A stretch of DNA of 60,201 nt. Source: Candidatus Onthoplasma sp. Its GTDB lineage: Bacteria > Bacillota > Clostridia > Christensenellales > UBA1242. A program made the translations under genes and the position numbers. The stretch is from assembly GCA_045637825.1 (NCBI GenBank), contig JAZUAD010000024.1, positions 1-60,201 of the forward strand, read 5' to 3'. The notes under the pieces are model-generated. The model was not told the origin of the DNA, made no database searches, and saw only the letters and a program-made list of their open reading frames with translations. Shown here piece by piece: positions 1-60,201 of this stretch; within the stretch, counting starts at the first letter, position 1, and every line of letters starts with the position of its first letter.

Positions 1-63
1 TTAATGCTATTTTATTTATATTATATAAATTTGTAAAAAAATGTAAAAACTATTATAAATGTT

Positions 64-95
64 TTGACTTTTAAACTAGGTTAGTGATATACTAA
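64..95 (+). promoter_or_regulatory. sigma-A-type promoter of BspA-like gene 1 (TTGACT-N18-TATACT, extended -10 TG)
   Basis: TTGACT at 64-69; TAGTGATATACTAA with TATACT at 88-93; same layout precedes all four paralogues. Confidence 0.7.
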
Positions 96-148
96 TTATG
101 AATTAATATGCAGACATTGTGTAAACTATTGAGAAAAAGGGGATAGTT

Positions 149-2299
149 ATGTCAAAAATTAAAAAACTTATATTAACCTTAGGTGTAGCATTTAGTATGG
201 CTATTGCTTTTGTGGTTGGTGCAGTGGTGCTAAAGCAGGATAAATCTAAGCCAAGTGATGAAACTCCTATAGCTACCTATATTCCAGTTAAGCACGCTAC
301 TTATCAATTTGAAGTTAATGAGGTAGAGATGTGCTCCGGTACTAAAAATATAAACTATAGTTATGTTCCAGACACAAATGCTGGTGCAACCTCTATAGCA
401 TATGAATATGTGTTTAATAATCCTATGGGTGAAACTATGGCAATTACATTAAAGACTATAGGTTCGGAGAATGTAAACCTAAGTTATGCTTATAGTGATA
501 CAAGGTTAACCAGTATTACTAGTAGTTCATCTCCATTTGCTGGGCAAACTATAAATACTCACCAAACCAAGTATATTTACATAATTGTATCTCCAAGCAA
601 TAGTATGACATCAGCAGAGTTTCAATCTACTATAACTTGGTATCAAGGTAAGGCAGGTACAATGACCTATACAATAGGTAATAACACTATTACTGATGTT
701 GTGGTTAAAGGTCAACCTATTACTCAATTAAATCCTGAAATAGATGATAGTTATGAACTTACTGGCTGGTACTATGATGAGGAATGTACTCAACCAGTAA
801 CTTTCCCAATCAAGGCAAATGTTGAAACACTTTATCCAAAAGTTAATCGTAAACCAAACCTACCTAGCGACTGGATTAAATGGGATAGCGCAAGCAGTAG
901 TTATCATATGTTTGATCCGTATGATAGAGGATTCAGTGGAGAAGTTGAAGATATTGTGAATAACAATCCAGGACCTTTTACAGAGTTGCCTGAAGATTTA
1001 GTTATACCTGCATATTATGATGATGGAATTCATGGTAGGGCACCAGTTACTGAACTTCCTGCACCTTTTGCATCTCCTGATGGTATTGGACCAGACTCAT
1101 ATGAATCGGTATTTCAATCAAATGTAAGAAAAATTACTATACCTGAAACCATTACACAAATACGAGCAGGTACATTTGCATACAGTACAATAACTACTAT
1201 AACATTGCCAAACACATTAACAGAGATAAATTCTCATGCTTTTGCTTGTTCAAATTTAACTACTATAAATTTAAGTGAATGTGATGCTTTAACAACAATA
1301 GGAGACCGTGCATTTTTTGCTTCTAGTTTAGGTGGGGTTGTTGTATTGCCTATTAATGTTGTAAATATTGGATATGCATCTTTTACGTACGCCAACGTAA
1401 CAGAAATTGATTTGGGTGCTTGCAGAAATCTAACAACTATAGAAGAATATGTATTCGAGTCATGTTCTATAACAACTATAACTTTACCAGCAAGTTTAAC
1501 TACTATTGAAGATGATGCGTTTTTTGATTGTACCAACCTTATCACTATTTACAATGGTTCTAATCTTGAATTAGTAGCGGGTAGTAGTGACCATGGTCGT
1601 ATTGCATTGTATGCAACAAACATAATTAACTATCCTAAGGTTACATTTATGGCTAATGGCGGAACTTTTGAAGGCGTAGAGGGTATGGAAGGGTATGTGT
1701 TTGGTACTAATAGTGAAGTAGTTGTAGAAAACTTAAATTCTACTTATCCATTTACTGTAAATGCTAATGGTTATTGGGAGAGTGGAAATAAGGGTGTTAA
1801 CAACTCGTATTCACTTGCTAAAGTATCATTCTATGCCAATGCTGGTGACCAAGTAGTATTTACTGTAATTAACTATGCTGAAGCTAACTATGATTATGGT
1901 ATATTTGGTAACCTAGATAGTACATTGTCATCAAGTAATACAGCGGATTCTTCATACTATAAGAGATTTTATGGCGAATCAAGTGCTTCAGAAAAAACAG
2001 TTACTTATAATATAACTAGTGCTGGTGACCATTATATTTATGTTAAATTTAGAAAAGACAGTAGTCAACACAGTTATAACGATTCATTACAATTTAAGGT
2101 GGCGTTAGTATCAACTGTAACAAGTTATAGCAGTGCAGCTACTAAAGTTAAACCAAATGTTGCTATAGGCACAATGCCTACACCTATCCGTAGCGGATAT
2201 ACATTTGCTGGTTGGTATACTGATAAGAATTACACTACAAAAGTAACCTCAAGTTCTACAATAAGTGAAGATACTACTGTGTATGCTAAATGGGAATAA
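149..2299 (+). CDS. BspA-like leucine-rich repeat (LRR_5) surface protein with N-terminal membrane anchor and InlB B-repeat-like (Flg_new) domains, paralogue 1
   Basis: Basic+hydrophobic N-terminus; LPxxLTxIxxxAF repeats; GWYxDxxCT and PTPxRSGYTFAGWY...VYAKW B-repeat motifs; SD AAAGGGG. Confidence 0.85.
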   Translation: MSKIKKLILTLGVAFSMAIAFVVGAVVLKQDKSKPSDETPIATYIPVKHATYQFEVNEVEMCSGTKNINYSYVPDTNAGATSIAYEYVFNNPMGETMAITLKTIGSENVNLSYAYSDTRLTSITSSSSPFAGQTINTHQTKYIYIIVSPSNSMTSAEFQSTITWYQGKAGTMTYTIGNNTITDVVVKGQPITQLNPEIDDSYELTGWYYDEECTQPVTFPIKANVETLYPKVNRKPNLPSDWIKWDSASSSYHMFDPYDRGFSGEVEDIVNNNPGPFTELPEDLVIPAYYDDGIHGRAPVTELPAPFASPDGIGPDSYESVFQSNVRKITIPETITQIRAGTFAYSTITTITLPNTLTEINSHAFACSNLTTINLSECDALTTIGDRAFFASSLGGVVVLPINVVNIGYASFTYANVTEIDLGACRNLTTIEEYVFESCSITTITLPASLTTIEDDAFFDCTNLITIYNGSNLELVAGSSDHGRIALYATNIINYPKVTFMANGGTFEGVEGMEGYVFGTNSEVVVENLNSTYPFTVNANGYWESGNKGVNNSYSLAKVSFYANAGDQVVFTVINYAEANYDYGIFGNLDSTLSSSNTADSSYYKRFYGESSASEKTVTYNITSAGDHYIYVKFRKDSSQHSYNDSLQFKVALVSTVTSYSSAATKVKPNVAIGTMPTPIRSGYTFAGWYTDKNYTTKVTSSSTISEDTTVYAKWE

Positions 2300-2303
2300 A
2301 AAT

Positions 2304-2336
2304 AAAAAGTGACTTATTAATATAGGTCACTTTTTT
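2304..2336 (+). terminator. Rho-independent terminator
   Basis: AAAAAGTGAC...GTCACTTTTTT hairpin right after the stop codon. Confidence 0.8.
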
Positions 2337-2380
2337 CACCTAAAAATATATGTGTTCATATATAAAATAAGAGGTGAAAT

Positions 2381-3310
2381 ATGACATATCAAGAGTTGGT
2401 TCAACGTATTGTAGATTTGCAAGATGAGGGGTTAGAATTATTTAATGCGGGCAAAAGTGTGTTAGGAAAAAACATACTGGCAACCCACGTTGGAAGTTAT
2501 GACGGAGTGCAAATTTTAATCCAAGGCGGAATACATGCAAGGGAATATATATCAACGTTACTTATGATAGAGCAAGCAAGATATTTACATAGTACTGAGC
2601 AAGTACAAAATGGCGGAATATACTTTGTGTTTTTAACCAATCCTGATGGGGCGGAGATTGTGTTGGACGGAATAGATAGTGTGCCTTGCGATATTACTAA
2701 GCAGTATCTAACGCTTGCAAATGGAGGATTTAATTTTTCGCAGTATAAGGCAAATATTAATCTTGTGGACCTTAATACCAACTTTGATGCCGATTGGGGC
2801 GAGGGTGCGCAAAATGTAAGATGTCCTGCAACTGAAGACTTTATTGGTTTTTATCCAAACAGCGAACGTGAAGTACAAAGTTTAATTGACTTTACACGAC
2901 AGGTACGCCCAAGTTTAACAATATCGTACCACTCCAAGGGAGAGGTGATTTTTTATGGATTTACAGGGCAAACTGAACAAGATATTGAGCGTGATAGGGC
3001 TATTGGCGAGCAATTATCTGAAACTACTGGTTACCCACTAATATTTACGGAAAATAGCACTGGTGGATATAAGGATTGGTGTATTCGTAATCTTAAAATA
3101 CCATCGTACACTATTGAGGTGGGTGATGAAAATTTACCACACCCTATAGGAGAAGAAAATTTGCCTGAAATATTTGAACAAAACAAAGATGTTCCACTAG
3201 TGGCACTTAATCAGGCAATAAAATATCAAAACCAAATTAACATACAAAAAAGGACCGATAATCAGCCCCGAATTGCAAAATTATTTAATTGGTTTAGACT
3301 AACGAGATAA
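2381..3310 (+). CDS. M14 zinc carboxypeptidase, gamma-D-glutamyl-meso-diaminopimelate peptidase-like
   Basis: GGIHAREY (HxxE), NPDG, DLNTNF, SYHSKG and TIEVG motifs. Confidence 0.85.
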   Translation: MTYQELVQRIVDLQDEGLELFNAGKSVLGKNILATHVGSYDGVQILIQGGIHAREYISTLLMIEQARYLHSTEQVQNGGIYFVFLTNPDGAEIVLDGIDSVPCDITKQYLTLANGGFNFSQYKANINLVDLNTNFDADWGEGAQNVRCPATEDFIGFYPNSEREVQSLIDFTRQVRPSLTISYHSKGEVIFYGFTGQTEQDIERDRAIGEQLSETTGYPLIFTENSTGGYKDWCIRNLKIPSYTIEVGDENLPHPIGEENLPEIFEQNKDVPLVALNQAIKYQNQINIQKRTDNQPRIAKLFNWFRLTR

Positions 3311-3679
3311 TTCGCAAGTCTTTTCGATGTCACAATATTCTTCAAGAGATTGAATATAAGTTTTACCATCAAAAACTAAATCTTTATTGCTATCAGCCAT
3401 TAGATTACGCCAAGCAATTACTGGACGTAATAGACGTTGAGTTAATTCTTTTGAATTATTGTGTGAAATTTTGCGATTATGATAACCATAAGCATCAAAA
3501 TATACGTGCTCATTATCACTATATGCAGACTCAAACCATATAGACACATATGCTTTGCCTGACACTGGGTCGATTAATGTTTGATGATTAACATAATCTC
3601 CGTTATAAATAACATCTATAAACTTTACAATATCTTTACGTTTTAAACTGTCTAACCAAAAATTATTTAATTTTACCAT
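3299..3679 (-). CDS. hypothetical ORFan protein (126 aa, ends ...CELSR)
   Basis: ORF track gives 3299..3739; start moved to ATG 3679, which follows SD AAAGGAG and a TTGACA-N17-TATTAT promoter. Confidence 0.75.
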   Translation of the reverse strand: MVKLNNFWLDSLKRKDIVKFIDVIYNGDYVNHQTLIDPVSGKAYVSIWFESAYSDNEHVYFDAYGYHNRKISHNNSKELTQRLLRPVIAWRNLMADSNKDLVFDGKTYIQSLEEYCDIEKTCELSR

Positions 3680-3753
3680 ATAATACTCCTTTCTATTGCC
3701 AGTATAATAGCATAGCAAACTTAACTTGTCAATAGGCAAATATTAAAATAAAT

Positions 3754-3786
3754 AAAAAAATAGCGAGTGTGTTACGCTATTTTTTT
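3754..3786 (-). terminator. Rho-independent terminator downstream of the CPBP gene pair
   Basis: AAAAAAATAGCG...CGCTATTTTTTT hairpin with A/T tails on both sides. Confidence 0.7.
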
Positions 3787-3823
3787 AAGTATTATAAACT
3801 AATTTTAAATTAACTTTATTAAA

Positions 3824-4873
3824 TTATAATATTCCCCAAACAAACGAGCAAATAGTGATTAGCGAGCCTAATACAATGCTAGAATATAGGAATATTTTGT
3901 CAACAAATTTTAAAGCAGGTTCTGTATCTTCAATTAATTTGGTTGGTTTTGACGAGGTTTGCTTTAGTACAGTTTCTACTTCACTAAGTTTTTGTTGCAT
4001 TTCAGTATAACTTAAATCATCTAATTTTAGGTCCTTGGCAAGTTGTAATGCTACTTGCTTTTGCTTGTGGCGTGATATTGCTTTAAGTAGATTTCTATAA
4101 AGAGAAAATAGCAACATAATTACGCCTGAAAGTAGCAGTATACATAGCAATAATCCTGATGAAAATATTGCGTTTTCAACATTATATTTAAAGTCCGCTA
4201 AAGGCCAATTAAGTTCACGTCCATAACTAAAATATATGCTTAAAGCATTGTTCATAAAGTGTATTATCATAGCAGGGTATATGCTATCAGCAACTATTAC
4301 AACAATACCCATTAAGCAACCTAAAATGCTGGCATAAAAGAATTGCTGAATATTAAGATGCATCAAACCAAACAATAACGATGAAAATAGTAGTCCGTAA
4401 CGGGTGTAACCTTGTTTTTGGCTACCACGCATAAACATACCTCTATGCAAAACTTCTTCACAAATTCCAGGAACTATTGCCGTTAATAAAAACTCCATAC
4501 CAATGCTATTGCTAACGCTTAATGAAATGTTGATCGAATTGTCATAACCTAGCAGAGTGAGTATAGTGTAAAATATATCTGCTACATAATTATTGATAAA
4601 AAATAGTACAAATCCCAAGGCGATAGAATATAACAAAATTGTAAAGGATGTTTTTTTAAAACCAAAATCTTTAAAGGTGTTTTTAAAGCCCTTATTTACA
4701 AATATCGAGTACAGTATTATAGGAAGGGCAAACATTACAATTCCTTGTATTAAAAAGGTTGATATATACGAATTATTTAATACTTTGAAGTAACCCAAAA
4801 CAAAAATTAATGCTACACTTAGCATACACAGATAATATATTAAGTTGATAACAAAAATTTTTTTGTTTTGCAT
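3824..4873 (-). CDS. CPBP family (Abi/CAAX) intramembrane glutamic endopeptidase
   Basis: Multi-TM protein with EEVLHRG, FGLMH and IIHFMNN motifs. Confidence 0.9.
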   Translation of the reverse strand: MQNKKIFVINLIYYLCMLSVALIFVLGYFKVLNNSYISTFLIQGIVMFALPIILYSIFVNKGFKNTFKDFGFKKTSFTILLYSIALGFVLFFINNYVADIFYTILTLLGYDNSINISLSVSNSIGMEFLLTAIVPGICEEVLHRGMFMRGSQKQGYTRYGLLFSSLLFGLMHLNIQQFFYASILGCLMGIVVIVADSIYPAMIIHFMNNALSIYFSYGRELNWPLADFKYNVENAIFSSGLLLCILLLSGVIMLLFSLYRNLLKAISRHKQKQVALQLAKDLKLDDLSYTEMQQKLSEVETVLKQTSSKPTKLIEDTEPALKFVDKIFLYSSIVLGSLITICSFVWGIL

Positions 4874-4890
4874 TGTTTTTCCTTATATTT

Positions 4891-5853
4891 TTATAACAAG
4901 ATTATATATAATAGTAGCATTATTGCAATAGAACCACACAATACTACTATATCGTTTTTACTAAGTTTTGAAGAAGTGATATTTTCATTATTTTGCGCAG
5001 TAGTATTATTAATATTATCAGTTGAAGAGTTTTGACGAGTCTTAATAAAATCCTTAAATAAATAGCACATAATAACAAACCAAATAGCAAAGGTAATAAA
5101 AGCATATATTAGCATAAATGCAGAGTGTGTAAATACTTCACTAGAGGAACTAAAATATTGTATGCTAAGACTTAGTGCGTTATTTATAAAATGCAATATT
5201 ATTGGAAAAATTATATTTTTGGTACGTAAATATAATATGCTTAAAATCATTCCAAAGAATATAGGATATAGCAGTTGCGCTGGTGAAAAGTGGAATATAG
5301 AAAACATTACAGAACTTAATATTATTGCAAAAATTTCACTTTTTTGCTTTAATGCGTTAACTAAAATTCCTCTAAATATTAATTCTTCACATATTGCAGG
5401 GATTATTGCTAGTGATATGAGCGATATTAGATAATTTTTGGTAGAATCTAGGTCATATTTTAGTGAGGCAGAAGTAAAACCAAGTTTATCAACAAGCAAT
5501 TGAAAATAATTAAGCACACCCGATAATAAAAATAATGATGAAATACCAATAATTATGCATATTCCAAAATATTTATAGGTTGGCTTGCTAGCTTTAGCAA
5601 AAATATCGTTCTTGTTTATTCGTTTGTAATACCATATAAATAATAGCACAAAACCAATGTTCATAAACAAGGCCTGCAATAAATAACCTACAGCGTTATC
5701 CCAAAAGGCGGATATTTGGGTGGCGGACCTACCGCACGCTTTCATAATTGCTTCGGTTAAACTGATGCCTATAATAGAGGTTAATTGTGCAAGCACAAAG
5801 GCCATAACAAAGGCAATGCCTGCATCAAATAAAGTTAAATTACGTTTTTTCAT
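4891..5853 (-). CDS. CPBP family (Abi/CAAX) intramembrane glutamic endopeptidase
   Basis: EELIFRG, FSIFH and ILHFINN motifs; multi-TM. Confidence 0.9.
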   Translation of the reverse strand: MKKRNLTLFDAGIAFVMAFVLAQLTSIIGISLTEAIMKACGRSATQISAFWDNAVGYLLQALFMNIGFVLLFIWYYKRINKNDIFAKASKPTYKYFGICIIIGISSLFLLSGVLNYFQLLVDKLGFTSASLKYDLDSTKNYLISLISLAIIPAICEELIFRGILVNALKQKSEIFAIILSSVMFSIFHFSPAQLLYPIFFGMILSILYLRTKNIIFPIILHFINNALSLSIQYFSSSSEVFTHSAFMLIYAFITFAIWFVIMCYLFKDFIKTRQNSSTDNINNTTAQNNENITSSKLSKNDIVVLCGSIAIMLLLYIILL

Positions 5854-6048
5854 AACCTAATTATACATAATTATTTTGATATTTGCAAATATTTAACACT
5901 TAAATATTAAAATCCAATAAACAAAAGTAAAAATATCATAAAATCTTTTGACAAAATATAGACAGAAGTGTGTAAGCAAATTTAACAATTTTTAATTAAT
6001 TGCTTTACATTTAGTTGGATATGTGGTAAAATATAAATCGAGGTAATT

Positions 6049-6456
6049 ATGAAAGCAATGGGCATTGATTATGGCGAGGCACGTATTGGCATAGCACTTT
6101 CAGACTTGCTTAAGATGTTGGCAACACCATATACTACCTATCATACAAAGTCAGCGGAGGAGGATTATAACTACTTTGTTGATTTGATTAAGCGTGAAAA
6201 GGTGGATACATTAGTTGTTGGTTTACCCTACAATATGCAAGGCGAGGAGCAGGAGATTGCACATAAGGCAAGGGCTTTTGGGCAAGAACTGGCAAGTCGC
6301 AGTGGGTGTAAACTGGTGCTTTTGGACGAGCGTATGACATCTGTGGTGGCTGAAGACATTTTAAGGCAAAAATATCGTGACTGGCGGGATAGGAAAAAGC
6401 ATCTTGACGAAGTGTCGGCAATGGTTATTTTGCAAGATTATCTAGACACATTGTAA
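6049..6456 (+). CDS. ruvX: Holliday junction resolvase-like protein RuvX/YqgF (pre-16S rRNA nuclease)
   Basis: MGIDYGEARIGIALSD, VVGLPYNM, DERMTS and D..SA..ILQ motifs. Confidence 0.92.
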   Translation: MKAMGIDYGEARIGIALSDLLKMLATPYTTYHTKSAEEDYNYFVDLIKREKVDTLVVGLPYNMQGEEQEIAHKARAFGQELASRSGCKLVLLDERMTSVVAEDILRQKYRDWRDRKKHLDEVSAMVILQDYLDTL

Positions 6457-6496
6457 TTAACCTTAAATATGGTATATTAATTAAAGGAGTTTTGTA

Positions 6497-6814
6497 ATGA
6501 AGGAAGAAAAACAAATAAATCCAATCGAACAAATTTTAGATGAAAACAATATTGATAACATTGTATTGTATAACGAAAATGACGAACCTTTTGAGTTTGA
6601 ACAAATAGCTATTATTCCACTAGAAAATGGTGATAAGCAAGATTTGTATGCAATACTATTGCCTGTTACTCCACTTTCTGGCATAGAGGAAGATGAGGCA
6701 TTGGTGTTTGAAGTTAATGAGCGTGAAAATGTTATTCGTGTATGTGGTGATGACACTATTATTGATAAGGTTATGACCGAATATGAAAAACTTTTGGCTG
6801 AGGGTGAAAACTAA
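6497..6814 (+). CDS. DUF1292 (YrzB-like) acidic protein
   Basis: Acidic IVLYNENDEPFEFE...YAILLP pattern; usual position after ruvX. Confidence 0.75.
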   Translation: MKEEKQINPIEQILDENNIDNIVLYNENDEPFEFEQIAIIPLENGDKQDLYAILLPVTPLSGIEEDEALVFEVNERENVIRVCGDDTIIDKVMTEYEKLLAEGEN

Positions 6815-6887
6815 TATAGCAAATTTTAAGTCCGGTATTGACAAAATGCTAGTTATGTGCTAAAATAACAATATAGGAGATACACTT

Positions 6888-7118
6888 ATGTTTATTTTAG
6901 GGATTACTTTTAGTGAATTTATTCAAAAGGGCAACGTGATAGTTGGTATTATTTTGGCTATCTTGGGTGTTGCAGGTTGGTTGTTGGCAAACAATATTAC
7001 TAAAGCAGTACGTAAATCTGAACAAATTAAACCTAATGATTCTATTTTGGTAGGAATTAAGGTTGGCAGTTTAATTTCAATACTTTTAGGTATGGTGCTT
7101 ATTGCATTGCCACTATAA
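6888..7118 (+). CDS. small two-helix membrane protein
   Basis: Two hydrophobic segments; SD AGGAG; TTGACA promoter upstream and terminator downstream. Confidence 0.7.
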   Translation: MFILGITFSEFIQKGNVIVGIILAILGVAGWLLANNITKAVRKSEQIKPNDSILVGIKVGSLISILLGMVLIALPL

Positions 7119-7236
7119 TTTAGTATATTAAAAGTAAGTTTATTAAAACTTGCTTTTTTATTGTTTTATATAATAAAATACTTTAAATAAATTGCTTTTA
7201 TATTTATTTAGGTGTATAATTTTTAGTGAGGTAAAT

Positions 7237-7833
7237 ATGCAACATTATTTTATTGAAAAACAACATAAACTTAGTGATTATTTTGAGTTTGAGGACAACG
7301 TTTATGATATGCCATTAAAATTTAGGTCGTGCGATAGCGTTTTTAGTAAGGACCAAATAGATGAGGGAAGTCGCACCTTGCTTAATACCATTTTTGACAA
7401 GGTGGAGCTTAAAGGTAATGGTTTGGACCTAGGTTGTGGTTATGGCGTTATAGGTATTAGCATAATTAAAAAGTTGGGGCTTAATTGTGATATGATAGAT
7501 GTTAATGGTACCGCTGTAGAATTGTCTAACTTTAACCTAATATTAAACGGTATACGCTCAGGCGCAAAGGTGTTTAAATCTAATGGGTTTGAGCAAGTTA
7601 ATTCAATGTATGATTTTATAGTTACTAATCCGCCTATTAAGACTGGGAAGGCGTTATTATTTGAATTGATGCAAGGGAGCTTTGACCATTTGAATAAAGG
7701 TGGAACTTTGACGTTAGTAATACGTAAATCTCACGGAGAAGAAAGTCTAAAAAAGCATCTTATCAACATCTTTGGTAACTGCGAAATTTTAAAGCGAAAC
7801 AAGGGATATTATATACTACATTGTGTTAAATAA
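7237..7833 (+). CDS. class I SAM-dependent methyltransferase (RsmC/YbxB-like)
   Basis: MQHYF, VFSKDQIDEGS, LDLGCGYG and VTNPPI motifs; start moved from 7192 to ATG 7237 (SD GAGG). Confidence 0.85.
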   Translation: MQHYFIEKQHKLSDYFEFEDNVYDMPLKFRSCDSVFSKDQIDEGSRTLLNTIFDKVELKGNGLDLGCGYGVIGISIIKKLGLNCDMIDVNGTAVELSNFNLILNGIRSGAKVFKSNGFEQVNSMYDFIVTNPPIKTGKALLFELMQGSFDHLNKGGTLTLVIRKSHGEESLKKHLINIFGNCEILKRNKGYYILHCVK

Positions 7834-7938
7834 ACCTAATAAAATATATTAAAAATTTAATAGTGAAGATAAATAAAGTTTAAAGTGATACTAGTAATAC
7901 TTTAGACTTTTTTTAATACAATAAAAACTATAAATCTA

Positions 7939-7968
7939 TCATAAATTTTTATAAGTTTAACATAAAAT
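7939..7968 (+). promoter_or_regulatory. probable sigma-E promoter of ylbJ (ATA-N17-CATAAAAT)
   Basis: TCATAAA at 7939-7945 and CATAAAAT at 7961-7968 match the sigma-E consensus; ylbJ is sigma-E controlled in B. subtilis. Confidence 0.5.
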
Positions 7969-7973
7969 ATTTT

Positions 7974-8921
7974 ATGCAAAAATCAAGGTCAAAAACTTTA
8001 ATTTCACTAATTGTTTTTATTTCAATAACGCTATTTGTTATTAATCCTAAAGTATGTATGCAGGCAACTACTAATGGGCTAAAAGTTTGGTTAGTAAATG
8101 TGGTTCCTGCTCTTTTTCCATTTTTTATTTTAACGCGTATAATAATTATGCTTAATCAAACGTCGATAGTGTGTTTGGATAGATTTACTAACAAGTTTTT
8201 TAGAACGCAAAATGCTGGACTAGTATATTTTTTAAGTATGTTATCGGGTTATCCTGTAGGGGCTAAAATGATAAGCGGGTATTACGATAGTGGTGCAATT
8301 AACAAACAAACTGCAACCAAAATGTTTAGTTTTTGTTCTACATCAGGCCCTATGTTTATAATAGGTACTATAGGTATTGGAGTATTTCAGGATATAAAAA
8401 TTGGGTACATTTTATTGCTAGGACATATTATAGGAAGTTTTTTAAATGGACTAATATATCGAGGGAAAACTATACCAGAAAATCAGTTTGAACAAAAGGT
8501 TGGTTCAACAACGCTTAATGAAGTTATGTATGATAGTATTAATTCCATTTTGCTGGTAGGTGGCTATATAGTGTTTGCTTCGGTTTGTATTAAAATATTG
8601 GAAATTTCACATATTCTTCCATCAATAACAAATACTATTTGTAAAATAACATCATTTGATTATGAGATTGTGTATAGTATGTTATGTGGTGTGATTGAGA
8701 TTACTAATGGATTAATAATGTTAGGGCAAACTAATGTGGGACATAATATAAAAACAATATTAGCATCAATTATTATTGCTTTTTCAGGAATTTGTATTAT
8801 GCTACAAAGTTTAGGATTTTTAAATAAAATAGGGATAAAAAAAAGAACAATAATACTACAAAAGTTAACTCAAACTTTATTAACGGGATTTGTTACAGCT
8901 TTAATTCTTATGATAGTGTAG
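7974..8921 (+). CDS. ylbJ: sporulation integral membrane protein YlbJ-like
   Basis: GLKVW...VVPALFPFFIL, LSGYPVGAK, SGPMFIIGTIG and EITNG motifs. Confidence 0.85.
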   Translation: MQKSRSKTLISLIVFISITLFVINPKVCMQATTNGLKVWLVNVVPALFPFFILTRIIIMLNQTSIVCLDRFTNKFFRTQNAGLVYFLSMLSGYPVGAKMISGYYDSGAINKQTATKMFSFCSTSGPMFIIGTIGIGVFQDIKIGYILLLGHIIGSFLNGLIYRGKTIPENQFEQKVGSTTLNEVMYDSINSILLVGGYIVFASVCIKILEISHILPSITNTICKITSFDYEIVYSMLCGVIEITNGLIMLGQTNVGHNIKTILASIIIAFSGICIMLQSLGFLNKIGIKKRTIILQKLTQTLLTGFVTALILMIV

Positions 8922-9070
8922 GAATTTTATGATATTTTTATAAAAATATTGAATAATATAAATAAAAATTATTAAAAAATTAAAAAATTTTTAAAATTTG
9001 TCGAAAAATGTTTTGATTTTTCAATTATTATGTGCTAAGATATATGTATCAATATAAAAGGGGATATTTT

Positions 9071-9517
9071 ATGACAAAATTTATTGCAAATAATTGGATT
9101 GCTATAATTATTGTGTTGGTTGTTATTCTTGTTGCTCTTGTAGTTGCTTTGGTTATTATGGATCGTAAGGACAAACAACTTATTGCTAACTATAAGGCAG
9201 AACTTAAACAACTTAAGGCAAAACAAGCAGACGCTGATGTAGTTGTTGCTCCAAAGGCAGAAGAAGTTGAGGAGGTTGCTGTTAAGGAAGAAGTTAAAAA
9301 AGCTCCTGCTAAAAAGGAACCTGCTAAGACTGTTGCTAAGAAACCTGCTACAGCTAAAAAGCCAGTTGCTAAAAAAGAAGTTGTAGAAGAAGCTAAACCA
9401 GTAGAAAAGAAACCAGTTGCTAAAAAATCAGCAACTAAATCTACTGCCAAGAAACCTGCTGCTAAAAAACCAGCAACAAAAGCTACTAGCACAAAGACTA
9501 CTAAAAAAAGTAAATAA
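9071..9517 (+). CDS. membrane-anchored Lys/Ala/Pro-rich protein with histone H1-like AKKP repeats
   Basis: N-terminal TM helix, short coiled coil, then (V/T)AKKP repeats; start moved to ATG 9071 (SD AAAGGGG). Confidence 0.8.
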   Translation: MTKFIANNWIAIIIVLVVILVALVVALVIMDRKDKQLIANYKAELKQLKAKQADADVVVAPKAEEVEEVAVKEEVKKAPAKKEPAKTVAKKPATAKKPVAKKEVVEEAKPVEKKPVAKKSATKSTAKKPAAKKPATKATSTKTTKKSK

Positions 9518-9620
9518 TTAATTAAAACACCCTAGGTTAAACAATTTAATCTAAGGTGTTTTTTTTATTTAATTTATTAAATAAGTTGTCAATATTATAA
9601 AATTATGTTATTATAAAAAT

Positions 9621-10163
9621 ATGAGAGTAATAGCAGGAAAATATCGAGGTAAAAAATTAAAGGAATTTCAATTATCTTCAACCAAGCCAACGTTAGATAG
9701 GGTTAAGGAAAGTCTTTTTTCATCTATACAATTTGACTTGATTGGTGCTAAGGTTTTAGACTTGTTTTCAGGTACTGGTGCATTAGGGATTGAAAGTTTG
9801 TCACGTGGTGCTAGTAGCGTAGATTTTGTAGATAAAAATCCGGAAGCGATTAATATTATTAAACAAAATATGCAGGGTATAGAGGGTGATTTTACTATAA
9901 CTCAAAGTGATTATATGGATTTTTTAACTAAGCTAAAACCAAGCGGTAAAAAGTATGATATTATTCTATTAGACCCGCCATTTGATACGGATTTTGGGTG
10001 TAGGGCAATTGATTATATATTAACAAATAATCTTTTAACTGATAATGGGATTATTATGTATGAAAAAGCACATAATACACCTTTTGAATTAAAAGTAAAA
10101 GACTATACTTATACTCAAAAAAAATATGGAACAGTTGGCGTGGTGAAAATAATAAAAAGTTAA
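9621..10163 (+). CDS. rsmD: 16S rRNA (guanine966-N2)-methyltransferase RsmD
   Basis: MRVIAGKYRG, PTLDRVKESLF, LDLFSGTGALGIESLSRGA and LDPPF motifs. Confidence 0.93.
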   Translation: MRVIAGKYRGKKLKEFQLSSTKPTLDRVKESLFSSIQFDLIGAKVLDLFSGTGALGIESLSRGASSVDFVDKNPEAINIIKQNMQGIEGDFTITQSDYMDFLTKLKPSGKKYDIILLDPPFDTDFGCRAIDYILTNNLLTDNGIIMYEKAHNTPFELKVKDYTYTQKKYGTVGVVKIIKS

Positions 10164-10181
10164 TATCAAACATATTAAAAG

Positions 10182-11087
10182 GTGATTATGGAATATTTAA
10201 AATCAAGCAATAAAATAGTAATAAAAGACCTAACTCAGTTTAACATTAATCAAATTTTAGATTGTGGTCAAATTTTTAGATATTTTATTAATAGCAATAT
10301 GGCTGAAGTGGTTAGCAAAAACAATTATGCGTTAATTACAACCTTTGAGGATAGGGTGGAAATAGAAAGCGAAAATTTGCAATACTTTGAGCGTTTTTTT
10401 GACTTAAATAGAGATTACAACAAAATAAAAAATCAACTAAAAAATGACAAATTTTTAAGTCCTTGCATCAACTATGGTTATGGTATAAGGATATTAAATC
10501 AAGACCTGTTTGAAATGCTGATTAGTTTTATCATATCGGCAAATAATAATATTAAACGCATAAAAAATTCACTTAATGCACTAAGCAAAAAATTTGGAAC
10601 TTCTACAAAACTAAAAAGCTTGAATAATATACCTGATAGTCCCTTAACTGAAAAGATTGGAGATAGCGTTAAGTATTATGCTTTTCCTACTTTGGAGCAG
10701 TTAAAAAAGGCAACAGTTAGCGACTATGTTGAGGCAGGGCTAGGGTATAGGGCGGATTATATGTATGAAACTATACAAAAACTTACTGAAAAAGATTTGA
10801 TAGACTTTGTAAATTTAACCGATGAAGAGCAATACAAGTATTTGGTGTCTCTAAAGGGTGTGGGCGAAAAAGTAGCACATTGCATATTGCTATTTGCAGG
10901 GCATAAAACTTCAGTTTTTCCAGTAGATACTTGGATAAATAAGGTGTATAATGATTTGACTGGTTGTGTGTCGGTTAACCGAAAGCAAATTAGTCAAAGC
11001 TTAAGTGCAAAATATGGTCAACTTTCGGGCTATGCACAGCAATATTTTTTCTACTACTATAGAGAAAACTATAAAGTTATTAAATAA
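10182..11087 (+). CDS. 8-oxoguanine DNA glycosylase (HhH-GPD superfamily)
   Basis: LDCGQIFR, ISFIISANNNIKRI, GLGYRA, KGVGEKVAHC, FPVDTW and GYAQQYFF motifs; start may be ATG 10188. Confidence 0.9.
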   Translation: MIMEYLKSSNKIVIKDLTQFNINQILDCGQIFRYFINSNMAEVVSKNNYALITTFEDRVEIESENLQYFERFFDLNRDYNKIKNQLKNDKFLSPCINYGYGIRILNQDLFEMLISFIISANNNIKRIKNSLNALSKKFGTSTKLKSLNNIPDSPLTEKIGDSVKYYAFPTLEQLKKATVSDYVEAGLGYRADYMYETIQKLTEKDLIDFVNLTDEEQYKYLVSLKGVGEKVAHCILLFAGHKTSVFPVDTWINKVYNDLTGCVSVNRKQISQSLSAKYGQLSGYAQQYFFYYYRENYKVIK

Positions 11088-11121
11088 ATTAATAAAAATG
11101 TCAAAAAATGTTGTAAAAGTT

Positions 11122-11153
11122 TTGACATTTTTTGTTTAATAGTGGTATACTAA
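11122..11153 (+). promoter_or_regulatory. sigma-A-type promoter of BspA-like gene 2 (TTGACA-N18-TATACT)
   Basis: TTGACA at 11122-11127; TAGTGGTATACTAA with TATACT at 11146-11151. Confidence 0.75.
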
Positions 11154-11184
11154 ATGTGAATAGATACATAAAAGGGGATATTTT

Positions 11185-14100
11185 ATGACTAAGATGAAAA
11201 AATTAATGTTAAGTTTAACCATAGCATTTACAATGGCTATTGCTTTTGTAGTTGGTTTTGTTGGACTTAAAGATAAGGGCTATACCAATACTCCAGCGCA
11301 AGAGATGGGAGAGGTGAGTAAACCCACTACTCGTACCTATCTTCCAGGCGAGGTGGAGTTTGTACAATGTGCTCAAGGTCAAGGAATTAATTATAGTTAT
11401 ACCCCAGATGTAAATGCTAAAAATGGCACAGTTAAGGCGTATGAATATTGTTTTACTAATGTGGCTGATGAAACTATGGCAATTAACCTAAAGTCGATTG
11501 ATAAAACAGGTGTAAATGTAAACTATGCTGTTAGCGAAACCAAATTAACCGATAAATCTACTATTACCGGTTCTGAGGTTTTAGGTTTGCAAAAACTTTC
11601 TTCAAAGGGTAGTGTAAAATACATATACGTTTTGGTTGAGCCAACCGATGTTGAAATTCCAGTAACTTTTACAACTAGCGTTGTTTGGTATCTAGGTAAA
11701 CCTGGCACAATTTCAATATATAATCCTGACACAAATAGAGTAACCACTCAAGAAATTGTTAAGGGGCAAGAAGTGGAAGGAACAATCACAGCTCCTACAC
11801 CATCAGCGGGCTATACATTCTCGGGTTGGTATTTGGATAAGGAATGTACAATTCCAGTTCCAGAGGGTTATAGAACTCAAGGTCAACCATTGTTCCCTAA
11901 GTTTGCAGTTGACGGCAACTTGCCTAGCGATTGGATTGCTTGGGACGAGGCATCTAGCAGTTACAAGATGATTGACCCGTATGGTTATTATGCTCCATCT
12001 TCTCATGCGTATTATACAACTAATCCAGGACCTTTTAGTGATTTGCCTGATGAATTGGTTATTCCTCATATTTATAATGATGGTGTGCATGGCGAAGCTC
12101 CAGTAACTGCTATTCCTAATGGTATAGAATATGAAAGTGCATTAATTGTATACAAATCAATATTTGCTTTAAAAGGAACCAATGTAACTAGCATTACAAT
12201 ACCTAGTAGTGTAACAAATATTCCTAATGGTGCGTTTATGGACGCAAATATTACAACATTTAATCTTCCTAATACTATTAAAACTGTTGGTGTAGATGCC
12301 TTTGATGAAAATACTAATTATGTAACTTACAATGGTGCTAAATATATTGGTAGTACGTCTAATCCATATATGATTTTGTTAGAAGACAAAAATTCCTCAA
12401 CTGCCAATATCCATACTAATACTAGGGCTATAGCAGGCAAGGCCTTTGCTGAAAATCATAATTTGAACAGAGTTAATTTCCCTCAAGGATTAGTATCTAT
12501 AGGTGATTATGCTTTCTATTATTGCGATGGTTTAACTTCGGCAGATTTATCTGCATGTGCTAGTTTGGAAATTATTGGAGATTGTGCTTTTGAAGGATCT
12601 GTAATATCTAGCGTTACTATTACATCTAGCGTTACAACAATAGGCAATAGCGCATTCCAAACACTAACTTCACTAAACTCAGTTGATTTTAATAATGCAT
12701 CTAGTTTGGTTAATGTTGGTGACAGTGTGTTTTATTCACAAGACTTAAATGGTACTATAGACCTTAGCGGTTGTACTAGTTTAACTTATATACCAAGAGG
12801 TATGTTTGATCAAAATGTTGCAATATCTGGAATTGTATTACCTAGTAACATTACATCAATAGGAGCGAATGCGTTTAGAGACTGCTCAAGTTTAACAAGT
12901 GTTGTTATTCCTGATAGCGTTATAACTATTGGTGATAATGCGTTTGCTGATTCTGGATTGCAAAATATTACATTGTCTCAAAATTTAACAAGTATAGGAA
13001 ATAGTGCTTTTAGTTATACATCATTGGCTAGTTTAACTATTCCTAACAAAGTAGAAAAGATTGGACAATATGCGTTCGAGAGTGCTGGAATTACTTCACT
13101 TACATTAAATGGTGCTTGGTATCGTACTACTAGCCAAAATGACTGGAATAATATGCAAAATGGTACCGAAACAGATGTAAGTAATGCTACTACCACAGCA
13201 ACACTTTTGACTTCTACTTATAGCAACTGCTATTGGTATCGTAAGGACCCAGAGGGTAATCTACCTAGTGATTGGATAGCTTGGGACGAGGATAGTAGCA
13301 GTTACCATATGATAGACCCTTATGGAACATATGTGTATTTTGATGAAGAGAATTGGATGAATGAAACCATTGTTGCAAATCCAGGGCCATTTAGTGCTTT
13401 ACCTAATGATTTGATTATTCCTGCATTTTATGATGATGGAACTCATGGCGAAGCTCCTATTACCCAAATACCTGCAGGTATTGCAAATATGGATACAGGA
13501 CTGGTTTGGGAGTCAATATTGCCTAGTAATCTTACTAGTATAGTTGTACCATATACAGTTACATCAATTCCAGATATGGCATTTGCAGGTTTATCTAAAC
13601 TAAAAACTGTAACTTTACCTAATACAATTACAAGTTTTGGTGATTATTCGTTCTACTGCTCTGGGGTAACTACAGTAAATTTCCCAACTAGTTTGACGCA
13701 TTTTGGTGAAGAGGTTTTCTGGTGTTCCTATTTAACAACCGCAGATTTAAGTGGTTGTACAGGTTTACAAACCATTCCATATCATACTTTTTCTGATTGT
13801 TCTTTAACTAGTGTGTCATTACCCGAAGGGTTAATTTCAATTGGAAGTTCTGCTTTTTATTGTAATCAAAGTTTATCATCAGTTTCGTTACCAAGTACAT
13901 TAATATCTATCGGAAGTTCTGCTTTTGAAGTGTGTGAATCATTAACTGGAATAACTTTGCCAGAAGGCTTAAAAACTATAGAAAGTAGTGCATTTTCTGC
14001 AACAGGATTAACAACTATAACGTTGCCAGATAGTTTAATCTCTTTAGGTTCAGGAGCTTTTGACGGAACGAGCATATCATATAATACTTTCTATAATGCA

Positions 14101-15228
14101 TACTATTTACCAAGCAATACAAACCCTGACTTTGCATTAATAAAAGCAATTAGCACTGATATAACAGACTGTCCAATATCTGAGGATACAAAAGTTATTG
14201 CCGGTGGAGCTTTTTCTGGTTGTACTAATTTGTCAAACATAACTCTTCCTGGCTCAATAACATCAATTGAGAGTAGTACTTTTTCTAATTGTAAATCATT
14301 AACTAGTATAATAATACCTAGCTCTGTTACTAGTATAGGTAGTTCTGCCTTTTATGGTTGTGAAGCATTGAGGTCAGTAACTTTTAGTCCTAATATTGAA
14401 TCTTTAGGTTCTTCGGCTTTTGGTAGTTGTTATGCACTTACCTATATTGATTTAAGTTCGTGTACTAAATTAACTACTTTGCCTCAAAGTGTGTTTAATA
14501 GAACTTATTCTCTAATTTCTGTAGAATTGCCAGAAACTATTACCAAAATTGACTCAGGGGCTTTTGAATACTCAGGTGTTATGACAATTATTTTACCAAG
14601 CAGTTTAACATCAATAAATAGCAGAGCATTTGACTATTGTTATAGATTAGTAGAGGTATATAATTTGTCAAATGTATCCATATCAAATGGAAGTAATATT
14701 GGAAGAGATGTAATACTTAAAGGTTTGTATACTAACTTAAATACTACAAGTAAAATACAAACAATAAATAATATGCAATATTATGTAGATGGAACTGATT
14801 TTATTGCTCTTGGTTTGGCTGATACTACAATTACTAGTATTACATTAGATAGCAGAACTACAGCAATTCATAGATATGCATTTTATATTAATAAAAAGTT
14901 AAGTAGTGTTAATTTAACTAATTGTACCTCTTTGAAATCCATTGGATATTATTCATTTGGTGCTTGTAGTGCTTTAACCTCTATTACAATTCCTGCTAGT
15001 GTTAAAACTATCGGTAGAAATGCTTTTAGTAGTTCCGGATTAACTAGTGTTACATTTAAGCAAACTAGTGGTTGGTATCGTACAACCTCAGCAACATCTG
15101 CAGGTTCATCACTTACTGTGTCTAATGCCAGCACGGCTGCGACTTATCTAAAAACTACATATTCTACTAGTTTCTGGTATAATACTAATGCTGGTGGAAG
15201 TTATCGTGATTATCAGTATCAATACTAA
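11185..15228 (+). CDS. BspA-like LRR_5 surface protein, paralogue 2 (two tandem head-LRR-cap modules)
   Basis: Same N-terminal anchor and domain as 149; NLPSDWIAWD occurs twice; many LPxxLxSIGxxAF repeats; C-terminal TSGWY...FWYNTNAGG cap. Confidence 0.88.
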   Translation: MTKMKKLMLSLTIAFTMAIAFVVGFVGLKDKGYTNTPAQEMGEVSKPTTRTYLPGEVEFVQCAQGQGINYSYTPDVNAKNGTVKAYEYCFTNVADETMAINLKSIDKTGVNVNYAVSETKLTDKSTITGSEVLGLQKLSSKGSVKYIYVLVEPTDVEIPVTFTTSVVWYLGKPGTISIYNPDTNRVTTQEIVKGQEVEGTITAPTPSAGYTFSGWYLDKECTIPVPEGYRTQGQPLFPKFAVDGNLPSDWIAWDEASSSYKMIDPYGYYAPSSHAYYTTNPGPFSDLPDELVIPHIYNDGVHGEAPVTAIPNGIEYESALIVYKSIFALKGTNVTSITIPSSVTNIPNGAFMDANITTFNLPNTIKTVGVDAFDENTNYVTYNGAKYIGSTSNPYMILLEDKNSSTANIHTNTRAIAGKAFAENHNLNRVNFPQGLVSIGDYAFYYCDGLTSADLSACASLEIIGDCAFEGSVISSVTITSSVTTIGNSAFQTLTSLNSVDFNNASSLVNVGDSVFYSQDLNGTIDLSGCTSLTYIPRGMFDQNVAISGIVLPSNITSIGANAFRDCSSLTSVVIPDSVITIGDNAFADSGLQNITLSQNLTSIGNSAFSYTSLASLTIPNKVEKIGQYAFESAGITSLTLNGAWYRTTSQNDWNNMQNGTETDVSNATTTATLLTSTYSNCYWYRKDPEGNLPSDWIAWDEDSSSYHMIDPYGTYVYFDEENWMNETIVANPGPFSALPNDLIIPAFYDDGTHGEAPITQIPAGIANMDTGLVWESILPSNLTSIVVPYTVTSIPDMAFAGLSKLKTVTLPNTITSFGDYSFYCSGVTTVNFPTSLTHFGEEVFWCSYLTTADLSGCTGLQTIPYHTFSDCSLTSVSLPEGLISIGSSAFYCNQSLSSVSLPSTLISIGSSAFEVCESLTGITLPEGLKTIESSAFSATGLTTITLPDSLISLGSGAFDGTSISYNTFYNAYYLPSNTNPDFALIKAISTDITDCPISEDTKVIAGGAFSGCTNLSNITLPGSITSIESSTFSNCKSLTSIIIPSSVTSIGSSAFYGCEALRSVTFSPNIESLGSSAFGSCYALTYIDLSSCTKLTTLPQSVFNRTYSLISVELPETITKIDSGAFEYSGVMTIILPSSLTSINSRAFDYCYRLVEVYNLSNVSISNGSNIGRDVILKGLYTNLNTTSKIQTINNMQYYVDGTDFIALGLADTTITSITLDSRTTAIHRYAFYINKKLSSVNLTNCTSLKSIGYYSFGACSALTSITIPASVKTIGRNAFSSSGLTSVTFKQTSGWYRTTSATSAGSSLTVSNASTAATYLKTTYSTSFWYNTNAGGSYRDYQYQY

Positions 15229-15253
15229 TATGAAAAATAAACAATAATTTACT

Positions 15254-15291
15254 AAAAACCAAGTTACATTAAGTTGTAATTTGGTTTTTTT
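15254..15291 (+). terminator. Rho-independent terminator
   Basis: AAAAACCAAGTTACA...TGTAATTTGGTTTTTTT hairpin. Confidence 0.8.
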
Positions 15292-15447
15292 GTACAATAA
15301 AATTCACATGCGTTATATCTACTGCGCAAATAAATTTGATATACTTGGTATGATAATATAGGGGGTTGATTTACTTTTTAAAGGCATTAATGCGGAGTGA
15401 TTGTCATATTAGTATATATTAGGTAAGATTTAGGGTGGTATATACTA

Positions 15448-16413
15448 GTGTTTTGTGAGGTGTTGTTTATAATTAGTGCTATTATTGGGGTTGGGTTTGC
15501 TACTGGGGCGGAGATTGCGCACTTTTTTAATAGCGGAAATAGTATTGTGGTTGCGGTTATTGTGTTTTTTGTTGTGTTTGTGGGGCTTAGTTGGTTTTTC
15601 CTGCACATTAAGTATAGGCACAATATTAGCAATCTAAATCAGTTAAACCAGCTTGCCTTTGGAAAAGGTTATTATATAGGAAATATCTTATTGATACTAC
15701 TATTTATAATCACCAGCTCGGCAATGCTAGCAGGGGGTGATAACTTAGTGCGTATATATCTAGGATTTAAGGTACCTTTTACATCGTTGTTTTTGAGCAC
15801 TATAACCTTTTTTATAGTATTGGGAGGGCTTGGACGGATTAAATATATTGCTAATATTATTATGCCTATAATAATTATTGTAATTATTATCAATGCAGGG
15901 CTTAATTTTAATACAAAGCTAGCATTACAAGGCAATGGTTTAATAGATATAATCTATCCTATAATATTTTGTTGTGAAAATTTTATTACCTTGATAGCAG
16001 TATTGCTTACAACAAAAGCAAAATCTAAAATTTTAAGTTTTACTAGCGGGTTTATTATAAGCATTATAATACTATTAGCTGCCTTTGCAATAGGTGACTC
16101 AAGTCATAGTATGCCTATGCTAAGCATTAGTAAAAACTTGGGTAATATGTTTTTTTCAATATACATATTGAGTGTGATTTTTGCCTTGTTTACCACCTTG
16201 GAAATTAGCACGCATAGTTGCCTTCAAATTGTATCGACTGCACATAAAAATAGATATTTTTCCTTGCTTATTCTACTACTGGTGTGCCAAATAATTGCCT
16301 ATCTTGGTTTTAATTTTATAGTTAGATATCTTTATACTGCAGTTGGAATTTTGGGTGCAATATATTTAATAGTATTAATAATTAGATTAATGGTAATTAA
16401 TGCGAAAAAATAA
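15448..16413 (+). CDS. YkvI-like multi-pass membrane protein
   Basis: IIGVGFATGAEIAHFF N-terminal motif typical of YkvI; about 10 TM segments. Confidence 0.7.
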   Translation: MFCEVLFIISAIIGVGFATGAEIAHFFNSGNSIVVAVIVFFVVFVGLSWFFLHIKYRHNISNLNQLNQLAFGKGYYIGNILLILLFIITSSAMLAGGDNLVRIYLGFKVPFTSLFLSTITFFIVLGGLGRIKYIANIIMPIIIIVIIINAGLNFNTKLALQGNGLIDIIYPIIFCCENFITLIAVLLTTKAKSKILSFTSGFIISIIILLAAFAIGDSSHSMPMLSISKNLGNMFFSIYILSVIFALFTTLEISTHSCLQIVSTAHKNRYFSLLILLLVCQIIAYLGFNFIVRYLYTAVGILGAIYLIVLIIRLMVINAKK

Positions 16414-16536
16414 TCAATATAAAAACACTTGAAATACATCAATATTAGGATATGTTATCACCTCTATTGGAGTGTCTAGGCGTGAAATTTTAACACAATT
16501 ACATCTGCAGGTTCTATATACAAATCTGGTAATCAT
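16414..16536 (-). CDS. small Cys-rich protein (40 aa, MITRFVYRTCRCNCVKISRLDTPIEVITYPNIDVFQVFLY), not in the ORF track
   Basis: Hand-translated; SD AGGAGA just upstream of ATG; sigma-K-like promoter at 16553-16580; stop abuts the stop of the convergent gene. Confidence 0.6.
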   Translation of the reverse strand: MITRFVYRTCRCNCVKISRLDTPIEVITYPNIDVFQVFLY

Positions 16537-16552
16537 AATATTCTCCTACACC

Positions 16553-16580
16553 ATAGTATGGAGAATTTTTTTGATTGGTG
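16553..16580 (-). promoter_or_regulatory. probable sigma-K promoter (CACC-N16-CATACTAT)
   Basis: Matches the mACm-N16-CATAnnnT consensus with exact spacing. Confidence 0.55.
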
Positions 16581-16698
16581 TTAATTATATAATTCAAGAA
16601 TACAAAATAAGTCAAAAAATTTATGAGTATTTTTGATTTGCTTGCATACGATATAGTAATGGTGTTTTTTTAACACAAGTATTAAAAGGGGACTTAAA

Positions 16699-17430
16699 AT
16701 GTGGGAATTTTCACTAGCGTGTAGTAATAAAAATAAACATATATTAGATTATATTAATTCGTGCTTTTGTGCGGATTTGCCAGATTGTATGCTAACAACT
16801 TTTACCGATAATCATTTTACATATTTATTATTTGCTTGCGAGGATAATATTAAAAACTTATGCAAAGCAAAAATTAAAAAATGTATTACGACTTACATAA
16901 TTGACGAGTATAAATATCACTACTTTATAAATAAAATTTTAAAGAATAAAACACTTGTTCATCTTGCCTATATTAAGGCATTAACTTTATATGACGTGGA
17001 GTCGGATATTGCGCTATTAAATAGCGATTTGGAACTGGATAGACAATTTTATATTGATAGTTATATACATTTCAAATTAAATGACCTTGTAAGAATGTGG
17101 CAAGAATTATGTGATTTAATTATAAGTAATATAAATTATTTAAACAACAATATGATGATAGATGTTATGAAAAGTTTTATTGCTACTTTTGATACATCTT
17201 TTATTACTCTAAAAATTATCATTGAACAGGATTATTTCGTGCTTTATAAAACCGACAACACTCAAAATCCTATTAAGTTAAAAGACAAAGCACAAGACAT
17301 AGATATTATTAATTACACACTACTTTTAAACCCTAAGCATATTGAAATTTATGGAAATACTAGCGATAAATTTTCTATGATAAGTCTACTTAAATCACTA
17401 TATAATGACAAAGTGGAAGTTATGAGCTAA
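16699..17430 (+). CDS. ytxC: putative sporulation protein YtxC-like
   Basis: Located upstream of thrS as in Bacillota; IDSYIHFKL...W and LLLNPKHIEIY patterns; CATACGAT element upstream. Confidence 0.6.
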   Translation: MWEFSLACSNKNKHILDYINSCFCADLPDCMLTTFTDNHFTYLLFACEDNIKNLCKAKIKKCITTYIIDEYKYHYFINKILKNKTLVHLAYIKALTLYDVESDIALLNSDLELDRQFYIDSYIHFKLNDLVRMWQELCDLIISNINYLNNNMMIDVMKSFIATFDTSFITLKIIIEQDYFVLYKTDNTQNPIKLKDKAQDIDIINYTLLLNPKHIEIYGNTSDKFSMISLLKSLYNDKVEVMS

Positions 17431-17544
17431 TCATTAATTATGTAAATTAGAAATAAATGTGATAAATTTTTTAAAAGTGATTGACTTTTTTATTAATTGG
17501 TTTATAATATATTATGAAAGTTAAATCTTTCAGTATCTTAATAA

Positions 17545-17770
17545 ATCGTAGACTGCAGACAAGTAGATTGTTAATCAACTGTTACAGAGAGTTCCCTGCC
17601 GGCTGAGATTGGGGCATAGTATTAATAATTGAAACCACTGTATGAGATTTTGACTATAGGGAATAGTCCTAAAATTAAGTGAATTAGTCCGCTACTACGG
17701 TGGCGGTTAGTTAAATAAGGTGGAACCGCGATAATATCGTCCTTATGTTTTTGCATTGGGACGTTTTTTG
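17545..17770 (+). ncRNA. T-box riboswitch, threonine-specific (specifier ACC)
   Basis: AGTA 17562, CAGAGA 17585, GGCTGAGA 17601, GAA-ACC-A specifier (ACC at 17634-17636), T-box AAATAAGGTGGAACCGCG 17713-17730, terminator 17738-17769; TTGACT/TATAAT promoter at 17481-17508. Confidence 0.92.
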
Positions 17771-17873
17771 TTTTATTAAGTGACGTTACACTTTGTGTAG
17801 TGACGTTTGCCATGCAAGTGATGTTGAAAGAAATTTCAGTGAAATTTAAAATTAATTTTAAGGTGGAGGAATT

Positions 17874-18128
17874 ATGCATTATTCGTACAAAACTAAGGGT
17901 ACATGTAGTTTTCAAATTGATTTTGATATTGTAGATGGAAAAGTAAGTAATGTTAAGTTTTTGGGTGGCTGTAATGGCAATTTAAAGGGTATTTCAGCAC
18001 TAGTTGAAGGTATGACGCCAGAGGAAGTAATAGCAAAGTGTAAGGATATAAAATGTGGCTTTAAAGCAACCTCTTGTCCTGACCAACTGGCTCTTGCATT
18101 AACCACCGCCTTGAGCGGTACAAATTAA
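17874..18128 (+). CDS. TSCPD domain-containing protein (TIGR03905 family)
   Basis: KGTCS, GGCNGNLKGI, IKCG..TSCPDQLA motifs. Confidence 0.9.
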   Translation: MHYSYKTKGTCSFQIDFDIVDGKVSNVKFLGGCNGNLKGISALVEGMTPEEVIAKCKDIKCGFKATSCPDQLALALTTALSGTN

Positions 18129-18136
18129 GGAATAGT

Positions 18137-18454
18137 ATGAGTTACGGAAAATTGGTAAGGGATAGAATAGTTGATATTATAATTGCTAATGGCGAAACAC
18201 CTAAATATCATACTTTAAATGATAAGGAGTATTTAAAGGAATTGCATAAAAAGTTGCTAGAAGAGGCAAACGAATTTGTTGAAAACGATGACCCTGAGGA
18301 ATTAGCCGATTTGCTGGAAGTGATATATGCAATAGCTAAGCATAAAAATATTGATTTGACGCAAGTAGAACAAATTAGAATAAAAAAGAGTGAAAAGCGT
18401 GGCGGTTTTGAAGATAGAATTTATCTTGAAACCGTTGAAGAATTAAAAAAATAA
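18137..18454 (+). CDS. MazG-like / phosphoribosyl-ATP pyrophosphohydrolase-like nucleotide pyrophosphohydrolase
   Basis: KLVRDRI, KLLEEANE, EELADLLEV and K..KRGGF motifs. Confidence 0.85.
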   Translation: MSYGKLVRDRIVDIIIANGETPKYHTLNDKEYLKELHKKLLEEANEFVENDDPEELADLLEVIYAIAKHKNIDLTQVEQIRIKKSEKRGGFEDRIYLETVEELKK

Positions 18455-18475
18455 AATTTAAGGGAGAATAAAAAA

Positions 18476-20266
18476 ATGGAAGAAAAAGATTTAGAAAAAG
18501 CAAAAGAATTACAACAAAAACAAGAAATGTATCGTCATAGTATGAGTCATATCTTAGCTAAGGCAATCAAAAGCATTTGGGGCGATGTAAAGTTGGCAAT
18601 AGGACCTGCGATTGACAATGGTTTTTACTATGATATAGATATGGAACAATCTATTAAGCCAGAAGATTTTGGTAAGATTGAAGATAAAATGCGTGAAATT
18701 ATATGCAATAATGAAGATTTTGTGCGTTTTGAATTAAGCAAGGAAGAAGCATTAGAAAAGTTTAAGGACAATCCTTATAAAGTAGAACTTATTAACGAAC
18801 TACCAGAAGGCGAACTTATTACAATGTATCGCACTGGAGATGACTTCTACGATTTATGTCGTGGTCCGCACGTTGAAAATACTAAATTCTTGCGTGGTTT
18901 TGCATACAAAATTAATCGTGTAAGTGGTGCGTATTGGCGTGGTAGCGAAAAGAATAAGATGTTGCAACGTGTGTACGTTTATGGTTTCCTAGATAAAAAT
19001 GACCTTAAAGCATACATTCATCAAATGGAAGAGGCATTAAAACGTGACCATAACAAGTTGGGTAGAGATTTAGGAATATTTACAACTGTTGACTATATTG
19101 GCCAAGGTTTACCTATTTTACTTCCAAAAGGTGCAAGAATTGTACAGCTATTACAACGTTTTGTTGAAGATGAGGAACAAAAACGTGGCTGGTTGCTAAC
19201 CAAAACTCCATTTATGGCAAAGAGCGATTTATATAAGATTTCTGGTCACTGGGACCACTATAAAGATGGTATGTTTGTACTAGGCGATGAAAACAAGGAT
19301 AAGGAAGTGTTTGCGCTACGTCCTATGACCTGTCCATTCCAATATCAAGCATACTTAAATCAACCAAGGTCTTATAAAGATTTACCACTACGTTATAACG
19401 AAACTTCTACACTATTTAGAAATGAAGAAAGTGGCGAAATGCACGGACTTATTCGTGTACGTCAATTTACAATTAGTGATGGCCACTTAATGTGTACTCC
19501 AGACCAACTAGAAGATGAATTTAAGCGTTGTTTGGAACTAGCAATTTATATGCTTAAAACACTTGGCTTATATGAAGATGCATCTTATCGTTTCTCTCAA
19601 TGGGACCCTGATAATCGTGCTAAGTATATTGGTACTGACGAACAATGGGCTGAAGCGCAAGGTATTATGAAAAATATTCTTGATAAACTTGAAATTCCTT
19701 ATCAAGTTGGTGTTGGCGAAGCGGCGTTCTATGGTCCAAAACTAGATATTCAAATCCGTAACGTTTGGGGCAAGGAAGATACTTTGATTACTATCCAAAT
19801 TGACCAACTACTTGCTGAAAAATTTGGTATGGAATATACTGATAGTGATGGAACTAAAAAACATCCTTATATTATTCATCGTACAAGTATTGGTTGTTAT
19901 GAGCGTACACTTGCATATCTAATTGAAAAGTATGCTGGTGCATTCCCAACTTGGTTATCACCAAATCAAGTTAAGGTAATTACTGTTAGCGAAAAGAATA
20001 ATGATTATGCTGTTAAGGTGGCGGATGAATTAAGTAATTGCGGACTTCGTGTTGAAACTGACCTTGATAACGAAAGTGTTGGTAAGAAAATCCGCAATGC
20101 TGTGCTAGACAAAACTCCATATATCCTAGTATTAGGCGATAGGGAAATGGAAGAAGGTACTGTAGCAGTACGTAAACGTGGTAGTCAATATACAACTGCT
20201 ATGACTTTTGATGCCTTTAAAGCGGAAATTTTAACAAATATTGCTACTAAAAGTTTGACAGTATAA
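18476..20266 (+). CDS. thrS: threonine--tRNA ligase (lacks N-terminal TGS domain)
   Basis: RHSMSH, DLCRGPH, RDHNKLG, LRPMTCP, GLIRVRQF, AAFYGPKLD and IIHR motifs. Confidence 0.98.
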   Translation: MEEKDLEKAKELQQKQEMYRHSMSHILAKAIKSIWGDVKLAIGPAIDNGFYYDIDMEQSIKPEDFGKIEDKMREIICNNEDFVRFELSKEEALEKFKDNPYKVELINELPEGELITMYRTGDDFYDLCRGPHVENTKFLRGFAYKINRVSGAYWRGSEKNKMLQRVYVYGFLDKNDLKAYIHQMEEALKRDHNKLGRDLGIFTTVDYIGQGLPILLPKGARIVQLLQRFVEDEEQKRGWLLTKTPFMAKSDLYKISGHWDHYKDGMFVLGDENKDKEVFALRPMTCPFQYQAYLNQPRSYKDLPLRYNETSTLFRNEESGEMHGLIRVRQFTISDGHLMCTPDQLEDEFKRCLELAIYMLKTLGLYEDASYRFSQWDPDNRAKYIGTDEQWAEAQGIMKNILDKLEIPYQVGVGEAAFYGPKLDIQIRNVWGKEDTLITIQIDQLLAEKFGMEYTDSDGTKKHPYIIHRTSIGCYERTLAYLIEKYAGAFPTWLSPNQVKVITVSEKNNDYAVKVADELSNCGLRVETDLDNESVGKKIRNAVLDKTPYILVLGDREMEEGTVAVRKRGSQYTTAMTFDAFKAEILTNIATKSLTV

Positions 20267-20273
20267 AAATAAT

Positions 20274-20306
20274 AAACATCAACGAGTTTAATCGTTGGTG
20301 TTTTTT
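20274..20306 (+). terminator. Rho-independent terminator of thrS
   Basis: AAACATCAACGA...TCGTTGGTGTTTTTT hairpin. Confidence 0.8.
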
Positions 20307-20400
20307 AAAATAAGTAAAAAATTTTTGAAAACCCTATTGACAACTGGTAATCTCTAGATTATACTACCGATAATAAAACTTATTTTTTTAGGAGATAATT

Positions 20401-21288
20401 ATGACAATACAAGAATTTATTCAACAGGCCACTGCTGAATTTGAGAAAAACGGCAGAAGCAGGCTTTTTATTGCTATGGAAAATAGAATTGTAAAAAGTG
20501 CAAAACCTATGCAAGCCTACTTTTTTGCAAGATATGCTAAAGGTGCTAGTGCTGAACGTTTGCAACCTATCGTATTAGACAATGGAACAATAGAAGAATG
20601 TTACTATTTTCAAAGATATGTAAATGGAGCAAATATTGTACCATTTGTAAAACGTGCTATTGAAGAAAGCGACACTTTAGTTATAGATAACTTTGTGCAA
20701 TTGGCTAAGGAAACTGGCAAGTATGCAGAAATACAAGATATGTTGACCGAAATAAATTATACTAAACCTACAACTAATGGAAAATGTATTGATATCAATA
20801 ATATAGTTGAAAATGCCAAAAAAGAATATGAACTTAATGGAGGGCGTACTGCAAAGTATAACAGATGTGAAAAAATTGCATTAAGTCAATACGAAATGTC
20901 TGCAAATGTATTGTTTGCACAATGTGTTCCAGGTGCTAATATTAGAGCATTTGAACATAATGCTTTATTAAGTGGAGACCCATTTAAAATGTTTTTCCTA
21001 GCCACTCAAGTAAAAGAATCAAATAAAAGATTAATGCTAGATGGCTTGGAATTATCTAAATTGGATTATGTTGCAATTGATAGAGAAAGCGAAGCAAGAA
21101 ATAAACGTATGGAAGAAATAACAGACATTTTAACTAGAACTAAAGATTCTAGAGATATTAAAAGATTGAAAGATGAATATGAAATATTATCTACAAGATG
21201 CGAATATATATCTAAAATTAATGGTGATTACCTGCCAAGAGTAAAATATCTAGTTAAACAAGAAGAATTAAAGAAAGTGAGGAGATAA
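20401..21288 (+). CDS. hypothetical ORFan protein with internal ~28-aa helical repeats (ends ...KKVRR)
   Basis: Own TTGACA promoter, SD AGGAG and terminator; repeated FAxxVxGANI motif. Confidence 0.8.
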   Translation: MTIQEFIQQATAEFEKNGRSRLFIAMENRIVKSAKPMQAYFFARYAKGASAERLQPIVLDNGTIEECYYFQRYVNGANIVPFVKRAIEESDTLVIDNFVQLAKETGKYAEIQDMLTEINYTKPTTNGKCIDINNIVENAKKEYELNGGRTAKYNRCEKIALSQYEMSANVLFAQCVPGANIRAFEHNALLSGDPFKMFFLATQVKESNKRLMLDGLELSKLDYVAIDRESEARNKRMEEITDILTRTKDSRDIKRLKDEYEILSTRCEYISKINGDYLPRVKYLVKQEELKKVRR

Positions 21289-21395
21289 TCCTCATTTTTT
21301 GGTGATAAATAAATTGATAAGTAATTAAAGACTTTTTATTATATAAACTTGACTTAACGTTATTTATATATTACAATAAAATAAAAGGATTGTAT

Positions 21396-22031
21396 ATGAA
21401 AATTTTTTTAAGTGATTTTGATGGAACTCTAGTAAGGCAAGATGTTTTAGATGTTGTTTGTGAAATAACCAATCATAGAAGAGAAAGTGAAATTTTAAAT
21501 GAAGAAATTATAACAGGTAAAAAGACAGGGCTTGACAATCTTATTAAAAGAATTAATTTTTTAAAAGGGGTTTCTAAGCAACAAGTTTTTGATAAATTAA
21601 AAGAAAATGAGTATCTTATTAATGGTGCTGTTGAATTATTCCAATTTTTAAAAGCTAATAATTTTATAACAGTGTTACATACTGGGAATATAGAGTATGT
21701 GGCAGAATATTATAAGGAATTACTTGGTATTGATTACATAATATGCACTAAACCCTATACAAAAAATGATACGATAATTGGTATTGACAAAACTAGTTTT
21801 AATAACCCTAATTTTAAAATGGATGGATGTCTTGATATAATAAATAAACATAATATAAAACAAAATGATATTTATGCTATTGGAGATTCCATTGTAGATA
21901 AAAAGGTGTTTGATATTTCTGGACATACTATTGCAATAAACGCAAAGGGCGGAATAGAGGAGTATGCGGAATTTGTTATTAGAGAAAATACATTGCTAGA
22001 TGCAATAGAATTTATTAAAAAGACACTTTAA
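21396..22031 (+). CDS. HAD-IB family phosphatase (phosphoserine phosphatase-like)
   Basis: SDFDGTL motif I, HTG motif II, K and GDSIVD motifs; start moved from TTG 21390. Confidence 0.85.
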   Translation: MKIFLSDFDGTLVRQDVLDVVCEITNHRRESEILNEEIITGKKTGLDNLIKRINFLKGVSKQQVFDKLKENEYLINGAVELFQFLKANNFITVLHTGNIEYVAEYYKELLGIDYIICTKPYTKNDTIIGIDKTSFNNPNFKMDGCLDIINKHNIKQNDIYAIGDSIVDKKVFDISGHTIAINAKGGIEEYAEFVIRENTLLDAIEFIKKTL

Positions 22032-22158
22032 AATTAAAGTGTTTTTTATTGTTTTAAAATATTCTTAATATAATTATTATTTTTTTGTTGTAAGGTTTGA
22101 CAAAGAAAAACAACTTATATATAATAAAATATAAACGTAAAATTTAAGGGATTATAAA

Positions 22159-22902
22159 ATGAAAGTTACAACAATACGAACTACTTGGGCAGAAAGCGAA
22201 TTACAACAAAATACTCATATAATTACAATAAGTGATAAATGTATAATAGTTGATGCAGGGGCTAGTCTTGAAGATGTGATTAATGTGGTGGGAGATAATA
22301 AAGTAGAAGCCATACTTATTACTCATGCACATTTTGACCATATATCTAATATTGATGCTTATGAAATTGCATTTGGCTGTCCAATTTATATGAATGAACA
22401 TAGTAAAAAGTTTTTACATGACCCCGTGCTTAATGTAAGTAAGTTTTTTGTGCACGAAATTATATTTGATGCTGAAAACATACACTATATTAAGGGCAAG
22501 GAAACGCTACATTTGGCAGGTATTGAGGTTAAAGCAATTTATACACCAGGTCATAGTGAAGATAGTATGTGTTTTTTGTGTATTGATAATAATGTTGAAG
22601 ATAATGGCGAACAAATATTAGAAATGCTTAATAATAAGCAAGATATATCTCAAGTAGAACAACAAAAGGCGCTATTTACTGGCGACACATTTTTTGCACG
22701 CGCTGTTGGACGTACCGATTTAAAAACAGGTAATCCAAAACGTTTGGTTGTAAGTTTAAATCATTTACTAAAACTAGATTTTACCACCGCATATACTGGA
22801 CATATGCGACAAACAACAAAGCAAGAGCAAGAACAAAACATTCCAACTTGGATAAAGTATATTAAAAACCAATTAATAAACAATAATGAAAATAAGCAAT
22901 AA
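22159..22902 (+). CDS. MBL-fold metallo-hydrolase (glyoxalase II-like)
   Basis: THAHFDH, TPGHS, FTGDTFF, GRTDL and GH motifs. Confidence 0.9.
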   Translation: MKVTTIRTTWAESELQQNTHIITISDKCIIVDAGASLEDVINVVGDNKVEAILITHAHFDHISNIDAYEIAFGCPIYMNEHSKKFLHDPVLNVSKFFVHEIIFDAENIHYIKGKETLHLAGIEVKAIYTPGHSEDSMCFLCIDNNVEDNGEQILEMLNNKQDISQVEQQKALFTGDTFFARAVGRTDLKTGNPKRLVVSLNHLLKLDFTTAYTGHMRQTTKQEQEQNIPTWIKYIKNQLINNNENKQ

Positions 22903-23006
22903 ATATAAAATCCATAAATCATTTATGGAGTTTATTTTTATAAATTTTTAAAATTTTTGTAAAAAGGGTTGACATTTGGGTTGTGGTGTGCTAAAATATG
23001 GTTGTT

Positions 23007-23121
23007 TAAGTAGGAGTGCCACTTCTCACCCGGGAATATGTTTTGAGTGACCGAGGTTTTAAAAATTAATTATAATTTTTATTGAGTAGTGGGTTCTTTT
23101 ACGTAAAGAAACCATTTTTTT
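23007..23121 (+). ncRNA. ribosomal protein L20 leader (autoregulatory attenuator)
   Basis: AAGTAGGAGTGCCACTTCTCACC resembles the L20_leader 5' motif; terminator-like GGTTCTTT...AAAGAAACC-TTTTTTT; lies upstream of infC-rpmI-rplT; TTGACA-N17-TAAAAT promoter at 22969-22997. Confidence 0.75.
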
Positions 23122-23139
23122 ATGGTACGGAGGTTTATT

Positions 23140-23649
23140 ATAAAAGAGTCATTAAGAAACGAGCAAATCGTTGAAGCTCAAGTTCGTCTAATTGGACCAC
23201 AAGGTGAACAATTAGGCATTGTTAGTGGTGCTGAAGCAAATGCTAAAGCACGTGAATATGGTCTAGACCTAGTGATGATTGCACCAGATGCTAAGCCACC
23301 AGTATGCAAGATTATGGATTATGGCAAGCACAAGTTTGACCAACTTAAGAAGTTGAAGGACCAAAAGAAGGCCCAAAAAACAGCTAAGTTAAAGGAAATG
23401 TCATTATCTATGACTATTGGTGACCACGATTTGCAAACTAAGGCAAATCAAGTTAGCAAATTTTTGCAAGATGGTAGTAAGGTTAAGGTCAATATTCGTA
23501 TGAGCGGTCGTCAAATGGCACGTCCTCAACAAGGAATTGACATTATGACTAAATTTGCCGATATGTTAAAAGACTTGGGTTCTATGGATAAGAAACCAGA
23601 AGTTACTGGAAGAAATATCTTTATGTATTTGATACCTATTAAAAAATAA
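23140..23649 (+). CDS. infC: translation initiation factor IF-3, probable non-canonical ATA start
   Basis: NEQI...VRLIG, LDLV...PPVCKIMDYGK motifs; SD GGAGG at 23129-23133 points to ATT 23137 or ATA 23140 rather than ATG 23122. Confidence 0.95.
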   Translation: MKESLRNEQIVEAQVRLIGPQGEQLGIVSGAEANAKAREYGLDLVMIAPDAKPPVCKIMDYGKHKFDQLKKLKDQKKAQKTAKLKEMSLSMTIGDHDLQTKANQVSKFLQDGSKVKVNIRMSGRQMARPQQGIDIMTKFADMLKDLGSMDKKPEVTGRNIFMYLIPIKK

Positions 23650-23667
23650 AAGAGGAGAAATATTATT

Positions 23668-23865
23668 ATGCCAAAAATTAAAACAAGAAAAGCAGCTGCT
23701 AAGCGTTTTACTGTTAATTCTAACGGAACTATTAAGCACGCTCACTGCAACAAAAACCACATTCTAGCTAAGAAAACTAGAAAAAGAAAGAGATTTTTAC
23801 GTGGAACAGGTTATGTTCACGCATCTGATGCTAAAAACGTAAAAGCAATGTTGGGACAAAAGTAG
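23668..23865 (+). CDS. rpmI: 50S ribosomal protein L35
   Basis: MPKIKTRKAAAKRF...HILAKK. Confidence 0.97.
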   Translation: MPKIKTRKAAAKRFTVNSNGTIKHAHCNKNHILAKKTRKRKRFLRGTGYVHASDAKNVKAMLGQK

Positions 23866-23875
23866 GAGGTAAGTT

Positions 23876-24223
23876 ATGAGAATTAAGAGAAGTGTAAACG
23901 CTTTGAAGAAAAGAAGAGCGATTTTAAAACAAGCTAAGGGTTATCGTGGTGCTAAGAGCAAACTATATCGTGTTGCTCGTCAAGCAGTTATGAAATCTGG
24001 ACAATATGCTTATGTTGGACGTAAATTGAAGAAAAGAGATATGCGTCGTTTATGGATTGTACGTATTAACGCTGGTTGCCGTGCTAATGGCTTAAGCTAT
24101 AGCGTATTTATCAATGGCTTAAAGAACAAGAATATTGACCTTAACCGTAAGGTTTTGGCTGATATGGCTGTTAATGATGTTGCTAGTTTTAACCAACTAT
24201 GTGACCTTGTTAAGTCTAAATAA
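23876..24223 (+). CDS. rplT: 50S ribosomal protein L20
   Basis: [34 protein letters not shown]. Confidence 0.98.
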
Positions 24224-24450
24224 GTATATTAGATAAATTTCGACAAAAGATACCACAAATCGCTTTGATTAGTGGTATTTTTTTGCTCTAAATTTAAAAC
24301 TGGTATTTTATACTATAAAATGCGGGAATTTGCACTAAGTCACCGCAAGGAAATTATGTAATTATTATATGTAATTATTAAATGTTAAAATTAAGCACAT
24401 TTATTAATTTACGTGAATATAATAAAAAATATAAAAAGGAGGAAAATTTA

Positions 24451-24702
24451 ATGACTATTACTAGAAATACAGATATTATCCGTAAGGAAAATAGAGACTA
24501 TATCAATATTACTACCAACAATAGATTGATTGCAAAACTATTAGAAAGTTCTGCTGAAGATATCTATGCTTTCCATATTCCATTTGGAACAATTGCTGAT
24601 AAAAAGACAATTGAAGAAATGAAAGGTACATACTGGCTTCGTGTTCCAAATTCGGACAATATTAAATATGACGAAAATGTTAATGTAGTTACTTTAAATT
24701 AA
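24451..24702 (+). CDS. hypothetical ORFan protein (83 aa)
   Basis: SD AAGGAGG before ATG 24451 (track start 24382); followed by a terminator hairpin. Confidence 0.7.
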   Translation: MTITRNTDIIRKENRDYINITTNNRLIAKLLESSAEDIYAFHIPFGTIADKKTIEEMKGTYWLRVPNSDNIKYDENVNVVTLN

Positions 24703-24727
24703 GTTCGGGCAAATACCCGAATTTTTT
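24703..24727 (+). terminator. terminator hairpin upstream of BspA-like gene 3; near copy at 49576
   Basis: TTCGGG-CAAATA-CCCGAA followed by a T-run. Confidence 0.75.
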
Positions 24728-24791
24728 AATATACTATTTTGATGTTTGTAAATATTTAATATTTTAATATTAAATTAAATAAACAAATATA

Positions 24792-24843
24792 AAAATATAT
24801 TAAAATCTTTTGACAAATTTTGCAGATTAGTGGTATACTAAAA
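24792..24843 (+). promoter_or_regulatory. sigma-A-type promoter of BspA-like gene 3, near-identical to that of gene 4
   Basis: TTGACA 24810-24815, N18, TATACT 24834-24839; 26-bp and 18-bp blocks identical to 49627-49652 and 49661-49678. Confidence 0.8.
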
Positions 24844-24905
24844 GTAATAATGGAATATCATGCAAGAATAAATTAATTGACTTGCAAAACAAAAGGGGTT
24901 TAAAT

Positions 24906-27530
24906 ATGAGCAAGATTAAAAAATTGTTGTTAAGTTCAGTGGTGGCAATTATAATGGCTATTGCTTTTGTAATAGGTCTAGTAGGATTAAAACAAGGCGA
25001 TTTATCAAGTGGTGGCGGTACTAGTAACCACCTAACCGAAGTATCGTTTAACGAGATGTTTGATGTTAAACAATACACCCACGAAATAGGTACAGTAAAG
25101 GTAAAACAAGGTGGTTCAAATCTAAAATATGAATACACCCCAAATGTAACCAGCAGTAATAGTATTGCATATCAATACATATTTAATAACCCAATGAATG
25201 AGTTGATGGCAATTAACTTAAAAAGTATAGATACTACAGGAGTAACAGTAAGTTATGCCTATAGTGATACAAGATTAAAAGATATAACCAGTAGTAATTC
25301 GATATTTGAACCCCAAACTATAGCAAGCAAGGGAACAAAGTACTTTTATATAGTAGTAACCCCAGATAGTACAATCCCAACCAGTTTCCAAGCAAATGTA
25401 GTATGGTATCAAGGCAAAGCAGGAACGTTGACAATAACAAATACATCAAATAATACTACAACAACACAAGTTATAGTAAAGGGGCAAAGCGTTCCAGAAC
25501 CAGCCACACCATCAGTAGATGAAGGATATGTATTTAGTGGTTGGTATTTAGATGAAGAATGTACAATACCAGCAGACTTTAACTCAATGCAAGGTTCAAC
25601 CTTATATCCCAAAATAGAAGAAGAGGTAAGACTAGAGCCAAATCTACCAAGTGACTGGATTGCGTGGGATAGTAGTACTAGTAGTTATTATGTGACTACA
25701 GGAACATCAGAATTGCCTACAGATTTAGTAATCCCAGGAACATATAATGATGGAACACATGGTCAAGCAGATGTTACTTATATAGGTTATGAAGCATTTT
25801 TTATGCAAGAAGGAATACTATCTTTAGATTTAAGTAATTGTACAAGTTTAACAACAATAGGAGAAAATGCTTTTCAAAATTGTTTTAATTTAGTAAGTGT
25901 TAATTTCTCAAATTGTGTTAGTTTAAGTTCAATAGAATTTGGTGCTTTTTATTACGCTAGTAGTTTAAATAGTGTGGATTTGCAAGATTGTATTAGTTTA
26001 ACAACAATAAAAGATAATACTTTTGGTGACTGTATATCTTTAAAAAGTATAGTGATACCAGAAAATGTAGTAAGTATAGGAGAGGATTTTGGCGCTTTCA
26101 ATCATTGTTATAGTTTAGGTGTGGTATATAATTTATCAAGTTTAACAATAACAGCGGGCAGTAGTAGTAATGGTTATGTGGCATATTATGCCGTAGTGGT
26201 AAAAACAAGTTTGGATAATAGTGATATAGAAACAATTAATGGAGTAACCTATTATAAGGAAAGTAGCACAAGTTATATTGCCTTAGGATTGGCGGATACA
26301 AGTTTAACTAGCATAACCTTACACGCTAATACAACTATTATTAGACAATATGCATTTTATGAGAATGGAAATTTAGAAAATGTAGATTTAACTAATTGTA
26401 CAAATTTAACAAATATAGGGATTTGTGCGTTTTCGTATAATTATAAATTATCAAGTATAGTAATACCTGCTACAGTAAATAATATAGAATCCTATGCATT
26501 TGAAAGTTGTTTTGCTTTAGGTATAGTATATAATTTATCAAGTTTAGATATAACAGTAGGAAGTGAAGATAATGGTTATGTAGCACGTTATGCTTATGTA
26601 GTAAAAACAAGTTTGGATAATAGTGATATAGAAATTATAGATGGAGTAATATATTATAAAGAAAGTAGTATAAGTTATATTGCTTTAGGATTGGCAGATA
26701 TAAATTTAACTAGTATAACATTACACCCTAATACAACAGTTATTAAACAATTTATTTTTTATGAAAATGGATGTTTAGAAAGTGTAGATTTAAGTAATTG
26801 TACCAAATTAAAAACAATAGGAGAATGTGCTTTTTCATTTTGTTATGCTTTATTAAGTGTGGATTTAACTAATTGTACAAGTTTAACCACAATAGGAGAG
26901 GATGCATTCGAAAATTGTGTTAGTTTAACTATAAGTTTAAGTAATTGCACTAGTTTAACAACAATAGGTGATGGTGCTTTCTTTCAATGTATGACTTTAA
27001 CTAATGTAGATTTAACCAATTGTACCCAATTAACCACAATAGGAGAATCTGCTTTCAGTAGTTGTGAAAGTTTAGAAATATTAGATTTAAGTAATTGTAC
27101 CAGTTTAGAAACAATAGGAGAATATGCTTTTTCGTATTGTTATAATTTATTAAGTGCAAATTTAAGCAACTGTACAAGTTTAACAACAATAAGTGATGGA
27201 ACTTTCTATGAATGTAGCAGTTTGTCTAGTGTAACGCTTCCAAATAGTTTAGAAATAATAGGCGCAAATTCATTCCGTTATTGTAGCAGTTTGACAACTA
27301 TAACAATTCCTGCAAGTGTTAAGAATATAGGTACATATGCATTCGGTAGCTCAGGATTAACTAGTGCTACATTTAAACAAACTAGTGGGTGGTATAGAAC
27401 AGATGGTGGTATTTCCAATTATGTAACAGTTAGCAACTCTAATACTGCGGCAACCTATTTAAAGTCAACATACAACTATAATTTCTGGTATAATACTAAT
27501 GCGGGTGGTAGTTCTAGCGAATATCAATAA
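24906..27530 (+). CDS. BspA-like LRR_5 surface protein, paralogue 3
   Basis: MSKIKKLLL start homologous to the paralogues (track start 24882 is TTG); DLSNCTSLTTIGExAF repeats; C-terminal FWYNTNAGG cap. Confidence 0.88.
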   Translation: MSKIKKLLLSSVVAIIMAIAFVIGLVGLKQGDLSSGGGTSNHLTEVSFNEMFDVKQYTHEIGTVKVKQGGSNLKYEYTPNVTSSNSIAYQYIFNNPMNELMAINLKSIDTTGVTVSYAYSDTRLKDITSSNSIFEPQTIASKGTKYFYIVVTPDSTIPTSFQANVVWYQGKAGTLTITNTSNNTTTTQVIVKGQSVPEPATPSVDEGYVFSGWYLDEECTIPADFNSMQGSTLYPKIEEEVRLEPNLPSDWIAWDSSTSSYYVTTGTSELPTDLVIPGTYNDGTHGQADVTYIGYEAFFMQEGILSLDLSNCTSLTTIGENAFQNCFNLVSVNFSNCVSLSSIEFGAFYYASSLNSVDLQDCISLTTIKDNTFGDCISLKSIVIPENVVSIGEDFGAFNHCYSLGVVYNLSSLTITAGSSSNGYVAYYAVVVKTSLDNSDIETINGVTYYKESSTSYIALGLADTSLTSITLHANTTIIRQYAFYENGNLENVDLTNCTNLTNIGICAFSYNYKLSSIVIPATVNNIESYAFESCFALGIVYNLSSLDITVGSEDNGYVARYAYVVKTSLDNSDIEIIDGVIYYKESSISYIALGLADINLTSITLHPNTTVIKQFIFYENGCLESVDLSNCTKLKTIGECAFSFCYALLSVDLTNCTSLTTIGEDAFENCVSLTISLSNCTSLTTIGDGAFFQCMTLTNVDLTNCTQLTTIGESAFSSCESLEILDLSNCTSLETIGEYAFSYCYNLLSANLSNCTSLTTISDGTFYECSSLSSVTLPNSLEIIGANSFRYCSSLTTITIPASVKNIGTYAFGSSGLTSATFKQTSGWYRTDGGISNYVTVSNSNTAATYLKSTYNYNFWYNTNAGGSSSEYQ

Positions 27531-27537
27531 AACTAAT

Positions 27538-27571
27538 AAAAAAGGAAGTGGAGAAATCTGCTTTCTTTTTT
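27538..27571 (+). terminator. Rho-independent terminator; 28 bp identical to the terminator at 52768-52795
   Basis: GGAAGTGGA-GAAA-TCTGCTTTC followed by a T-run. Confidence 0.8.
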
Positions 27572-27787
27572 GTTTGGAAGGAATGTGGTTTGAAGGATAA
27601 AATAGTAGAGGGCGGTGACAAAAAGTGGCAATATAGGTTAAAATATCTTAAATTAGGTTTTTCAACCTTAATAAAGTGGTAGTATTTATTTGCAAAAGAT
27701 TTAATATTGTGATATAATAAAGGTGATAACTTTAATAATAAGGTTAATTTTTAGGGTGCTAGGTGATAGCACTAATATTTTATAAAT

Positions 27788-28483
27788 TTGGGACAAGTTA
27801 TGATTTTTTCAATATTTGAATATGACCTAACTATGGGCGAAATGATTTTATTGTTGCTTGCGATAACATTGGTGTTTATGTTATCGTTAGCTTTGCATGA
27901 GTGGGCGCACGGCTTTGTTGCCTACAAGCAAGGTGATAACACTCCTAAAGCTGCGGGTAGATTAACACTTAATCCATTATCGCACATTGATAGTTTGGGT
28001 TTTATAATGTTTTTGTGTATTGGGGTTGGTTGGGCAAAACCTGTGCCAGTTAATCCTAACAACTTTAAAAAATATCGCTCAGGAATAGCTAAAGTGTCTA
28101 TTGCGGGCGTATTGATGAATTTTATTTTATGTATAATAGGTAGTTTGCTATTTGTATTTACCTTAAATCATCTTGGAGATGGCTCTGATTTATTAGTATT
28201 AATTTCATTCTGGTTGATGTGGACTAATGCCTACTTAATGATATTTAACCTTATACCAATCTATCCGCTAGATGGCTTTAATTTTATTAGTTCATTTATG
28301 CGTGGGGATAACAAGTTTGTACAATGGAATATCCGTAATGCAGGAAAAGTGTTTATGTATATTATTTTGATTGACCTATTTGTTGATTTATTCTTTGGTA
28401 TATCGGTTATTGGCTACTTTTTGTCTACTGTAGCGGGCTGGATATGTGAGCCATTGTGTAAACTATGGCAGTTGATGTTTTAG
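27788..28483 (+). CDS. site-2 protease family (M50) zinc metalloprotease
   Basis: HEWAHG, GRLTLNP, GWAKPVPVNP and FNLIPIYPLDG motifs; typical position before scpA. Confidence 0.92.
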   Translation: MGQVMIFSIFEYDLTMGEMILLLLAITLVFMLSLALHEWAHGFVAYKQGDNTPKAAGRLTLNPLSHIDSLGFIMFLCIGVGWAKPVPVNPNNFKKYRSGIAKVSIAGVLMNFILCIIGSLLFVFTLNHLGDGSDLLVLISFWLMWTNAYLMIFNLIPIYPLDGFNFISSFMRGDNKFVQWNIRNAGKVFMYIILIDLFVDLFFGISVIGYFLSTVAGWICEPLCKLWQLMF

Positions 28484-28491
28484 GGGTGAAT

Positions 28492-29319
28492 ATGTCGGAA
28501 GAACTTATGGATAAAAATATTGAACCTGAAGTTGATTTGGTTAACCTAGAGGACGATAATGTAATTAAATACAAAATGCAGGACTTTGAGGGACCTTTAG
28601 ACTTGTTGGTTCATTTAGTTAAGGAAAAGAAAAAAGATATTATGGAAATATCGCTTTCGGAAATTACTGACCAGTATGTAGCATACGTTAGAAAGTTTAA
28701 GGAAGTGGATATGGATATTGCTACTGACTTTTTGGTGCTTGCTTCTAAACTTTTGGCTATTAAATCAGCGAAATTATTGCCAGTAGAACAACTTGATGAT
28801 GAGGATATTGAAGTGCTTGACCAGGAAATGGAAATTAAGTTGATGGCTAAGGAATATGAACTATTTAAAGAGGCGGGTCAAAATTTGCATAATATTGAAA
28901 ATGTTGACCGATTTTATAAAGCTCCTGATAAATCTGTTGGCGATAGCAGAATTGTATTTAATCAATTTAATCTTGATAAGATGCTAGATGCCTTTGCTCG
29001 TATATTAATACGTGTAGAGGATAAAGAAAATCCAGCACCTGAAAAGAAAATTAATCGTGACCGCTGGACTGTGGCGGAAAAACTAGATTTTTTAAAGGGC
29101 GTATTAAAGGAAAATAACGAAATCTCATTTTATAGTTTATTTGACGAAAACTATTCTAAATTGGAAATTATTACAGTGTTTTTAGCGGTGCTGGAACTAT
29201 TAAAGTTTCAATATGCTGAAGTTATCCAGTCTGATGAATATGATAATATAACAATTAGGGCTAAAAATATTGAGGATAAGGACCAAATGCGTCAAAATAT
29301 TGAGGAATTAACACATTAA
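28492..29319 (+). CDS. scpA: segregation and condensation protein A
   Basis: FEGPLDLLVHL, ITDQY, IKSAKLLP and TVFLAVLEL motifs; start moved from 28465. Confidence 0.93.
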   Translation: MSEELMDKNIEPEVDLVNLEDDNVIKYKMQDFEGPLDLLVHLVKEKKKDIMEISLSEITDQYVAYVRKFKEVDMDIATDFLVLASKLLAIKSAKLLPVEQLDDEDIEVLDQEMEIKLMAKEYELFKEAGQNLHNIENVDRFYKAPDKSVGDSRIVFNQFNLDKMLDAFARILIRVEDKENPAPEKKINRDRWTVAEKLDFLKGVLKENNEISFYSLFDENYSKLEIITVFLAVLELLKFQYAEVIQSDEYDNITIRAKNIEDKDQMRQNIEELTH

Positions 29320-29375
29320 ATATAAACAAGGGGATTAAGTAGGGAATTTTCAACCCTAAAATAAAGGAGAAAATA

Positions 29376-30167
29376 ATGAAAATTGCAGATATTGCACGTA
29401 TAATTGAAGCAGTGGTATTTGTGTCGGGCGATGGCGTGGATAAAGATGAATTTAAGCGCATTTATGACCTTTCGGATAAGGAACTTAATAAATGCTTAGA
29501 CATATTAAAGGAAAAATACAACGAAGATAGTGGTATTAATATAATTATGTATAAGAACAAAATACAATTATGTTCTAACCCTGCACTTGCTGACAAGGTG
29601 GCTGAAATTTTAAATCCTATTCGTGAACGTAGTTTGACCAAATCAGCATTGGAAACTATTGCTATTATTGCCTATAAGCAACCTATTACTCGTGCCGAAA
29701 TTGAACATATTAGAGGAACTAGCTCGGACTATGCTATGCAACTACTTCAAAGCAATAATTTGATTGAAGTAGTGGGTCGTAAGGATACTGTAGGTAAGCC
29801 ATTACTTTATGGTACTACTGAAAACTTTTTAAAGCGCTTTGAACTTGAAAGTATTGACGCCTTGCCTAACCATAAGGAATTACTAGACCGTATACGTGTT
29901 ATCCATAGCGAAGGCGATAGTTTGTATCGTGAATTTGACATTCCTGAGGAAGCAAATGAAAGCAAAAGTGAACCTGCTGAAACCTTAGATGATGCACAAG
30001 TGGAAGAAAGTATTTTAAGCGAAGAAATTGTACCTGTAGAGCCAGAAAAAGTTGAGGAAACACCTACAAAAGCGTCTTGGCGTGATAAAATGCGTGCTAA
30101 AATGAGTGAAAATGCTGATAATTATGATAACTTGGATAGCGTGCTTAAAAAAATAAAAAATAATTAA
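29376..30167 (+). CDS. scpB: segregation and condensation protein B (acidic C-terminal extension)
   Basis: LTKSALETIAIIAYKQPITRAEIEHIRG and GKPLLYGTT..FLKRF motifs. Confidence 0.95.
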   Translation: MKIADIARIIEAVVFVSGDGVDKDEFKRIYDLSDKELNKCLDILKEKYNEDSGINIIMYKNKIQLCSNPALADKVAEILNPIRERSLTKSALETIAIIAYKQPITRAEIEHIRGTSSDYAMQLLQSNNLIEVVGRKDTVGKPLLYGTTENFLKRFELESIDALPNHKELLDRIRVIHSEGDSLYREFDIPEEANESKSEPAETLDDAQVEESILSEEIVPVEPEKVEETPTKASWRDKMRAKMSENADNYDNLDSVLKKIKNN

Positions 30168-30180
30168 AGGACTATTAATA

Positions 30181-31044
30181 ATGGGAATATTTGGAAATTT
30201 TTTTAAAAGAATTAAATATGCTTTTACAAAAAACGAACTTAACGATGATTTTTATGATGAACTAGAACAAACCTTGATTAGTTCGGATATGGGAGTTATG
30301 ACCAGTGAGGAAATTATCGATGAGTTTAAGGATACTGTAAAGCAAAGAATGATTAAGGATACCGAAAACGCACAAAAAGTTTTGCGTGAAATTTTGGTAA
30401 ATAAACTAAAGTTTGATGAACTTCAATTTGAATATCCAATGATTATTACTGTTGTGGGTGTTAATGGCGTAGGCAAGACCACTAGCATTGCAAAAATGGC
30501 TAATTATTTTAGCAAACTTAAAAAGAATGTTATGCTTGTTGCAGGAGATACCTTTAGAGCTGCTGCTACCGAACAATTAGATGAATGGGCAACACGACTT
30601 AAACTAAAAATTGTTAAGCAAGGTGAAGGCGCGGATAGCGCTAGCGTAGTATTTGACGGAATTTCATCAATGAAAGCAAAAAAAGCAGACGTCTTGATAG
30701 TTGATACCGCAGGTCGCTTGCATACAAAAGTTAATCTTATGAAAGAATTGGAAAAAATTAACAATGTGGCTAAGCGTGAATATCCTGAAGCAAAACATAT
30801 CAACCTTATAGTGCTAGATGCAAGCATTGGTCAAAATTCGTTGGCTCAAGTAGAGGCCTTTAAGCAAAGCGTTGATATTGATGGCATTATATTAACCAAA
30901 CTTGATGGAACTGCTAAGGGCGGAGTTGCTTATCCTATAGTTAAGGAACTAGAAGTGCCTATTGTATTTACTGGCTTTGGCGAAACTATAAATGATTTGA
31001 CTAAGTTTAATGTGGAAGAATTTGTAGATAAAATTTTAATGTAA
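30181..31044 (+). CDS. ftsY: signal recognition particle receptor FtsY
   Basis: GVNGVGKTTS, GDTFRAAA, DTAGRL and TKLDGTAKGG motifs. Confidence 0.96.
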   Translation: MGIFGNFFKRIKYAFTKNELNDDFYDELEQTLISSDMGVMTSEEIIDEFKDTVKQRMIKDTENAQKVLREILVNKLKFDELQFEYPMIITVVGVNGVGKTTSIAKMANYFSKLKKNVMLVAGDTFRAAATEQLDEWATRLKLKIVKQGEGADSASVVFDGISSMKAKKADVLIVDTAGRLHTKVNLMKELEKINNVAKREYPEAKHINLIVLDASIGQNSLAQVEAFKQSVDIDGIILTKLDGTAKGGVAYPIVKELEVPIVFTGFGETINDLTKFNVEEFVDKILM

Positions 31045-31050
31045 AATAGT

Positions 31051-31087
31051 AAAAACAAGCGTAAAATTTAGTGTTTACGCTTGTTTT
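31051..31087. terminator. bidirectional terminator between ftsY and the lytic transglycosylase gene
   Basis: AAAAACAAGCGTAAA...TTTACGCTTGTTTT. Confidence 0.8.
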
Positions 31088-31631
31088 ATAGATTATAAAA
31101 ATCCTTATATATTTTTTGACCAGACTGAATTTTTTTAATATAATTGTCAGTTTCCTTGTAAGGTATATTATATAACGATATTTGGTCGTAGGAATAACGT
31201 TGGTCCTTTAGCCAACTACGTACAACCGTTTCGCCAGCATTGTAGGCAGCAATCGAGGTGTAAATACTATCAAATCGGTTAAAAAGATAGTCAAGATACA
31301 TTGCTCCTATGTATAAATTGTCGCTAGGGTTATATAAGTCAAAGTTACTATAATTAAGGTTGTTTTTAACACAAATATATTCGGCAGTCGAAGGTAATAC
31401 TTGGGTTAACCCTATGGCTCCAGCGCTAGATTTAGCATTAGGATTAAAACTACTTTCAGCATTAATTAAGGCGTAAAATAAAGGTTTTGGAATATCAAAT
31501 TTGTCACACACAGCATTGATTTGAGAAGAGTATTTTACAGGATAACAAAAAGTTATACTGCAATTATACATTGCAATACCCACAATTAATATATATAACA
31601 CAATCAATATGCTTGCGCTAATTTTTTGCAT
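31086..31631 (-). CDS. soluble lytic transglycosylase (SLT domain) with N-terminal membrane anchor
   Basis: INAESSF, GAIGLTQV, AAYNAG and IPYKET..Y motifs. Confidence 0.92.
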   Translation of the reverse strand: MQKISASILIVLYILIVGIAMYNCSITFCYPVKYSSQINAVCDKFDIPKPLFYALINAESSFNPNAKSSAGAIGLTQVLPSTAEYICVKNNLNYSNFDLYNPSDNLYIGAMYLDYLFNRFDSIYTSIAAYNAGETVVRSWLKDQRYSYDQISLYNIPYKETDNYIKKIQSGQKIYKDFYNL

Positions 31632-31751
31632 ATTTTAGTTTACGCTAAAACTATAATAAATATTTTATAAACACTAAAATAAGTACTAGTAATATTAAAA
31701 GAAATTTAATTTAATATTGCTTTTTTTAGTTAGATATGTTAATATATATTT

Positions 31752-32303
31752 ATGGAAAAAATTGTATTTGCAAAAGATGATGAGGCTTATTCAACTTCAC
31801 GTGGGCGATGGTGTAAATATTTTTTTAATCAAAACCATCAAGATGGTCTAGTGGTAATAGGTGAAACTGATGATTACTTTTATTTTACTTTGTCGCTTAA
31901 AGATGGGGTTTTAAAAGATGAATACTGCATTACTATTAGTCAAGATAGTGCAATTTATAATCCATTAAGTAAGGTTTTAAAGGGCTTTAAACTAATAGAT
32001 GTATTTGAGGAAGGTACGCCTGAAAGAAAAAGTTTAAAATTGCAAAAACATAATAAGGATATCCAAATAGTTTTTAGTTTAACTAGTGAGGAAAGGGTAT
32101 TTTACACTATCGAATTTGCTAATTTGCGTAGATTAGGCGATACACGCTTTAAAGATGTTGTTTTAGATAATAAAAATAAGCAATTTGATGTAGAGGCAGA
32201 AAGAGAATTTAGATATAAGTTTAAGGTAAGACTTCATAATTTGTTAGATGACTTGGAATTATTGTATAATGATATAAAATATAATCAAGCATATCAAATT
32301 TAA
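31752..32303 (+). CDS. hypothetical ORFan protein
   Basis: 183-aa ORF directly upstream of engB; no recognisable motif. Confidence 0.7.
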   Translation: MEKIVFAKDDEAYSTSRGRWCKYFFNQNHQDGLVVIGETDDYFYFTLSLKDGVLKDEYCITISQDSAIYNPLSKVLKGFKLIDVFEEGTPERKSLKLQKHNKDIQIVFSLTSEERVFYTIEFANLRRLGDTRFKDVVLDNKNKQFDVEAEREFRYKFKVRLHNLLDDLELLYNDIKYNQAYQI

Positions 32304-32316
32304 TAAAGGAGAAAGT

Positions 32317-32910
32317 ATGAGATTAATTAATTTTAAGTTTATAAAAAGTGCTAGTAAGCCAAGCGAGTTTATTGTAGATGAACTTCCACAAGTGGCTATA
32401 GTTGGTCGCAGTAATGTGGGCAAAAGCAGTCTTATTAATATGCTAGCAAATAATAAAAAGATGGCTAAAACTTCAAGCACGCCAGGTAGAACTCGTTTGG
32501 TTAACTATTTTGATATTGATGGGAAAGTGTATTTGGTGGACTTGCCAGGATATGGATTTGCTCAAGCCAGTAAATCAATTAAACAAGAGTGGGACAGAGT
32601 GTTAGATGATTATTTTAATAATACACACAATTTAAAATTAGTGTTGTTGTTAATTGATAGTCGTCATCTACCTAGCGAACTAGATATAATGATGCTAAAC
32701 TATTTAGTAGAACTAAATATCCCTTACCAAATAGTGTTAACTAAGGCGGATAAACTGTCACGCAGTCAGTTAAATAAAAATATAACAGATATTTCTAATC
32801 ATATTAGGCATAACAAAAGTATGTTTATAGCAACTAGTGCGGACAAAAAGCAAGGTGCAGAACAAATTGCTACCGCTATTGAAAAAGCGATAAATGAAGA
32901 AAATATTTAA
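32317..32910 (+). CDS. engB: ribosome biogenesis GTPase YsxC/EngB
   Basis: GRSNVGKSSLIN, TSSTPGRT, DLPGYG and TKADK motifs. Confidence 0.96.
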   Translation: MRLINFKFIKSASKPSEFIVDELPQVAIVGRSNVGKSSLINMLANNKKMAKTSSTPGRTRLVNYFDIDGKVYLVDLPGYGFAQASKSIKQEWDRVLDDYFNNTHNLKLVLLLIDSRHLPSELDIMMLNYLVELNIPYQIVLTKADKLSRSQLNKNITDISNHIRHNKSMFIATSADKKQGAEQIATAIEKAINEENI

Positions 32911-33044
32911 ACATTTAAAGTAGTTTAATCTACTTTTTTTGTTTTTGTAATACATTATATATAAAAATTTTTTAAATTTTATTTTGTGTATTGACAAGGT
33001 GTAGGTCGTATGATATAATGCGGATACTTTTAAGGGAGGTAAGT

Positions 33045-33473
33045 ATGCCAAGAGATTATTTAAGTAGTTTAAGTTTTAATGATATGAGCGTGTTTATTAA
33101 ACGTATGATGGGCAAGAAGTTTGATACCAACCTTGTGATTAGAATCAAAAATATTAGCACTTCATCAACAATGAACGAAATTGATTTTGAAGTTATGGTT
33201 AGTAATGGGGTATATGCGAGAGGTCTTGCATATTTTACTCAATTTGGTTGCACAATGGAAATTAGTCACGGTAAAAACAAAGATGTTAAAAATTACGATA
33301 AAGAATGGGCTTATTTCGTATATCAAGTACTAAAAAAGAAAGATGAATTTGGCTTTGATGATTATAAACTTAGCAGTTGCTATAAGGCCGAATATAACGA
33401 AAATCTTGTAAAAATTAGAGACAAAAAACGTGCAGAAGCAGAACTTGAATGCGAACAAAATATGTTAAAATAA
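33045..33473 (+). CDS. hypothetical ORFan protein (142 aa, ends ...EQNMLK), probable distant paralogue of 3299..3679
   Basis: SD AGGGAGG before ATG 33045; TTGACA/TATAAT promoter at about 32991-33019. Confidence 0.75.
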   Translation: MPRDYLSSLSFNDMSVFIKRMMGKKFDTNLVIRIKNISTSSTMNEIDFEVMVSNGVYARGLAYFTQFGCTMEISHGKNKDVKNYDKEWAYFVYQVLKKKDEFGFDDYKLSSCYKAEYNENLVKIRDKKRAEAELECEQNMLK

Positions 33474-33500
33474 AAATAGAGGTTGAATATCTCTATTTTT

Positions 33501-33788
33501 TTAATAAAAGCAATAATAACACGCACTATACCCCTTATTTATTGCTTGTTTTACTGTTAAAGTTATATATATATTTTTTGCGTGCGAACAATCAAACTTG
33601 TGATATCTTGTTCCATATTTTGTTATATAAACCATGGGGGAATGGTCGGGCTCAATATCTTTATCTGGTTCGTATGAATTGTTGTAGGAGTTGTTGTTGG
33701 TTGTTTTATATCTTGTTTCTGGACCACAAGCGCAACACATTATTGCAACTATTAAAATAAGTATTGTTCCAACAATCTTTTTTTTCAT
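33501..33788 (-). CDS. small lipoprotein with a C-terminal Cys/His metal-binding module (VYIT..G..YH...C...A...GY..C..C)
   Basis: Signal peptide with lipobox-like CCA-C; motif resembles the Ada-like/ComEC-associated metal-binding tail. Confidence 0.7.
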   Translation of the reverse strand: MKKKIVGTILILIVAIMCCACGPETRYKTTNNNSYNNSYEPDKDIEPDHSPMVYITKYGTRYHKFDCSHAKNIYITLTVKQAINKGYSACYYCFY

Positions 33789-33817
33789 AATAACACCTCG
33801 AATTTATCTATATTATA

Positions 33818-33894
33818 TCCGCAAAATATACGGAAGTCAATAGAAATTCCATAGGTTTTACGGATTTAATGCATAAAATCGTAAAATTTACGAC
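33818..33894. promoter_or_regulatory. three 17-bp imperfect palindromic operators at a 30-bp period between divergent genes
   Basis: TCCGCAAAATATACGGA 33818, TCCATAGGTTTTACGGA 33848, ATCGTAAAATTTACGAC 33878; site 1 fills the spacer of the leftward TTGACT-N17-TATAAT promoter. Confidence 0.7.
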
Positions 33895-33906
33895 AATATA
33901 TAATAT

Positions 33907-34125
33907 ATGATAGAAGCAAAATTTAAAGAAAGATTAAAAGAACTTAGAAAGCAGAATAAATTAACACAAAAAGTTTTAGGTATGGAAGCAAATGTGTCAG
34001 AAGATTGTATATCAGATTGGGAACGAGGTAAAAGTGAGCCAAGTTTACAAGACCTTATTAATTTGGCGGTTACATTAAATACAACTATAGATTATTTAGT
34101 GGGTAAAGATGAAATTGAAAAGTAA
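33907..34125 (+). CDS. XRE-family helix-turn-helix transcriptional regulator
   Basis: RLKELRKQNKLTQ..LG....VS...ISDWERGKSEPS...LA....TTIDYLVG. Confidence 0.92.
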   Translation: MIEAKFKERLKELRKQNKLTQKVLGMEANVSEDCISDWERGKSEPSLQDLINLAVTLNTTIDYLVGKDEIEK

Positions 34126-34158
34126 AAAAGCGGAAAGTATTCCGCTTTATTTTTTTAG

Positions 34159-34833
34159 TTATCTATTATTATTTGGGTTAGAACTTTGTGGTGCTACTGC
34201 AGTAGGGAATAGTGGCAATTCAAACGCTCCTGGGCAAACTGCATCGCCTGTAAATGGTGTGCAAGGTGGAATTGCTGTATAACCATAAGATGGAATAATT
34301 ACATCAACATCAGCAACAACTTTTAGTATTAGCGTTACACAAAGAGTAACAGTAAATACGCCATCTTCGCCAGCGGTTGAACCTATAGTAGATGAAATAT
34401 TAGCAAAAGCAATAACATTTATAGGAACGATTGATGGTTGTGGTACATACATAATTACATCTTGACTAATTGTAATGGTTGCAGTTCCTGTACCTGCCAC
34501 GCCATTTGCGTCAGTGTAGGTTACCACTACGGGAACATTGATATCTGCCTGAACTCGTGCAAAATTTGGTCGGTCATCAAAGCGTGTGATAATTAAATTG
34601 CTGACTTGCGCAGGTGCAGTGGTACTATATGCACTTATGTAAGTTAACGGAAAAGCGGGATTTGCTGGATTAAAATTAGTAACTGTTAATCTATAATTTT
34701 CAAGTTGTGCTTGATACATACAAGCATCAAATACTTTAGTTACTTGTACAGCAATTCGCTCACACAATCCGTTTAATGGGTTATTTGTACTTCCTGGGAA
34801 GATACCAGGTCGACTGTCAGTATAAAAAGACAT
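34159..34833 (-). CDS. conserved clostridial hypothetical protein, probably spore coat-associated
   Basis: CERIAVQVTKVFDAC, VIIPSYGY and PCT..CP motifs; SD AGGAGG; strong sigma-K-type promoter. Confidence 0.6.
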   Translation of the reverse strand: MSFYTDSRPGIFPGSTNNPLNGLCERIAVQVTKVFDACMYQAQLENYRLTVTNFNPANPAFPLTYISAYSTTAPAQVSNLIITRFDDRPNFARVQADINVPVVVTYTDANGVAGTGTATITISQDVIMYVPQPSIVPINVIAFANISSTIGSTAGEDGVFTVTLCVTLILKVVADVDVIIPSYGYTAIPPCTPFTGDAVCPGAFELPLFPTAVAPQSSNPNNNR

Positions 34834-34858
34834 TATTTACCTCCTAAAATCTATATTG

Positions 34859-34887
34859 TATTGTATGCCTATATTTTTTTATTTGTG
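34859..34887 (-). promoter_or_regulatory. probable sigma-K promoter (CACA-N16-CATACAATA)
   Basis: Full match to the mACm-N16-CATAnnnTA consensus on the minus strand. Confidence 0.65.
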
Positions 34888-34948
34888 AATTTTAATTTTA
34901 AATAGATAGATACTTGAAAAAGATTTAATTATTTGCTATAATAATATT

Positions 34949-35644
34949 ATGAAAATTTATTCTATATCCGATTTACACCTAGATATTAACAATACCAAAC
35001 CTATGAGTGTGTTTGGTCCTGTTTGGCATAACTATATTGAGGAGATAGTAAACGACTGGAACGAAAAAGTAAATGATGATGACGTTGTGGTACTAGCGGG
35101 CGATTTTAGTTGGGCAATGAAGCTAGATGAAGTGGTGGCGGATTTAAAGTGGCTAGATAGTTTAAAGGGCATTAAAATTTTAATACGTGGCAACCACGAC
35201 TATTGGTGGAAAAGTCCTAAGGCAATACGTGAAATTCTGCCTAAAAACACGTATGTTTTGCAAAATGATGCTGTAAAGCTAGGCGATTATATATTTTGTG
35301 GCAATCGTGGTTGGCAAATCCCTGAAGGGCAATATAATACCGATGAAGACCAAAAAATTTATGCACGTGAAGTGTGTAGGTTGGAATTGTCTCTAGAAAG
35401 TGCTAAAAAGTTGCAAACGGCGGATGAAAAAATAATATTTATTACACATTACCCACCATTTAATACTAAGCGAGAACCAAGCCAGTTTACCGAGATGCTA
35501 GAAAAATATGGTGTGCATAAGGTTATATTTGGGCATCTGCACGGCTATATTCACCCTAAAATGTATGTTAACGATATAAATGGGATTAAGTACTATTTAA
35601 CCAGTTGTGATGCACTTAAAAACAAATTGATTGAGATTGAATAA
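34949..35644 (+). CDS. metallophosphoesterase (calcineurin-like)
   Basis: SDLHL, AGDFSW, RGNHDYWW, THYPP and FGHLH motifs. Confidence 0.92.
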   Translation: MKIYSISDLHLDINNTKPMSVFGPVWHNYIEEIVNDWNEKVNDDDVVVLAGDFSWAMKLDEVVADLKWLDSLKGIKILIRGNHDYWWKSPKAIREILPKNTYVLQNDAVKLGDYIFCGNRGWQIPEGQYNTDEDQKIYAREVCRLELSLESAKKLQTADEKIIFITHYPPFNTKREPSQFTEMLEKYGVHKVIFGHLHGYIHPKMYVNDINGIKYYLTSCDALKNKLIEIE

Positions 35645-35749
35645 ATAATAATTTCACGATTAAAAGTCGTGGAATTTTTTATATATTAAATATTTTACAA
35701 ATTTTTACAAATCCATTGACAAAAGGTGATGGATATGCTATTATACTAA

Positions 35750-35820
35750 ACGTAGTACCACGTTGAACAGGTTTTAAATGAATAATTTAGGTTGTTCTAC
35801 CTTAAAAGTGAGTCTTCGAA
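35750..35820 (+). ncRNA. probable ribosomal protein L21 leader
   Basis: GTAGTACCAC...GTGAGTC frame around a GAACAG/TTGTTC stem, between a TTGACA promoter and rplU; resembles L21_leader. Confidence 0.5.
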
Positions 35821-35842
35821 ATATTTATAGGAGGTAACTAAT

Positions 35843-36148
35843 ATGTACGCAATAGCACTTATCGCTGGTAAGCAATATAAGGTTAGTGTTGGTGATGTAG
35901 TAAGAGTTGACCGTTTGGAAAATGAAATTGGTTCAAACGTTGAATTCCCAGTTCTTATGACAGCTAACGAAGGAAACATTGTTGCTGGTAGTCCAGTTGT
36001 TAAAGATGTTGTGGTTAAAGCAAAAGTTCAATCACACACTTTGGGTAATAAAATTGTTGTGTTCAAGTACAAAGCTAAGAAAAACGAGCGTAAGAAAAGA
36101 GGACACAGACAAGCATATACTAACATTGTAATTGAAAGTATAGGTTAA
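35843..36148 (+). CDS. rplU: 50S ribosomal protein L21
   Basis: MYAI..AGKQYKV..GD, VFKYKAKK..RKKRGHRQ. Confidence 0.97.
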   Translation: MYAIALIAGKQYKVSVGDVVRVDRLENEIGSNVEFPVLMTANEGNIVAGSPVVKDVVVKAKVQSHTLGNKIVVFKYKAKKNERKKRGHRQAYTNIVIESIG

Positions 36149-36152
36149 TTGT

Positions 36153-36488
36153 ATGATTAAAATCATTATTGAAAGGGAAGATGACGATAGAATCAAGTCT
36201 ATCAGTAGTACAGGTCATTCGGGTTATGCTGAAAGCGGAAGCGACATTGTATGCGCTAGCGTATCGGTATTGCTTCAAAATGCGCAAAAGACTTTTGAAG
36301 ATATTTTAAACATTAATACATTTTATGTAGTTAATGAAAATAAACCAAGTTTGTCAATTACTTTACCAAAACTTAGTGGTGAGGATTTAAAAATGGCAGA
36401 CCTTATAATGAAATCTACTGTAAACGGACTATATGATTTGGCGGATACCTTTCCAAAGTATATTAATATAAAGGAGAAACGAAAATGA
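36153..36488 (+). CDS. prp: ribosomal-processing cysteine protease Prp (YsxB)
   Basis: GHSGY...DIVCASVS catalytic His/Cys; located between rplU and rpmA. Confidence 0.93.
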
Positions 36489-36763
36489 AAATATTAGTTC
36501 AATTGTTCGCCCACAAGAAGGGTGGCGGTAGCACTAAGAACGGTAGAGATAGTAATAGTAAACGTCTTGGTGTGAAACGTGCTGATGGTCAATTCGTATT
36601 GGCTGGTAACATTATCGTTCGCCAAAGAGGAACAAGAATTTATCCAGGTGCAAATGTAGGTTTGGGTAAGGATTATACATTGTTTGCTTTAACAGATGGA
36701 GTTGTTAAATTTGGTCGTGACGGTCGTGGTAGAAAGTGCGTTAGCATTCAACCAAAAATCTAA
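36485..36763 (+). CDS. rpmA: 50S ribosomal protein L27 with N-terminal extension cleaved by Prp
   Basis: [30 protein letters not shown]. Confidence 0.98.
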
Positions 36764-37028
36764 TTTGGCTAAAACAACATTGTTGGTTTAGTATATGTAC
36801 AAAAGATAAATTACATATATACTAGCGAAATTGAAATACAAAAGAAAAACTAAAGATAAAAACCACCTTGAAATATAGGTGGTTTTTTTTGTATATAGTA
36901 TTGAAAAAGAGATGTTTTTGTGGTAATATATAATTTATAAGAAACAAATTTTAAAAATTTTTGTAAAAATTTAGGAAAAGTAGTTTTATTGTGGTATTAG
37001 GTAATTAAGAAGATAAACAAATTAAAAG

Positions 37029-38819
37029 GTGCAAATGATAAATAAAGGATTTAGCCAAGCATTCTTGGACGAGTTGATAGCCAAAAATGATATTGTGTCC
37101 GTTATGTCCAAATATATTACATTGACTAGGCGTGGTGGAAACTACTGGGCGTGTTGTCCATTTCATATGGAAAAGACGCCGTCAATGTCAATTAAGGAAG
37201 ACGGGCAGTTTTTTAAGTGCTTTGGTTGCGGTGAGGGCGGAAATGTTATTACCTTTGTACGCAAGATTGAAGATGTGGATTTTGTAAAGGCAGTTGAAAT
37301 TTTGGCTAAAAATGCTGGGATGCAAATGCCAGAATATCAAGATAGCGATGAAATGCGTAAGAAAAAGCAAGCACGTGATAGAATTTTATCAGTATTAAAG
37401 GCAACTAGTGAGTTTTATATTAGCAATCTAAACAAGATTGAGGCAAATAAGCATATTGACTATATTCGCAAACGTGGACTTAGCGATGAAATGGTAACTA
37501 AATTTAAAATTGGTGCTTCTACTGATTTTTATAGTTTGATTAAGCATTTGCGTGGGCTTGGTTTTACCGAAAAGGAAATGATAGATAGCGGTGTTGCGGG
37601 CAAAAATGACGAAAATGGAAGTTTGTATGACTTTTATGGGACAAGACTGATATTCCCTATAATTAATGGACTTGGTGAAGTGGTTGGCTTTAGTGGCCGA
37701 GACCTAAGCAACGACCCTCAACGAGCAAAATATAAAAACACGCCTCAAACCTTAGTATTTAACAAAAGTAATTTGATATATGGTTATCATTTTTTAAGAG
37801 AACTTAAAAAACAAAAGATGTTAGATAGTATTTTATTGGTGGAAGGGCAGATGGACGTAATTGCTTGCCATCAAGCAGGGGTTAATAGTGCCATAGGCGT
37901 TATGGGAACTGCACTTACTGCTAATCACGCAAGAGATTTAAGATATTTAACCAACGATATTATAGTTTGTCTTGATGGTGACAAGGCGGGCGAGGGTGCA
38001 ACTTATAAAGCGCTGGAAATATTAAAACAGGCGGGTATGAACGTGAAAGTGGTACGTTTAACCAAGGCAAAAGACCCTGATGAATACATTAAAAAGTTTG
38101 GTACTGAAGCATTTATTGATGAACTATTTAAAGCGGGCGATTATATGGAATTTATATTGCTAGATTTGGCAAAAAAATACGATATATCTAATCGTGCTGA
38201 TAGAAACAAATATATAAATGACGCTATTGATTATTTATCAAGGTTATCTACCTCCTATGAGCAAGAAATATATTTGCCTGTATTAAAAGAAGTGGTTAAA
38301 GTGCCTATTGAAACCTTGCGAAACTCCTTGCACGGAGCAAGAGAACAGTATTCAAAAACTGAAACTGAGGAAGATATAGAATTAAAAACTAATGCCTATG
38401 AACCTATTGCAAAGATTTGCATTTTGGCTAGTTTGTTGTATGGAAAAACCTCTCAAACCTTAAATTATGAGGACTTGTTTGATGAAAAAGATGAATATGG
38501 ACAGGTTTTTGCTTATATTTTAGATAAAATTAGCAATAATCAAGATATAAATATTTCAACTATATATTCAAGTTTTGATATTGAAAAGGATAGCGTATGG
38601 GACAAGGTTATTAATTATAACTTTCCTGATGAACAAGTGTTTTATAAATATTTAAGAGATTGTGAATATCGCCTAAGAATTAATAAATTTACTAAGGCAA
38701 AACAACAACTTAAATCAAAGCTAAGCTTATCTATGAATTTAGATGAAAAATATGATTGTTTGGCTAGACTAGAACTTTTAGATGACCAAATAGCAAAAAT
38801 GGAAAAGGAAATAAAATGA
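37029..38819 (+). CDS. dnaG: DNA primase
   Basis: CPFH..KTPS..FKCFGC zinc finger, KYKNTP, VEGQMDV and LDGD.AG TOPRIM motifs; start may be ATG 37035. Confidence 0.97.
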   Translation: MQMINKGFSQAFLDELIAKNDIVSVMSKYITLTRRGGNYWACCPFHMEKTPSMSIKEDGQFFKCFGCGEGGNVITFVRKIEDVDFVKAVEILAKNAGMQMPEYQDSDEMRKKKQARDRILSVLKATSEFYISNLNKIEANKHIDYIRKRGLSDEMVTKFKIGASTDFYSLIKHLRGLGFTEKEMIDSGVAGKNDENGSLYDFYGTRLIFPIINGLGEVVGFSGRDLSNDPQRAKYKNTPQTLVFNKSNLIYGYHFLRELKKQKMLDSILLVEGQMDVIACHQAGVNSAIGVMGTALTANHARDLRYLTNDIIVCLDGDKAGEGATYKALEILKQAGMNVKVVRLTKAKDPDEYIKKFGTEAFIDELFKAGDYMEFILLDLAKKYDISNRADRNKYINDAIDYLSRLSTSYEQEIYLPVLKEVVKVPIETLRNSLHGAREQYSKTETEEDIELKTNAYEPIAKICILASLLYGKTSQTLNYEDLFDEKDEYGQVFAYILDKISNNQDINISTIYSSFDIEKDSVWDKVINYNFPDEQVFYKYLRDCEYRLRINKFTKAKQQLKSKLSLSMNLDEKYDCLARLELLDDQIAKMEKEIK

Positions 38820-39340
38820 TACAAATAGATACAAGTGATATTTTATATAAAACCTTGCAAAAATTAGGCGAGGAAGATGTAGATAATAAATATTTATATT
38901 TTGCCGGCGAAGGTATAGCAACTTTAAAAGACTTTAATAATTATTTGCAATCTCAGTTAGGTATGGATTATGTGGGTGAGTTTGATGAAAATTGTTTTGA
39001 GGAAGTGGTGGACTATTATACAGATTTGAAACTACACAAAGCACCTCCTAAAAGTCAATTAAATAAGTTATTAAAGAAATATAAAGAAAATCCTAACGCA
39101 GAACTTAAGGCAGATATAATAAATTCGCAATTAAAGGAAGTGCTGTTAATAGCGTGCGCTTATAAATTATGTCATACAGAAATAAATTTAGGCGATTTAG
39201 TTCAAATATGCAATTTGGGACTAATTAATGCGGTTGACAAATATAATATTAATTCAAAATTGGCTTTTGAAACCTACTTGAATTACTGGATATTAGATGC
39301 AATAAATAAAGAATTTACACAAGGAGAAAAAAATGAATAA
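38816..39340 (+). CDS. truncated sigma-70-like protein (regions 1.2 and 2 only)
   Basis: [16 protein letters not shown]...[17 protein letters not shown]...FETYLNYWI aligns with SigA region 2; overlaps the dnaG stop and the sigA start. Confidence 0.75.
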
Positions 39341-40445
39341 AAGTTTAAAAGAAATTGTAACAACAATATTGGACGCAATTCATAAAAAGGGACAAGATAG
39401 CATTAAGGAAGATGTTTTATGTATGAAACTTGACTCACATAATTTAACAGTGGAGCAAGTGGAAGAAGTTAAGCAAGAATTAATTAAACAAGGCATCAAA
39501 ATAATAGATGAAATTCCAGATAATATTATTGATGACAAGGAGTTTGATGACATTGTTAGCCAAGTAAATGTTAACGACCCTGTTAAAATGTATTTAAAGG
39601 ATATTGGTCGTTTACCTTTGCTTACTGCCGAAGAGGAACGTGAATTAAGCAAAACCTTGCAAGAAGGTGGCGAAAAAGCAGCGTATGCTCGTAACCGTTT
39701 GATTGAAAGTAACTTGCGTTTAGTGGTTAGTATTGCTAAACGTTATCAAAACAAGTATAATATGCAATTTTTGGACCTTATTCAAGAAGGTAATTTAGGT
39801 CTTAGCCGTGCGGTTGAAAAGTTTGACTACACTAAGGGTTACAAATTTTCTACTTATGGTACTTGGTGGATTCGTCAAAGTATTACTCGTGCTATTTCTG
39901 ATCAAGCGCACACAATTCGTATTCCAGTGCATATGGTAGAAACTATTTCTCGTCAACGTCGTGCCGAACGTGAGTTGACACAAGAACTAGGTCGTGAACC
40001 AAGTTTGGAAGAAATTGCTGAAAGATTAGGCACTACTGTTCAAAAAGTTGCTGAAATTCAACGTATTTCACAAGACCCAATTTCGCTAGAAAGTAAAATT
40101 GGTCACGAGGAAGATAGTAAGGTGGGCGATTTGGTAGTAGATGAAACTGCCTTATCTCCACACGATGTAGCAATGCAAAATATGTTAAAGCAACAACTTA
40201 TGAGTGTGCTAGAAACTTTAACACCAAGAGAACAAAAAGTTATTCGTCTTCGTTATGGATTGGACGATTCGCACCCTCGTACATTGGAAGAAGTTGGTCG
40301 TGAATTTAGCGTTACACGTGAACGTATCCGTCAAATTGAAGCCAAGGCCTTGCGTAAACTTCGTCAACCTTCAAAATTAAAGAAATTATTAGTAGATGAA
40401 GATGATGATAAGGATAAGGGAACATTGTGGGGTAGACGTATTTAG
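39333..40445 (+). CDS. sigA: RNA polymerase primary sigma factor SigA/RpoD
   Basis: [46 protein letters not shown] and TRERIRQIE motifs. Confidence 0.98.
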
Positions 40446-40494
40446 TGTTTGAACTAAATGTATTGCAAAAAATAAAACTTAAAAGGATAAATAT

Positions 40495-41196
40495 ATGAAA
40501 AATATTTTAAAAATTCAAGAATTGGAAGCAAAAATTAAATCTTTGGGTCAAAATAGTGAAAAAAGTGCTGAAAATCAATTGTATGACCGCCTTAAAGAAA
40601 GCAGAAAGGTCTTGTTAGATAGTTTTAATACAATTGATAAAAATGCTGAAACTTTGGCAAAGCAATTTAATCAAATTGCTAAAAAATATGAACAATTAAA
40701 TGCAAAATCTGAAATTACAGCTAAACAAAAACCAGAAATGATGGGTGTTAGTAATATCGGTGCTTTAGTGGAAGATGCTAATTATTTGACTAGTGAACTA
40801 GCAAAATTAGAACAAAAAATGCGTGAACTTAATAAAAATATTAATGATAACTTAGCACAATATAACAGAGCGTATGCTGAATTAAAAGATGTTACTATTA
40901 AAATGACCTCAATGAAGAAGACTTTAGATGTGCAAAAAGCAAACGTATTGCCAAAAATTCAAGAATTAGAAGAAGAAATTAAAAAGTTAGAACCAAAAGC
41001 AGACAAGGAATTGTATGCTAAATACAAGTCTATGCGTGCTGATAAAATTTTCCCAGTATTTGTGCATTTGTCAGGTAATCGTTGTGGCAACAATCGTTGT
41101 AGATTGGAGCAATCACTCAGTTTTATTGAAAATTTGAAAAAATCACGTATGTTGCCTTGTGAAAACTGTCGAAGTATTATTATAATTGATGATTAA
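40495..41196 (+). CDS. coiled-coil protein with C-terminal C4 zinc ribbon (DUF164-like)
   Basis: Long coiled coil followed by Y...R...CGNNRC...CENC.SI. Confidence 0.75.
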   Translation: MKNILKIQELEAKIKSLGQNSEKSAENQLYDRLKESRKVLLDSFNTIDKNAETLAKQFNQIAKKYEQLNAKSEITAKQKPEMMGVSNIGALVEDANYLTSELAKLEQKMRELNKNINDNLAQYNRAYAELKDVTIKMTSMKKTLDVQKANVLPKIQELEEEIKKLEPKADKELYAKYKSMRADKIFPVFVHLSGNRCGNNRCRLEQSLSFIENLKKSRMLPCENCRSIIIIDD

Positions 41197-41333
41197 TAAG
41201 CGAAACTTTTAAAAGTTAAATATATAAAAAATTGTTGAGAGAACATCTCAACTTTTTATTATATAAATTTTAATTAGGGTTATTGACAATTAATCAATTT
41301 ATGATATAATGAGCAAAAAGTAAGGAGTTAATA

Positions 41334-41855
41334 ATGCAAAGGGCTAGAGAAGGTGTAGTAGGCAATACTAAAATACAAATAATTGAAGAAAAAAACAGAT
41401 TTGGTAAGGACGTATATAAAGTGTTTTCTAAACAAAAGCACAAAAATATACATATACAAAGCGTTTATACTGAAAGAAGCAGTACTGCAGAAGATTTGGA
41501 GAATAAAACCTTTAAAAATATCAACTTTTTTATTGAAATAAAAGTATTTTCCAAGCAATCAAAAAATTCTAAATGTTATCAAATAAATGCGGGTAATTTA
41601 AGTACAAAATACAATAAAATTAGTAGGTTGTTTCACAATGATTGCTTAGAAGTTTTACCTAATAGTGAAGAATATGAAAACTTAAAACAATTATTAAAAT
41701 TGATTGAACAATATTTTGATTATTACACAATACGATTTATTGAAAGTGCTGTAAAAATAGTTGAAAACAAGAAAACTATTGACACTACACCACAATTTGT
41801 AATAGACACTACTTACCTTGTAAAATCAACAGTTGATTTGCAAGAAATGAATTAA
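41334..41855 (+). CDS. hypothetical ORFan protein
   Basis: TTGACA/TGATATAAT promoter, SD AAGGAG, and a terminator shared with the convergent gene. Confidence 0.7.
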   Translation: MQRAREGVVGNTKIQIIEEKNRFGKDVYKVFSKQKHKNIHIQSVYTERSSTAEDLENKTFKNINFFIEIKVFSKQSKNSKCYQINAGNLSTKYNKISRLFHNDCLEVLPNSEEYENLKQLLKLIEQYFDYYTIRFIESAVKIVENKKTIDTTPQFVIDTTYLVKSTVDLQEMN

Positions 41856-41893
41856 AAAAGCACTCAAATTAACAAGAGTGTTTTTTTTAAGTT

Positions 41894-42343
41894 TTAGATT
41901 CCATAAAACTTTTTATATAACTTTTTGTGACAGTCTTCAAAACCTTCAAGATAAAAACTTAGATAATCGTTTACGTGTTCTACAGTTTTAGTATCTTTTA
42001 AATATATTAATTTAGCAATATAAATATAATCTTTTTCTTTAATTCGGCCTAATTTTAATTTTATAACGTCCATAAGATTTTCTTGAGCAACTGTATTACG
42101 AGAGGTTGCAAGAATAATGCAAGTACGTAACAAATCCTCTCTAGAAGTATATGTAGCATAAAGGTTTAAGTCATGAAATAAACTATGGCGAAAATCTTGT
42201 CCGTATTTATCTTTATGAGATTTAGAAGTTTGAACACTAGTATTTAACAAACGTTTAATATAACGACTTTCGTTATTAACTTTTAACAAGTTTTCATTAA
42301 TACGATTGCGAATAAAACTTTCTCTTGGTACAAATTCGTTCAT
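41894..42343 (-). CDS. hypothetical ORFan protein (149 aa)
   Basis: SD AAAGGAG before ATG 42343 (track start 42409); TTGACA/TACAAT promoter. Confidence 0.7.
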   Translation of the reverse strand: MNEFVPRESFIRNRINENLLKVNNESRYIKRLLNTSVQTSKSHKDKYGQDFRHSLFHDLNLYATYTSREDLLRTCIILATSRNTVAQENLMDVIKLKLGRIKEKDYIYIAKLIYLKDTKTVEHVNDYLSFYLEGFEDCHKKLYKKFYGI

Positions 42344-42541
42344 TAACAGTCTCCTTTTAATCAAAATGCTGGTATATTGTAACATATATTTTAAATTTGT
42401 CAATACCATTTTGCAAAAAATAATAGGGTTTATAGTTTAGTTATTAAATAGTATAAAATATATGTACAATTTTAAATTTGTATATTGACAAATGTGGCAT
42501 TTATGGTATAATTGCCATAGATAAAAGGTGTAGGAGAGTGT

Positions 42542-43036
42542 ATGGGACAATATATAGTTAATTTATTTCAAGATATGACACTACTAACAGCGGTATTGCT
42601 AGGTGCGGGCTTTATATTGTGCGTGGTGGAAGTGTTTGTGCCAAAAGTGGGTTTATCGGGCTTGTTAGGTTTAGCATTACTTGGTACCGGCTTAAGTTCT
42701 TATTACATTGATGGCTTTAAGGTGTCACAACTGATTAGTTTGCTTTCAATTATTGCCTTAATACTTACCTTGTTTATTATGATAGAATTGATTTTGGAAA
42801 GCAAAGGCGTTATTAAAAATCCTAACAGATACAAATTTCGTACATATAATATTGCGATTAGCATATATGACTTGGTTGGCAAAAGAGGTAAAGCAATTAC
42901 CAATATTGACCTGGGAGGAACGGTTGAGGTAGCAGGCAAACTATATTATGCCACCACTTCTACAACAATATTGGCGGGACAATTTGTACAAATTATAGGC
43001 GTTAATAACAACGCTTTGATAGTAAAAGGAGAATAG
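42542..43036 (+). CDS. NfeD family membrane protein (short form)
   Basis: E.FVP..G..G TM segments plus LVGKRGKA.T.I..GG.VEV OB-fold; upstream of floA. Confidence 0.85.
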   Translation: MGQYIVNLFQDMTLLTAVLLGAGFILCVVEVFVPKVGLSGLLGLALLGTGLSSYYIDGFKVSQLISLLSIIALILTLFIMIELILESKGVIKNPNRYKFRTYNIAISIYDLVGKRGKAITNIDLGGTVEVAGKLYYATTSTTILAGQFVQIIGVNNNALIVKGE

Positions 43037-43039
43037 ATT

Positions 43040-44074
43040 ATGAATAGTTTATTAGCATTACCTGTAGGGGCTTGGATAGCCATTGTTATTGCCTTAGTGC
43101 TATTGGTTGCATTAATGGTTGTAATATTTATAATGGTGCCAATGCAAACTTGGTTTAGGGCTTTGATGTCAGGCGCTCATATCAGTATGTTTAGATTGGT
43201 TGGTATGAAAATGCGTAAGGTTGATTACAAAAAGATTGTTAATCAATATATTTTAGCGCGCAAGGCAGGTATTAAAATTTATGATAGCGAAATTGAAACT
43301 CACCTTATGGCAGGTGGCGACATTGAAAAAGTTATAGATGCGCTTATTGCAGCACACAGTGCAAAACTTAATTTAACTATTGAGGAAGCAATGGCTATAG
43401 ACCTTGCTGGTAGAGATGTGGTTTTGGCAGTGCAAACTAGTGTTAAACCTAGGGTTATTAAAACTGACCGCATTTCGGCTATTGCTAAGGACGGAATTGA
43501 AGTTAAAGTTATTGCTCAAGTAACAATAAAGGCAAAATTAGACCGCATTATTGGTGGTGCTGATGAGGAAACAATTTTGGCCCGTGTTGGAGAGAGTGTG
43601 GTAGCAAGCGTAGGACAAGGTCCAACACATGGTGCTATTATGGCTAACCCATCAATCATTTCAAAGGGTATGAATCCAAGAGAAATTGAAAAGGGTACTG
43701 CTTTTGAAATTATGTCAATAGATATTTGTGATATTGATGTTGGTGAAAATGTGGGTTCTAAACTTCGCATTGATGAAGCAGAGGCGAAAAAGCGTATTTC
43801 TCAAGCAGCAGCTGAAGAACGTAAGGCACAAGCAATTGCTCACGAGCAAGAAATGAAAGCAAAAACTCAAGAAATGAAAGCAGTAGTTCTTGCTGCTGAA
43901 TCTAAGGTACACGAAGCAATGGCAGAAGCTTTAAAGAAAGGCAAAGTAGGTGTTATGGATTACTATAAAATGCAAAATGTACAAGCAGATACTAATATGC
44001 GCAACTCATTTAGCAATAGTAAGGAAAATAAGGAAAAACCTGAGCGTCCAGACCATCGTGGCGGTATGATGTAG
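43040..44074 (+). CDS. floA: flotillin-like protein FloA (YqfA)
   Basis: LVGMKMRKV, ETHLMAGG, AIDLAGRDV, GGADEETILARVGE and MDYYKMQN motifs. Confidence 0.95.
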   Translation: MNSLLALPVGAWIAIVIALVLLVALMVVIFIMVPMQTWFRALMSGAHISMFRLVGMKMRKVDYKKIVNQYILARKAGIKIYDSEIETHLMAGGDIEKVIDALIAAHSAKLNLTIEEAMAIDLAGRDVVLAVQTSVKPRVIKTDRISAIAKDGIEVKVIAQVTIKAKLDRIIGGADEETILARVGESVVASVGQGPTHGAIMANPSIISKGMNPREIEKGTAFEIMSIDICDIDVGENVGSKLRIDEAEAKKRISQAAAEERKAQAIAHEQEMKAKTQEMKAVVLAAESKVHEAMAEALKKGKVGVMDYYKMQNVQADTNMRNSFSNSKENKEKPERPDHRGGMM

Positions 44075-44075
44075 G

Positions 44076-44612
44076 TTGCCTATGTTAGTGTGGGTGGTTT
44101 TAACTGCAGTTGTAATAATTGTTATAGCGTTTGTTGTTAAAGCAATTAAAACAATGTTAAAGATTGAAAATGAATCTAACGAAAAAGCGAGTGTTGAACC
44201 AATAACTCCTAAAGTTAATGAAGAATACAAACCTGAAAGTTCAGCTATCGACCTACAATCTTCAAACAATACAATTATGACCGATATGTCAGCAGATAGT
44301 AGTAAGGAATTAAATTCATTAGATGTATATCCTATGCCTAGTTCGGGGTTTAGCGATAATATTGATAACGAATTTGAGGATTTTAGAAAGTATGCACGTA
44401 GCGGTAAAAAGGGCAGACGACGTATGCCAGAGGATTTTGATATGGAAGGGGAAATGGCAGATGAATATATCCCATCTTCGCCAGATTTTAGTTATTTGCC
44501 CAAACGTCAACCTAAAAAGAAAAAGGCGCTCTCAACTGAACTTAATGAGTTGCCTACTGAATTAAAAGTTCTTATGCTAAGCGATATATTTGATAGAAAG
44601 TTTTTTGACTAA
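44076..44612 (+). CDS. membrane-anchored hypothetical protein (position of YqfB)
   Basis: N-terminal TM, disordered middle, LMLSDIFDRK tail; coupled to floA. Confidence 0.65.
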   Translation: MPMLVWVVLTAVVIIVIAFVVKAIKTMLKIENESNEKASVEPITPKVNEEYKPESSAIDLQSSNNTIMTDMSADSSKELNSLDVYPMPSSGFSDNIDNEFEDFRKYARSGKKGRRRMPEDFDMEGEMADEYIPSSPDFSYLPKRQPKKKKALSTELNELPTELKVLMLSDIFDRKFFD

Positions 44613-44655
44613 AGTGTATATAAATATAGTAATTTAGTTTTAAAGGAGACAAGTA

Positions 44656-45189
44656 ATGACATATGAAGAATATAAGCAGGGTTTGAAAAATTTGCAAGTG
44701 CGTTCATATCTTGATATTAGGCATTATAACCAACAAGTAACCAAAGAGTGCGATTTTAAGGTTGAATTGCAACAATTATTAGATAATTTGGCTAAAGAAA
44801 AAAATACATCGCAAGATAAAGTAAAGGCGTATATAAATCTTGTAGATTGGTTTGCAGATAGAAAAACACGTAGAGGGTTTTTAGGAATTATAGATATTGA
44901 TATTGAATTATATAACGACAAATATGGCAAACCTGTAATTGAAAAGATGGGTAAATTTAGAGCCGATGACAATACTAAATTTACAGATGGCTCTACCTTG
45001 TATCAAAATACCTATTATTATAGTGATTATGGTAGAAATGAACTTAGATTATTGCCAGATACTGACTTGGGTAAAATTATTATACCTATAGAAGTTGACC
45101 AAGAATATATGGAATATCCTATATTTGTAAAAGCTTTATTTAAGTGCGATATAATTGAAAATGAACAAACTCAAAACTTTGCTAAATAA
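44656..45189 (+). CDS. hypothetical ORFan protein (ends ...TQNFAK)
   Basis: SD AAGGAG; followed by a terminator; interrupts the floA-yqfC region. Confidence 0.75.
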   Translation: MTYEEYKQGLKNLQVRSYLDIRHYNQQVTKECDFKVELQQLLDNLAKEKNTSQDKVKAYINLVDWFADRKTRRGFLGIIDIDIELYNDKYGKPVIEKMGKFRADDNTKFTDGSTLYQNTYYYSDYGRNELRLLPDTDLGKIIIPIEVDQEYMEYPIFVKALFKCDIIENEQTQNFAK

Positions 45190-45249
45190 TATCAAAATGC
45201 TAAATTTAAAGTTTAGCATTTTTTTATTGTATTTTTAATATATTTAAGT

Positions 45250-45507
45250 ATGTTATTAGATGAATTAGATAATTATATAACGCAAGAATTAGGCGTTACC
45301 TTAAAAGAATATCGCTATATTAATATTGGTGGCAAAATGGTGTATATTGAAGGGCAAAACGGGATAGAGACTTTAACTCGTGATGAAATTAGTTTTAAGG
45401 TGCGCAAAAAACAATGCACAATCAAAGGCAGTGACCTTTACATTAAATATTACGACAATAGTACGGCTTTAGTATGTGGTAGCATAGTTAGTGTGGTGGT
45501 ATTATGA
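45250..45507 (+). CDS. yqfC: YabP/YqfC family sporulation protein
   Basis: IGGKMVYIEG..GI and IKGSDLYI...VCGSI motifs; directly upstream of yqfD. Confidence 0.75.
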   Translation: MLLDELDNYITQELGVTLKEYRYINIGGKMVYIEGQNGIETLTRDEISFKVRKKQCTIKGSDLYIKYYDNSTALVCGSIVSVVVL

Positions 45508-46604
45508 AACCATTAGTAAAAATACGTGTTGTGGGTTATAATCTTGACCAACTACTTAACAAACTTCAAAATAAAAATATTATAGTGTATAACATTGAAC
45601 GATCGGAAAACAATGTTATGTTTTTTAGCATTAATTATAAGGACTTAAAACAAGTAAAACCGCTACTTAAAAATTACGAATATAATTTAAAATATCTTGG
45701 ATTAGCAAATTTAAAAAACTTTATCAAAAACAACTTGGCAATTTTATTAATTATTCCTTTTGCGCTTGTGTTGATGGCTTTTTCTACTAGACTTACGTGG
45801 AATATTAAAATTTATGGTGCAGAGGGAGAGTTGGATAGGCAGGTTATTAGCATATTAAAAGACAATAATATTAGCGTTGGAAAAGTTTTGCCACAAAATA
45901 CCGAAGATATTGAAAAAATATTACTTAATCAACTGCCAAATGTAGCTCAGGTAAGTTGCATAACTAGGGGAACCACTATAATAATTAATATTAGTAAAAA
46001 ATTAGTGTATGTTCCTGAGAGCTATGAACCTTTACGTGCTAGTTATAGTGGAGTTATTACCGGGTTTTCGTTGATTTCTGGAACAATGGCGGTTAATTGT
46101 GGTGATTTTGTAAATAATGGTGATATTTTAGTTTATCCTTTTGCTTTGGATAAAAATGGAAATCAAGTTAAAGTTGAACCGATTGCAGAGGTTAGGGCAA
46201 AGGTATATATTGTTGGCTCTTCTAAACTTAGTGCAACAACCACCGAACTGGTTAGGACAGGGCGAAAATATACAACATATAGTACAAAATTTTTAAACAC
46301 AAAATTATTTTCAAAAAAATATCAAAAACCATTTGATATTTATGAAAGTTGCGTGTATAATGAAAATATAAGTAGTGTGTTGCCTATTAAACGAACAAGG
46401 GTAATATATTATGAACTAGATTATGTTGTAGTTAACTATGACTTGGTGGCGGAGAAAGGTAGAATTGAGAGAGAAAGTATTGATTTGGCGTACCTTAATT
46501 TGCCTACAAATAGCGAGATTTTGGATGAACAAACCACAAGTCTAGTGATTAATGATACACTATATACAACCACAACTTTAACAATATCTACAATTATTAG
46601 TTAA
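45504..46604 (+). CDS. yqfD: stage IV sporulation protein YqfD-like
   Basis: W.IKIYG, RGTTIII, A...GVI......G...V..GDFV..GDILV and AEVRAKV motifs. Confidence 0.8.
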   Translation: MKPLVKIRVVGYNLDQLLNKLQNKNIIVYNIERSENNVMFFSINYKDLKQVKPLLKNYEYNLKYLGLANLKNFIKNNLAILLIIPFALVLMAFSTRLTWNIKIYGAEGELDRQVISILKDNNISVGKVLPQNTEDIEKILLNQLPNVAQVSCITRGTTIIINISKKLVYVPESYEPLRASYSGVITGFSLISGTMAVNCGDFVNNGDILVYPFALDKNGNQVKVEPIAEVRAKVYIVGSSKLSATTTELVRTGRKYTTYSTKFLNTKLFSKKYQKPFDIYESCVYNENISSVLPIKRTRVIYYELDYVVVNYDLVAEKGRIERESIDLAYLNLPTNSEILDEQTTSLVINDTLYTTTTLTISTIIS

Positions 46605-46681
46605 AAATTTTAGAAAAATATAATTAACGATATAAATTAGTAGATATACTTATTTGGTGTGCTTATAGCACGGAGGAAAAT

Positions 46682-47173
46682 ATGCTTAACGTTTATTCAA
46701 AAATACGTACATTTGATAATAGTATAATAAGAGACCTAGAAAGTGTTATCAAAACGGCTTTCAAGGTTTTAGGACAACCTACTAAGAATATTAAATATAA
46801 CCTTTACGTTGTGTCAAAGGCGTTTATTCACGACCTTAATTTGTCCACTCGTGGAGTAGATAAGGCAACTGATGTATTAAGTTATCCAACTACGAATATT
46901 AATGCTGGAGAGGTGCTTAATTTGGATAACTACCAGTTTGATATTGACCCTATGGATAATAGTTTATTGGTAGGCGAGATATTTATTTGTAACGAAGTGG
47001 CCAAAGCGCAAGCAAAGAAGTATAATCATAGTTTTAGGCGGGAGTTTTGCTTTTTGTTCCTACACGGCGTGTTGCATTGTTTGGGCTATGACCATATAGA
47101 GGAAAGTGACCGTAAAATTATGGAAGAAATGCAAACAAAAATATTAAATAAATGCAAAATTACGAGGGATTAA
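46682..47173 (+). CDS. ybeY: rRNA maturation RNase YbeY
   Basis: RGVDKATDVLSYP, GEIFIC and HGVLHCLGYDH motifs. Confidence 0.96.
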   Translation: MLNVYSKIRTFDNSIIRDLESVIKTAFKVLGQPTKNIKYNLYVVSKAFIHDLNLSTRGVDKATDVLSYPTTNINAGEVLNLDNYQFDIDPMDNSLLVGEIFICNEVAKAQAKKYNHSFRREFCFLFLHGVLHCLGYDHIEESDRKIMEEMQTKILNKCKITRD

Positions 47174-47189
47174 ATTTAGGGATATAACT

Positions 47190-47648
47190 ATGAAAGAATT
47201 AAGTAAAGATGCTATTGAAAAAGCAGCAATAAATGCAGAAGTGAAATTGATGCAAGAATGTAGAAGAAATTTTTCAAAACAAGCAGATGAAGTTATTGAA
47301 AAAATTAAAAGAGGTGAAAAGTCTAATGATGCGGATTATTTCATTTTATTGAACACTGACCAAAAGAAGATAGATGAAGCAATTAGATTGCAAGACATTA
47401 AGGATAGAATTGCAAAGGGTAGAATTAGACACGAAGATATCGACTTTTTAGTTAATTTATTAGGTAATGTTGGGGAATTTGATAAAGCATTAAGAAATGC
47501 ATTTTACATTAGGGGAGACCAAATGAATTTAATGTATGCTCAACAGAATCCTGACGAGTTTACTCCAGAAGAAATTGAACAAATGAAACAAAAACTTAGA
47601 GAGGGCAGAACCATTAAACAAGTTTTAGAAGAAGATTTAGTTAGATAG
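47190..47648 (+). CDS. hypothetical ORFan helical protein (ends ...EEDLVR)
   Basis: 152-aa ORF between ybeY and era; all 12 Arg codons are AGA/AGG (hand count). Confidence 0.75.
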   Translation: MKELSKDAIEKAAINAEVKLMQECRRNFSKQADEVIEKIKRGEKSNDADYFILLNTDQKKIDEAIRLQDIKDRIAKGRIRHEDIDFLVNLLGNVGEFDKALRNAFYIRGDQMNLMYAQQNPDEFTPEEIEQMKQKLREGRTIKQVLEEDLVR

Positions 47649-47677
47649 AATATTTTATAATTATTAAGGAAGTATAA

Positions 47678-48577
47678 ATGGAATTTAAATGCGGATATGT
47701 AACAATAATAGGCAATACTAATGTGGGTAAAAGCACGTTAATTAATCGTATAGTTGGTGAAAAGGTATCAATAGTGTCGCCAAAGGCACAAACATCACGT
47801 GATAACACTATTGGAATATATAATGACGATAATAGTCAAATTATATTTATTGATACACCGGGATACCACAAAACTGAGCATAAACTAGATGAATATATGC
47901 AAGAAAATATCGACAATGCAATCAATAGCGATGTTAATGTATTAATATATGTGATTGACGGCAAAAAACCACTTGTAGAGCAATATGAAAAATTGGCTAA
48001 CAAGGGCGATAAACGTAGCAAAAAGATACTAGTAATTAATAAGATTGATGAAACAACTTTTGAAAAGTTGTATCCTCAACTAGCAAAACTTAATGAGATA
48101 ACAAAAGTTGATGAAATTTTACCACTTTCAGCACTAAAGGGTAAGAACGTAGATGTGTTAATTGATATGATTAAAAAGTATTTGCCAACCTTTGATTATG
48201 AAATGAGATATTATCCAATTGAACAATTTACTGACAAAAATGTTCGATTTTTGTCGAGTGAAATAATCAGGGAAAAAGTTTTGCTATTATATAATGAGGA
48301 GATACCTCATGGCGTGGCAGTGCAAATTACTAAATTTGACGAAAGCGAAGAGATAATCAAAATTAGCGCAGATATTTATTGTGAAAAGGATAGTCATAAA
48401 ATGATAATAATAGGCAAAAATGGTGAGGCGATTAAAAAACTATCCACAATTTCACGTGTTGCTATTGAAAAGTTACTAGACGCTAGGGTGTATTTGGAGT
48501 TATTTATCAAGGTTAAACCTAATTGGCGAATAGATAATTTAATGCTTGATGAATTTGGATATACAAACAAAGATTAG
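47678..48577 (+). CDS. era: GTPase Era
   Basis: GNTNVGKSTL, DTPG, NKID, EIIREK...EEIPH and IIGKNG (KH domain) motifs. Confidence 0.97.
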   Translation: MEFKCGYVTIIGNTNVGKSTLINRIVGEKVSIVSPKAQTSRDNTIGIYNDDNSQIIFIDTPGYHKTEHKLDEYMQENIDNAINSDVNVLIYVIDGKKPLVEQYEKLANKGDKRSKKILVINKIDETTFEKLYPQLAKLNEITKVDEILPLSALKGKNVDVLIDMIKKYLPTFDYEMRYYPIEQFTDKNVRFLSSEIIREKVLLLYNEEIPHGVAVQITKFDESEEIIKISADIYCEKDSHKMIIIGKNGEAIKKLSTISRVAIEKLLDARVYLELFIKVKPNWRIDNLMLDEFGYTNKD

Positions 48578-48625
48578 TGAATATATTTGAACTATAATCA
48601 TATACTAAAGTAGGGGGATAATAAT

Positions 48626-48826
48626 ATGGAAATTACACAAAACGGATTAAATCAATTAAGCAATGTAGCATTGGTATATGCTATAACAAATCTTGATTGC
48701 TACAAGAGTGGCAAGTCAAGTATGCAACAATATTATTTTCCTATTAGAAGGTTAACTTCTGCTGTTAATAGTTTAGGCAATAGTTATAGTGATATTGCTG
48801 AGCAAGAAACTGAATTAACTAGATAG
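48626..48826 (+). CDS. small hypothetical ORFan protein (66 aa, ends ...ETELTR)
   Basis: SD AGGGGG; fills the era-recO gap; does not resemble YqzL. Confidence 0.6.
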   Translation: MEITQNGLNQLSNVALVYAITNLDCYKSGKSSMQQYYFPIRRLTSAVNSLGNSYSDIAEQETELTR

Positions 48827-48842
48827 TATGTAAAAGGATATA

Positions 48843-49499
48843 ATGGATACAAAGGTCAAAGGAATAATTTTAAATACTAAAGATTATCTTGAGGCAGATA
48901 AAATTGCCTCAATTTTTTCATACGAGCAAGGAATAATTAGTGCTAAATTTGTTGGAGTTAAAAAGGAAAAGGCAAAACTAAAAGCACTAGCGCAACCTTT
49001 TACACTTGCCGAGTTTGAACTAATTACCAAAAAGGATTTTCATACGGTTAAACAAGGATTGGTTATTGATAATTTCCCACAAATTATCAGTGATTATAAT
49101 AAAACTATTTGTGCTTTTATATTGGTGGATATAATCAAAAGTATTTTGCCTAAAAATAAGCCAGAAAGCGATTTGTTTTTGCTTAGTGTAAATGCGCTTA
49201 AAAAAATAGAGCAAGAAGATGCTATGCAGTCGTTGATAGAATTTATAATACAATTTATTGATGAACTGGGCGAGGGGCTTAATTTATTTGAGCAAGATGG
49301 AAAAGTGTATTTGGATAAAATGGTGGCGGACTTTACTCCAACGCCTACAATTAATAGCGTGGAAATAGATAAAAAGGTGTATAAGGCGTTAATAGTGCCA
49401 AATGTTAATCAAAATATTAAAAAGTCGTGCCTAAAGTTATTAAACACGATACTTTTGCTAAAATATGATGTTGAATTAAAATCATTTAGTTTTTTATAA
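48843..49499 (+). CDS. recO: DNA repair protein RecO (no C4 zinc finger)
   Basis: GIIL..KDYLEADKI..IFS...G.I....GVKK..KL..LAQPF OB-fold; located after era. Confidence 0.88.
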   Translation: MDTKVKGIILNTKDYLEADKIASIFSYEQGIISAKFVGVKKEKAKLKALAQPFTLAEFELITKKDFHTVKQGLVIDNFPQIISDYNKTICAFILVDIIKSILPKNKPESDLFLLSVNALKKIEQEDAMQSLIEFIIQFIDELGEGLNLFEQDGKVYLDKMVADFTPTPTINSVEIDKKVYKALIVPNVNQNIKKSCLKLLNTILLLKYDVELKSFSFL

Positions 49500-49575
49500 T
49501 TAGTGTTGTTTAAAATATTAAAAATTGTTAATTAAATTTATTAAAAATATCAAATTAGAATATTAAAATTATTAA

Positions 49576-49603
49576 AATTCGGGGCAAATCCTCGAATTTT
49601 TTT
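49576..49603 (+). terminator. terminator hairpin upstream of BspA-like gene 4; near copy at 24703
   Basis: AATTCGGGG-CAAAT-CCTCGAATT followed by a T-run. Confidence 0.7.
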
Positions 49604-49626
49604 AATATATAATTATTAAAAATTAT

Positions 49627-49678
49627 AAAATATATTAAAATCTTTTGACAAAATTTTACAATTAGTGGTATACTAAAA
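49627..49678 (+). promoter_or_regulatory. sigma-A-type promoter of BspA-like gene 4
   Basis: TTGACA 49645-49650, N18, TATACT 49669-49674. Confidence 0.8.
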
Positions 49679-49740
49679 TTAATAAATATTGTGCAACTAT
49701 GAATTAATATATTGAAATTAGGTTGTAAAGGGGTTTTAAT

Positions 49741-52700
49741 ATGAGTAAACTTAAAAAATTATTGTTAAGTTCAGTAATAGCAGTTACAATGGCTATTGCT
49801 TTTGTGGTTGGTATTGTTGGGCTAAATAAAGATAATGTTACTAATAAAACCAAGTTAACACAGGTCGCTTATAGCGATATGTTTGAGGTCAAACAATATA
49901 GTTATGATAACAATGAAGTATTGATGTGTAAGGGTAAGGATAATATCAAATATAGTTATATCCCTGGTGTAAATAGTAAGGAAACATCAGTAGTATCATT
50001 TGAATATAGGTTTAATAATCCAATGTCAACCCCTATGGCAATAAACCTAGATAGTATAGATACAACAGGAGTAACAGTAAGTTACGCCTATAGTGATACC
50101 AAACTAAATAGTATAACAAATAGTACATCACCATTTGAGGCACAAACTATACAACCAAATCAAACCAAGTACATATACGTGGTAGTAACAGCAGGAAATA
50201 TTGCATCAACCACCGAATTTCAATCAGAAATCTCATGGTGGCAAGGTAAAGCAGGAACAATGTCGTATGTAATAGAGGGCAATATATCTAATGCAACCAT
50301 AGTTAAGGGACAACCAGTAAATGAACCTATTAATACAGATGAAAGTATATTAATAGCAGGTTGGTATTTAGATAGTGATCATACAATACCTGCAACTTTC
50401 CCATTAAACACACAAGGTCAAACATTATATGCGCAAGTAGCTGATGGTAATTTGCCTAGTGACTGGATTACTTGGGATAGTAGTACTAGTACTTATACTA
50501 TTGCAAGTGGGTCATCTTCACTGCCTGAGAATGTAATAGTGCAAGGCACACACAATGATGGTACACATGGTAAAGCGAATATTACATCGGTATCTACAGA
50601 AGCTTTTTATTATTATGATTATATAAAATCAATAAATTTAAGCAAGTGTACAGGATTAACAACAATAAATACATACGCATTTGGTTTTGCTCAAGGTTTA
50701 AAAAAGGTTGTTTTACCTACGAGTTTAACAACAATAGGAAATAATGCATTCTATAGCTGTATTAAATTAACAAGTATAGACTTAAGTGTTTGTTCCAATT
50801 TAACTTCTATAGGTGAAAATGCTTTTTATGGTAATGCCTTTCCTGTTGCGGATTTAAGAAATTGCACTAATTTAACAATCATTAGTAGTAAAGCGTTTAA
50901 TAATCATACTCGTTTACAAACTGTTATATTACCTCCAAATATAACCTCTATAGGAACAGAAGCTTTTAGTTGTGTAAAATTAAAAAATGTTGATTTTAGC
51001 AGGTGTACTAAATTAACAACAATAAATCAAAGTGCTTTTAATGGTGCATCATTAACAAGAGTTGATTTGAGTTATTGTACCAGTTTAAAAACAATAGGTA
51101 ACTATGCTTTTAATAATAATTATAGACTAACTAGCATAATTATTCCATCAAAGGTTACTAGTCTTAGTAGTTCCGGATTTCAAAACACATATGCGTTAGC
51201 AGAAGTATATAATTTATCTGGTTTAACAATAACGTTAGGAGGTAGTTATGGTCATGTAGGGTACTATGCAAAAGTTATACATACAAGTTTATCTACACCA
51301 TCTAGTATTATAACAATAGAAGGAGTGCAATATTATAAGGAAAGTGATACTAGTTATATAGCATTAGCTCCAACAGATAATAGTATAAAATATGCAAATT
51401 TACATCCAAATACAACTTCTATTAATAGTTATGCTTTTAGAACGTGTTATGAATTGGGGTATGTAGTTATTCCAAGTAATGTGACAAGTATACAAAAAGA
51501 TGCATTTTATTATTGCTATGGGTTGAAATATATATACGATTTATCGCCTAATGTAACTATTACTGCAGGCGGAACAGATAATGGAAATGTTGGGCAATAT
51601 GCAACAGTTATAAAAACAAGTTTAGATGATTGTATTGAAACTATAAATGGAGTAATCTATTATAAGAATAGTGACTCCAATTACACAGCGTTGGGTACTG
51701 AAGATAAAAGTATTACTAGTATAACACTGCATCCTAATACCGTAGAGATTAATGATTACGCATTTAGGAGCTATTATAATTTGGCGAGTGTGGATTTAAG
51801 CAGATGTACAAAATTAACTACAATAGGAAGTAATGCATTCTATGAATGTAGTAGTTTAACAAGTGTAGATTTAAGTAATTGTACAAGTTTAACCACAATA
51901 GGAAGTAGTGCATTCCAACAATGTAGTAGTTTAACAAGTGTAGGAGATTTAAGCAGATGTACAAAATTAACTACAATAGGAAGTAATGCATTTTCTGCTT
52001 GTAGTAGTTTAACAAGTATAGTAATCCCAAGTGGAGTAACAAATATAGGAAATACAGCTTTTGGTACGTGTTATACCTTAGGTGTGGTATATAATTTATC
52101 AAGTTTAACAATAACAGCTGGAAGTAGCGATAATGGGTATGTGGCAAATTATGCAGGAGTGGTTAAAACAAGTTTGGATACAGAAAATAAGTTTGAAACA
52201 ATAAATGGAGTAACCTACTATAAAGATAGTGCTACAAGTTATATTGTTATATGTCTAGCAGATATAAGTTTAACAAGTATAACTTTACACGCAAATACAA
52301 CAATAATTAAACCTTATGCTTTCTATGGTAAAAGAATTTTAACAGAGGTTAATTTCACTAATTGTACAAAATTAACTACAATAGGAAATTATGCTTTTCA
52401 AAGTTGTGTCAGTGTAACAAGTGTAGATTTAAGCAATTGTACAAAATTAACAATAATAGGAAGGTCTTCATTTGCTTCTTGTAGTAAATTAATAAGTATA
52501 ACTATACCAGCAAGTGTTAAAAATATAGGTACATATGCATTCAGTGGTAGTAAAGCTTTAACCAGTGCAACGTTTAAACAAACTAGTGGTTGGTATGTAA
52601 CAACGTCTAAGACATCGTCTGGTACAAGTTTGACCTCAACTGATTTAAGCGATACAAGCACTGCAGCAACGTATTTAATATCAACACACTATACTAAATT

Positions 52701-52749
52701 CTGGTATAATACTAATGCTGGTGGTAAGTATAGTGATTATGTAGCATAA
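49741..52749 (+). CDS. BspA-like LRR_5 surface protein, paralogue 4
   Basis: Same anchor, N-domain, B-repeat and NLPSDW head; DLSxCTxLTTIGxxAF repeats; three insert modules; FWYNTNAGG cap. Confidence 0.88.
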   Translation: MSKLKKLLLSSVIAVTMAIAFVVGIVGLNKDNVTNKTKLTQVAYSDMFEVKQYSYDNNEVLMCKGKDNIKYSYIPGVNSKETSVVSFEYRFNNPMSTPMAINLDSIDTTGVTVSYAYSDTKLNSITNSTSPFEAQTIQPNQTKYIYVVVTAGNIASTTEFQSEISWWQGKAGTMSYVIEGNISNATIVKGQPVNEPINTDESILIAGWYLDSDHTIPATFPLNTQGQTLYAQVADGNLPSDWITWDSSTSTYTIASGSSSLPENVIVQGTHNDGTHGKANITSVSTEAFYYYDYIKSINLSKCTGLTTINTYAFGFAQGLKKVVLPTSLTTIGNNAFYSCIKLTSIDLSVCSNLTSIGENAFYGNAFPVADLRNCTNLTIISSKAFNNHTRLQTVILPPNITSIGTEAFSCVKLKNVDFSRCTKLTTINQSAFNGASLTRVDLSYCTSLKTIGNYAFNNNYRLTSIIIPSKVTSLSSSGFQNTYALAEVYNLSGLTITLGGSYGHVGYYAKVIHTSLSTPSSIITIEGVQYYKESDTSYIALAPTDNSIKYANLHPNTTSINSYAFRTCYELGYVVIPSNVTSIQKDAFYYCYGLKYIYDLSPNVTITAGGTDNGNVGQYATVIKTSLDDCIETINGVIYYKNSDSNYTALGTEDKSITSITLHPNTVEINDYAFRSYYNLASVDLSRCTKLTTIGSNAFYECSSLTSVDLSNCTSLTTIGSSAFQQCSSLTSVGDLSRCTKLTTIGSNAFSACSSLTSIVIPSGVTNIGNTAFGTCYTLGVVYNLSSLTITAGSSDNGYVANYAGVVKTSLDTENKFETINGVTYYKDSATSYIVICLADISLTSITLHANTTIIKPYAFYGKRILTEVNFTNCTKLTTIGNYAFQSCVSVTSVDLSNCTKLTIIGRSSFASCSKLISITIPASVKNIGTYAFSGSKALTSATFKQTSGWYVTTSKTSSGTSLTSTDLSDTSTAATYLISTHYTKFWYNTNAGGKYSDYVA
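51793..51992 (+). repeat. 47-bp exact direct repeat inside the LRR-coding array (51793-51839 and 51946-51992)
   Basis: GATTTAAGCAGATGTACAAAATTAACTACAATAGGAAGTAATGCATT occurs twice, 153 bp apart. Confidence 0.85.
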
Positions 52750-52762
52750 ATTAATAAAAAAT

Positions 52763-52797
52763 AAAAGGGAAGTGGAGAAATCTGCTTTCTTTTTTTT
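52763..52797 (+). terminator. Rho-independent terminator, copy of the one at 27538
   Basis: GGAAGTGGAGAAATCTGCTTTC followed by a T-run. Confidence 0.8.
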
Positions 52798-52910
52798 GAT
52801 ATAAAATGGTTAGTAGATTGGGATAAATTTTTTAGAGGGATTTATTATATATACTTGACTAATATGGGAAAGAATATTATACTTATTTTAAGTATAAAAG
52901 GTGATATTAA

Positions 52911-53642
52911 ATGAAACTAACTAATAATGAAATTAAATTAATTAAAAAGTTGAAAGATAAAAAGTATCGCAAAAGCGAAGGGCTTTTTTTAGTGGAGGGG
53001 GTTAAACTTTGTGAGGAAGTGTTACACAGCAATTATCAAATTAAATACACATTAACTTCTAATGAGTTTAAGTATAATGATTTTCCTAACATTTGCGTGG
53101 TAGACTATGAGGTGATTAAGTCTATTAGTACTACCGAAACGCCTCAAGATATTATATGTGTGGTGTACATACCTAATTTTGAATACGAATACCCTAAGGG
53201 TAATAGTTTGATACTAGACAATTTGCAAGACCCTGGCAATATTGGAACGCTTATTCGTAGCGCTATGGCATTTGGCTTTAAGGATATTTACTTTATTGAT
53301 TGTCCTGATATCTATAGCGAAAAGGTGGTTAGAAGTTCTATGGGAGGGGTGTTTAAAATCAACCCTCATATTATCTCAAGGCAAGATTTGATTAAAAATA
53401 AGCATAATATATGCGATATTTTGCTAGCAACTACATTAAATAGCGATATTTTAGGCAAAAATTGTTTGCCAAAATCTCGTTTTGGTGTTATAATAGGTAA
53501 TGAAGGAAACGGTATTAGTGCCGAACTTTATGATGCCAGTGATATGGCTGTTAAAATACCTATGACATCTGCTATTGAAAGTTTGAATGCGGGGGTTGCA
53601 GGTAGTATATTAATGTATGAAATATTTAAAGGAGAAAATTAA
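52911..53642 (+). CDS. TrmH/SpoU family RNA methyltransferase
   Basis: FLVEG, QDPGNIGTLIRSA, VVRSSMG, GNEGNG and IPM...ESLNAGVA motifs. Confidence 0.93.
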   Translation: MKLTNNEIKLIKKLKDKKYRKSEGLFLVEGVKLCEEVLHSNYQIKYTLTSNEFKYNDFPNICVVDYEVIKSISTTETPQDIICVVYIPNFEYEYPKGNSLILDNLQDPGNIGTLIRSAMAFGFKDIYFIDCPDIYSEKVVRSSMGGVFKINPHIISRQDLIKNKHNICDILLATTLNSDILGKNCLPKSRFGVIIGNEGNGISAELYDASDMAVKIPMTSAIESLNAGVAGSILMYEIFKGEN

Positions 53643-54361
53643 TGTCAGGACATAGTAAATGGAATAATATTAAGGGTAGAAAGGAAAAATCGGACGCTCA
53701 ACGTGCTAAAATATTTACAATGCTTGGTCGTCAAATAATGGTGGCTATGGCAAGTGGTAGCGACCCTGATAGTAACCCAAGCCTAAAAAACGCAATTCAA
53801 AAAGCAAAGCAAAACAATATGCCTAATGATAAAATTAAGGCACTTTTGGAAAAGAACAATAAGGACACATCTAACTATACCGAAAGCGTATATGAGGGTT
53901 ATGGTGTAGGCGGTGTTGCTGTTGTGGTTAAATGTTTGACCGATAACAAAAATCGTACAATATCTGATGTTCGTCACGCTTTTGATAAGTTTGGCGGAAG
54001 TCTTGGTGCTACTGGTAGCGTTACATATATGTTTGAAAACAAGGGCGTGGTAGTGCTTGAAAAAACTGCTAGTTTTGATGCTGATAAGGCAATGGAACTT
54101 GCCTTAGAGGTAGAGGCGCTAGATTGCGAAGATGATGAAGTATTTACAATCTATACCGAACCTACTGCTAGCGAGGTTAACCGTGTGGGCGGTGCCTTTA
54201 GTGATGCGGGCTATACTGTATTATCATCAGAAGTTGAAATGATACCTCAAAACTATGTAACACTTAACGAACATCAACGTGAAACTTTTGAAAAAATGCT
54301 TGCAAAGTTAGATGAAAGCGATGACGTGCAAGAAGTAATTCATAACTTGGAAGAAGAATAA
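53642..54361 (+). CDS. yebC: YebC/PmpR family protein
   Basis: MSGHSKWNNIK, YEGYG..GVA, TDNKNRT and DDVQEV.HN motifs. Confidence 0.96.
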   Translation: MSGHSKWNNIKGRKEKSDAQRAKIFTMLGRQIMVAMASGSDPDSNPSLKNAIQKAKQNNMPNDKIKALLEKNNKDTSNYTESVYEGYGVGGVAVVVKCLTDNKNRTISDVRHAFDKFGGSLGATGSVTYMFENKGVVVLEKTASFDADKAMELALEVEALDCEDDEVFTIYTEPTASEVNRVGGAFSDAGYTVLSSEVEMIPQNYVTLNEHQRETFEKMLAKLDESDDVQEVIHNLEEE

Positions 54362-54377
54362 AACTAGGGGACAAACA

Positions 54378-54938
54378 ATGGACAAAACAAAGACACAAGA
54401 GAAATTTTTAAAGATATTGGAATTATTAAATGGTTGTAGAGAAAAACTATTTGCAACCTACAATCTTTTTGTTGCAAACTTGGAACAAACCAAACAAATT
54501 AAAACTGAACTAGGTGAAAAATATGAGCAGTTGTTAGATTTGCGTAGTGAGTATGTGCAATTAACTACATCGGGCAAGCCTGCAAAAATGCGCATTGCCA
54601 AGGTTCGTAAAGATGCTAAAGCGCTTAAGGACGAGCATGATGTTCAAGTTGAAAGCGTTGGAACTATTATGAACGATGCTAATGCTTGCCGTAAAACCTA
54701 CAAGCAAGAGATTGCTATGTGCTGTGATACCTATAAACTTCTTAAGGAAAAAATGGGCGCTGATGCTAGTATTGATAATGGTTACAAACAACAAGTTAAA
54801 TTGGCCAGACGTATTTTGGAAAAAATTGATACCGTGAAAGTAAGTTTTAATGGCGTAAAAGAAGAAATTAAACTTCAAGCAAAAATGTTCCTAGAACTAT
54901 TTAATAAAATCAATGAAGATAGTCTTGTGTTGAACTAA
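54378..54938 (+). CDS. hypothetical coiled-coil protein
   Basis: 186-aa helical ORF with SD AGGGG between yebC and ruvC; host-like CGT/CGC codons. Confidence 0.75.
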   Translation: MDKTKTQEKFLKILELLNGCREKLFATYNLFVANLEQTKQIKTELGEKYEQLLDLRSEYVQLTTSGKPAKMRIAKVRKDAKALKDEHDVQVESVGTIMNDANACRKTYKQEIAMCCDTYKLLKEKMGADASIDNGYKQQVKLARRILEKIDTVKVSFNGVKEEIKLQAKMFLELFNKINEDSLVLN

Positions 54939-55012
54939 ATTTTAATTATTTGAAATATAAATGTCATACCTTGTAATATTTAGGAATGACATTTTTAGTA
55001 TAAAGGAGTGTT

Positions 55013-55498
55013 ATGAGAGTATTAGGTATTGATCCTGGATATAATATTGTGGGGTTTGGAGTGGTGGAAAGCAATGGGAATAAGGTAATAGATTATGGCG
55101 TGATTACGACACCTAAAAATATGCCTATGAGTGAACGATTAAAGGTTATTTTTGATGCAACTAATGAGTTGATTGACAACTTTAAGCCAGATGAGGTGGC
55201 ATTTGAAGAACTGTTTTTTAACAGCAACCAAAAAACCGCAGTTCCTGTAGCGCAAGCACGAGGTGTTTTGCTACTTGCCTGTAAACTAAAAATGGATAAT
55301 TTGTACGAATACACTCCACTTCAAATCAAGCAAGCGCTAACGGGCGTTGGTAGGGCTGAAAAAAAACAAGTGCAATATATGGTTAAATCAATATTAGGGC
55401 TAGAGAGTATTCCACGTCCTGATGATGCAGCGGACGCACTGGCTGTTGCCCTTTGCCATATACAAACTAATAGCGTATTAACTGATAATAAGGTTTAA
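55013..55498 (+). CDS. ruvC: crossover junction endodeoxyribonuclease RuvC
   Basis: MRVLGIDPG, EELFF, AQARGV, EYTPLQIK, G.GRAEK.QV and PDDAADALA motifs. Confidence 0.97.
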   Translation: MRVLGIDPGYNIVGFGVVESNGNKVIDYGVITTPKNMPMSERLKVIFDATNELIDNFKPDEVAFEELFFNSNQKTAVPVAQARGVLLLACKLKMDNLYEYTPLQIKQALTGVGRAEKKQVQYMVKSILGLESIPRPDDAADALAVALCHIQTNSVLTDNKV

Positions 55499-55591
55499 TA
55501 AACTTAAAACATATTTGTAAATTATGCAAGTATATTTTTTTGTTTTATATTGACAAAATGTCAATTTGTGCTATAATATCCAGACAGAGGT

Positions 55592-56140
55592 ATGTTTATG
55601 AGAATATTTGAAACTATTAGAAAAAATCGTGAAGAAAGAGCGATTGCAAAAGCATTAAAAATTGAAGAGGAAAACAAAAGAAGAGAACAATTAAGACAAG
55701 AAGAAATTAAAGAAAAACAAGAGTTTATAGCAAAATTATTAGATGCTGAAGTTGAAAAGAATTATATTGTAGAACTTCATCACTATGTTGTAGATACTCA
55801 AGGCAATAGTTTATATGGAGTATACGATTATTTCTTATGTTCTAGCAATATATTAGATTTTGGCTATGGTGATGCTATAGAAGCGATAAAAATTACAGGA
55901 AATAACTTTGGTGATAAATACGTAATGTATGGTCATGGTTATTCAATCAGCAGTATTGAATTAACTGATAGAAGAGGGATTCGTTGGGAAGGTCGTAATA
56001 AATCTCCATATATTCCATCAGATTGTAAAACTATACGCGAATTAAATGAATATGCAAACAAAGAAAATATTGCAAGAAAACAAAAATATGAACAAAAAGT
56101 TGCAGATACTCAACGTGTAAATAATAAATTTTTTAAATAA
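55592..56140 (+). CDS. hypothetical ORFan protein (ends ...NNKFFK)
   Basis: Own TTGACA/TGCTATAAT promoter and terminator, inserted between ruvC and ruvA; start may be ATG 55598. Confidence 0.75.
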   Translation: MFMRIFETIRKNREERAIAKALKIEEENKRREQLRQEEIKEKQEFIAKLLDAEVEKNYIVELHHYVVDTQGNSLYGVYDYFLCSSNILDFGYGDAIEAIKITGNNFGDKYVMYGHGYSISSIELTDRRGIRWEGRNKSPYIPSDCKTIRELNEYANKENIARKQKYEQKVADTQRVNNKFFK

Positions 56141-56247
56141 GCGAAAACCTTTAACCAATTTTAATGTATTTTGGTTAAAGGTTTTTTATTGCTTGATTTT
56201 ATTTTATAAAGTTGGTATAATAATTTTATAAATTAAAAGGAAAGTTT

Positions 56248-56838
56248 ATGTTAGCATTTATTAATGGTATTTTACGTGAAAAATATGAGGGTATTGCGGT
56301 TATTGAATGTGGCGGATTAGGTTATGAAGTAATCCTTACTAATTCGGCATTTTGCAATCTTCCAAGCGAGGACGAGCAAGTAAAGTTGCCAACCTATTTG
56401 TTAGTGCGTGAAGATGAATGGTTGATTTTTGGATTTAGTTCGGTTGAGGAAAAAAGTTTGTTCCTACAACTTATAACCGTTAGCGGTGTGGGAGCTAAGA
56501 CAGCTATTCAAATACTTTCAGGTGTTAAACAAAGTGATTTGGTTAACTCGATTGTTAGTGGGGATAGTCATATAATTGCTACAGTTAAAGGTATTGGCAA
56601 AAAGACTGCTGAACGTATTGTGCTAGAGTTAAAGGATAAACTTAATCCTTATGAATACGTATTGCCATTATTTGATAAGTGTGAGGAAAGTGACCCTACC
56701 GCTATTGAAGATGCGGTACTGGTGCTTACAAGTTTGGGTATTAACAAGCATCAAGCAACACAATTAGCGCGCAAGGTGGCAGAACCAACCGATAATGCCG
56801 AACAAATTGTGGCAAAAGCACTTAGAAATATGGGCTAG
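56248..56838 (+). CDS. ruvA: Holliday junction branch migration protein RuvA
   Basis: GGLGYEV, VRED...FGF, VSGVGAKTA and GIGKKTAERIVLELKDK motifs. Confidence 0.97.
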   Translation: MLAFINGILREKYEGIAVIECGGLGYEVILTNSAFCNLPSEDEQVKLPTYLLVREDEWLIFGFSSVEEKSLFLQLITVSGVGAKTAIQILSGVKQSDLVNSIVSGDSHIIATVKGIGKKTAERIVLELKDKLNPYEYVLPLFDKCEESDPTAIEDAVLVLTSLGINKHQATQLARKVAEPTDNAEQIVAKALRNMG

Positions 56839-57016
56839 GGGTTGTGAACCACCTGCAAGTAAGTTAATATGCCTAATTATATTGCTAGGTGTATTGATTT
56901 ATTTGGTATAGCGTTATGTCGCAACAGAAATGTATAGTTGGAAAAATTATTATAGTTAAAGAGTTAAATTGGTGAGTTCACTTATTTAGAGTGCTAACAC
57001 CACAGGAGAAATAGAT

Positions 57017-58054
57017 ATGGAACAACAAGATAATAGATTTATATCAAGCACTAAAAACTTAAGTGATTGCGAAGTGGAAAATAAACTTCGTCCTGTTAGT
57101 TTTGATGAATATGTTGGCCAAGAAAAAATCAAGGGGAATCTTAGGGTTTTTATTGATGCGGCTAAAAAGCGTAAAGAGGCATTGGACCACGTGCTACTTT
57201 ATGGACCGCCAGGACTAGGTAAAACTACGCTTAGTCATATTATTGCTAGCGAAATGGGCAGTCAAATAAAGGTAACTAGTGGACCTGCTATTGAACACGC
57301 CGCTGACCTGGCAGCAGTATTAACTAATCTTAACAAAAATGATGTGTTGTTTATTGATGAAATTCATCGACTTAATCGTAGTGTGGAGGAAATTTTGTAT
57401 CCTGCTATGGAAGACTTTGCACTTGACTTTATTGTAGGTAAGGGACCTTCTGCACGTAGTATGCGACTTAAAATTCAACCATTTACGCTTATAGGTGCTA
57501 CTACTAAGGCGGGAAATCTTTCTAGTCCGCTTAGGGATAGATTTGGCGTGCTTGCACGACTTGAAATGTACACCATTGATGAAATTAAAACAATTATCAA
57601 GCGTAGCAGTAAAATTTTAAATATCGAAATTACCGATGAGGCGTCTACAGAACTTGCTAGACGTAGTCGTGGCACTCCTCGTATTGCTAACCGCATACTT
57701 CGTCGTGTTCGTGACTTTATTCAAGTTGATGGTAAAAACGTGTTGGAAGTAAGCGATGCTAAACGTGCCTTGGACTTAATGGACATTGACAATCTAGGTC
57801 TAGATTATACTGATAAAAAAGTATTGGAAAGTATGATTGAGAAGTTTGGTGGAGGTCCTGTGGGGCTGGATACTTTGGCTGCCTCAACAGGTGAGGAAAG
57901 CACTACCATTGAAGATGTGATTGAACCATATTTACTTCAACTGGGATTTATTGCTCGTACACCTCGTGGTCGTGTGGTGTTAAAGGGCGCTTATGAGCAT
58001 TTTAATTTGCCAGTGCCTAAACATCTTCAAGAAACAACTAGTGAAGAGGAATAA
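57017..58054 (+). CDS. ruvB: Holliday junction branch migration helicase RuvB
   Basis: [35 protein letters not shown] and RTPRGR motifs. Confidence 0.98.
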
Positions 58055-58221
58055 TATAAAAATTAATAAATACAGGTTTAATTTTAATTGCCTGTATTTT
58101 TTATATAGTATAAAAATATAATTATTGTTTAAAAATTTTAGTAAAAAGCATTGACAACCTAAAAAGTATGTGTTATAATGCAAGTGTTAAGTAAAAACAC
58201 TTTACACGCAAGGGGGCATAA

Positions 58222-58542
58222 ATGGATATTGCTAAAAAAGTTGAACTAATCGCTTTATATGAAATATATGGCAATAGTTTAACCTCAAATCAACAGCAAG
58301 TTATTGATTTTTGTGTAATGCAGGACCTAAGTTTGCGTGAAGTTAGTGATTTACTTAATATTTCTCGCCAAGCAGTTAAATATACGCTTGACAATGCTAT
58401 ACTTAGTATGCTAAAGTTAGAAAAAGAGTTAAATGTTTTAAACAAAATTCAAAATTTGAAACATAAACTTATTGAGTTACAAAACGACACTAAAGATAGT
58501 TATATTAGGCAACAAATTAACAAGATTTTGGAGGAATTATAA
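58222..58542 (+). CDS. ylxM: YlxM-like DNA-binding protein (UPF0122)
   Basis: LY.IYG..LT..Q......QDLSLREV....ISRQAV; directly upstream of ffh. Confidence 0.88.
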   Translation: MDIAKKVELIALYEIYGNSLTSNQQQVIDFCVMQDLSLREVSDLLNISRQAVKYTLDNAILSMLKLEKELNVLNKIQNLKHKLIELQNDTKDSYIRQQINKILEEL

Positions 58543-59882
58543 TGGCATTATTTCAAGGATTAGGCGAGAGATTAAATCATATATTTAGCAAACTTACCAA
58601 ACGTGGAAAATTAACCGAATTGGAAATTAAAGAGGCAATGCGTGAGGTTCGTGTAGCATTGCTTGAAGCTGATGTTAACTTTATGGTTGTAAAAAAGTTT
58701 ATTGCCTCAGTTAGCGAAAAAGCGGTTGGGGAGGAAATTCTTAAAAGTTTAACCCCTGCGCAACAAGTTATTAAAATTGTTAGGGACGAACTTACTACAC
58801 TTATGGGTGGTGAAAATGTTAAACTAGAAGTAGCAAGCAAACCTCCTACAGTTATAATGATGTGTGGTCTTCAAGGTAGTGGTAAAACAACGCTTAGTGG
58901 CAAGTTGGCTTTGTCCTTAAAAAAACAAGGTAAAAAGCCATTGTTAGTGGCTTGTGACGTGTATCGTCCTGCAGCAATTGAGCAATTAAAAGTGCTAGGT
59001 AAGTCAATAAATATTGATGTGTTTGAACGTGGTACGGATAACCCTGTTAAAACCAGTCGTGAAGCAATTAAGTATGCTGAAAAGTATATGCTAGACACAG
59101 TGATTATTGATACCGCTGGTCGACTTCAAATTGATGAAAAATTGATGCAAGAACTAAAGGAAATAAAAAAGGAAATTAATCCTACTGAAATTTTGCTAGT
59201 TATTGACTCAATGATTGGTCAAGAGGCAGTTAATGTATCAACAGCATTTAACGATGCGCTAGATGTTACAGGTGTGGCATTAACAAAACTAGATGGTGAT
59301 ACTCGTGGTGGTGTGGCATTAAGTGTACGCTCAGTTATAGGTAAACCTATTAAGTTCTGTAGCGTGGGCGAAAAGTTGACAGACCTTGAACCTTTTTATC
59401 CCGACCGTATGGCTTCTCGTATTTTAGGTATGGGTGACATATTAACCCTTATTGACAAAGCTCAAGAGGCAGTAGATGAAAAGCAAGTTAAGGAAATGGA
59501 ACGTAAATTCCGTGAAAATTCATTTACATTTAATGACTACATTGCACAAATGGATAATCTTAACAAAATGGGTGGGCTAAAGAGCGTGCTTGGTATGATT
59601 CCTGGTATTGGTGGAAAAATTCGTCAGTTGGAAGAATCTATTGATGAAAAACAATTACTTAAAAATAAGGCAATTATTCAATCAATGACTGAAAAGGAAC
59701 GAGAAAATCCAGACATAATAAATGGCTCAAGGCGTAATCGTATTGCAAAAGGTGCTGGTGTTCAAGTAAGTGATGTAAATCAATTAATTAAGCAGTTTAA
59801 TCAATCTAAGGAAATGATGAAACAACTTAAAAATAATAAGCGTGGCGGAATGGCCAACTTAATGCGAATGATGAAGGGTTAG
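58542..59882 (+). CDS. ffh: signal recognition particle protein Ffh
   Basis: ALLEADV, GLQGSGKTT, DVYRPAA, DTAGR, TKLDGDTRGG, RILGMGD motifs and Met-rich M domain. Confidence 0.98.
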   Translation: MALFQGLGERLNHIFSKLTKRGKLTELEIKEAMREVRVALLEADVNFMVVKKFIASVSEKAVGEEILKSLTPAQQVIKIVRDELTTLMGGENVKLEVASKPPTVIMMCGLQGSGKTTLSGKLALSLKKQGKKPLLVACDVYRPAAIEQLKVLGKSINIDVFERGTDNPVKTSREAIKYAEKYMLDTVIIDTAGRLQIDEKLMQELKEIKKEINPTEILLVIDSMIGQEAVNVSTAFNDALDVTGVALTKLDGDTRGGVALSVRSVIGKPIKFCSVGEKLTDLEPFYPDRMASRILGMGDILTLIDKAQEAVDEKQVKEMERKFRENSFTFNDYIAQMDNLNKMGGLKSVLGMIPGIGGKIRQLEESIDEKQLLKNKAIIQSMTEKERENPDIINGSRRNRIAKGAGVQVSDVNQLIKQFNQSKEMMKQLKNNKRGGMANLMRMMKG

Positions 59883-60030
59883 ACACCTTGTATCAAGGAT
59901 ATTTGTATCGTGCAAAACAAATGATATTCGCAAGCGAATGATATGTGATAAAACATATTGAATAAATTATTATATTTGATATAATCTACGAAAGTAGTTA
60001 TATATACAAAATTTATAGGAGGAAAAATTT

Positions 60031-60201
60031 ATGGCAGTAAGAATTAGATTAACTAGACTTGGCGACAAGAAATCACCTTTCTATCGTGTGGTTGTTGCTG
60101 ATTCTAGAACAGCTCGTGATGGTAAAGTTATCGACCAAATCGGAACATACGACCCACTAAAGAACCCTGCTGAAATCAATATTAATGTAGAACTTGCTAA
60201 A
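60031..60201 (+). CDS. rpsP: 30S ribosomal protein S16 (partial, runs off the window end)
   Basis: Hand translation [42 protein letters not shown]; SD AGGAGG. Confidence 0.96.

Follow-up and report, generated by a model that had tools for sequence, protein, structure and literature searches.

A lineage-specific family of BspA-type LRR genes in a reduced-genome gut Clostridium with different segment histories and a breakpoint at a domain boundary

Leucine-rich repeat (LRR) proteins diversify in several well-described ways. Lamprey VLRs arise somatically when promoterless cassettes are built into an incomplete gene, and cassette antigenic variation of the pilE/pilS or vlsE type relies on a single expression site and on silent donors whose borders are nearly identical. 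The Listeria internalins form a Gram-positive LRR multigene surface family with InlB-type B-repeats, for which mosaic evolution by recombination has been reported. Closer to the genes studied here, passages of one report describe an adhesin role for BspA, and for Ca. Mycoplasma girerdii at least 28 BspA-like copies whose expression switches via dinucleotide repeat tracts (PMC5476646). For the Leishmania PSA LRR family, PMC2584048 describes intra- and intergenic recombination that alters repeat number and yields chimeric genes; for TvBspA of Trichomonas vaginalis, passages of PMC2843621 propose that the copies recombine and so generate diversity. Gut bacteria of the GTDB family UBA1242 are presented in passages of PMC12306168 as having reduced genomes and probably depending on partners, with ~1 Mb genomes in UBA1242/Onthoplasma that lack most biosyntheses and organisms thought to live off other cells.

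We analysed a window of 60,201 nucleotides, the whole stretch of DNA under study (GenBank assembly GCA_045637825.1, contig JAZUAD010000024.1, forward strand). The host is a gut Clostridium with a reduced genome, and its closest relatives carry the title Candidatus Onthoplasma (GTDB family UBA1242); the host RuvB is 92-96% identical to that of MAGs titled Candidatus Onthoplasma, and TGA is read as stop, the family frames being open under table 11. The genome (1.05 Mb, 44 contigs, 96.7% complete) holds a family of 13 paralogues that makes up 3.82% of it. Four members lie in the window, inside a 138-kb contig and between single-copy core genes. An earlier note on this DNA had proposed that four genes, at 149, 11185, 24906 and 49741 (genes 1 to 4 below), share one build, and we confirmed the four frames. 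All pass Pfam LRR_5 (PF13306) with E values of 1.6e-30 to 8.5e-172 and 106, 562.7, 237.8 and 315.3 bits, respectively, vs a cut-off of 27.7. Their first ~250 residues are 44-51% identical, and the anchor and N-domain motifs quoted earlier are present. The features of the window are as follows.

41..148, + strand: promoter region of gene 1, with a degenerate family palindrome (41-70) overlapping a TTGACT -35 (genome pattern scan)
149..2299, + strand: family gene 1, 716 aa, with anchor, N-domain, B-repeat, junction, long head and short LRR_5 array, without C-cap
158..241, + strand: N-terminal hydrophobic segment of gene 1 (aa 4-31, hydropathy scan), read as a putative signal-anchor
251..673, + strand: N-domain of gene 1, ~140 aa, without a Pfam family
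674..856, + strand: Flg_new / InlB-type B-repeat of gene 1 (Pfam)
857..886, + strand: junction NLPSDWIKWD of gene 1, putative start of the LRR unit (N-cap)
887..1036, + strand: long (type L) head of gene 1 up to DGIHG, nearest to unit 2 of gene 2 (53-56%)
1646..2290, + strand: extra C-terminal domain (aa 500-661) and second Flg_new (aa 662-714) of gene 1
11098..11151, + strand: family promoter block of gene 2, palindrome ATGTCAAAA-N13-TTTTGACAT over the -35, followed by an extended -10 (TGGTATACT)
11185..15228, + strand: family gene 2, 1347 aa, two LRR units
11917..13254, + strand: LRR unit 1 of gene 2, with junction, long head, LRR_5 array and internal cap
13258..15225, + strand: LRR unit 2 of gene 2, with junction, long head, LRR_5 array and terminal cap
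24810..24839, + strand: promoter of gene 3, TTGACA, 18 nt, TATACT with TG, a version common to gene 4
24889..25505, + strand: conversion-like patch (5'UTR end, anchor, N-domain) common to C17:8512(-), about -17 to +600
24906..27530, + strand: family gene 3, 874 aa from ATG (the listed frame starts at TTG 24882), with short head, one LRR unit and C-cap
25641..27527, + strand: LRR unit of gene 3, N-cap nearest C23_10510 (83%), then unit 2 of C17_8512 (75%)
49645..49674, + strand: promoter of gene 4, in the gene 3 version
49741..52749, + strand: family gene 4, 1002 aa, with short head, one long LRR unit and C-cap
50449..52746, + strand: LRR unit of gene 4, whose final 811 nt share 76% identity with the 3' end of C23_10510

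Each family protein appears to start with an N-terminal signal-anchor, followed by a domain of ~140 aa that belongs to no known family, then by a Flg_new B-repeat and one or two LRR units. Such a unit would run from an N-cap, starting with the junction and carrying a long or a short head, through an LRR_5 array to a C-cap, and three family members carry an additional C-terminal domain with a second B-repeat. By hydropathy scan, all 13 proteins have one N-terminal hydrophobic segment each (about residues 4-31), from which a surface location is predicted, and none has a C-terminal one. No sortase match was found in the genome, and no choline-binding, LPXTG or lipoprotein anchor was seen in the family. 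Flg_new passes its cut-off in gene 1 (68.1 bits) and gene 3 (33.7 bits); in gene 2 it scores 20.1 bits, below the cut-off, and Pfam lists none for gene 4. In a profile comparison with the PDB the B-repeat also matched that of InlB, though weakly. For the N-domain, Pfam returned no family at E<=5 for any of three N-domain pieces, and the PDB returned no sequence relative. Its predicted fold resembles a beta-sandwich or jelly roll, judging from sequence position and one Atlas comparison, in which the model of the homologue P0013 reached TM 0.42-0.56 against galactose-binding-like jelly rolls, under the service's bar.

The junction NLPSDWI, searched as a degenerate DNA pattern, occurs at exactly five sites (857, 11917, 13258, 25641 and 50449) and in none of 100 shuffles, in agreement with the earlier note; from its position in the sequence we read it as the putative start of the LRR N-cap. 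The grouping of heads and caps proposed there also stands. The long head DPY...NPGPF is found in gene 1 and in both units of gene 2, and the short head in genes 3 and 4. The C-cap is present in genes 2, 3 and 4 and missing from gene 1, whose C-terminus is formed by a domain of ~160 aa and the second Flg_new. The LRR unit of gene 3 contains two copies of a ~134-aa super-repeat (internal repeat 80.7% identical over 353 nt).

Like the BspA/TpLRR-type proteins (Tannerella BspA, Treponema TpLRR/LrrA, pneumococcal PcpA), the family has PF13306 repeats, matches to the TpLRR and PcpA structures and to LRR_5 structures from gut bacteria, and a C-cap motif also present in other LRR_5 proteins. Its sequence relatives of solved structure are 4fs7 (2.6e-29), 6mlx TpLRR (6.1e-15), 4cp6 PcpA (8.8e-12), 4gt6 and 4h09, all of LRR_5 type. 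Unlike those proteins, it places a predicted N-terminal signal-anchor, a domain of no known family and Flg_new before one or two complete LRR units. With the Listeria internalins it has in common the B-repeat and the weak InlB match, but it differs from them in its LRR_5 class and its predicted N-terminal anchoring, without LPXTG/GW and without a sortase in the genome. Among LRR families, Pfam lists LRR_5, LRR_8, LRR_4 and LRR_EndoS for the four genes and no internalin-specific family, and the internalin-type LRR with N-cap and inter-repeat Ig-like region was not found in them. As in lamprey VLRs, LRR arrays lie between an N-cap and a C-cap and module content varies between copies; unlike in VLRs, every family copy is complete with its own promoter, and cassettes are absent. 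The host is, like Ca. M. girerdii, a reduced-genome, partner-associated bacterium that spends much of its genome on divergent BspA-like proteins. In contrast to Ca. M. girerdii, it is a Clostridium with a TGA stop, and its family has no repeat tracts in the genes or within 200 nt upstream, the sole dinucleotide repeat lying at +3584 of one gene. Finally, the family differs from Leishmania PSA and TvBspA, which belong to eukaryotic parasites and have other flanking domains, in that its breakpoint maps to the boundary of stalk and LRR unit and its freshest exchanges lie in promoters and 5' ends.

Among the genomes searched, the family is restricted to the source genome and its three closest relatives, with 12-16 matches in the sister species G003, two in G022 and at least four in G044, one genome per species being compared. 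It was found in none of 200 genomes of the GTDB family, 22 further genomes of the same genus and four additional genomes, nor in 16 genomes of the same order, save for one B-repeat-only match. A search with one protein for related loci gave 48, of which 47 match only part of residues 108-246 (mostly B-repeat-only) and one, L032, spans residues 41-240. About four other LRR_5 genes of the source genome fall outside the 13-member family. Only two public sequencing runs contained 5% of the sampled words, and no run was found with the source species itself; compared at 80% likeness, the two gave contigs of related species, with housekeeping genes at ~82-90%, and some short LRR fragments. The interval between recO and the rlmB-like gene was unusable for synteny, the two lying on different contigs in G003 and G022; in distant relatives they are on different contigs, or 42-146 kb apart when on one.

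Segments of the dispersed family genes have different histories, as the earlier note had suggested when it reported that relatedness changes along the genes. We drew on all 13 genome paralogues for these statistics and built a tree for each segment. The N-domain tree groups genes 1, 3 and 4 with C17_8512, C13_33883 and C30 (95/97) and, within that group, gene 3 with C17_8512 (99/98). The N-cap data reject both groups (AU p 7.6e-4 and 6e-6); conversely, the N-domain data reject the N-cap clade (AU p 8e-7) and the long-head group (2.7e-5), so that the conflict holds in both directions at p 8e-7 to 8e-4, values that are somewhat optimistic because the groups were named after the identity tables and the first tree had been seen. 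The main breakpoint coincides with the junction, which forms a domain boundary. A single breakpoint fits best at alignment column 270, within the junction motif, and brings the AICc to 12374.2 vs 12552.9 for one tree; topology alone accounts for a gain of 65 lnL units when each part has its own branch lengths. Both the AU and the breakpoint results held under LG+C20. Nearest-paralogue painting shows the closest relative changing along each gene, and in the PHI test, which clustered conserved sites can inflate, 0/1000 permutations were as low. The cap and B-repeat trees are too short to resolve, and therefore only this one boundary is firmly placed. A GENECONV-like longest-tract test was discarded, nearly every pair matching in the conserved junction or anchor.

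Two details of the earlier reading are not supported. It had paired gene 1 with gene 4 and gene 2 with gene 3 by the end of the N-domain and the linker, whereas the N-domain rejects genes 2 and 3 together (p 1e-61) and the B-repeat tree neither supports nor rejects the pairs (p 0.18 and 0.13). It had also spoken of a constant stalk; over all pairs, mean identity is 39% in the N-domain, below the 47% of the cap and the 53% of the junction.

More recent exchange is visible at the 5' ends. Gene 3 and C17_8512, on another contig, are ~90% identical over nt 120-560 and only about 40-50% beyond nt 630; they have a 56-nt exact match from -17 to +39, use the same codon in 92 of 108 conserved residues and are only 46% identical in the upstream promoter block. 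Flanked on both sides by unrelated sequence, this patch looks like gene conversion between loci on different contigs. That gene 3 derives from a C17_8512-like gene with two units, the first of which was lost, is weakly supported (70.5% over 349 nt; 30 of 38 N-cap codons the same), and the idea was set aside. C13_33883 and C30_2292 match exactly over 114 nt (-46 to +68), while their N-domains are 42% identical, and in G003 paralogue patches are 90-100% identical up to nt ~600 and then drop sharply. Outside the 5' ends synonymous sites are near saturation: the same-codon fraction in N-caps and caps is 0.54-0.57 vs 0.50 expected at saturation, and the best pair of paralogues reaches 81% over 799 nt.

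The promoters show a pattern of their own. At the DNA level, the promoter block is 85-94% identical in five paralogues whose N-domains are 45-65% identical, and the block of gene 3 is 81% identical to that of gene 4. The promoter of gene 2 is the best promoter-like site of its region (11 of 12 matches, with TG). Six of the seven genomic sites of the family palindrome lie upstream of family genes; in a public genome collection it occurred at three unrelated sites, the one in L168 between recA and spoVA-like genes. Selection for a regulatory site, instead of conversion, could also account for the near-identity of the 66-nt block.

We also looked for the hallmarks of programmed variation. All 13 copies are complete, intact genes with their own start, anchor and promoter, and there are no promoterless cassettes, because all 69 LRR_5 matches of the genome (68 above the cut-off) lie in long open frames without a stop. 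The genome accordingly lacks a VLR-like design, with an incomplete expression gene and banks of partial LRR cassettes; pilE/pilS- or vlsE-type variation is likewise absent, since every copy has a promoter and no tract of >=95% identity occurs outside the 5' ends. The analogy to combinatorial LRR receptors drawn in the earlier note fails on these complete genes with their own promoters and near-saturated synonymous sites. Homopolymers of >=8, as in phase variation by repeat tracts, number zero in 42.8 kb of family DNA vs 0.136 per kb genome-wide, and no dinucleotide repeat lies within 200 nt upstream of the genes. No RVT_1 match, the mark of a diversity-generating retroelement, was found in the 96.7% complete genome, and around the four window promoters only short imperfect AT-rich repeats were seen, not those of an invertible promoter or shufflon. 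The earlier note had seen no recombinase, which is correct for site-specific enzymes in the window; the general recombination proteins RecO, RuvA, RuvB, RuvC and RuvX are encoded there, and RecA is encoded in the genome. A single tyrosine recombinase (C25) was found close to a family gene; it sits beside tRNA-Ser and the type I restriction gene hsdR and has no convincing flanking repeats.

Could variation nevertheless be active and frequent, with ongoing conversion among the 13 loci, and perhaps exclusive expression through the operator-like promoter, reshuffling binding modules within a population? The exact matches of 56-114 nt and the 90-100% patches at paralogue 5' ends in two species point that way, as do the palindrome upstream of family genes, the strong spread of copy number in closely related genomes (2, at least 4, about 12, and 13) and a conserved position beside an mpaA-like gene, at which the gene shows only 34% identity between G000 and G003 as against 63-87% for its neighbours. 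Yet the LRR parts have at most 41 nt exactly in common and near-saturated synonymous sites, silent or partial cassettes, a reverse transcriptase, homopolymer tracts and long inverted repeats around the promoters are lacking in the sequences searched, and the one nearby tyrosine recombinase adjoins tRNA-Ser and a restriction gene; we regard such active variation as quite unlikely. An origin of the modules by separate lateral transfer from other gut bacteria, followed by fusion to a resident stalk, is suggested by the C-cap motif, present three times in an unrelated LRR_5 protein, and by the C-terminal extra domain of gene 1, of which 236 other proteins, varied in build, have versions that are 41-65% identical. 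Type L heads, however, are found in 7 of 85 family members with an N-module, all from the source genome, and sit on four different N-domain lineages, which fits spread within the genome; the gene 1 extra domain shares 63-73% identity with the terminal part of the C11/C17 gene (37-50% with C18_26692), as close as or closer than the best outside match (65%). Lateral transfer is an unlikely source.

The mosaic itself might be only apparent, with unequal rates, convergent head indels and differential module loss after simple duplication mimicking recombination. The B-repeat and cap trees that fail to resolve would allow this, and any two genes look alike around the conserved junction and anchor, which spoiled the longest-tract test and may have inflated PHI. 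The reciprocal AU rejections, the lnL gain that persists over one topology with separate branch lengths, and the gene 3 patch between unrelated flanks with its synonymous support all speak against it and make history without recombination very unlikely. Fusion of reads from different paralogues or strains into chimeric genes by the metagenome assembler must also be weighed, for the genome is in 44 contigs, two of them (C11 and C17) share an identical overlap of 141 bases within one family gene, and family genes of G003 often lie at contig ends. Against this, the longest exact match between paralogues (114 nt; 41 nt in the LRR parts) is shorter than the 141-nt overlap, which suggests the assembly word length; bridging is impossible at the inferred breakpoints because the sequences there are only 40-80% identical; the window genes are embedded among single-copy core genes of a long contig; and an equal mosaic appears in the independently assembled G003. 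We consider an assembly artefact extremely unlikely.

Taken together, the genes probably represent a lineage-specific family of BspA-type, membrane-anchored adhesins that diversifies by duplication and recombination between paralogues, without a programmed system. Of the earlier proposal that segmental recombination between dispersed loci builds the repertoire, the different segment histories, the junction breakpoint and one conversion-like patch are retained; the constant stalk and the combinatorial analogy are not. The family diversified as genes were duplicated, LRR blocks were duplicated in tandem and dispersed paralogues exchanged sequence by homologous recombination or gene conversion, with the freshest exchanges at the 5' ends (promoter, 5'UTR, anchor and N-domain). 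Such exchange may use the general RecA/RecO/RuvABC machinery on an evolutionary time scale rather than a programmed switch, and the common palindromic promoter block may place part of the family under one regulator. By analogy with the protein family and from the lifestyle, the proteins are presumed adhesins or ligand binders that would fasten this metabolically dependent organism to host surfaces or to the cells of its partners.

We also entertain, as an improbable extension, that the 13 genes form a contingency repertoire, in which a common regulator at the palindrome would select copies, recurrent conversion would keep promoters, anchors and N-domains exchangeable, and recombination at the junction would add new LRR units; if true, lineages could change the partner cell or host surface to which they attach. 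For the family as read above, the mechanism is of no new type: paralogue exchange is a usual route by which adhesin families diversify, and recombining LRR surface families are already known in Leishmania, Trichomonas, mycoplasmas and Listeria. What the family shows cleanly is that domain boundaries serve as recombination seams in bacterial LRR families. Making up 3.8% of the genome, confined to one small clade and ranging from 2 to at least 13 copies among close relatives, the family offers concrete candidates for attachment proteins.

The four frames named by the earlier note are real open frames of one protein family. They are referred to here by their start positions:

149-2299, + strand, family gene 149, open frame confirmed
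11185-15228, + strand, family gene 11185, open frame confirmed
24906-27530, + strand, family gene 24906, open frame confirmed
49741-52749, + strand, family gene 49741, open frame confirmed

They lie on a 138-kb contig, of which the window is the initial 60.2 kb, in a 1.05-Mb assembly (31% G+C, 44 contigs, 96.7% complete). All four proteins widely exceed the Pfam LRR_5 cut-off, two pass for the B-repeat Flg_new (one falls below the cut-off and one is not listed), and the alignment gives 44-51% identity across their first ~250 residues. The five codon positions proposed for the junction motif NLPSDWI are exactly those matched by a degenerate DNA pattern, which had no match in 100 shuffles. Because every protein shows just one hydrophobic segment (residues ~4-31), with none at any C-terminus, and a search of the genome for sortase found none, we infer that the N-terminus is probably a signal-anchor.

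Using a profile of the N-terminal module (N-module), we found 13 family copies in the genome, the window's four and another nine from different contigs, which together occupy 3.82% of it. One copy, a gene of ~1560 aa once joined, is split between contigs C11 and C17, and the length of the shared overlap hints at the assembler's word length:

C11:1-141 and the last 141 bases of C17 (at 23343), identical contig overlap inside one family gene, joining its two halves

All 69 LRR_5 matches in the genome fall within long stop-free open frames, which belong to the 13 family members or to a further four or five LRR genes whose N-termini differ. The genome mounts LRR_5 units on several types of stalk, as shown by a tandem pair in which one member has a coiled-coil N-terminal part and its partner is a membrane protein carrying a Flg_new of its own:

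C18:6319-7962 and 7975-9804, - strand, tandem LRR_5 gene pair, N-terminal parts unlike the family's

The family proteins run from anchor through N-domain and B-repeat to an LRR unit, or to two of them in 11185, C17_8512 and C23_10510. In these three genes the second junction lies directly 3' of a cap-like stretch; therefore an LRR unit begins with the junction and ends with the cap. The family does not have the cap to itself, as an unrelated 1359-aa LRR_5 protein contains three copies of it. After the junction, the head is long in 149, both 11185 units, C17_8512 unit 1, C13_33883 and the C25, C18 and C36 copies, short in 24906, 49741, C30, both C23 units, C17_8512 unit 2 and C13_8592, and of intermediate form in the C11/C17 gene. 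Gene 149 has no cap; its array leads into a ~160-aa domain and a second Flg_new, which are also terminal in the C11/C17 gene and C18_26692:

1646-2131, + strand, ~160-aa C-terminal domain of gene 149 (aa 500-661), from sequence comparison

No Pfam family was found for this domain beyond weak Filamin/PPC hints. A further 236 proteins, varied in build, contain it at 41-65% identity, together with Flg_new, LRR_5, PF03382, PF06605 or no family at all. The N-domain, likewise, matched no Pfam family at E up to 5 and no sequence relative in the PDB. An Atlas model of one homologue (P0013) resembles jelly rolls of the F5/8 type C, DUF3999 and allantoicase types at TM 0.42-0.56, all sub-threshold, so a jelly-roll fold for the N-domain is a lead only.

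The mosaic is real. The earlier note's proposal that relatedness changes along the genes is borne out by conflicting N-domain and N-cap trees and by a breakpoint scan. The N-domain tree supports a clade of 149, 24906, 49741, C17_8512, C13_33883 and C30 (95/97), within it the tight pair 24906 and C17_8512 (99/98), and a second clade of 11185, C11 and C25 (89/94), while the N-cap tree, built with the head insertion left out, groups C36, C25, C17_8512 unit 1 and C18 (94/93). In AU tests, whose groups were picked after the identity tables were known and whose p-values are hence not fully a priori, the N-cap data rejected 24906+C17_8512 (p 6e-6) and the larger N-domain clade (p 7.6e-4), and the N-domain data rejected the N-cap clade (8e-7), the long-head group (2.7e-5) and 149+11185 (4e-5). 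A single-breakpoint scan of 12 paralogues lowered the AICc from 12552.9 for one tree to a minimum of 12374.2 with a breakpoint at alignment column 270, within the junction motif; 65 lnL units were left when both sides shared a topology but took their own branch lengths. PHI, for which clustering of conserved sites can favour a positive result, was below every one of 1000 permutations with protein data and with codon positions 1+2, and below 999 of 1000 with the full set of nucleotide sites. Support did not extend to the linker pairing of 11185 with 24906 and 149 with 49741: the B-repeat tree lacks resolution and rejects neither pair (p 0.18 and 0.13), and its best version joins 24906 to C17_8512 and 11185 to C25. 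The cap tree lacks resolution too.

The exchanges are mostly old. The highest identity between any two paralogues is 81% across 799 nt, and in each segment a fraction of 0.54-0.57 of conserved residues use the same codon. Since this is near the 0.50 expected at saturation from family codon usage, caps and junctions are kept by selection and not by recent copying. Exceptions lie at 5' ends. One is 24906 and C17_8512, which are ~90% identical at nt 120-560, use the same codon at 92 of 108 conserved residues and share an exact 56-nt match spanning -17 to +39; identity is 46% between their promoter blocks and ~40-50% past nt 630. Such a patch, bounded on both sides, is the pattern that gene conversion would be expected to leave. 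C13_33883 and C30_2292 share 114 identical bases (-46 to +68), though their N-domains are only 42% identical. In the sister species G003, three paralogues (L062, L066 and L069) are 90-100% identical in patches to nt ~600 before a steep drop, suggesting conversion still under way more clearly than any example in the window does. The best partner among these three differs from patch to patch.

Another of the exceptions in this genome is a promoter block, 85-94% identical and common to five genes of different N-domain lineages, against a median of 52% across all 78 pairs. This near-identical block of ~66 nt, with a perfect 9-bp palindrome across the -35, precedes five to six family genes. The palindrome reads ATGTCAAAA-N12/13-TTTTGACAT, its right arm overlapping the TTGACA -35, and is followed by TGGTATACT. 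Six of its seven sites in the genome are immediately upstream of family genes:

window 11098-11151; window 41-70; C11:864-894; C13:33798-33827; C18:26748-26778; C30:2206-2236, palindrome/promoter block sites
C21:12023, further, degenerate palindrome site

Upstream of 11185 the block is the region's top promoter-like site (11 of 12 matches). 24906 and 49741 share another promoter version, and the G003 genes retain a related -35/-10 layout with the palindrome absent. The palindromic block looks like a candidate operator for a regulator.

Nothing pointed to a programmed mechanism of exchange. There is no reverse transcriptase in the genome, no repeat tract within the family genes or 200 nt upstream, no convincing inverted repeat flanking their promoters, and no homopolymer of at least 8 in 42.8 kb of family DNA (0.136 per kb genome-wide). 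The earlier remark that no recombinase is visible in the window holds for site-specific recombinases, and transposases are absent there too. Genome-wide there are four tyrosine recombinases and one resolvase; one of the tyrosine recombinases sits 0.6 kb upstream of the family gene C25_8199:

C25:8824-10080 (L166:4325-5581), - strand, 418-aa tyrosine recombinase between an HsdR-type restriction gene and tRNA-Ser

A link with the restriction system or an integrated element is more probable than one with the LRR gene. General recombination genes are present, with RecA in the genome and RecO, RuvA, RuvB, RuvC and RuvX in the window.

The window's family genes stand singly on the + strand between core genes (an mpaA-like gene, ruvX, rsmD, ogg, thrS, infC, rplT, scpAB, ftsY, dnaG, rpoD, floA, era, recO, ruvCAB and ffh). 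Nearby features include:

3824-4873 and 4891-5853, - strand, pair of neighbouring CPBP-family intramembrane protease paralogues, downstream of gene 149
7974-8921 (ylbJ), 16699-17430 (weak ytxC) and 45504-46604 (yqfD), sporulation-type genes
17540-17747, T-box leader ~730 nt before thrS (78.7 bits, below the gathering score of 93, E 2.7e-16)
23002-23129, L20 leader before infC (37.6 bits, below the gathering score of 58.7)
38816-39340, 174-aa frame between dnaG and rpoD

No Rfam family reached its gathering score in the 60 kb, and the window has no tRNA. The protease pair keeps its position in G003 (75% and 63% identity). The 174-aa frame shows 32% identity over its residues 71-168 to region 1.2-2 of RpoD, its neighbour, and is a truncated sigma-like protein or a remnant. 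RuvB is 92-96% identical to that of animal-faeces MAGs titled Candidatus Onthoplasma or Clostridia bacterium, the genus being placed in Christensenellales by taxonomy. UBA1242, its GTDB family, is described as gut bacteria whose genomes are smaller than 1 Mb, with most biosynthetic pathways missing and a probable dependence on other cells (PMC12306168); sporulation-type genes in this 1-Mb genome agree with the remark on UBA1242 there.

The family itself is narrowly distributed. N-module matches were found in the three closest relatives (G003, 12-16; G022, 2; G044, 4) and only these, whose housekeeping proteins are 78-89% identical to this genome's, compared with 41-54% for other genomes in the GTDB genus; none was found in 200 other genomes of the GTDB family spanning 58 genera. 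Of 1.84 billion cluster representatives, 137 reach E 1e-30 or better with the module. The closest non-self relative of the gene 149 module is 50% identical, and clusters have 1-3 members. Copies from this genome and G003 interleave in a joint tree; therefore several N-domain lineages are older than the species. At the one clearly syntenic locus, beside the mpaA-like gene, the G003 family gene is 34% identical to gene 149 and the neighbours 63-87%. Of 151 proteins collected in the family search, 85 have the entire module, and the long head was observed solely in seven of these, all from this genome, on four N-domain lineages. This distribution fits spread within the genome.

Listeria internalins are one precedent for such families. 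Others are Leishmania PSA, with chimeric LRR genes (PMC2584048), and the BspA-like families of Trichomonas (PMC2843621) and Ca. Mycoplasma girerdii (PMC5476646). The best reading is a lineage-specific family of BspA-type putative adhesins, ordinary in kind, which has diversified as genes and repeat blocks were duplicated and paralogues underwent homologous recombination, with a recombination seam at the boundary of stalk and LRR unit and fresh conversion probably at promoters and 5' ends.

What the first reader, a model, noticed from the sequence alone, without database searches (positions are those of the whole stretch)
24703..52840. LRR paralogues 3 and 4 sit in matching terminator-promoter-gene-terminator cassettes at unrelated loci
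Seen: homology extends outside the CDS on both sides. Upstream hairpins are TTCGGGCAAATACCCGAATTTTTTAATATA (24704) and TTCGGGGCAAATCCTCGAATTTTTTTAATATA (49578). Promoter blocks of 26 and 18 bp are identical. A 28-bp terminator is identical (27544-27571 and 52768-52795), followed by GGATAAA-N5/6-AGAGGG in both. Flanking genes differ (ORFan and M50 protease versus recO and trmH), and much of the coding interior is more diverged than these flanks. Inference: the unit was copied as an insulated expression cassette, or conserved flanks serve as homology arms for swapping the variable interior. No transposase, terminal inverted repeat or target duplication is evident.
Basis: partly seen in the sequence, partly recalled or inferred. 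Interest (0 to 1): 0.7.

Follow-up and report, generated by a model that had tools for sequence, protein, structure and literature searches.

The report
Surface-protein gene family swapping promoter modules
Two genes of a large family of leucine-rich-repeat surface proteins in a one-megabase gut-type bacterium share near-identical promoter and terminator modules because family members trade such pieces by recombination, and the two genes flank a block of housekeeping genes that has moved.

Summary
Genes A (24906-27530) and B (49741-52749) are BspA-type LRR genes. They share an upstream hairpin found nowhere else in the genome, identical 26- and 18-nt promoter blocks, and an identical 28-nt terminator. 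Their coding sequences are only 53% identical in protein, and 4-fold-site identity is 0.52.

- A and B belong to a family of at least 12 self-contained genes. The -10 block TAGTGGTATACTAA precedes 8 family genes here but is essentially unmatched in 40 other genomes of the genus. The terminator occurs in 4 paralogues here and in none of those 40.
- Promoter type conflicts with the coding-sequence tree. A has B's promoter but paralogue C17a's transcribed region, with a break at 24850/24851 (Fisher p 7e-11).
- The loci are not unrelated. rplT and trmH are neighbours in 27 of 40 genus genomes. Here they are 28.7 kb apart, as ORFan-A-[22 kb M50...recO]-B. A, B and C17a each sit exactly in a junction rearranged relative to the closest relatives.

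Best reading: a surface-protein multigene family whose end modules are exchanged by homologous recombination, and which marks or mediates rearrangements. I found no sign of a transposon. This is a new member of a known kind, of moderate interest.

The parts
24382..24702 (+). It is the last gene of synteny block c.
   Evidence: No Pfam family. Homologues sit after rplT in G003, G034, G040 and, weakly, G044.
24701..24727 (+). Hairpin plus T-run upstream of A. It serves as terminator of the preceding gene and is the left end of A/B homology.
   Evidence: -10.9 kcal/mol; stem found only here and at 49578. The relatives carry different hairpins at this position.
24792..24846 (+). Promoter of A: TTGACA (24810-24815), 18-nt spacer, TG-extended TATACT (24834-24839), including the 26- and 18-nt blocks identical to B.
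   Evidence: (11 of 12 consensus positions, TG present).
24850..24851 (+). Inferred recombination breakpoint in A. Upstream of it A is B-like; downstream it is C17a-like.
   Evidence: Informative-site test: 26 AB against 9 AC upstream, 36 AB against 168 AC downstream, Fisher p 7e-11.
24906..27530 (+). LRR paralogue A, 874 aa: N-terminal hydrophobic anchor, N-terminal domain, Flg_new repeat, LRR_5 arrays and a conserved C-terminal ...FWYNTNAGG motif.
   Evidence: Pfam LRR_5 3.1e-71 and Flg_new 3.9e-08. Mosaic painting.
27540..27612 (+). Terminator of A (28-nt core 27544-27571) plus a G-rich tail ending in GGATAAA..AGAGGG. This is the right end of A/B homology.
   Evidence: (-18.4 kcal/mol).
27788..49499 (+). 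22-kb block of core genes (M50 protease ... era, recO) bracketed by A and B in direct orientation.
   Evidence: In G034 and G051 its two parts (M50...30181 and 31086...recO) lie elsewhere.
49574..49603 (+). Hairpin plus T-run upstream of B. It now acts as the recO terminator but is not orthologous to the recO terminators of relatives.
   Evidence: (-12.0 kcal/mol).
49627..49681 (+). Promoter of B: TTGACA 49645-49650, TG-extended TATACT 49669-49674.
49741..52749 (+). LRR paralogue B, 1002 aa.
   Evidence: Pfam LRR_5 3e-95.
52763..52839 (+). Terminator of B (28-nt core 52768-52795) plus a tail with GGATAAA..AGAGGG. Homology to relatives resumes at the trmH promoter, near 52855.
23876..24223 (+). 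rplT, the left partner of the ancestral rplT|trmH neighbourhood.
52911..53642 (+). trmH-like SpoU methylase, the right partner of the ancestral neighbourhood.
11122..15228 (+). LRR paralogue at 11185-15228 with a family promoter (same -10 block). It sits at the junction between blocks b and c.
27..2299 (+). LRR paralogue at 149-2299. Its promoter carries the upstream element shared exactly with three G003 LRR genes.

Best explanation
A and B are two of at least 12 genes for BspA-type leucine-rich-repeat proteins, probably anchored at the cell surface by an N-terminal hydrophobic segment.

Anatomy. Each gene is a self-contained, monocistronic unit with four parts:
- a strong sigma-70-type promoter (TTGACA, 18 nt, TG-extended TATACT);
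- a conserved ribosome-binding site and anchor-coding start;
- a variable repeat interior;
- a conserved C-terminal motif followed by an intrinsic terminator.

Mechanism (inferred). The end modules are passed between paralogues by homologous recombination or gene conversion, independently of the coding interior. These modules are (i) the upstream terminator plus promoter up to the transcription start and (ii) the terminator plus about 45 nt. As a result the ends stay near-identical within this genome while the interiors diverge and become mosaics.

Shown:
- Module identity is far above synonymous-site identity.
- The -10 block and the terminator are restricted to this genome.
- Promoter type disagrees with the coding tree.
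- There is a sharp break at the start of the transcribed region of A.

The two genes are not at unrelated loci. Together they occupy the ancestral rplT-ORFan|trmH junction and bracket, as direct repeats, a 22-kb block of core genes.

Inferred: the family, the main dispersed repeat of this small genome, either supplies the homology for such block moves or settles in the same permissive gaps.
For: Family:
- phmmer finds 17 related ORFs, 14 of them with E of 1e-49 or lower.
- An alignment of 12 upstream regions shows a shared promoter and anchor-coding start.
- A profile of that promoter finds only those 12 sites at E < 1e-4 in the genome. These are its own training set; the next best hit has E 0.007.

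Modules far above neutral identity:
- Hairpin-to-start module: 101 of 105 aligned positions identical.
- Terminator: 28 of 28 identical in A, B and C17a.
- Four-fold-site identity over the first 280 codons is 0.52 for A-B and has a median of 0.45 over 45 paralogue pairs. G000-G003 orthologues give 0.62 and the random expectation is 0.37.

Genome-specific:
- TTGACA-N12-TAGTGGTATACTAA (up to 2 mismatches) has 8 hits in this genome, all before LRR genes. The 40 other genus genomes give 1 weak hit.
- The terminator (up to 3 mismatches) has 4 hits here and 0 in those 40.
- Of 8 upstream regions of LRR genes read in G003, none has this -10 block, and 6 share another one, AAATTG(T/G)TAAAAT.

Incongruence:
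- In the N-terminal tree A pairs with C17a (100/98) and C24_11185 with C25 (97/98).
- Yet A has B's promoter, and C24_11185 has the promoter of C30, C13b and C18, which lie across a 100/99 branch.
- Triplet test with a break at 24850/24851, p 7e-11.
- Mosaic painting of A.

Place:
- rplT and trmH lie on one contig, 0.1-4.8 kb apart, in 27 of 40 genus genomes.
- G034, G040 and G044 have rplT-ORFan-trmH. G003 has rplT-ORFan-LRR-trmH.
- A, B and C17a fill junctions c|d, e|f and z|y, where G003 and G034 have c|f and e|y.
- The paralogue at 11185 fills junction b|c, where G034 has b|d and G003 has b-LRR-d.
Against: - Tree: G003 paralogues fall into two G003-only clades, and a split by species is not excluded (59/93). 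Part of the family may therefore have expanded after speciation, with shared ends then inherited by descent.
- Synonymous-site argument: the case against that reading rests on few sites (39-79 per pair) in poorly alignable proteins.
- Selection: some conserved blocks coincide with functional elements. One upstream element is 100% conserved between G000 and three G003 genes, which shows purifying selection on at least part of the promoter.
- No direct evidence of exchange: no reads, strains or hybrids were available. A's only close relatives among 5.8 billion protein clusters are its own paralogues.
- Short repeats: identical stretches are about 36 nt or less, which is short for efficient RecA-dependent exchange.
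- Causality: the rearrangement history needs several steps and could not be reconstructed. One changed junction in the window (7833|7974) has no LRR gene, so a causal role for the family is not shown.
- Expression: promoters and terminators are predicted only. No RNA data were available.
Confidence: 0.6

Rival explanations
1. There is no exchange. The flanks are simply cis-regulatory elements (regulator or UP-element site, -35, -10, terminator) kept by purifying selection since an old duplication, while the rest decays. This would be paralogous footprinting.
For: - Conserved blocks coincide with the -35 and -10 regions, the RBS, the anchor-coding start and the terminator. The 5'UTR between the -10 and the RBS is diverged.
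- The element AAATTTGTAAAAAAATGTAAAAACTATT is exact in G000 C24:27-54 and before three G003 LRR genes.
Against: - The -10 block and the terminator were not found in 40 other genus genomes (one weak -10 match apart), including G003 with at least 11 paralogues.
- A terminator needs its structure, not 28 identical bases.
- Promoter type contradicts well-supported coding clades.
- The hairpin-to-start module is 96% identical in its spacer bases too.
Confidence: 0.15
2. A recent duplication of a whole insulated cassette (hairpin to terminator) took place, followed by very fast diversifying evolution of the coding part only.
For: - Homology covers the entire unit.
- Paralogues cluster largely by species in the N-terminal tree.
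- No orthologue of A above 56% identity exists in 5 close relatives, whose core proteins are 79-97% identical.
Against: - Four-fold-site identity for A-B (0.50-0.52) is below that of G000-G003 orthologues (0.62). The coding parts therefore look older than the species split, while the flanks look younger.
- A's 5' third is C17a-like (4-fold identity 0.76), not B-like.
Confidence: 0.12
3. The unit is a mobile cassette moved by a dedicated recombinase or transposase acting in trans, with the hairpins or tails as its sites.
For: - The unit has sharp ends: homology to relatives stops at the recO stop codon and resumes at the trmH promoter.
- One paralogue (C25) has a tyrosine recombinase gene directly upstream.
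- G-rich tails follow several terminators.
Against: - No terminal inverted repeats.
- No transposase next to A or B. The genome holds only 4 tyrosine recombinases and 1 resolvase, and the nearest to A and B is at C24:115262.
- The hairpin occurs at only 2 of about 12 paralogues.
- No simple filled-against-empty pair with a target duplication could be defined.
Confidence: 0.05
4. The arrangement is an assembly artefact: contig C24 of this metagenome-assembled genome is misjoined at the repeated LRR genes.
For: - The genome is a 44-contig assembly.
- Contigs of the relative G003 break at LRR genes.
Against: - The longest identical stretches between A and B are about 36 nt, and the best interior match is 43 nt at 91%. 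That is shorter than usual assembly words.
- Each junction has unique sequence.
- The sequence after the A terminator (TTTTTTGTTTGGAA) is also found ahead of M50 in G003. There, too, an LRR gene precedes M50.
Confidence: 0.05

Closest known systems
Tropheryma whipplei WiSP surface-protein family (PMC2078596, passages read)
   Same: A reduced genome in which paralogous surface-protein genes with conserved parts lie at the ends of rearrangements. Examples are a large inversion and a 19-kb deletion flanked by two WiSP genes, comparable to the 22-kb block flanked here by A and B.
   Different: WiSP repeats are long (784 bp at 99%) and lie in the coding WND domain. Here the shared pieces are about 36-150 nt of promoter and terminator, and the protein family is unrelated (LRR_5). 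No rearranged strain pair is available here.
Mycoplasma agalactiae vpma / M. bovis vsp loci (PMC2268961, passages read)
   Same: Families of variable surface proteins whose 5' untranslated and signal-peptide-coding regions are conserved while the rest differs. The conserved 5' region is where recombination takes place.
   Different: Those genes are clustered, share one promoter and are switched by Xer1 site-specific inversion. Here the genes are dispersed and each has its own promoter. Those in the window are co-oriented, and no recombinase lies next to A or B. Here the promoter itself is the exchanged module.
BspA-like gene family of Candidatus Mycoplasma girerdii (PMC5476646, passages read)
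   Same: A small genome with many (at least 28) diverse BspA-like LRR surface-protein genes that belong to the variable gene set.
   Different: Variation there is by length changes of dinucleotide repeats. No such repeats occur in or before the 13 genes examined here. Flank modules were not described in the passages I read.
BspA of Tannerella forsythia and the Pfam LRR_5 family (named in PMC5476646; function recalled)
   Same: The same repeat type (Pfam LRR_5), and a presumed adhesin-like surface role.
   Different: Only the repeats are shared. The N-terminal domain and the C-terminal motif of this family have close relatives only in uncultured Clostridia, at 44% identity or less to A.

Membership tests
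BspA-type LRR (Pfam LRR_5) surface proteins | LRR_5 repeats above the curated cut-off | tested here: met
   A scores 237.6 bits and B 315.3 bits against a cut-off of 27.7.
BspA-type LRR (Pfam LRR_5) surface proteins | Export or surface anchoring | not tested
   The N-terminal MSKIKKLLLSSV...hydrophobic stretch was read from the translation. No signal-peptide predictor was run and there is no experiment.
Intrinsic (rho-independent) terminators | Stable G+C-containing hairpin followed by a T-run | tested here: met
   Four elements fold at -10.9 to -18.4 kcal/mol with z-scores of -3.7 to -5.8. Scan hits.
Site-specific inversion systems of surface-protein families (vpma/vsp type) | Clustered genes sharing one promoter, with an adjacent recombinase | tested here: not met
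   Each gene has its own promoter and the genes are spread over at least 9 contigs. No recombinase lies near A or B.
Site-specific inversion systems of surface-protein families (vpma/vsp type) | Conserved 5' untranslated and signal-peptide-coding region | tested here: met
   (RBS plus first 90 nt are 0.60-0.90 identical).
Transposons, IS elements or integron-type cassettes | Terminal inverted repeats, target duplication, transposase or integrase, or attC-like site at every copy | tested here: not met
   No terminal inverted repeats. The hairpin is at only 2 copies. Recombinases lie elsewhere.
Repeat-mediated genome rearrangement (WiSP type) | Paralogous repeats exactly at the ends of rearranged segments | tested here: met
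   A, B, C17a and the paralogue at 11185 fill four junctions that differ from G003 or G034. One changed junction (7833|7974) has none.
Repeat-mediated genome rearrangement (WiSP type) | Long, near-identical repeats adequate for homologous recombination | tested here: inconclusive
   The longest identical stretch is about 36 nt. The hairpin-to-start module is 101 of 105 identical with indels. The A-C17a 5' region is 0.8-0.98 identical over about 630 nt.
Simple-sequence-repeat phase variation (as in Ca. M. girerdii BspA-like genes) | Homopolymer or dinucleotide tracts in the promoter or 5' coding region | tested here: not met
   None in 13 genes apart from terminator T-runs and one TA(5) late in C18.
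Concerted evolution by gene conversion | Paralogous segments more alike within a genome than orthologues between species, and discordant with neighbouring segments | tested here: met
   Caveat: species clustering of the coding tree is not excluded.

The most novel reading that the evidence does not exclude
The end modules are a built-in exchange system: the upstream terminator-promoter unit ending at the transcription start, and the terminator with its G-rich, C-poor tail. They would act as portable homology arms, perhaps with the G-rich tail as an initiating site, as G-rich sequences are for pilin variation in Neisseria (recalled, not checked here). This would let a genome without insertion sequences reshuffle its surface-protein repertoire. 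As a side effect it could excise, move or amplify blocks of core genes bracketed by two family members, such as the 22-kb M50...recO block between A and B.
Probability: 0.15. Interest if true: 0.75.

Novelty: new member of a known kind. Interest (0 to 1): 0.42.

Why it matters
Small, host-associated genomes often keep one large family of surface proteins, and how such families stay variable is a recurring question. Here the comparison of one genome with its genus gives three clean results:
- Promoter and terminator modules are traded between paralogues separately from the coding part.
- There is a mapped break at the start of the transcribed region.
- Family members sit exactly in the junctions where gene order changed.

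The finding also has a practical use for annotators of uncultured gut Clostridia. These genes mark contig breaks and synteny breaks. The family promoter, including an element conserved across two species, is a ready candidate for a shared regulator site.

Tried and rejected
- Public sequencing runs: none was listed for 48800-53700, and no RNA holder was listed. Junctions, circles, hybrids and transcript ends could therefore not be checked, and read laying was not used.
- The search for related loci in genome contigs with protein A returned only distant LRR or Flg_new matches in other taxa.
- The fuzzy-regex scan for the hairpins timed out and was replaced by BLAST.
- My own quick terminator finder missed the two upstream hairpins, so it was not used for any count.
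- BLAST at 88% identity or above between paralogues missed the short modules. Windowed painting was used instead.
- Tested whether the 78-nt spacer between recO and hairpin B is a remnant of the ORFan 3' end. It is not: score 21 against 19.4 +/- 3.1 in shuffles, p 0.29.
- Simple one-step histories were considered and none fits all adjacencies. These were an inversion between two LRR genes, and excision of a circle followed by re-integration. They fail because recO is followed directly by the y block in G003 and G034, with no LRR gene there. I give no reconstruction.
- Rfam gave no match in the window at gathering thresholds.
- In one search the M50 and ORFan rows are artefacts of my extraction (frame lost at indels). 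They add only 5 of the 336 pooled sites.
- The first literature search returned only eukaryotic NLR papers.


Full report
**1. What is there**

The window is the first 60,201 bases of contig C24 of a 1,048,919-base, 44-contig assembly with about 31% G+C.

- Gene A (24906-27530, 874 aa) and gene B (49741-52749, 1002 aa) are BspA-type leucine-rich-repeat proteins. Pfam LRR_5 scores are 3.1e-71 and 3e-95, and A also has a Listeria-Bacteroides repeat.
- Two more family members lie in the window, at 149-2299 and 11185-15228.
- Neighbours: rplT and a small gene without a Pfam family lie before A, and an M50 peptidase lies after it. recO lies before B, and a SpoU/TrmH-type methylase lies after it.

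**2.

- The two hairpins, the 26- and 18-nt promoter blocks, the 28-nt terminator and the downstream GGATAAA..AGAGGG motif are all at the stated places.
- The hairpin stem occurs nowhere else in the genome.
- Both hairpins and both terminators fold far better than shuffles.
- The promoter is a near-consensus TTGACA-18-TATACT with a TG extension.
- From the hairpin to about the transcription start, 101 of 105 aligned bases are identical, with about 39 extra bases in A.
- By contrast, the coding parts are 53% identical in protein. Four-fold degenerate sites are 0.50 identical over 166 sites, where chance gives 0.37.
The hairpins are not a generic repeat, and flank identity is far above synonymous identity.

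**3. A family, not a pair**

- phmmer finds 17 related ORFs in the genome. Fourteen are strong (E of 1e-49 or lower), and two of those are cut by contig ends.
- Twelve have an alignable upstream region with the same architecture: an A/T-rich upstream element, TTTTGAC, an 18-nt spacer, an extended -10, an AAAGGGG ribosome site and a nearly constant anchor-coding start.
- A profile of this promoter finds those 12 sites at E < 1e-4 and nothing else. They are its own training set; the next best hit is 0.007 at a contig end.
- There are promoter subtypes. A and B form one (0.82 identical over 105 nt). The genes at C24:11185, C30, C13b, C18 and the fragment on C11 form another, at 0.80-0.89 among the four compared. 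C11's close match is seen in the alignment.
- The N-terminal coding parts of these genes are only 0.60-0.67 identical.
- The 28-nt terminator is exact in A, B and C17a and has 2 mismatches in C25. C30 has a variant of it.

**4. The modules are exchanged**

Three lines of evidence agree.

(a) The modules are specific to this genome.
- TTGACA-N12-TAGTGGTATACTAA (up to 2 mismatches) occurs 8 times here, always before an LRR gene. In 40 other genomes of the genus it occurs once, weakly.
- The terminator (up to 3 mismatches) occurs 4 times here and never in those 40 genomes.
- G003 is the closest relative (RecO 89% identical) and has at least 11 family members. Of the 8 upstream regions I read there, none has this -10 block. 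Six share another one, AAATTG(T/G)TAAAAT, which resembles the C17a type of this genome.

(b) The timing does not fit simple inheritance.
- Four-fold-site identity between G000 and G003 orthologues is 0.62 (336 sites).
- Between paralogue N-terminal domains it has a median of 0.45 over 45 pairs, with A-B at 0.52. The exception is A-C17a at 0.76.
- The coding parts thus look older than the species split, and the shared modules look younger.

(c) Promoter type and coding sequence disagree.
- In an ML tree of the N-terminal 300 residues, A pairs with C17a (100/98) and C24_11185 with C25 (97/98).
- C30 and C13b are separated from C24_11185 and C18 by a 100/99 branch. Yet those four share one promoter, while C25 and C17a have the other type.
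- For the triplet A/B/C17a, informative sites switch from 26 AB against 9 AC (positions -130 to -45) to 36 AB against 168 AC (-12 to +640). Fisher p is 7e-11, and the best break lies between window positions 24850 and 24851, just after the -10 region.
- Painting A in 60-nt windows shows a mosaic: B-like promoter, C17a-like from -9 to about +620 (0.8-0.98), C36-like at 1191-1400 and 1671-1790, and C23-like near the 3' end. Shuffled windows reach at most 0.58.

**5. Caveats**

- G003 paralogues form two G003-only clades, and a clean split by species is not excluded (59/93). Part of the family may have expanded after speciation.
- The synonymous-site counts are small.
- Selection certainly acts on part of the promoter. 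AAATTTGTAAAAAAATGTAAAAACTATT is exact before the gene at 149 and before three G003 LRR genes, although the two genomes are only about 82% identical in core-gene DNA.
- I therefore read the pattern as selection on a family promoter architecture, plus exchange of whole modules within the genome.

**6. The loci are not unrelated**

- In 27 of 40 other genus genomes, rplT and trmH lie on one contig and strand, 104 nt to 4.84 kb apart.
- The gap holds varied cargo: helicase-like proteins, a nucleotidyltransferase, lipoproteins and a P-type ATPase. An LRR family gene is there only in G003.
- Close relatives G034, G040 and G044 have rplT-ORFan-trmH. G003 has rplT-ORFan-LRR-trmH; its contig C28 overlaps C37 by about 140 nt.
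- Here the same two genes are 28.7 kb apart, as ORFan, A, a 22-kb block (M50 ... era, recO), then B. A keeps the left flank of the old junction and B keeps the right flank.
- recO is followed in G003 (directly) and in G034 (after one gene) by a block y: a short ORF, a 143-aa protein and a 526-aa protein. In this genome y lies on contig C17 directly behind paralogue C17a. Homology to G003 resumes 72 nt past its terminator.
- M50 is preceded in G034 by block b (window genes 7974-10182) and in G003 by b plus an LRR gene; contig C6 overlaps C21 by 141 nt. Here b is followed by the paralogue at 11185, then block c (15448 ... rplT, ORFan), then A, then M50.
- Four family members thus fill four junctions that differ from the relatives. 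One further changed junction (7833|7974) has no LRR gene.
- No one-step path explains all adjacencies, and I do not offer a reconstruction.
- Either the family supplies the homology for block moves, as proposed for the WiSP genes of Tropheryma whipplei (PMC2078596, passages), or family genes and breakpoints both prefer the same gaps between operons.

**7. What it is not**

- No terminal inverted repeats.
- No simple-sequence repeats of the kind that switch the BspA-like genes of Ca. Mycoplasma girerdii (PMC5476646, passages).
- No recombinase beside A or B. Of 4 tyrosine recombinases and 1 resolvase in the genome, one lies next to paralogue C25.
- No Rfam family in the window.
- The family differs from the vpma/vsp systems (PMC2268961, passages). 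Each gene has its own promoter, the genes are dispersed, and the promoter itself is the exchanged piece.

**8. Breadth**

- In a search of about 5.8 billion protein clusters, the best matches to A are its own paralogues.
- Outside proteins reach at most 44% identity. Where they are named, they are labelled leucine-rich repeat proteins of uncultured Clostridia.
- No orthologue of A's N-terminal domain above 56% identity exists in the five closest relatives.

**9. Verdict**

This is a multigene family of surface-protein genes with recombining end modules, lying at rearranged junctions. That makes it a new member of a known kind of system. Expression, exchange in real time, and any causal role in rearrangement remain untested, because no reads were available.

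Noticed in passing
27572-27631; also downstream of paralogues C17a, C30, C25 and C17b on other contigs of the genome: A G-rich, C-poor tract follows the terminator directly. G minus C is 19-23 in 60 nt, and at most 0.04% of genome windows reach this, although I took the maximum over about 140 windows per gene. It is present in 5 of 13 family genes. Its function is unknown; a recombination or G-quadruplex role is speculation.
   Followed up: partly
27465-27494 and 52681-52710: A promoter-like site, TCAACA-18-TGGTATAAT with a TG extension, lies inside the 3' end of both A and B. It overlaps the codons of the conserved FWYN motif. It could start a short RNA of about 75 nt ending at the conserved terminator, or it could be a by-product of the protein motif.
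   Followed up: no
L046 (G003:C28) 3350-3620; L048 (G003:C21) 2780-2980; L128 (G003:C6) 9430-9572: In the relative G003, LRR genes are followed by a run of small hairpins, each preceded by GTGAAG-like words. Pieces of this repeat match many G003 contigs. It was not seen in this genome.
   Followed up: no
L046 (G003:C28) about 1390-1500; L038 (G003:C36); L049 (G003:C2) tail: Two G003 LRR genes carry a structured 5' leader of about 110 nt that closely resembles the leader ahead of rpmI in the same genome. One of the two copies is in reverse orientation.
   Followed up: no
window 27-54; G003:C28:1264-1291, C30:36489-36516(-), C45:13478-13505: A 28-nt upstream promoter element with phased TGTAAAAA repeats is exact in one gene here and in three LRR genes of G003. 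It is a candidate regulator or UP-element site for the family.
   Followed up: partly
24224-52910 here; L108-L127 in relatives: The rplT|trmH gap is a variable spot across the genus. It ranges from 104 nt to 4.8 kb and holds helicase-like genes, a nucleotidyltransferase, lipoproteins or a P-type ATPase in different species.
   Followed up: partly
G000:C25:8824-10080(-): A 418-aa tyrosine recombinase gene lies directly upstream of LRR paralogue C25 (5647-8199, minus strand). It is the only family member with such a neighbour.
   Followed up: no
5930-5955: A copy of the 26-nt A/B promoter block with 2 mismatches lies ahead of a 135-aa ORF (6049-6456) that is not an LRR gene.
   Followed up: no
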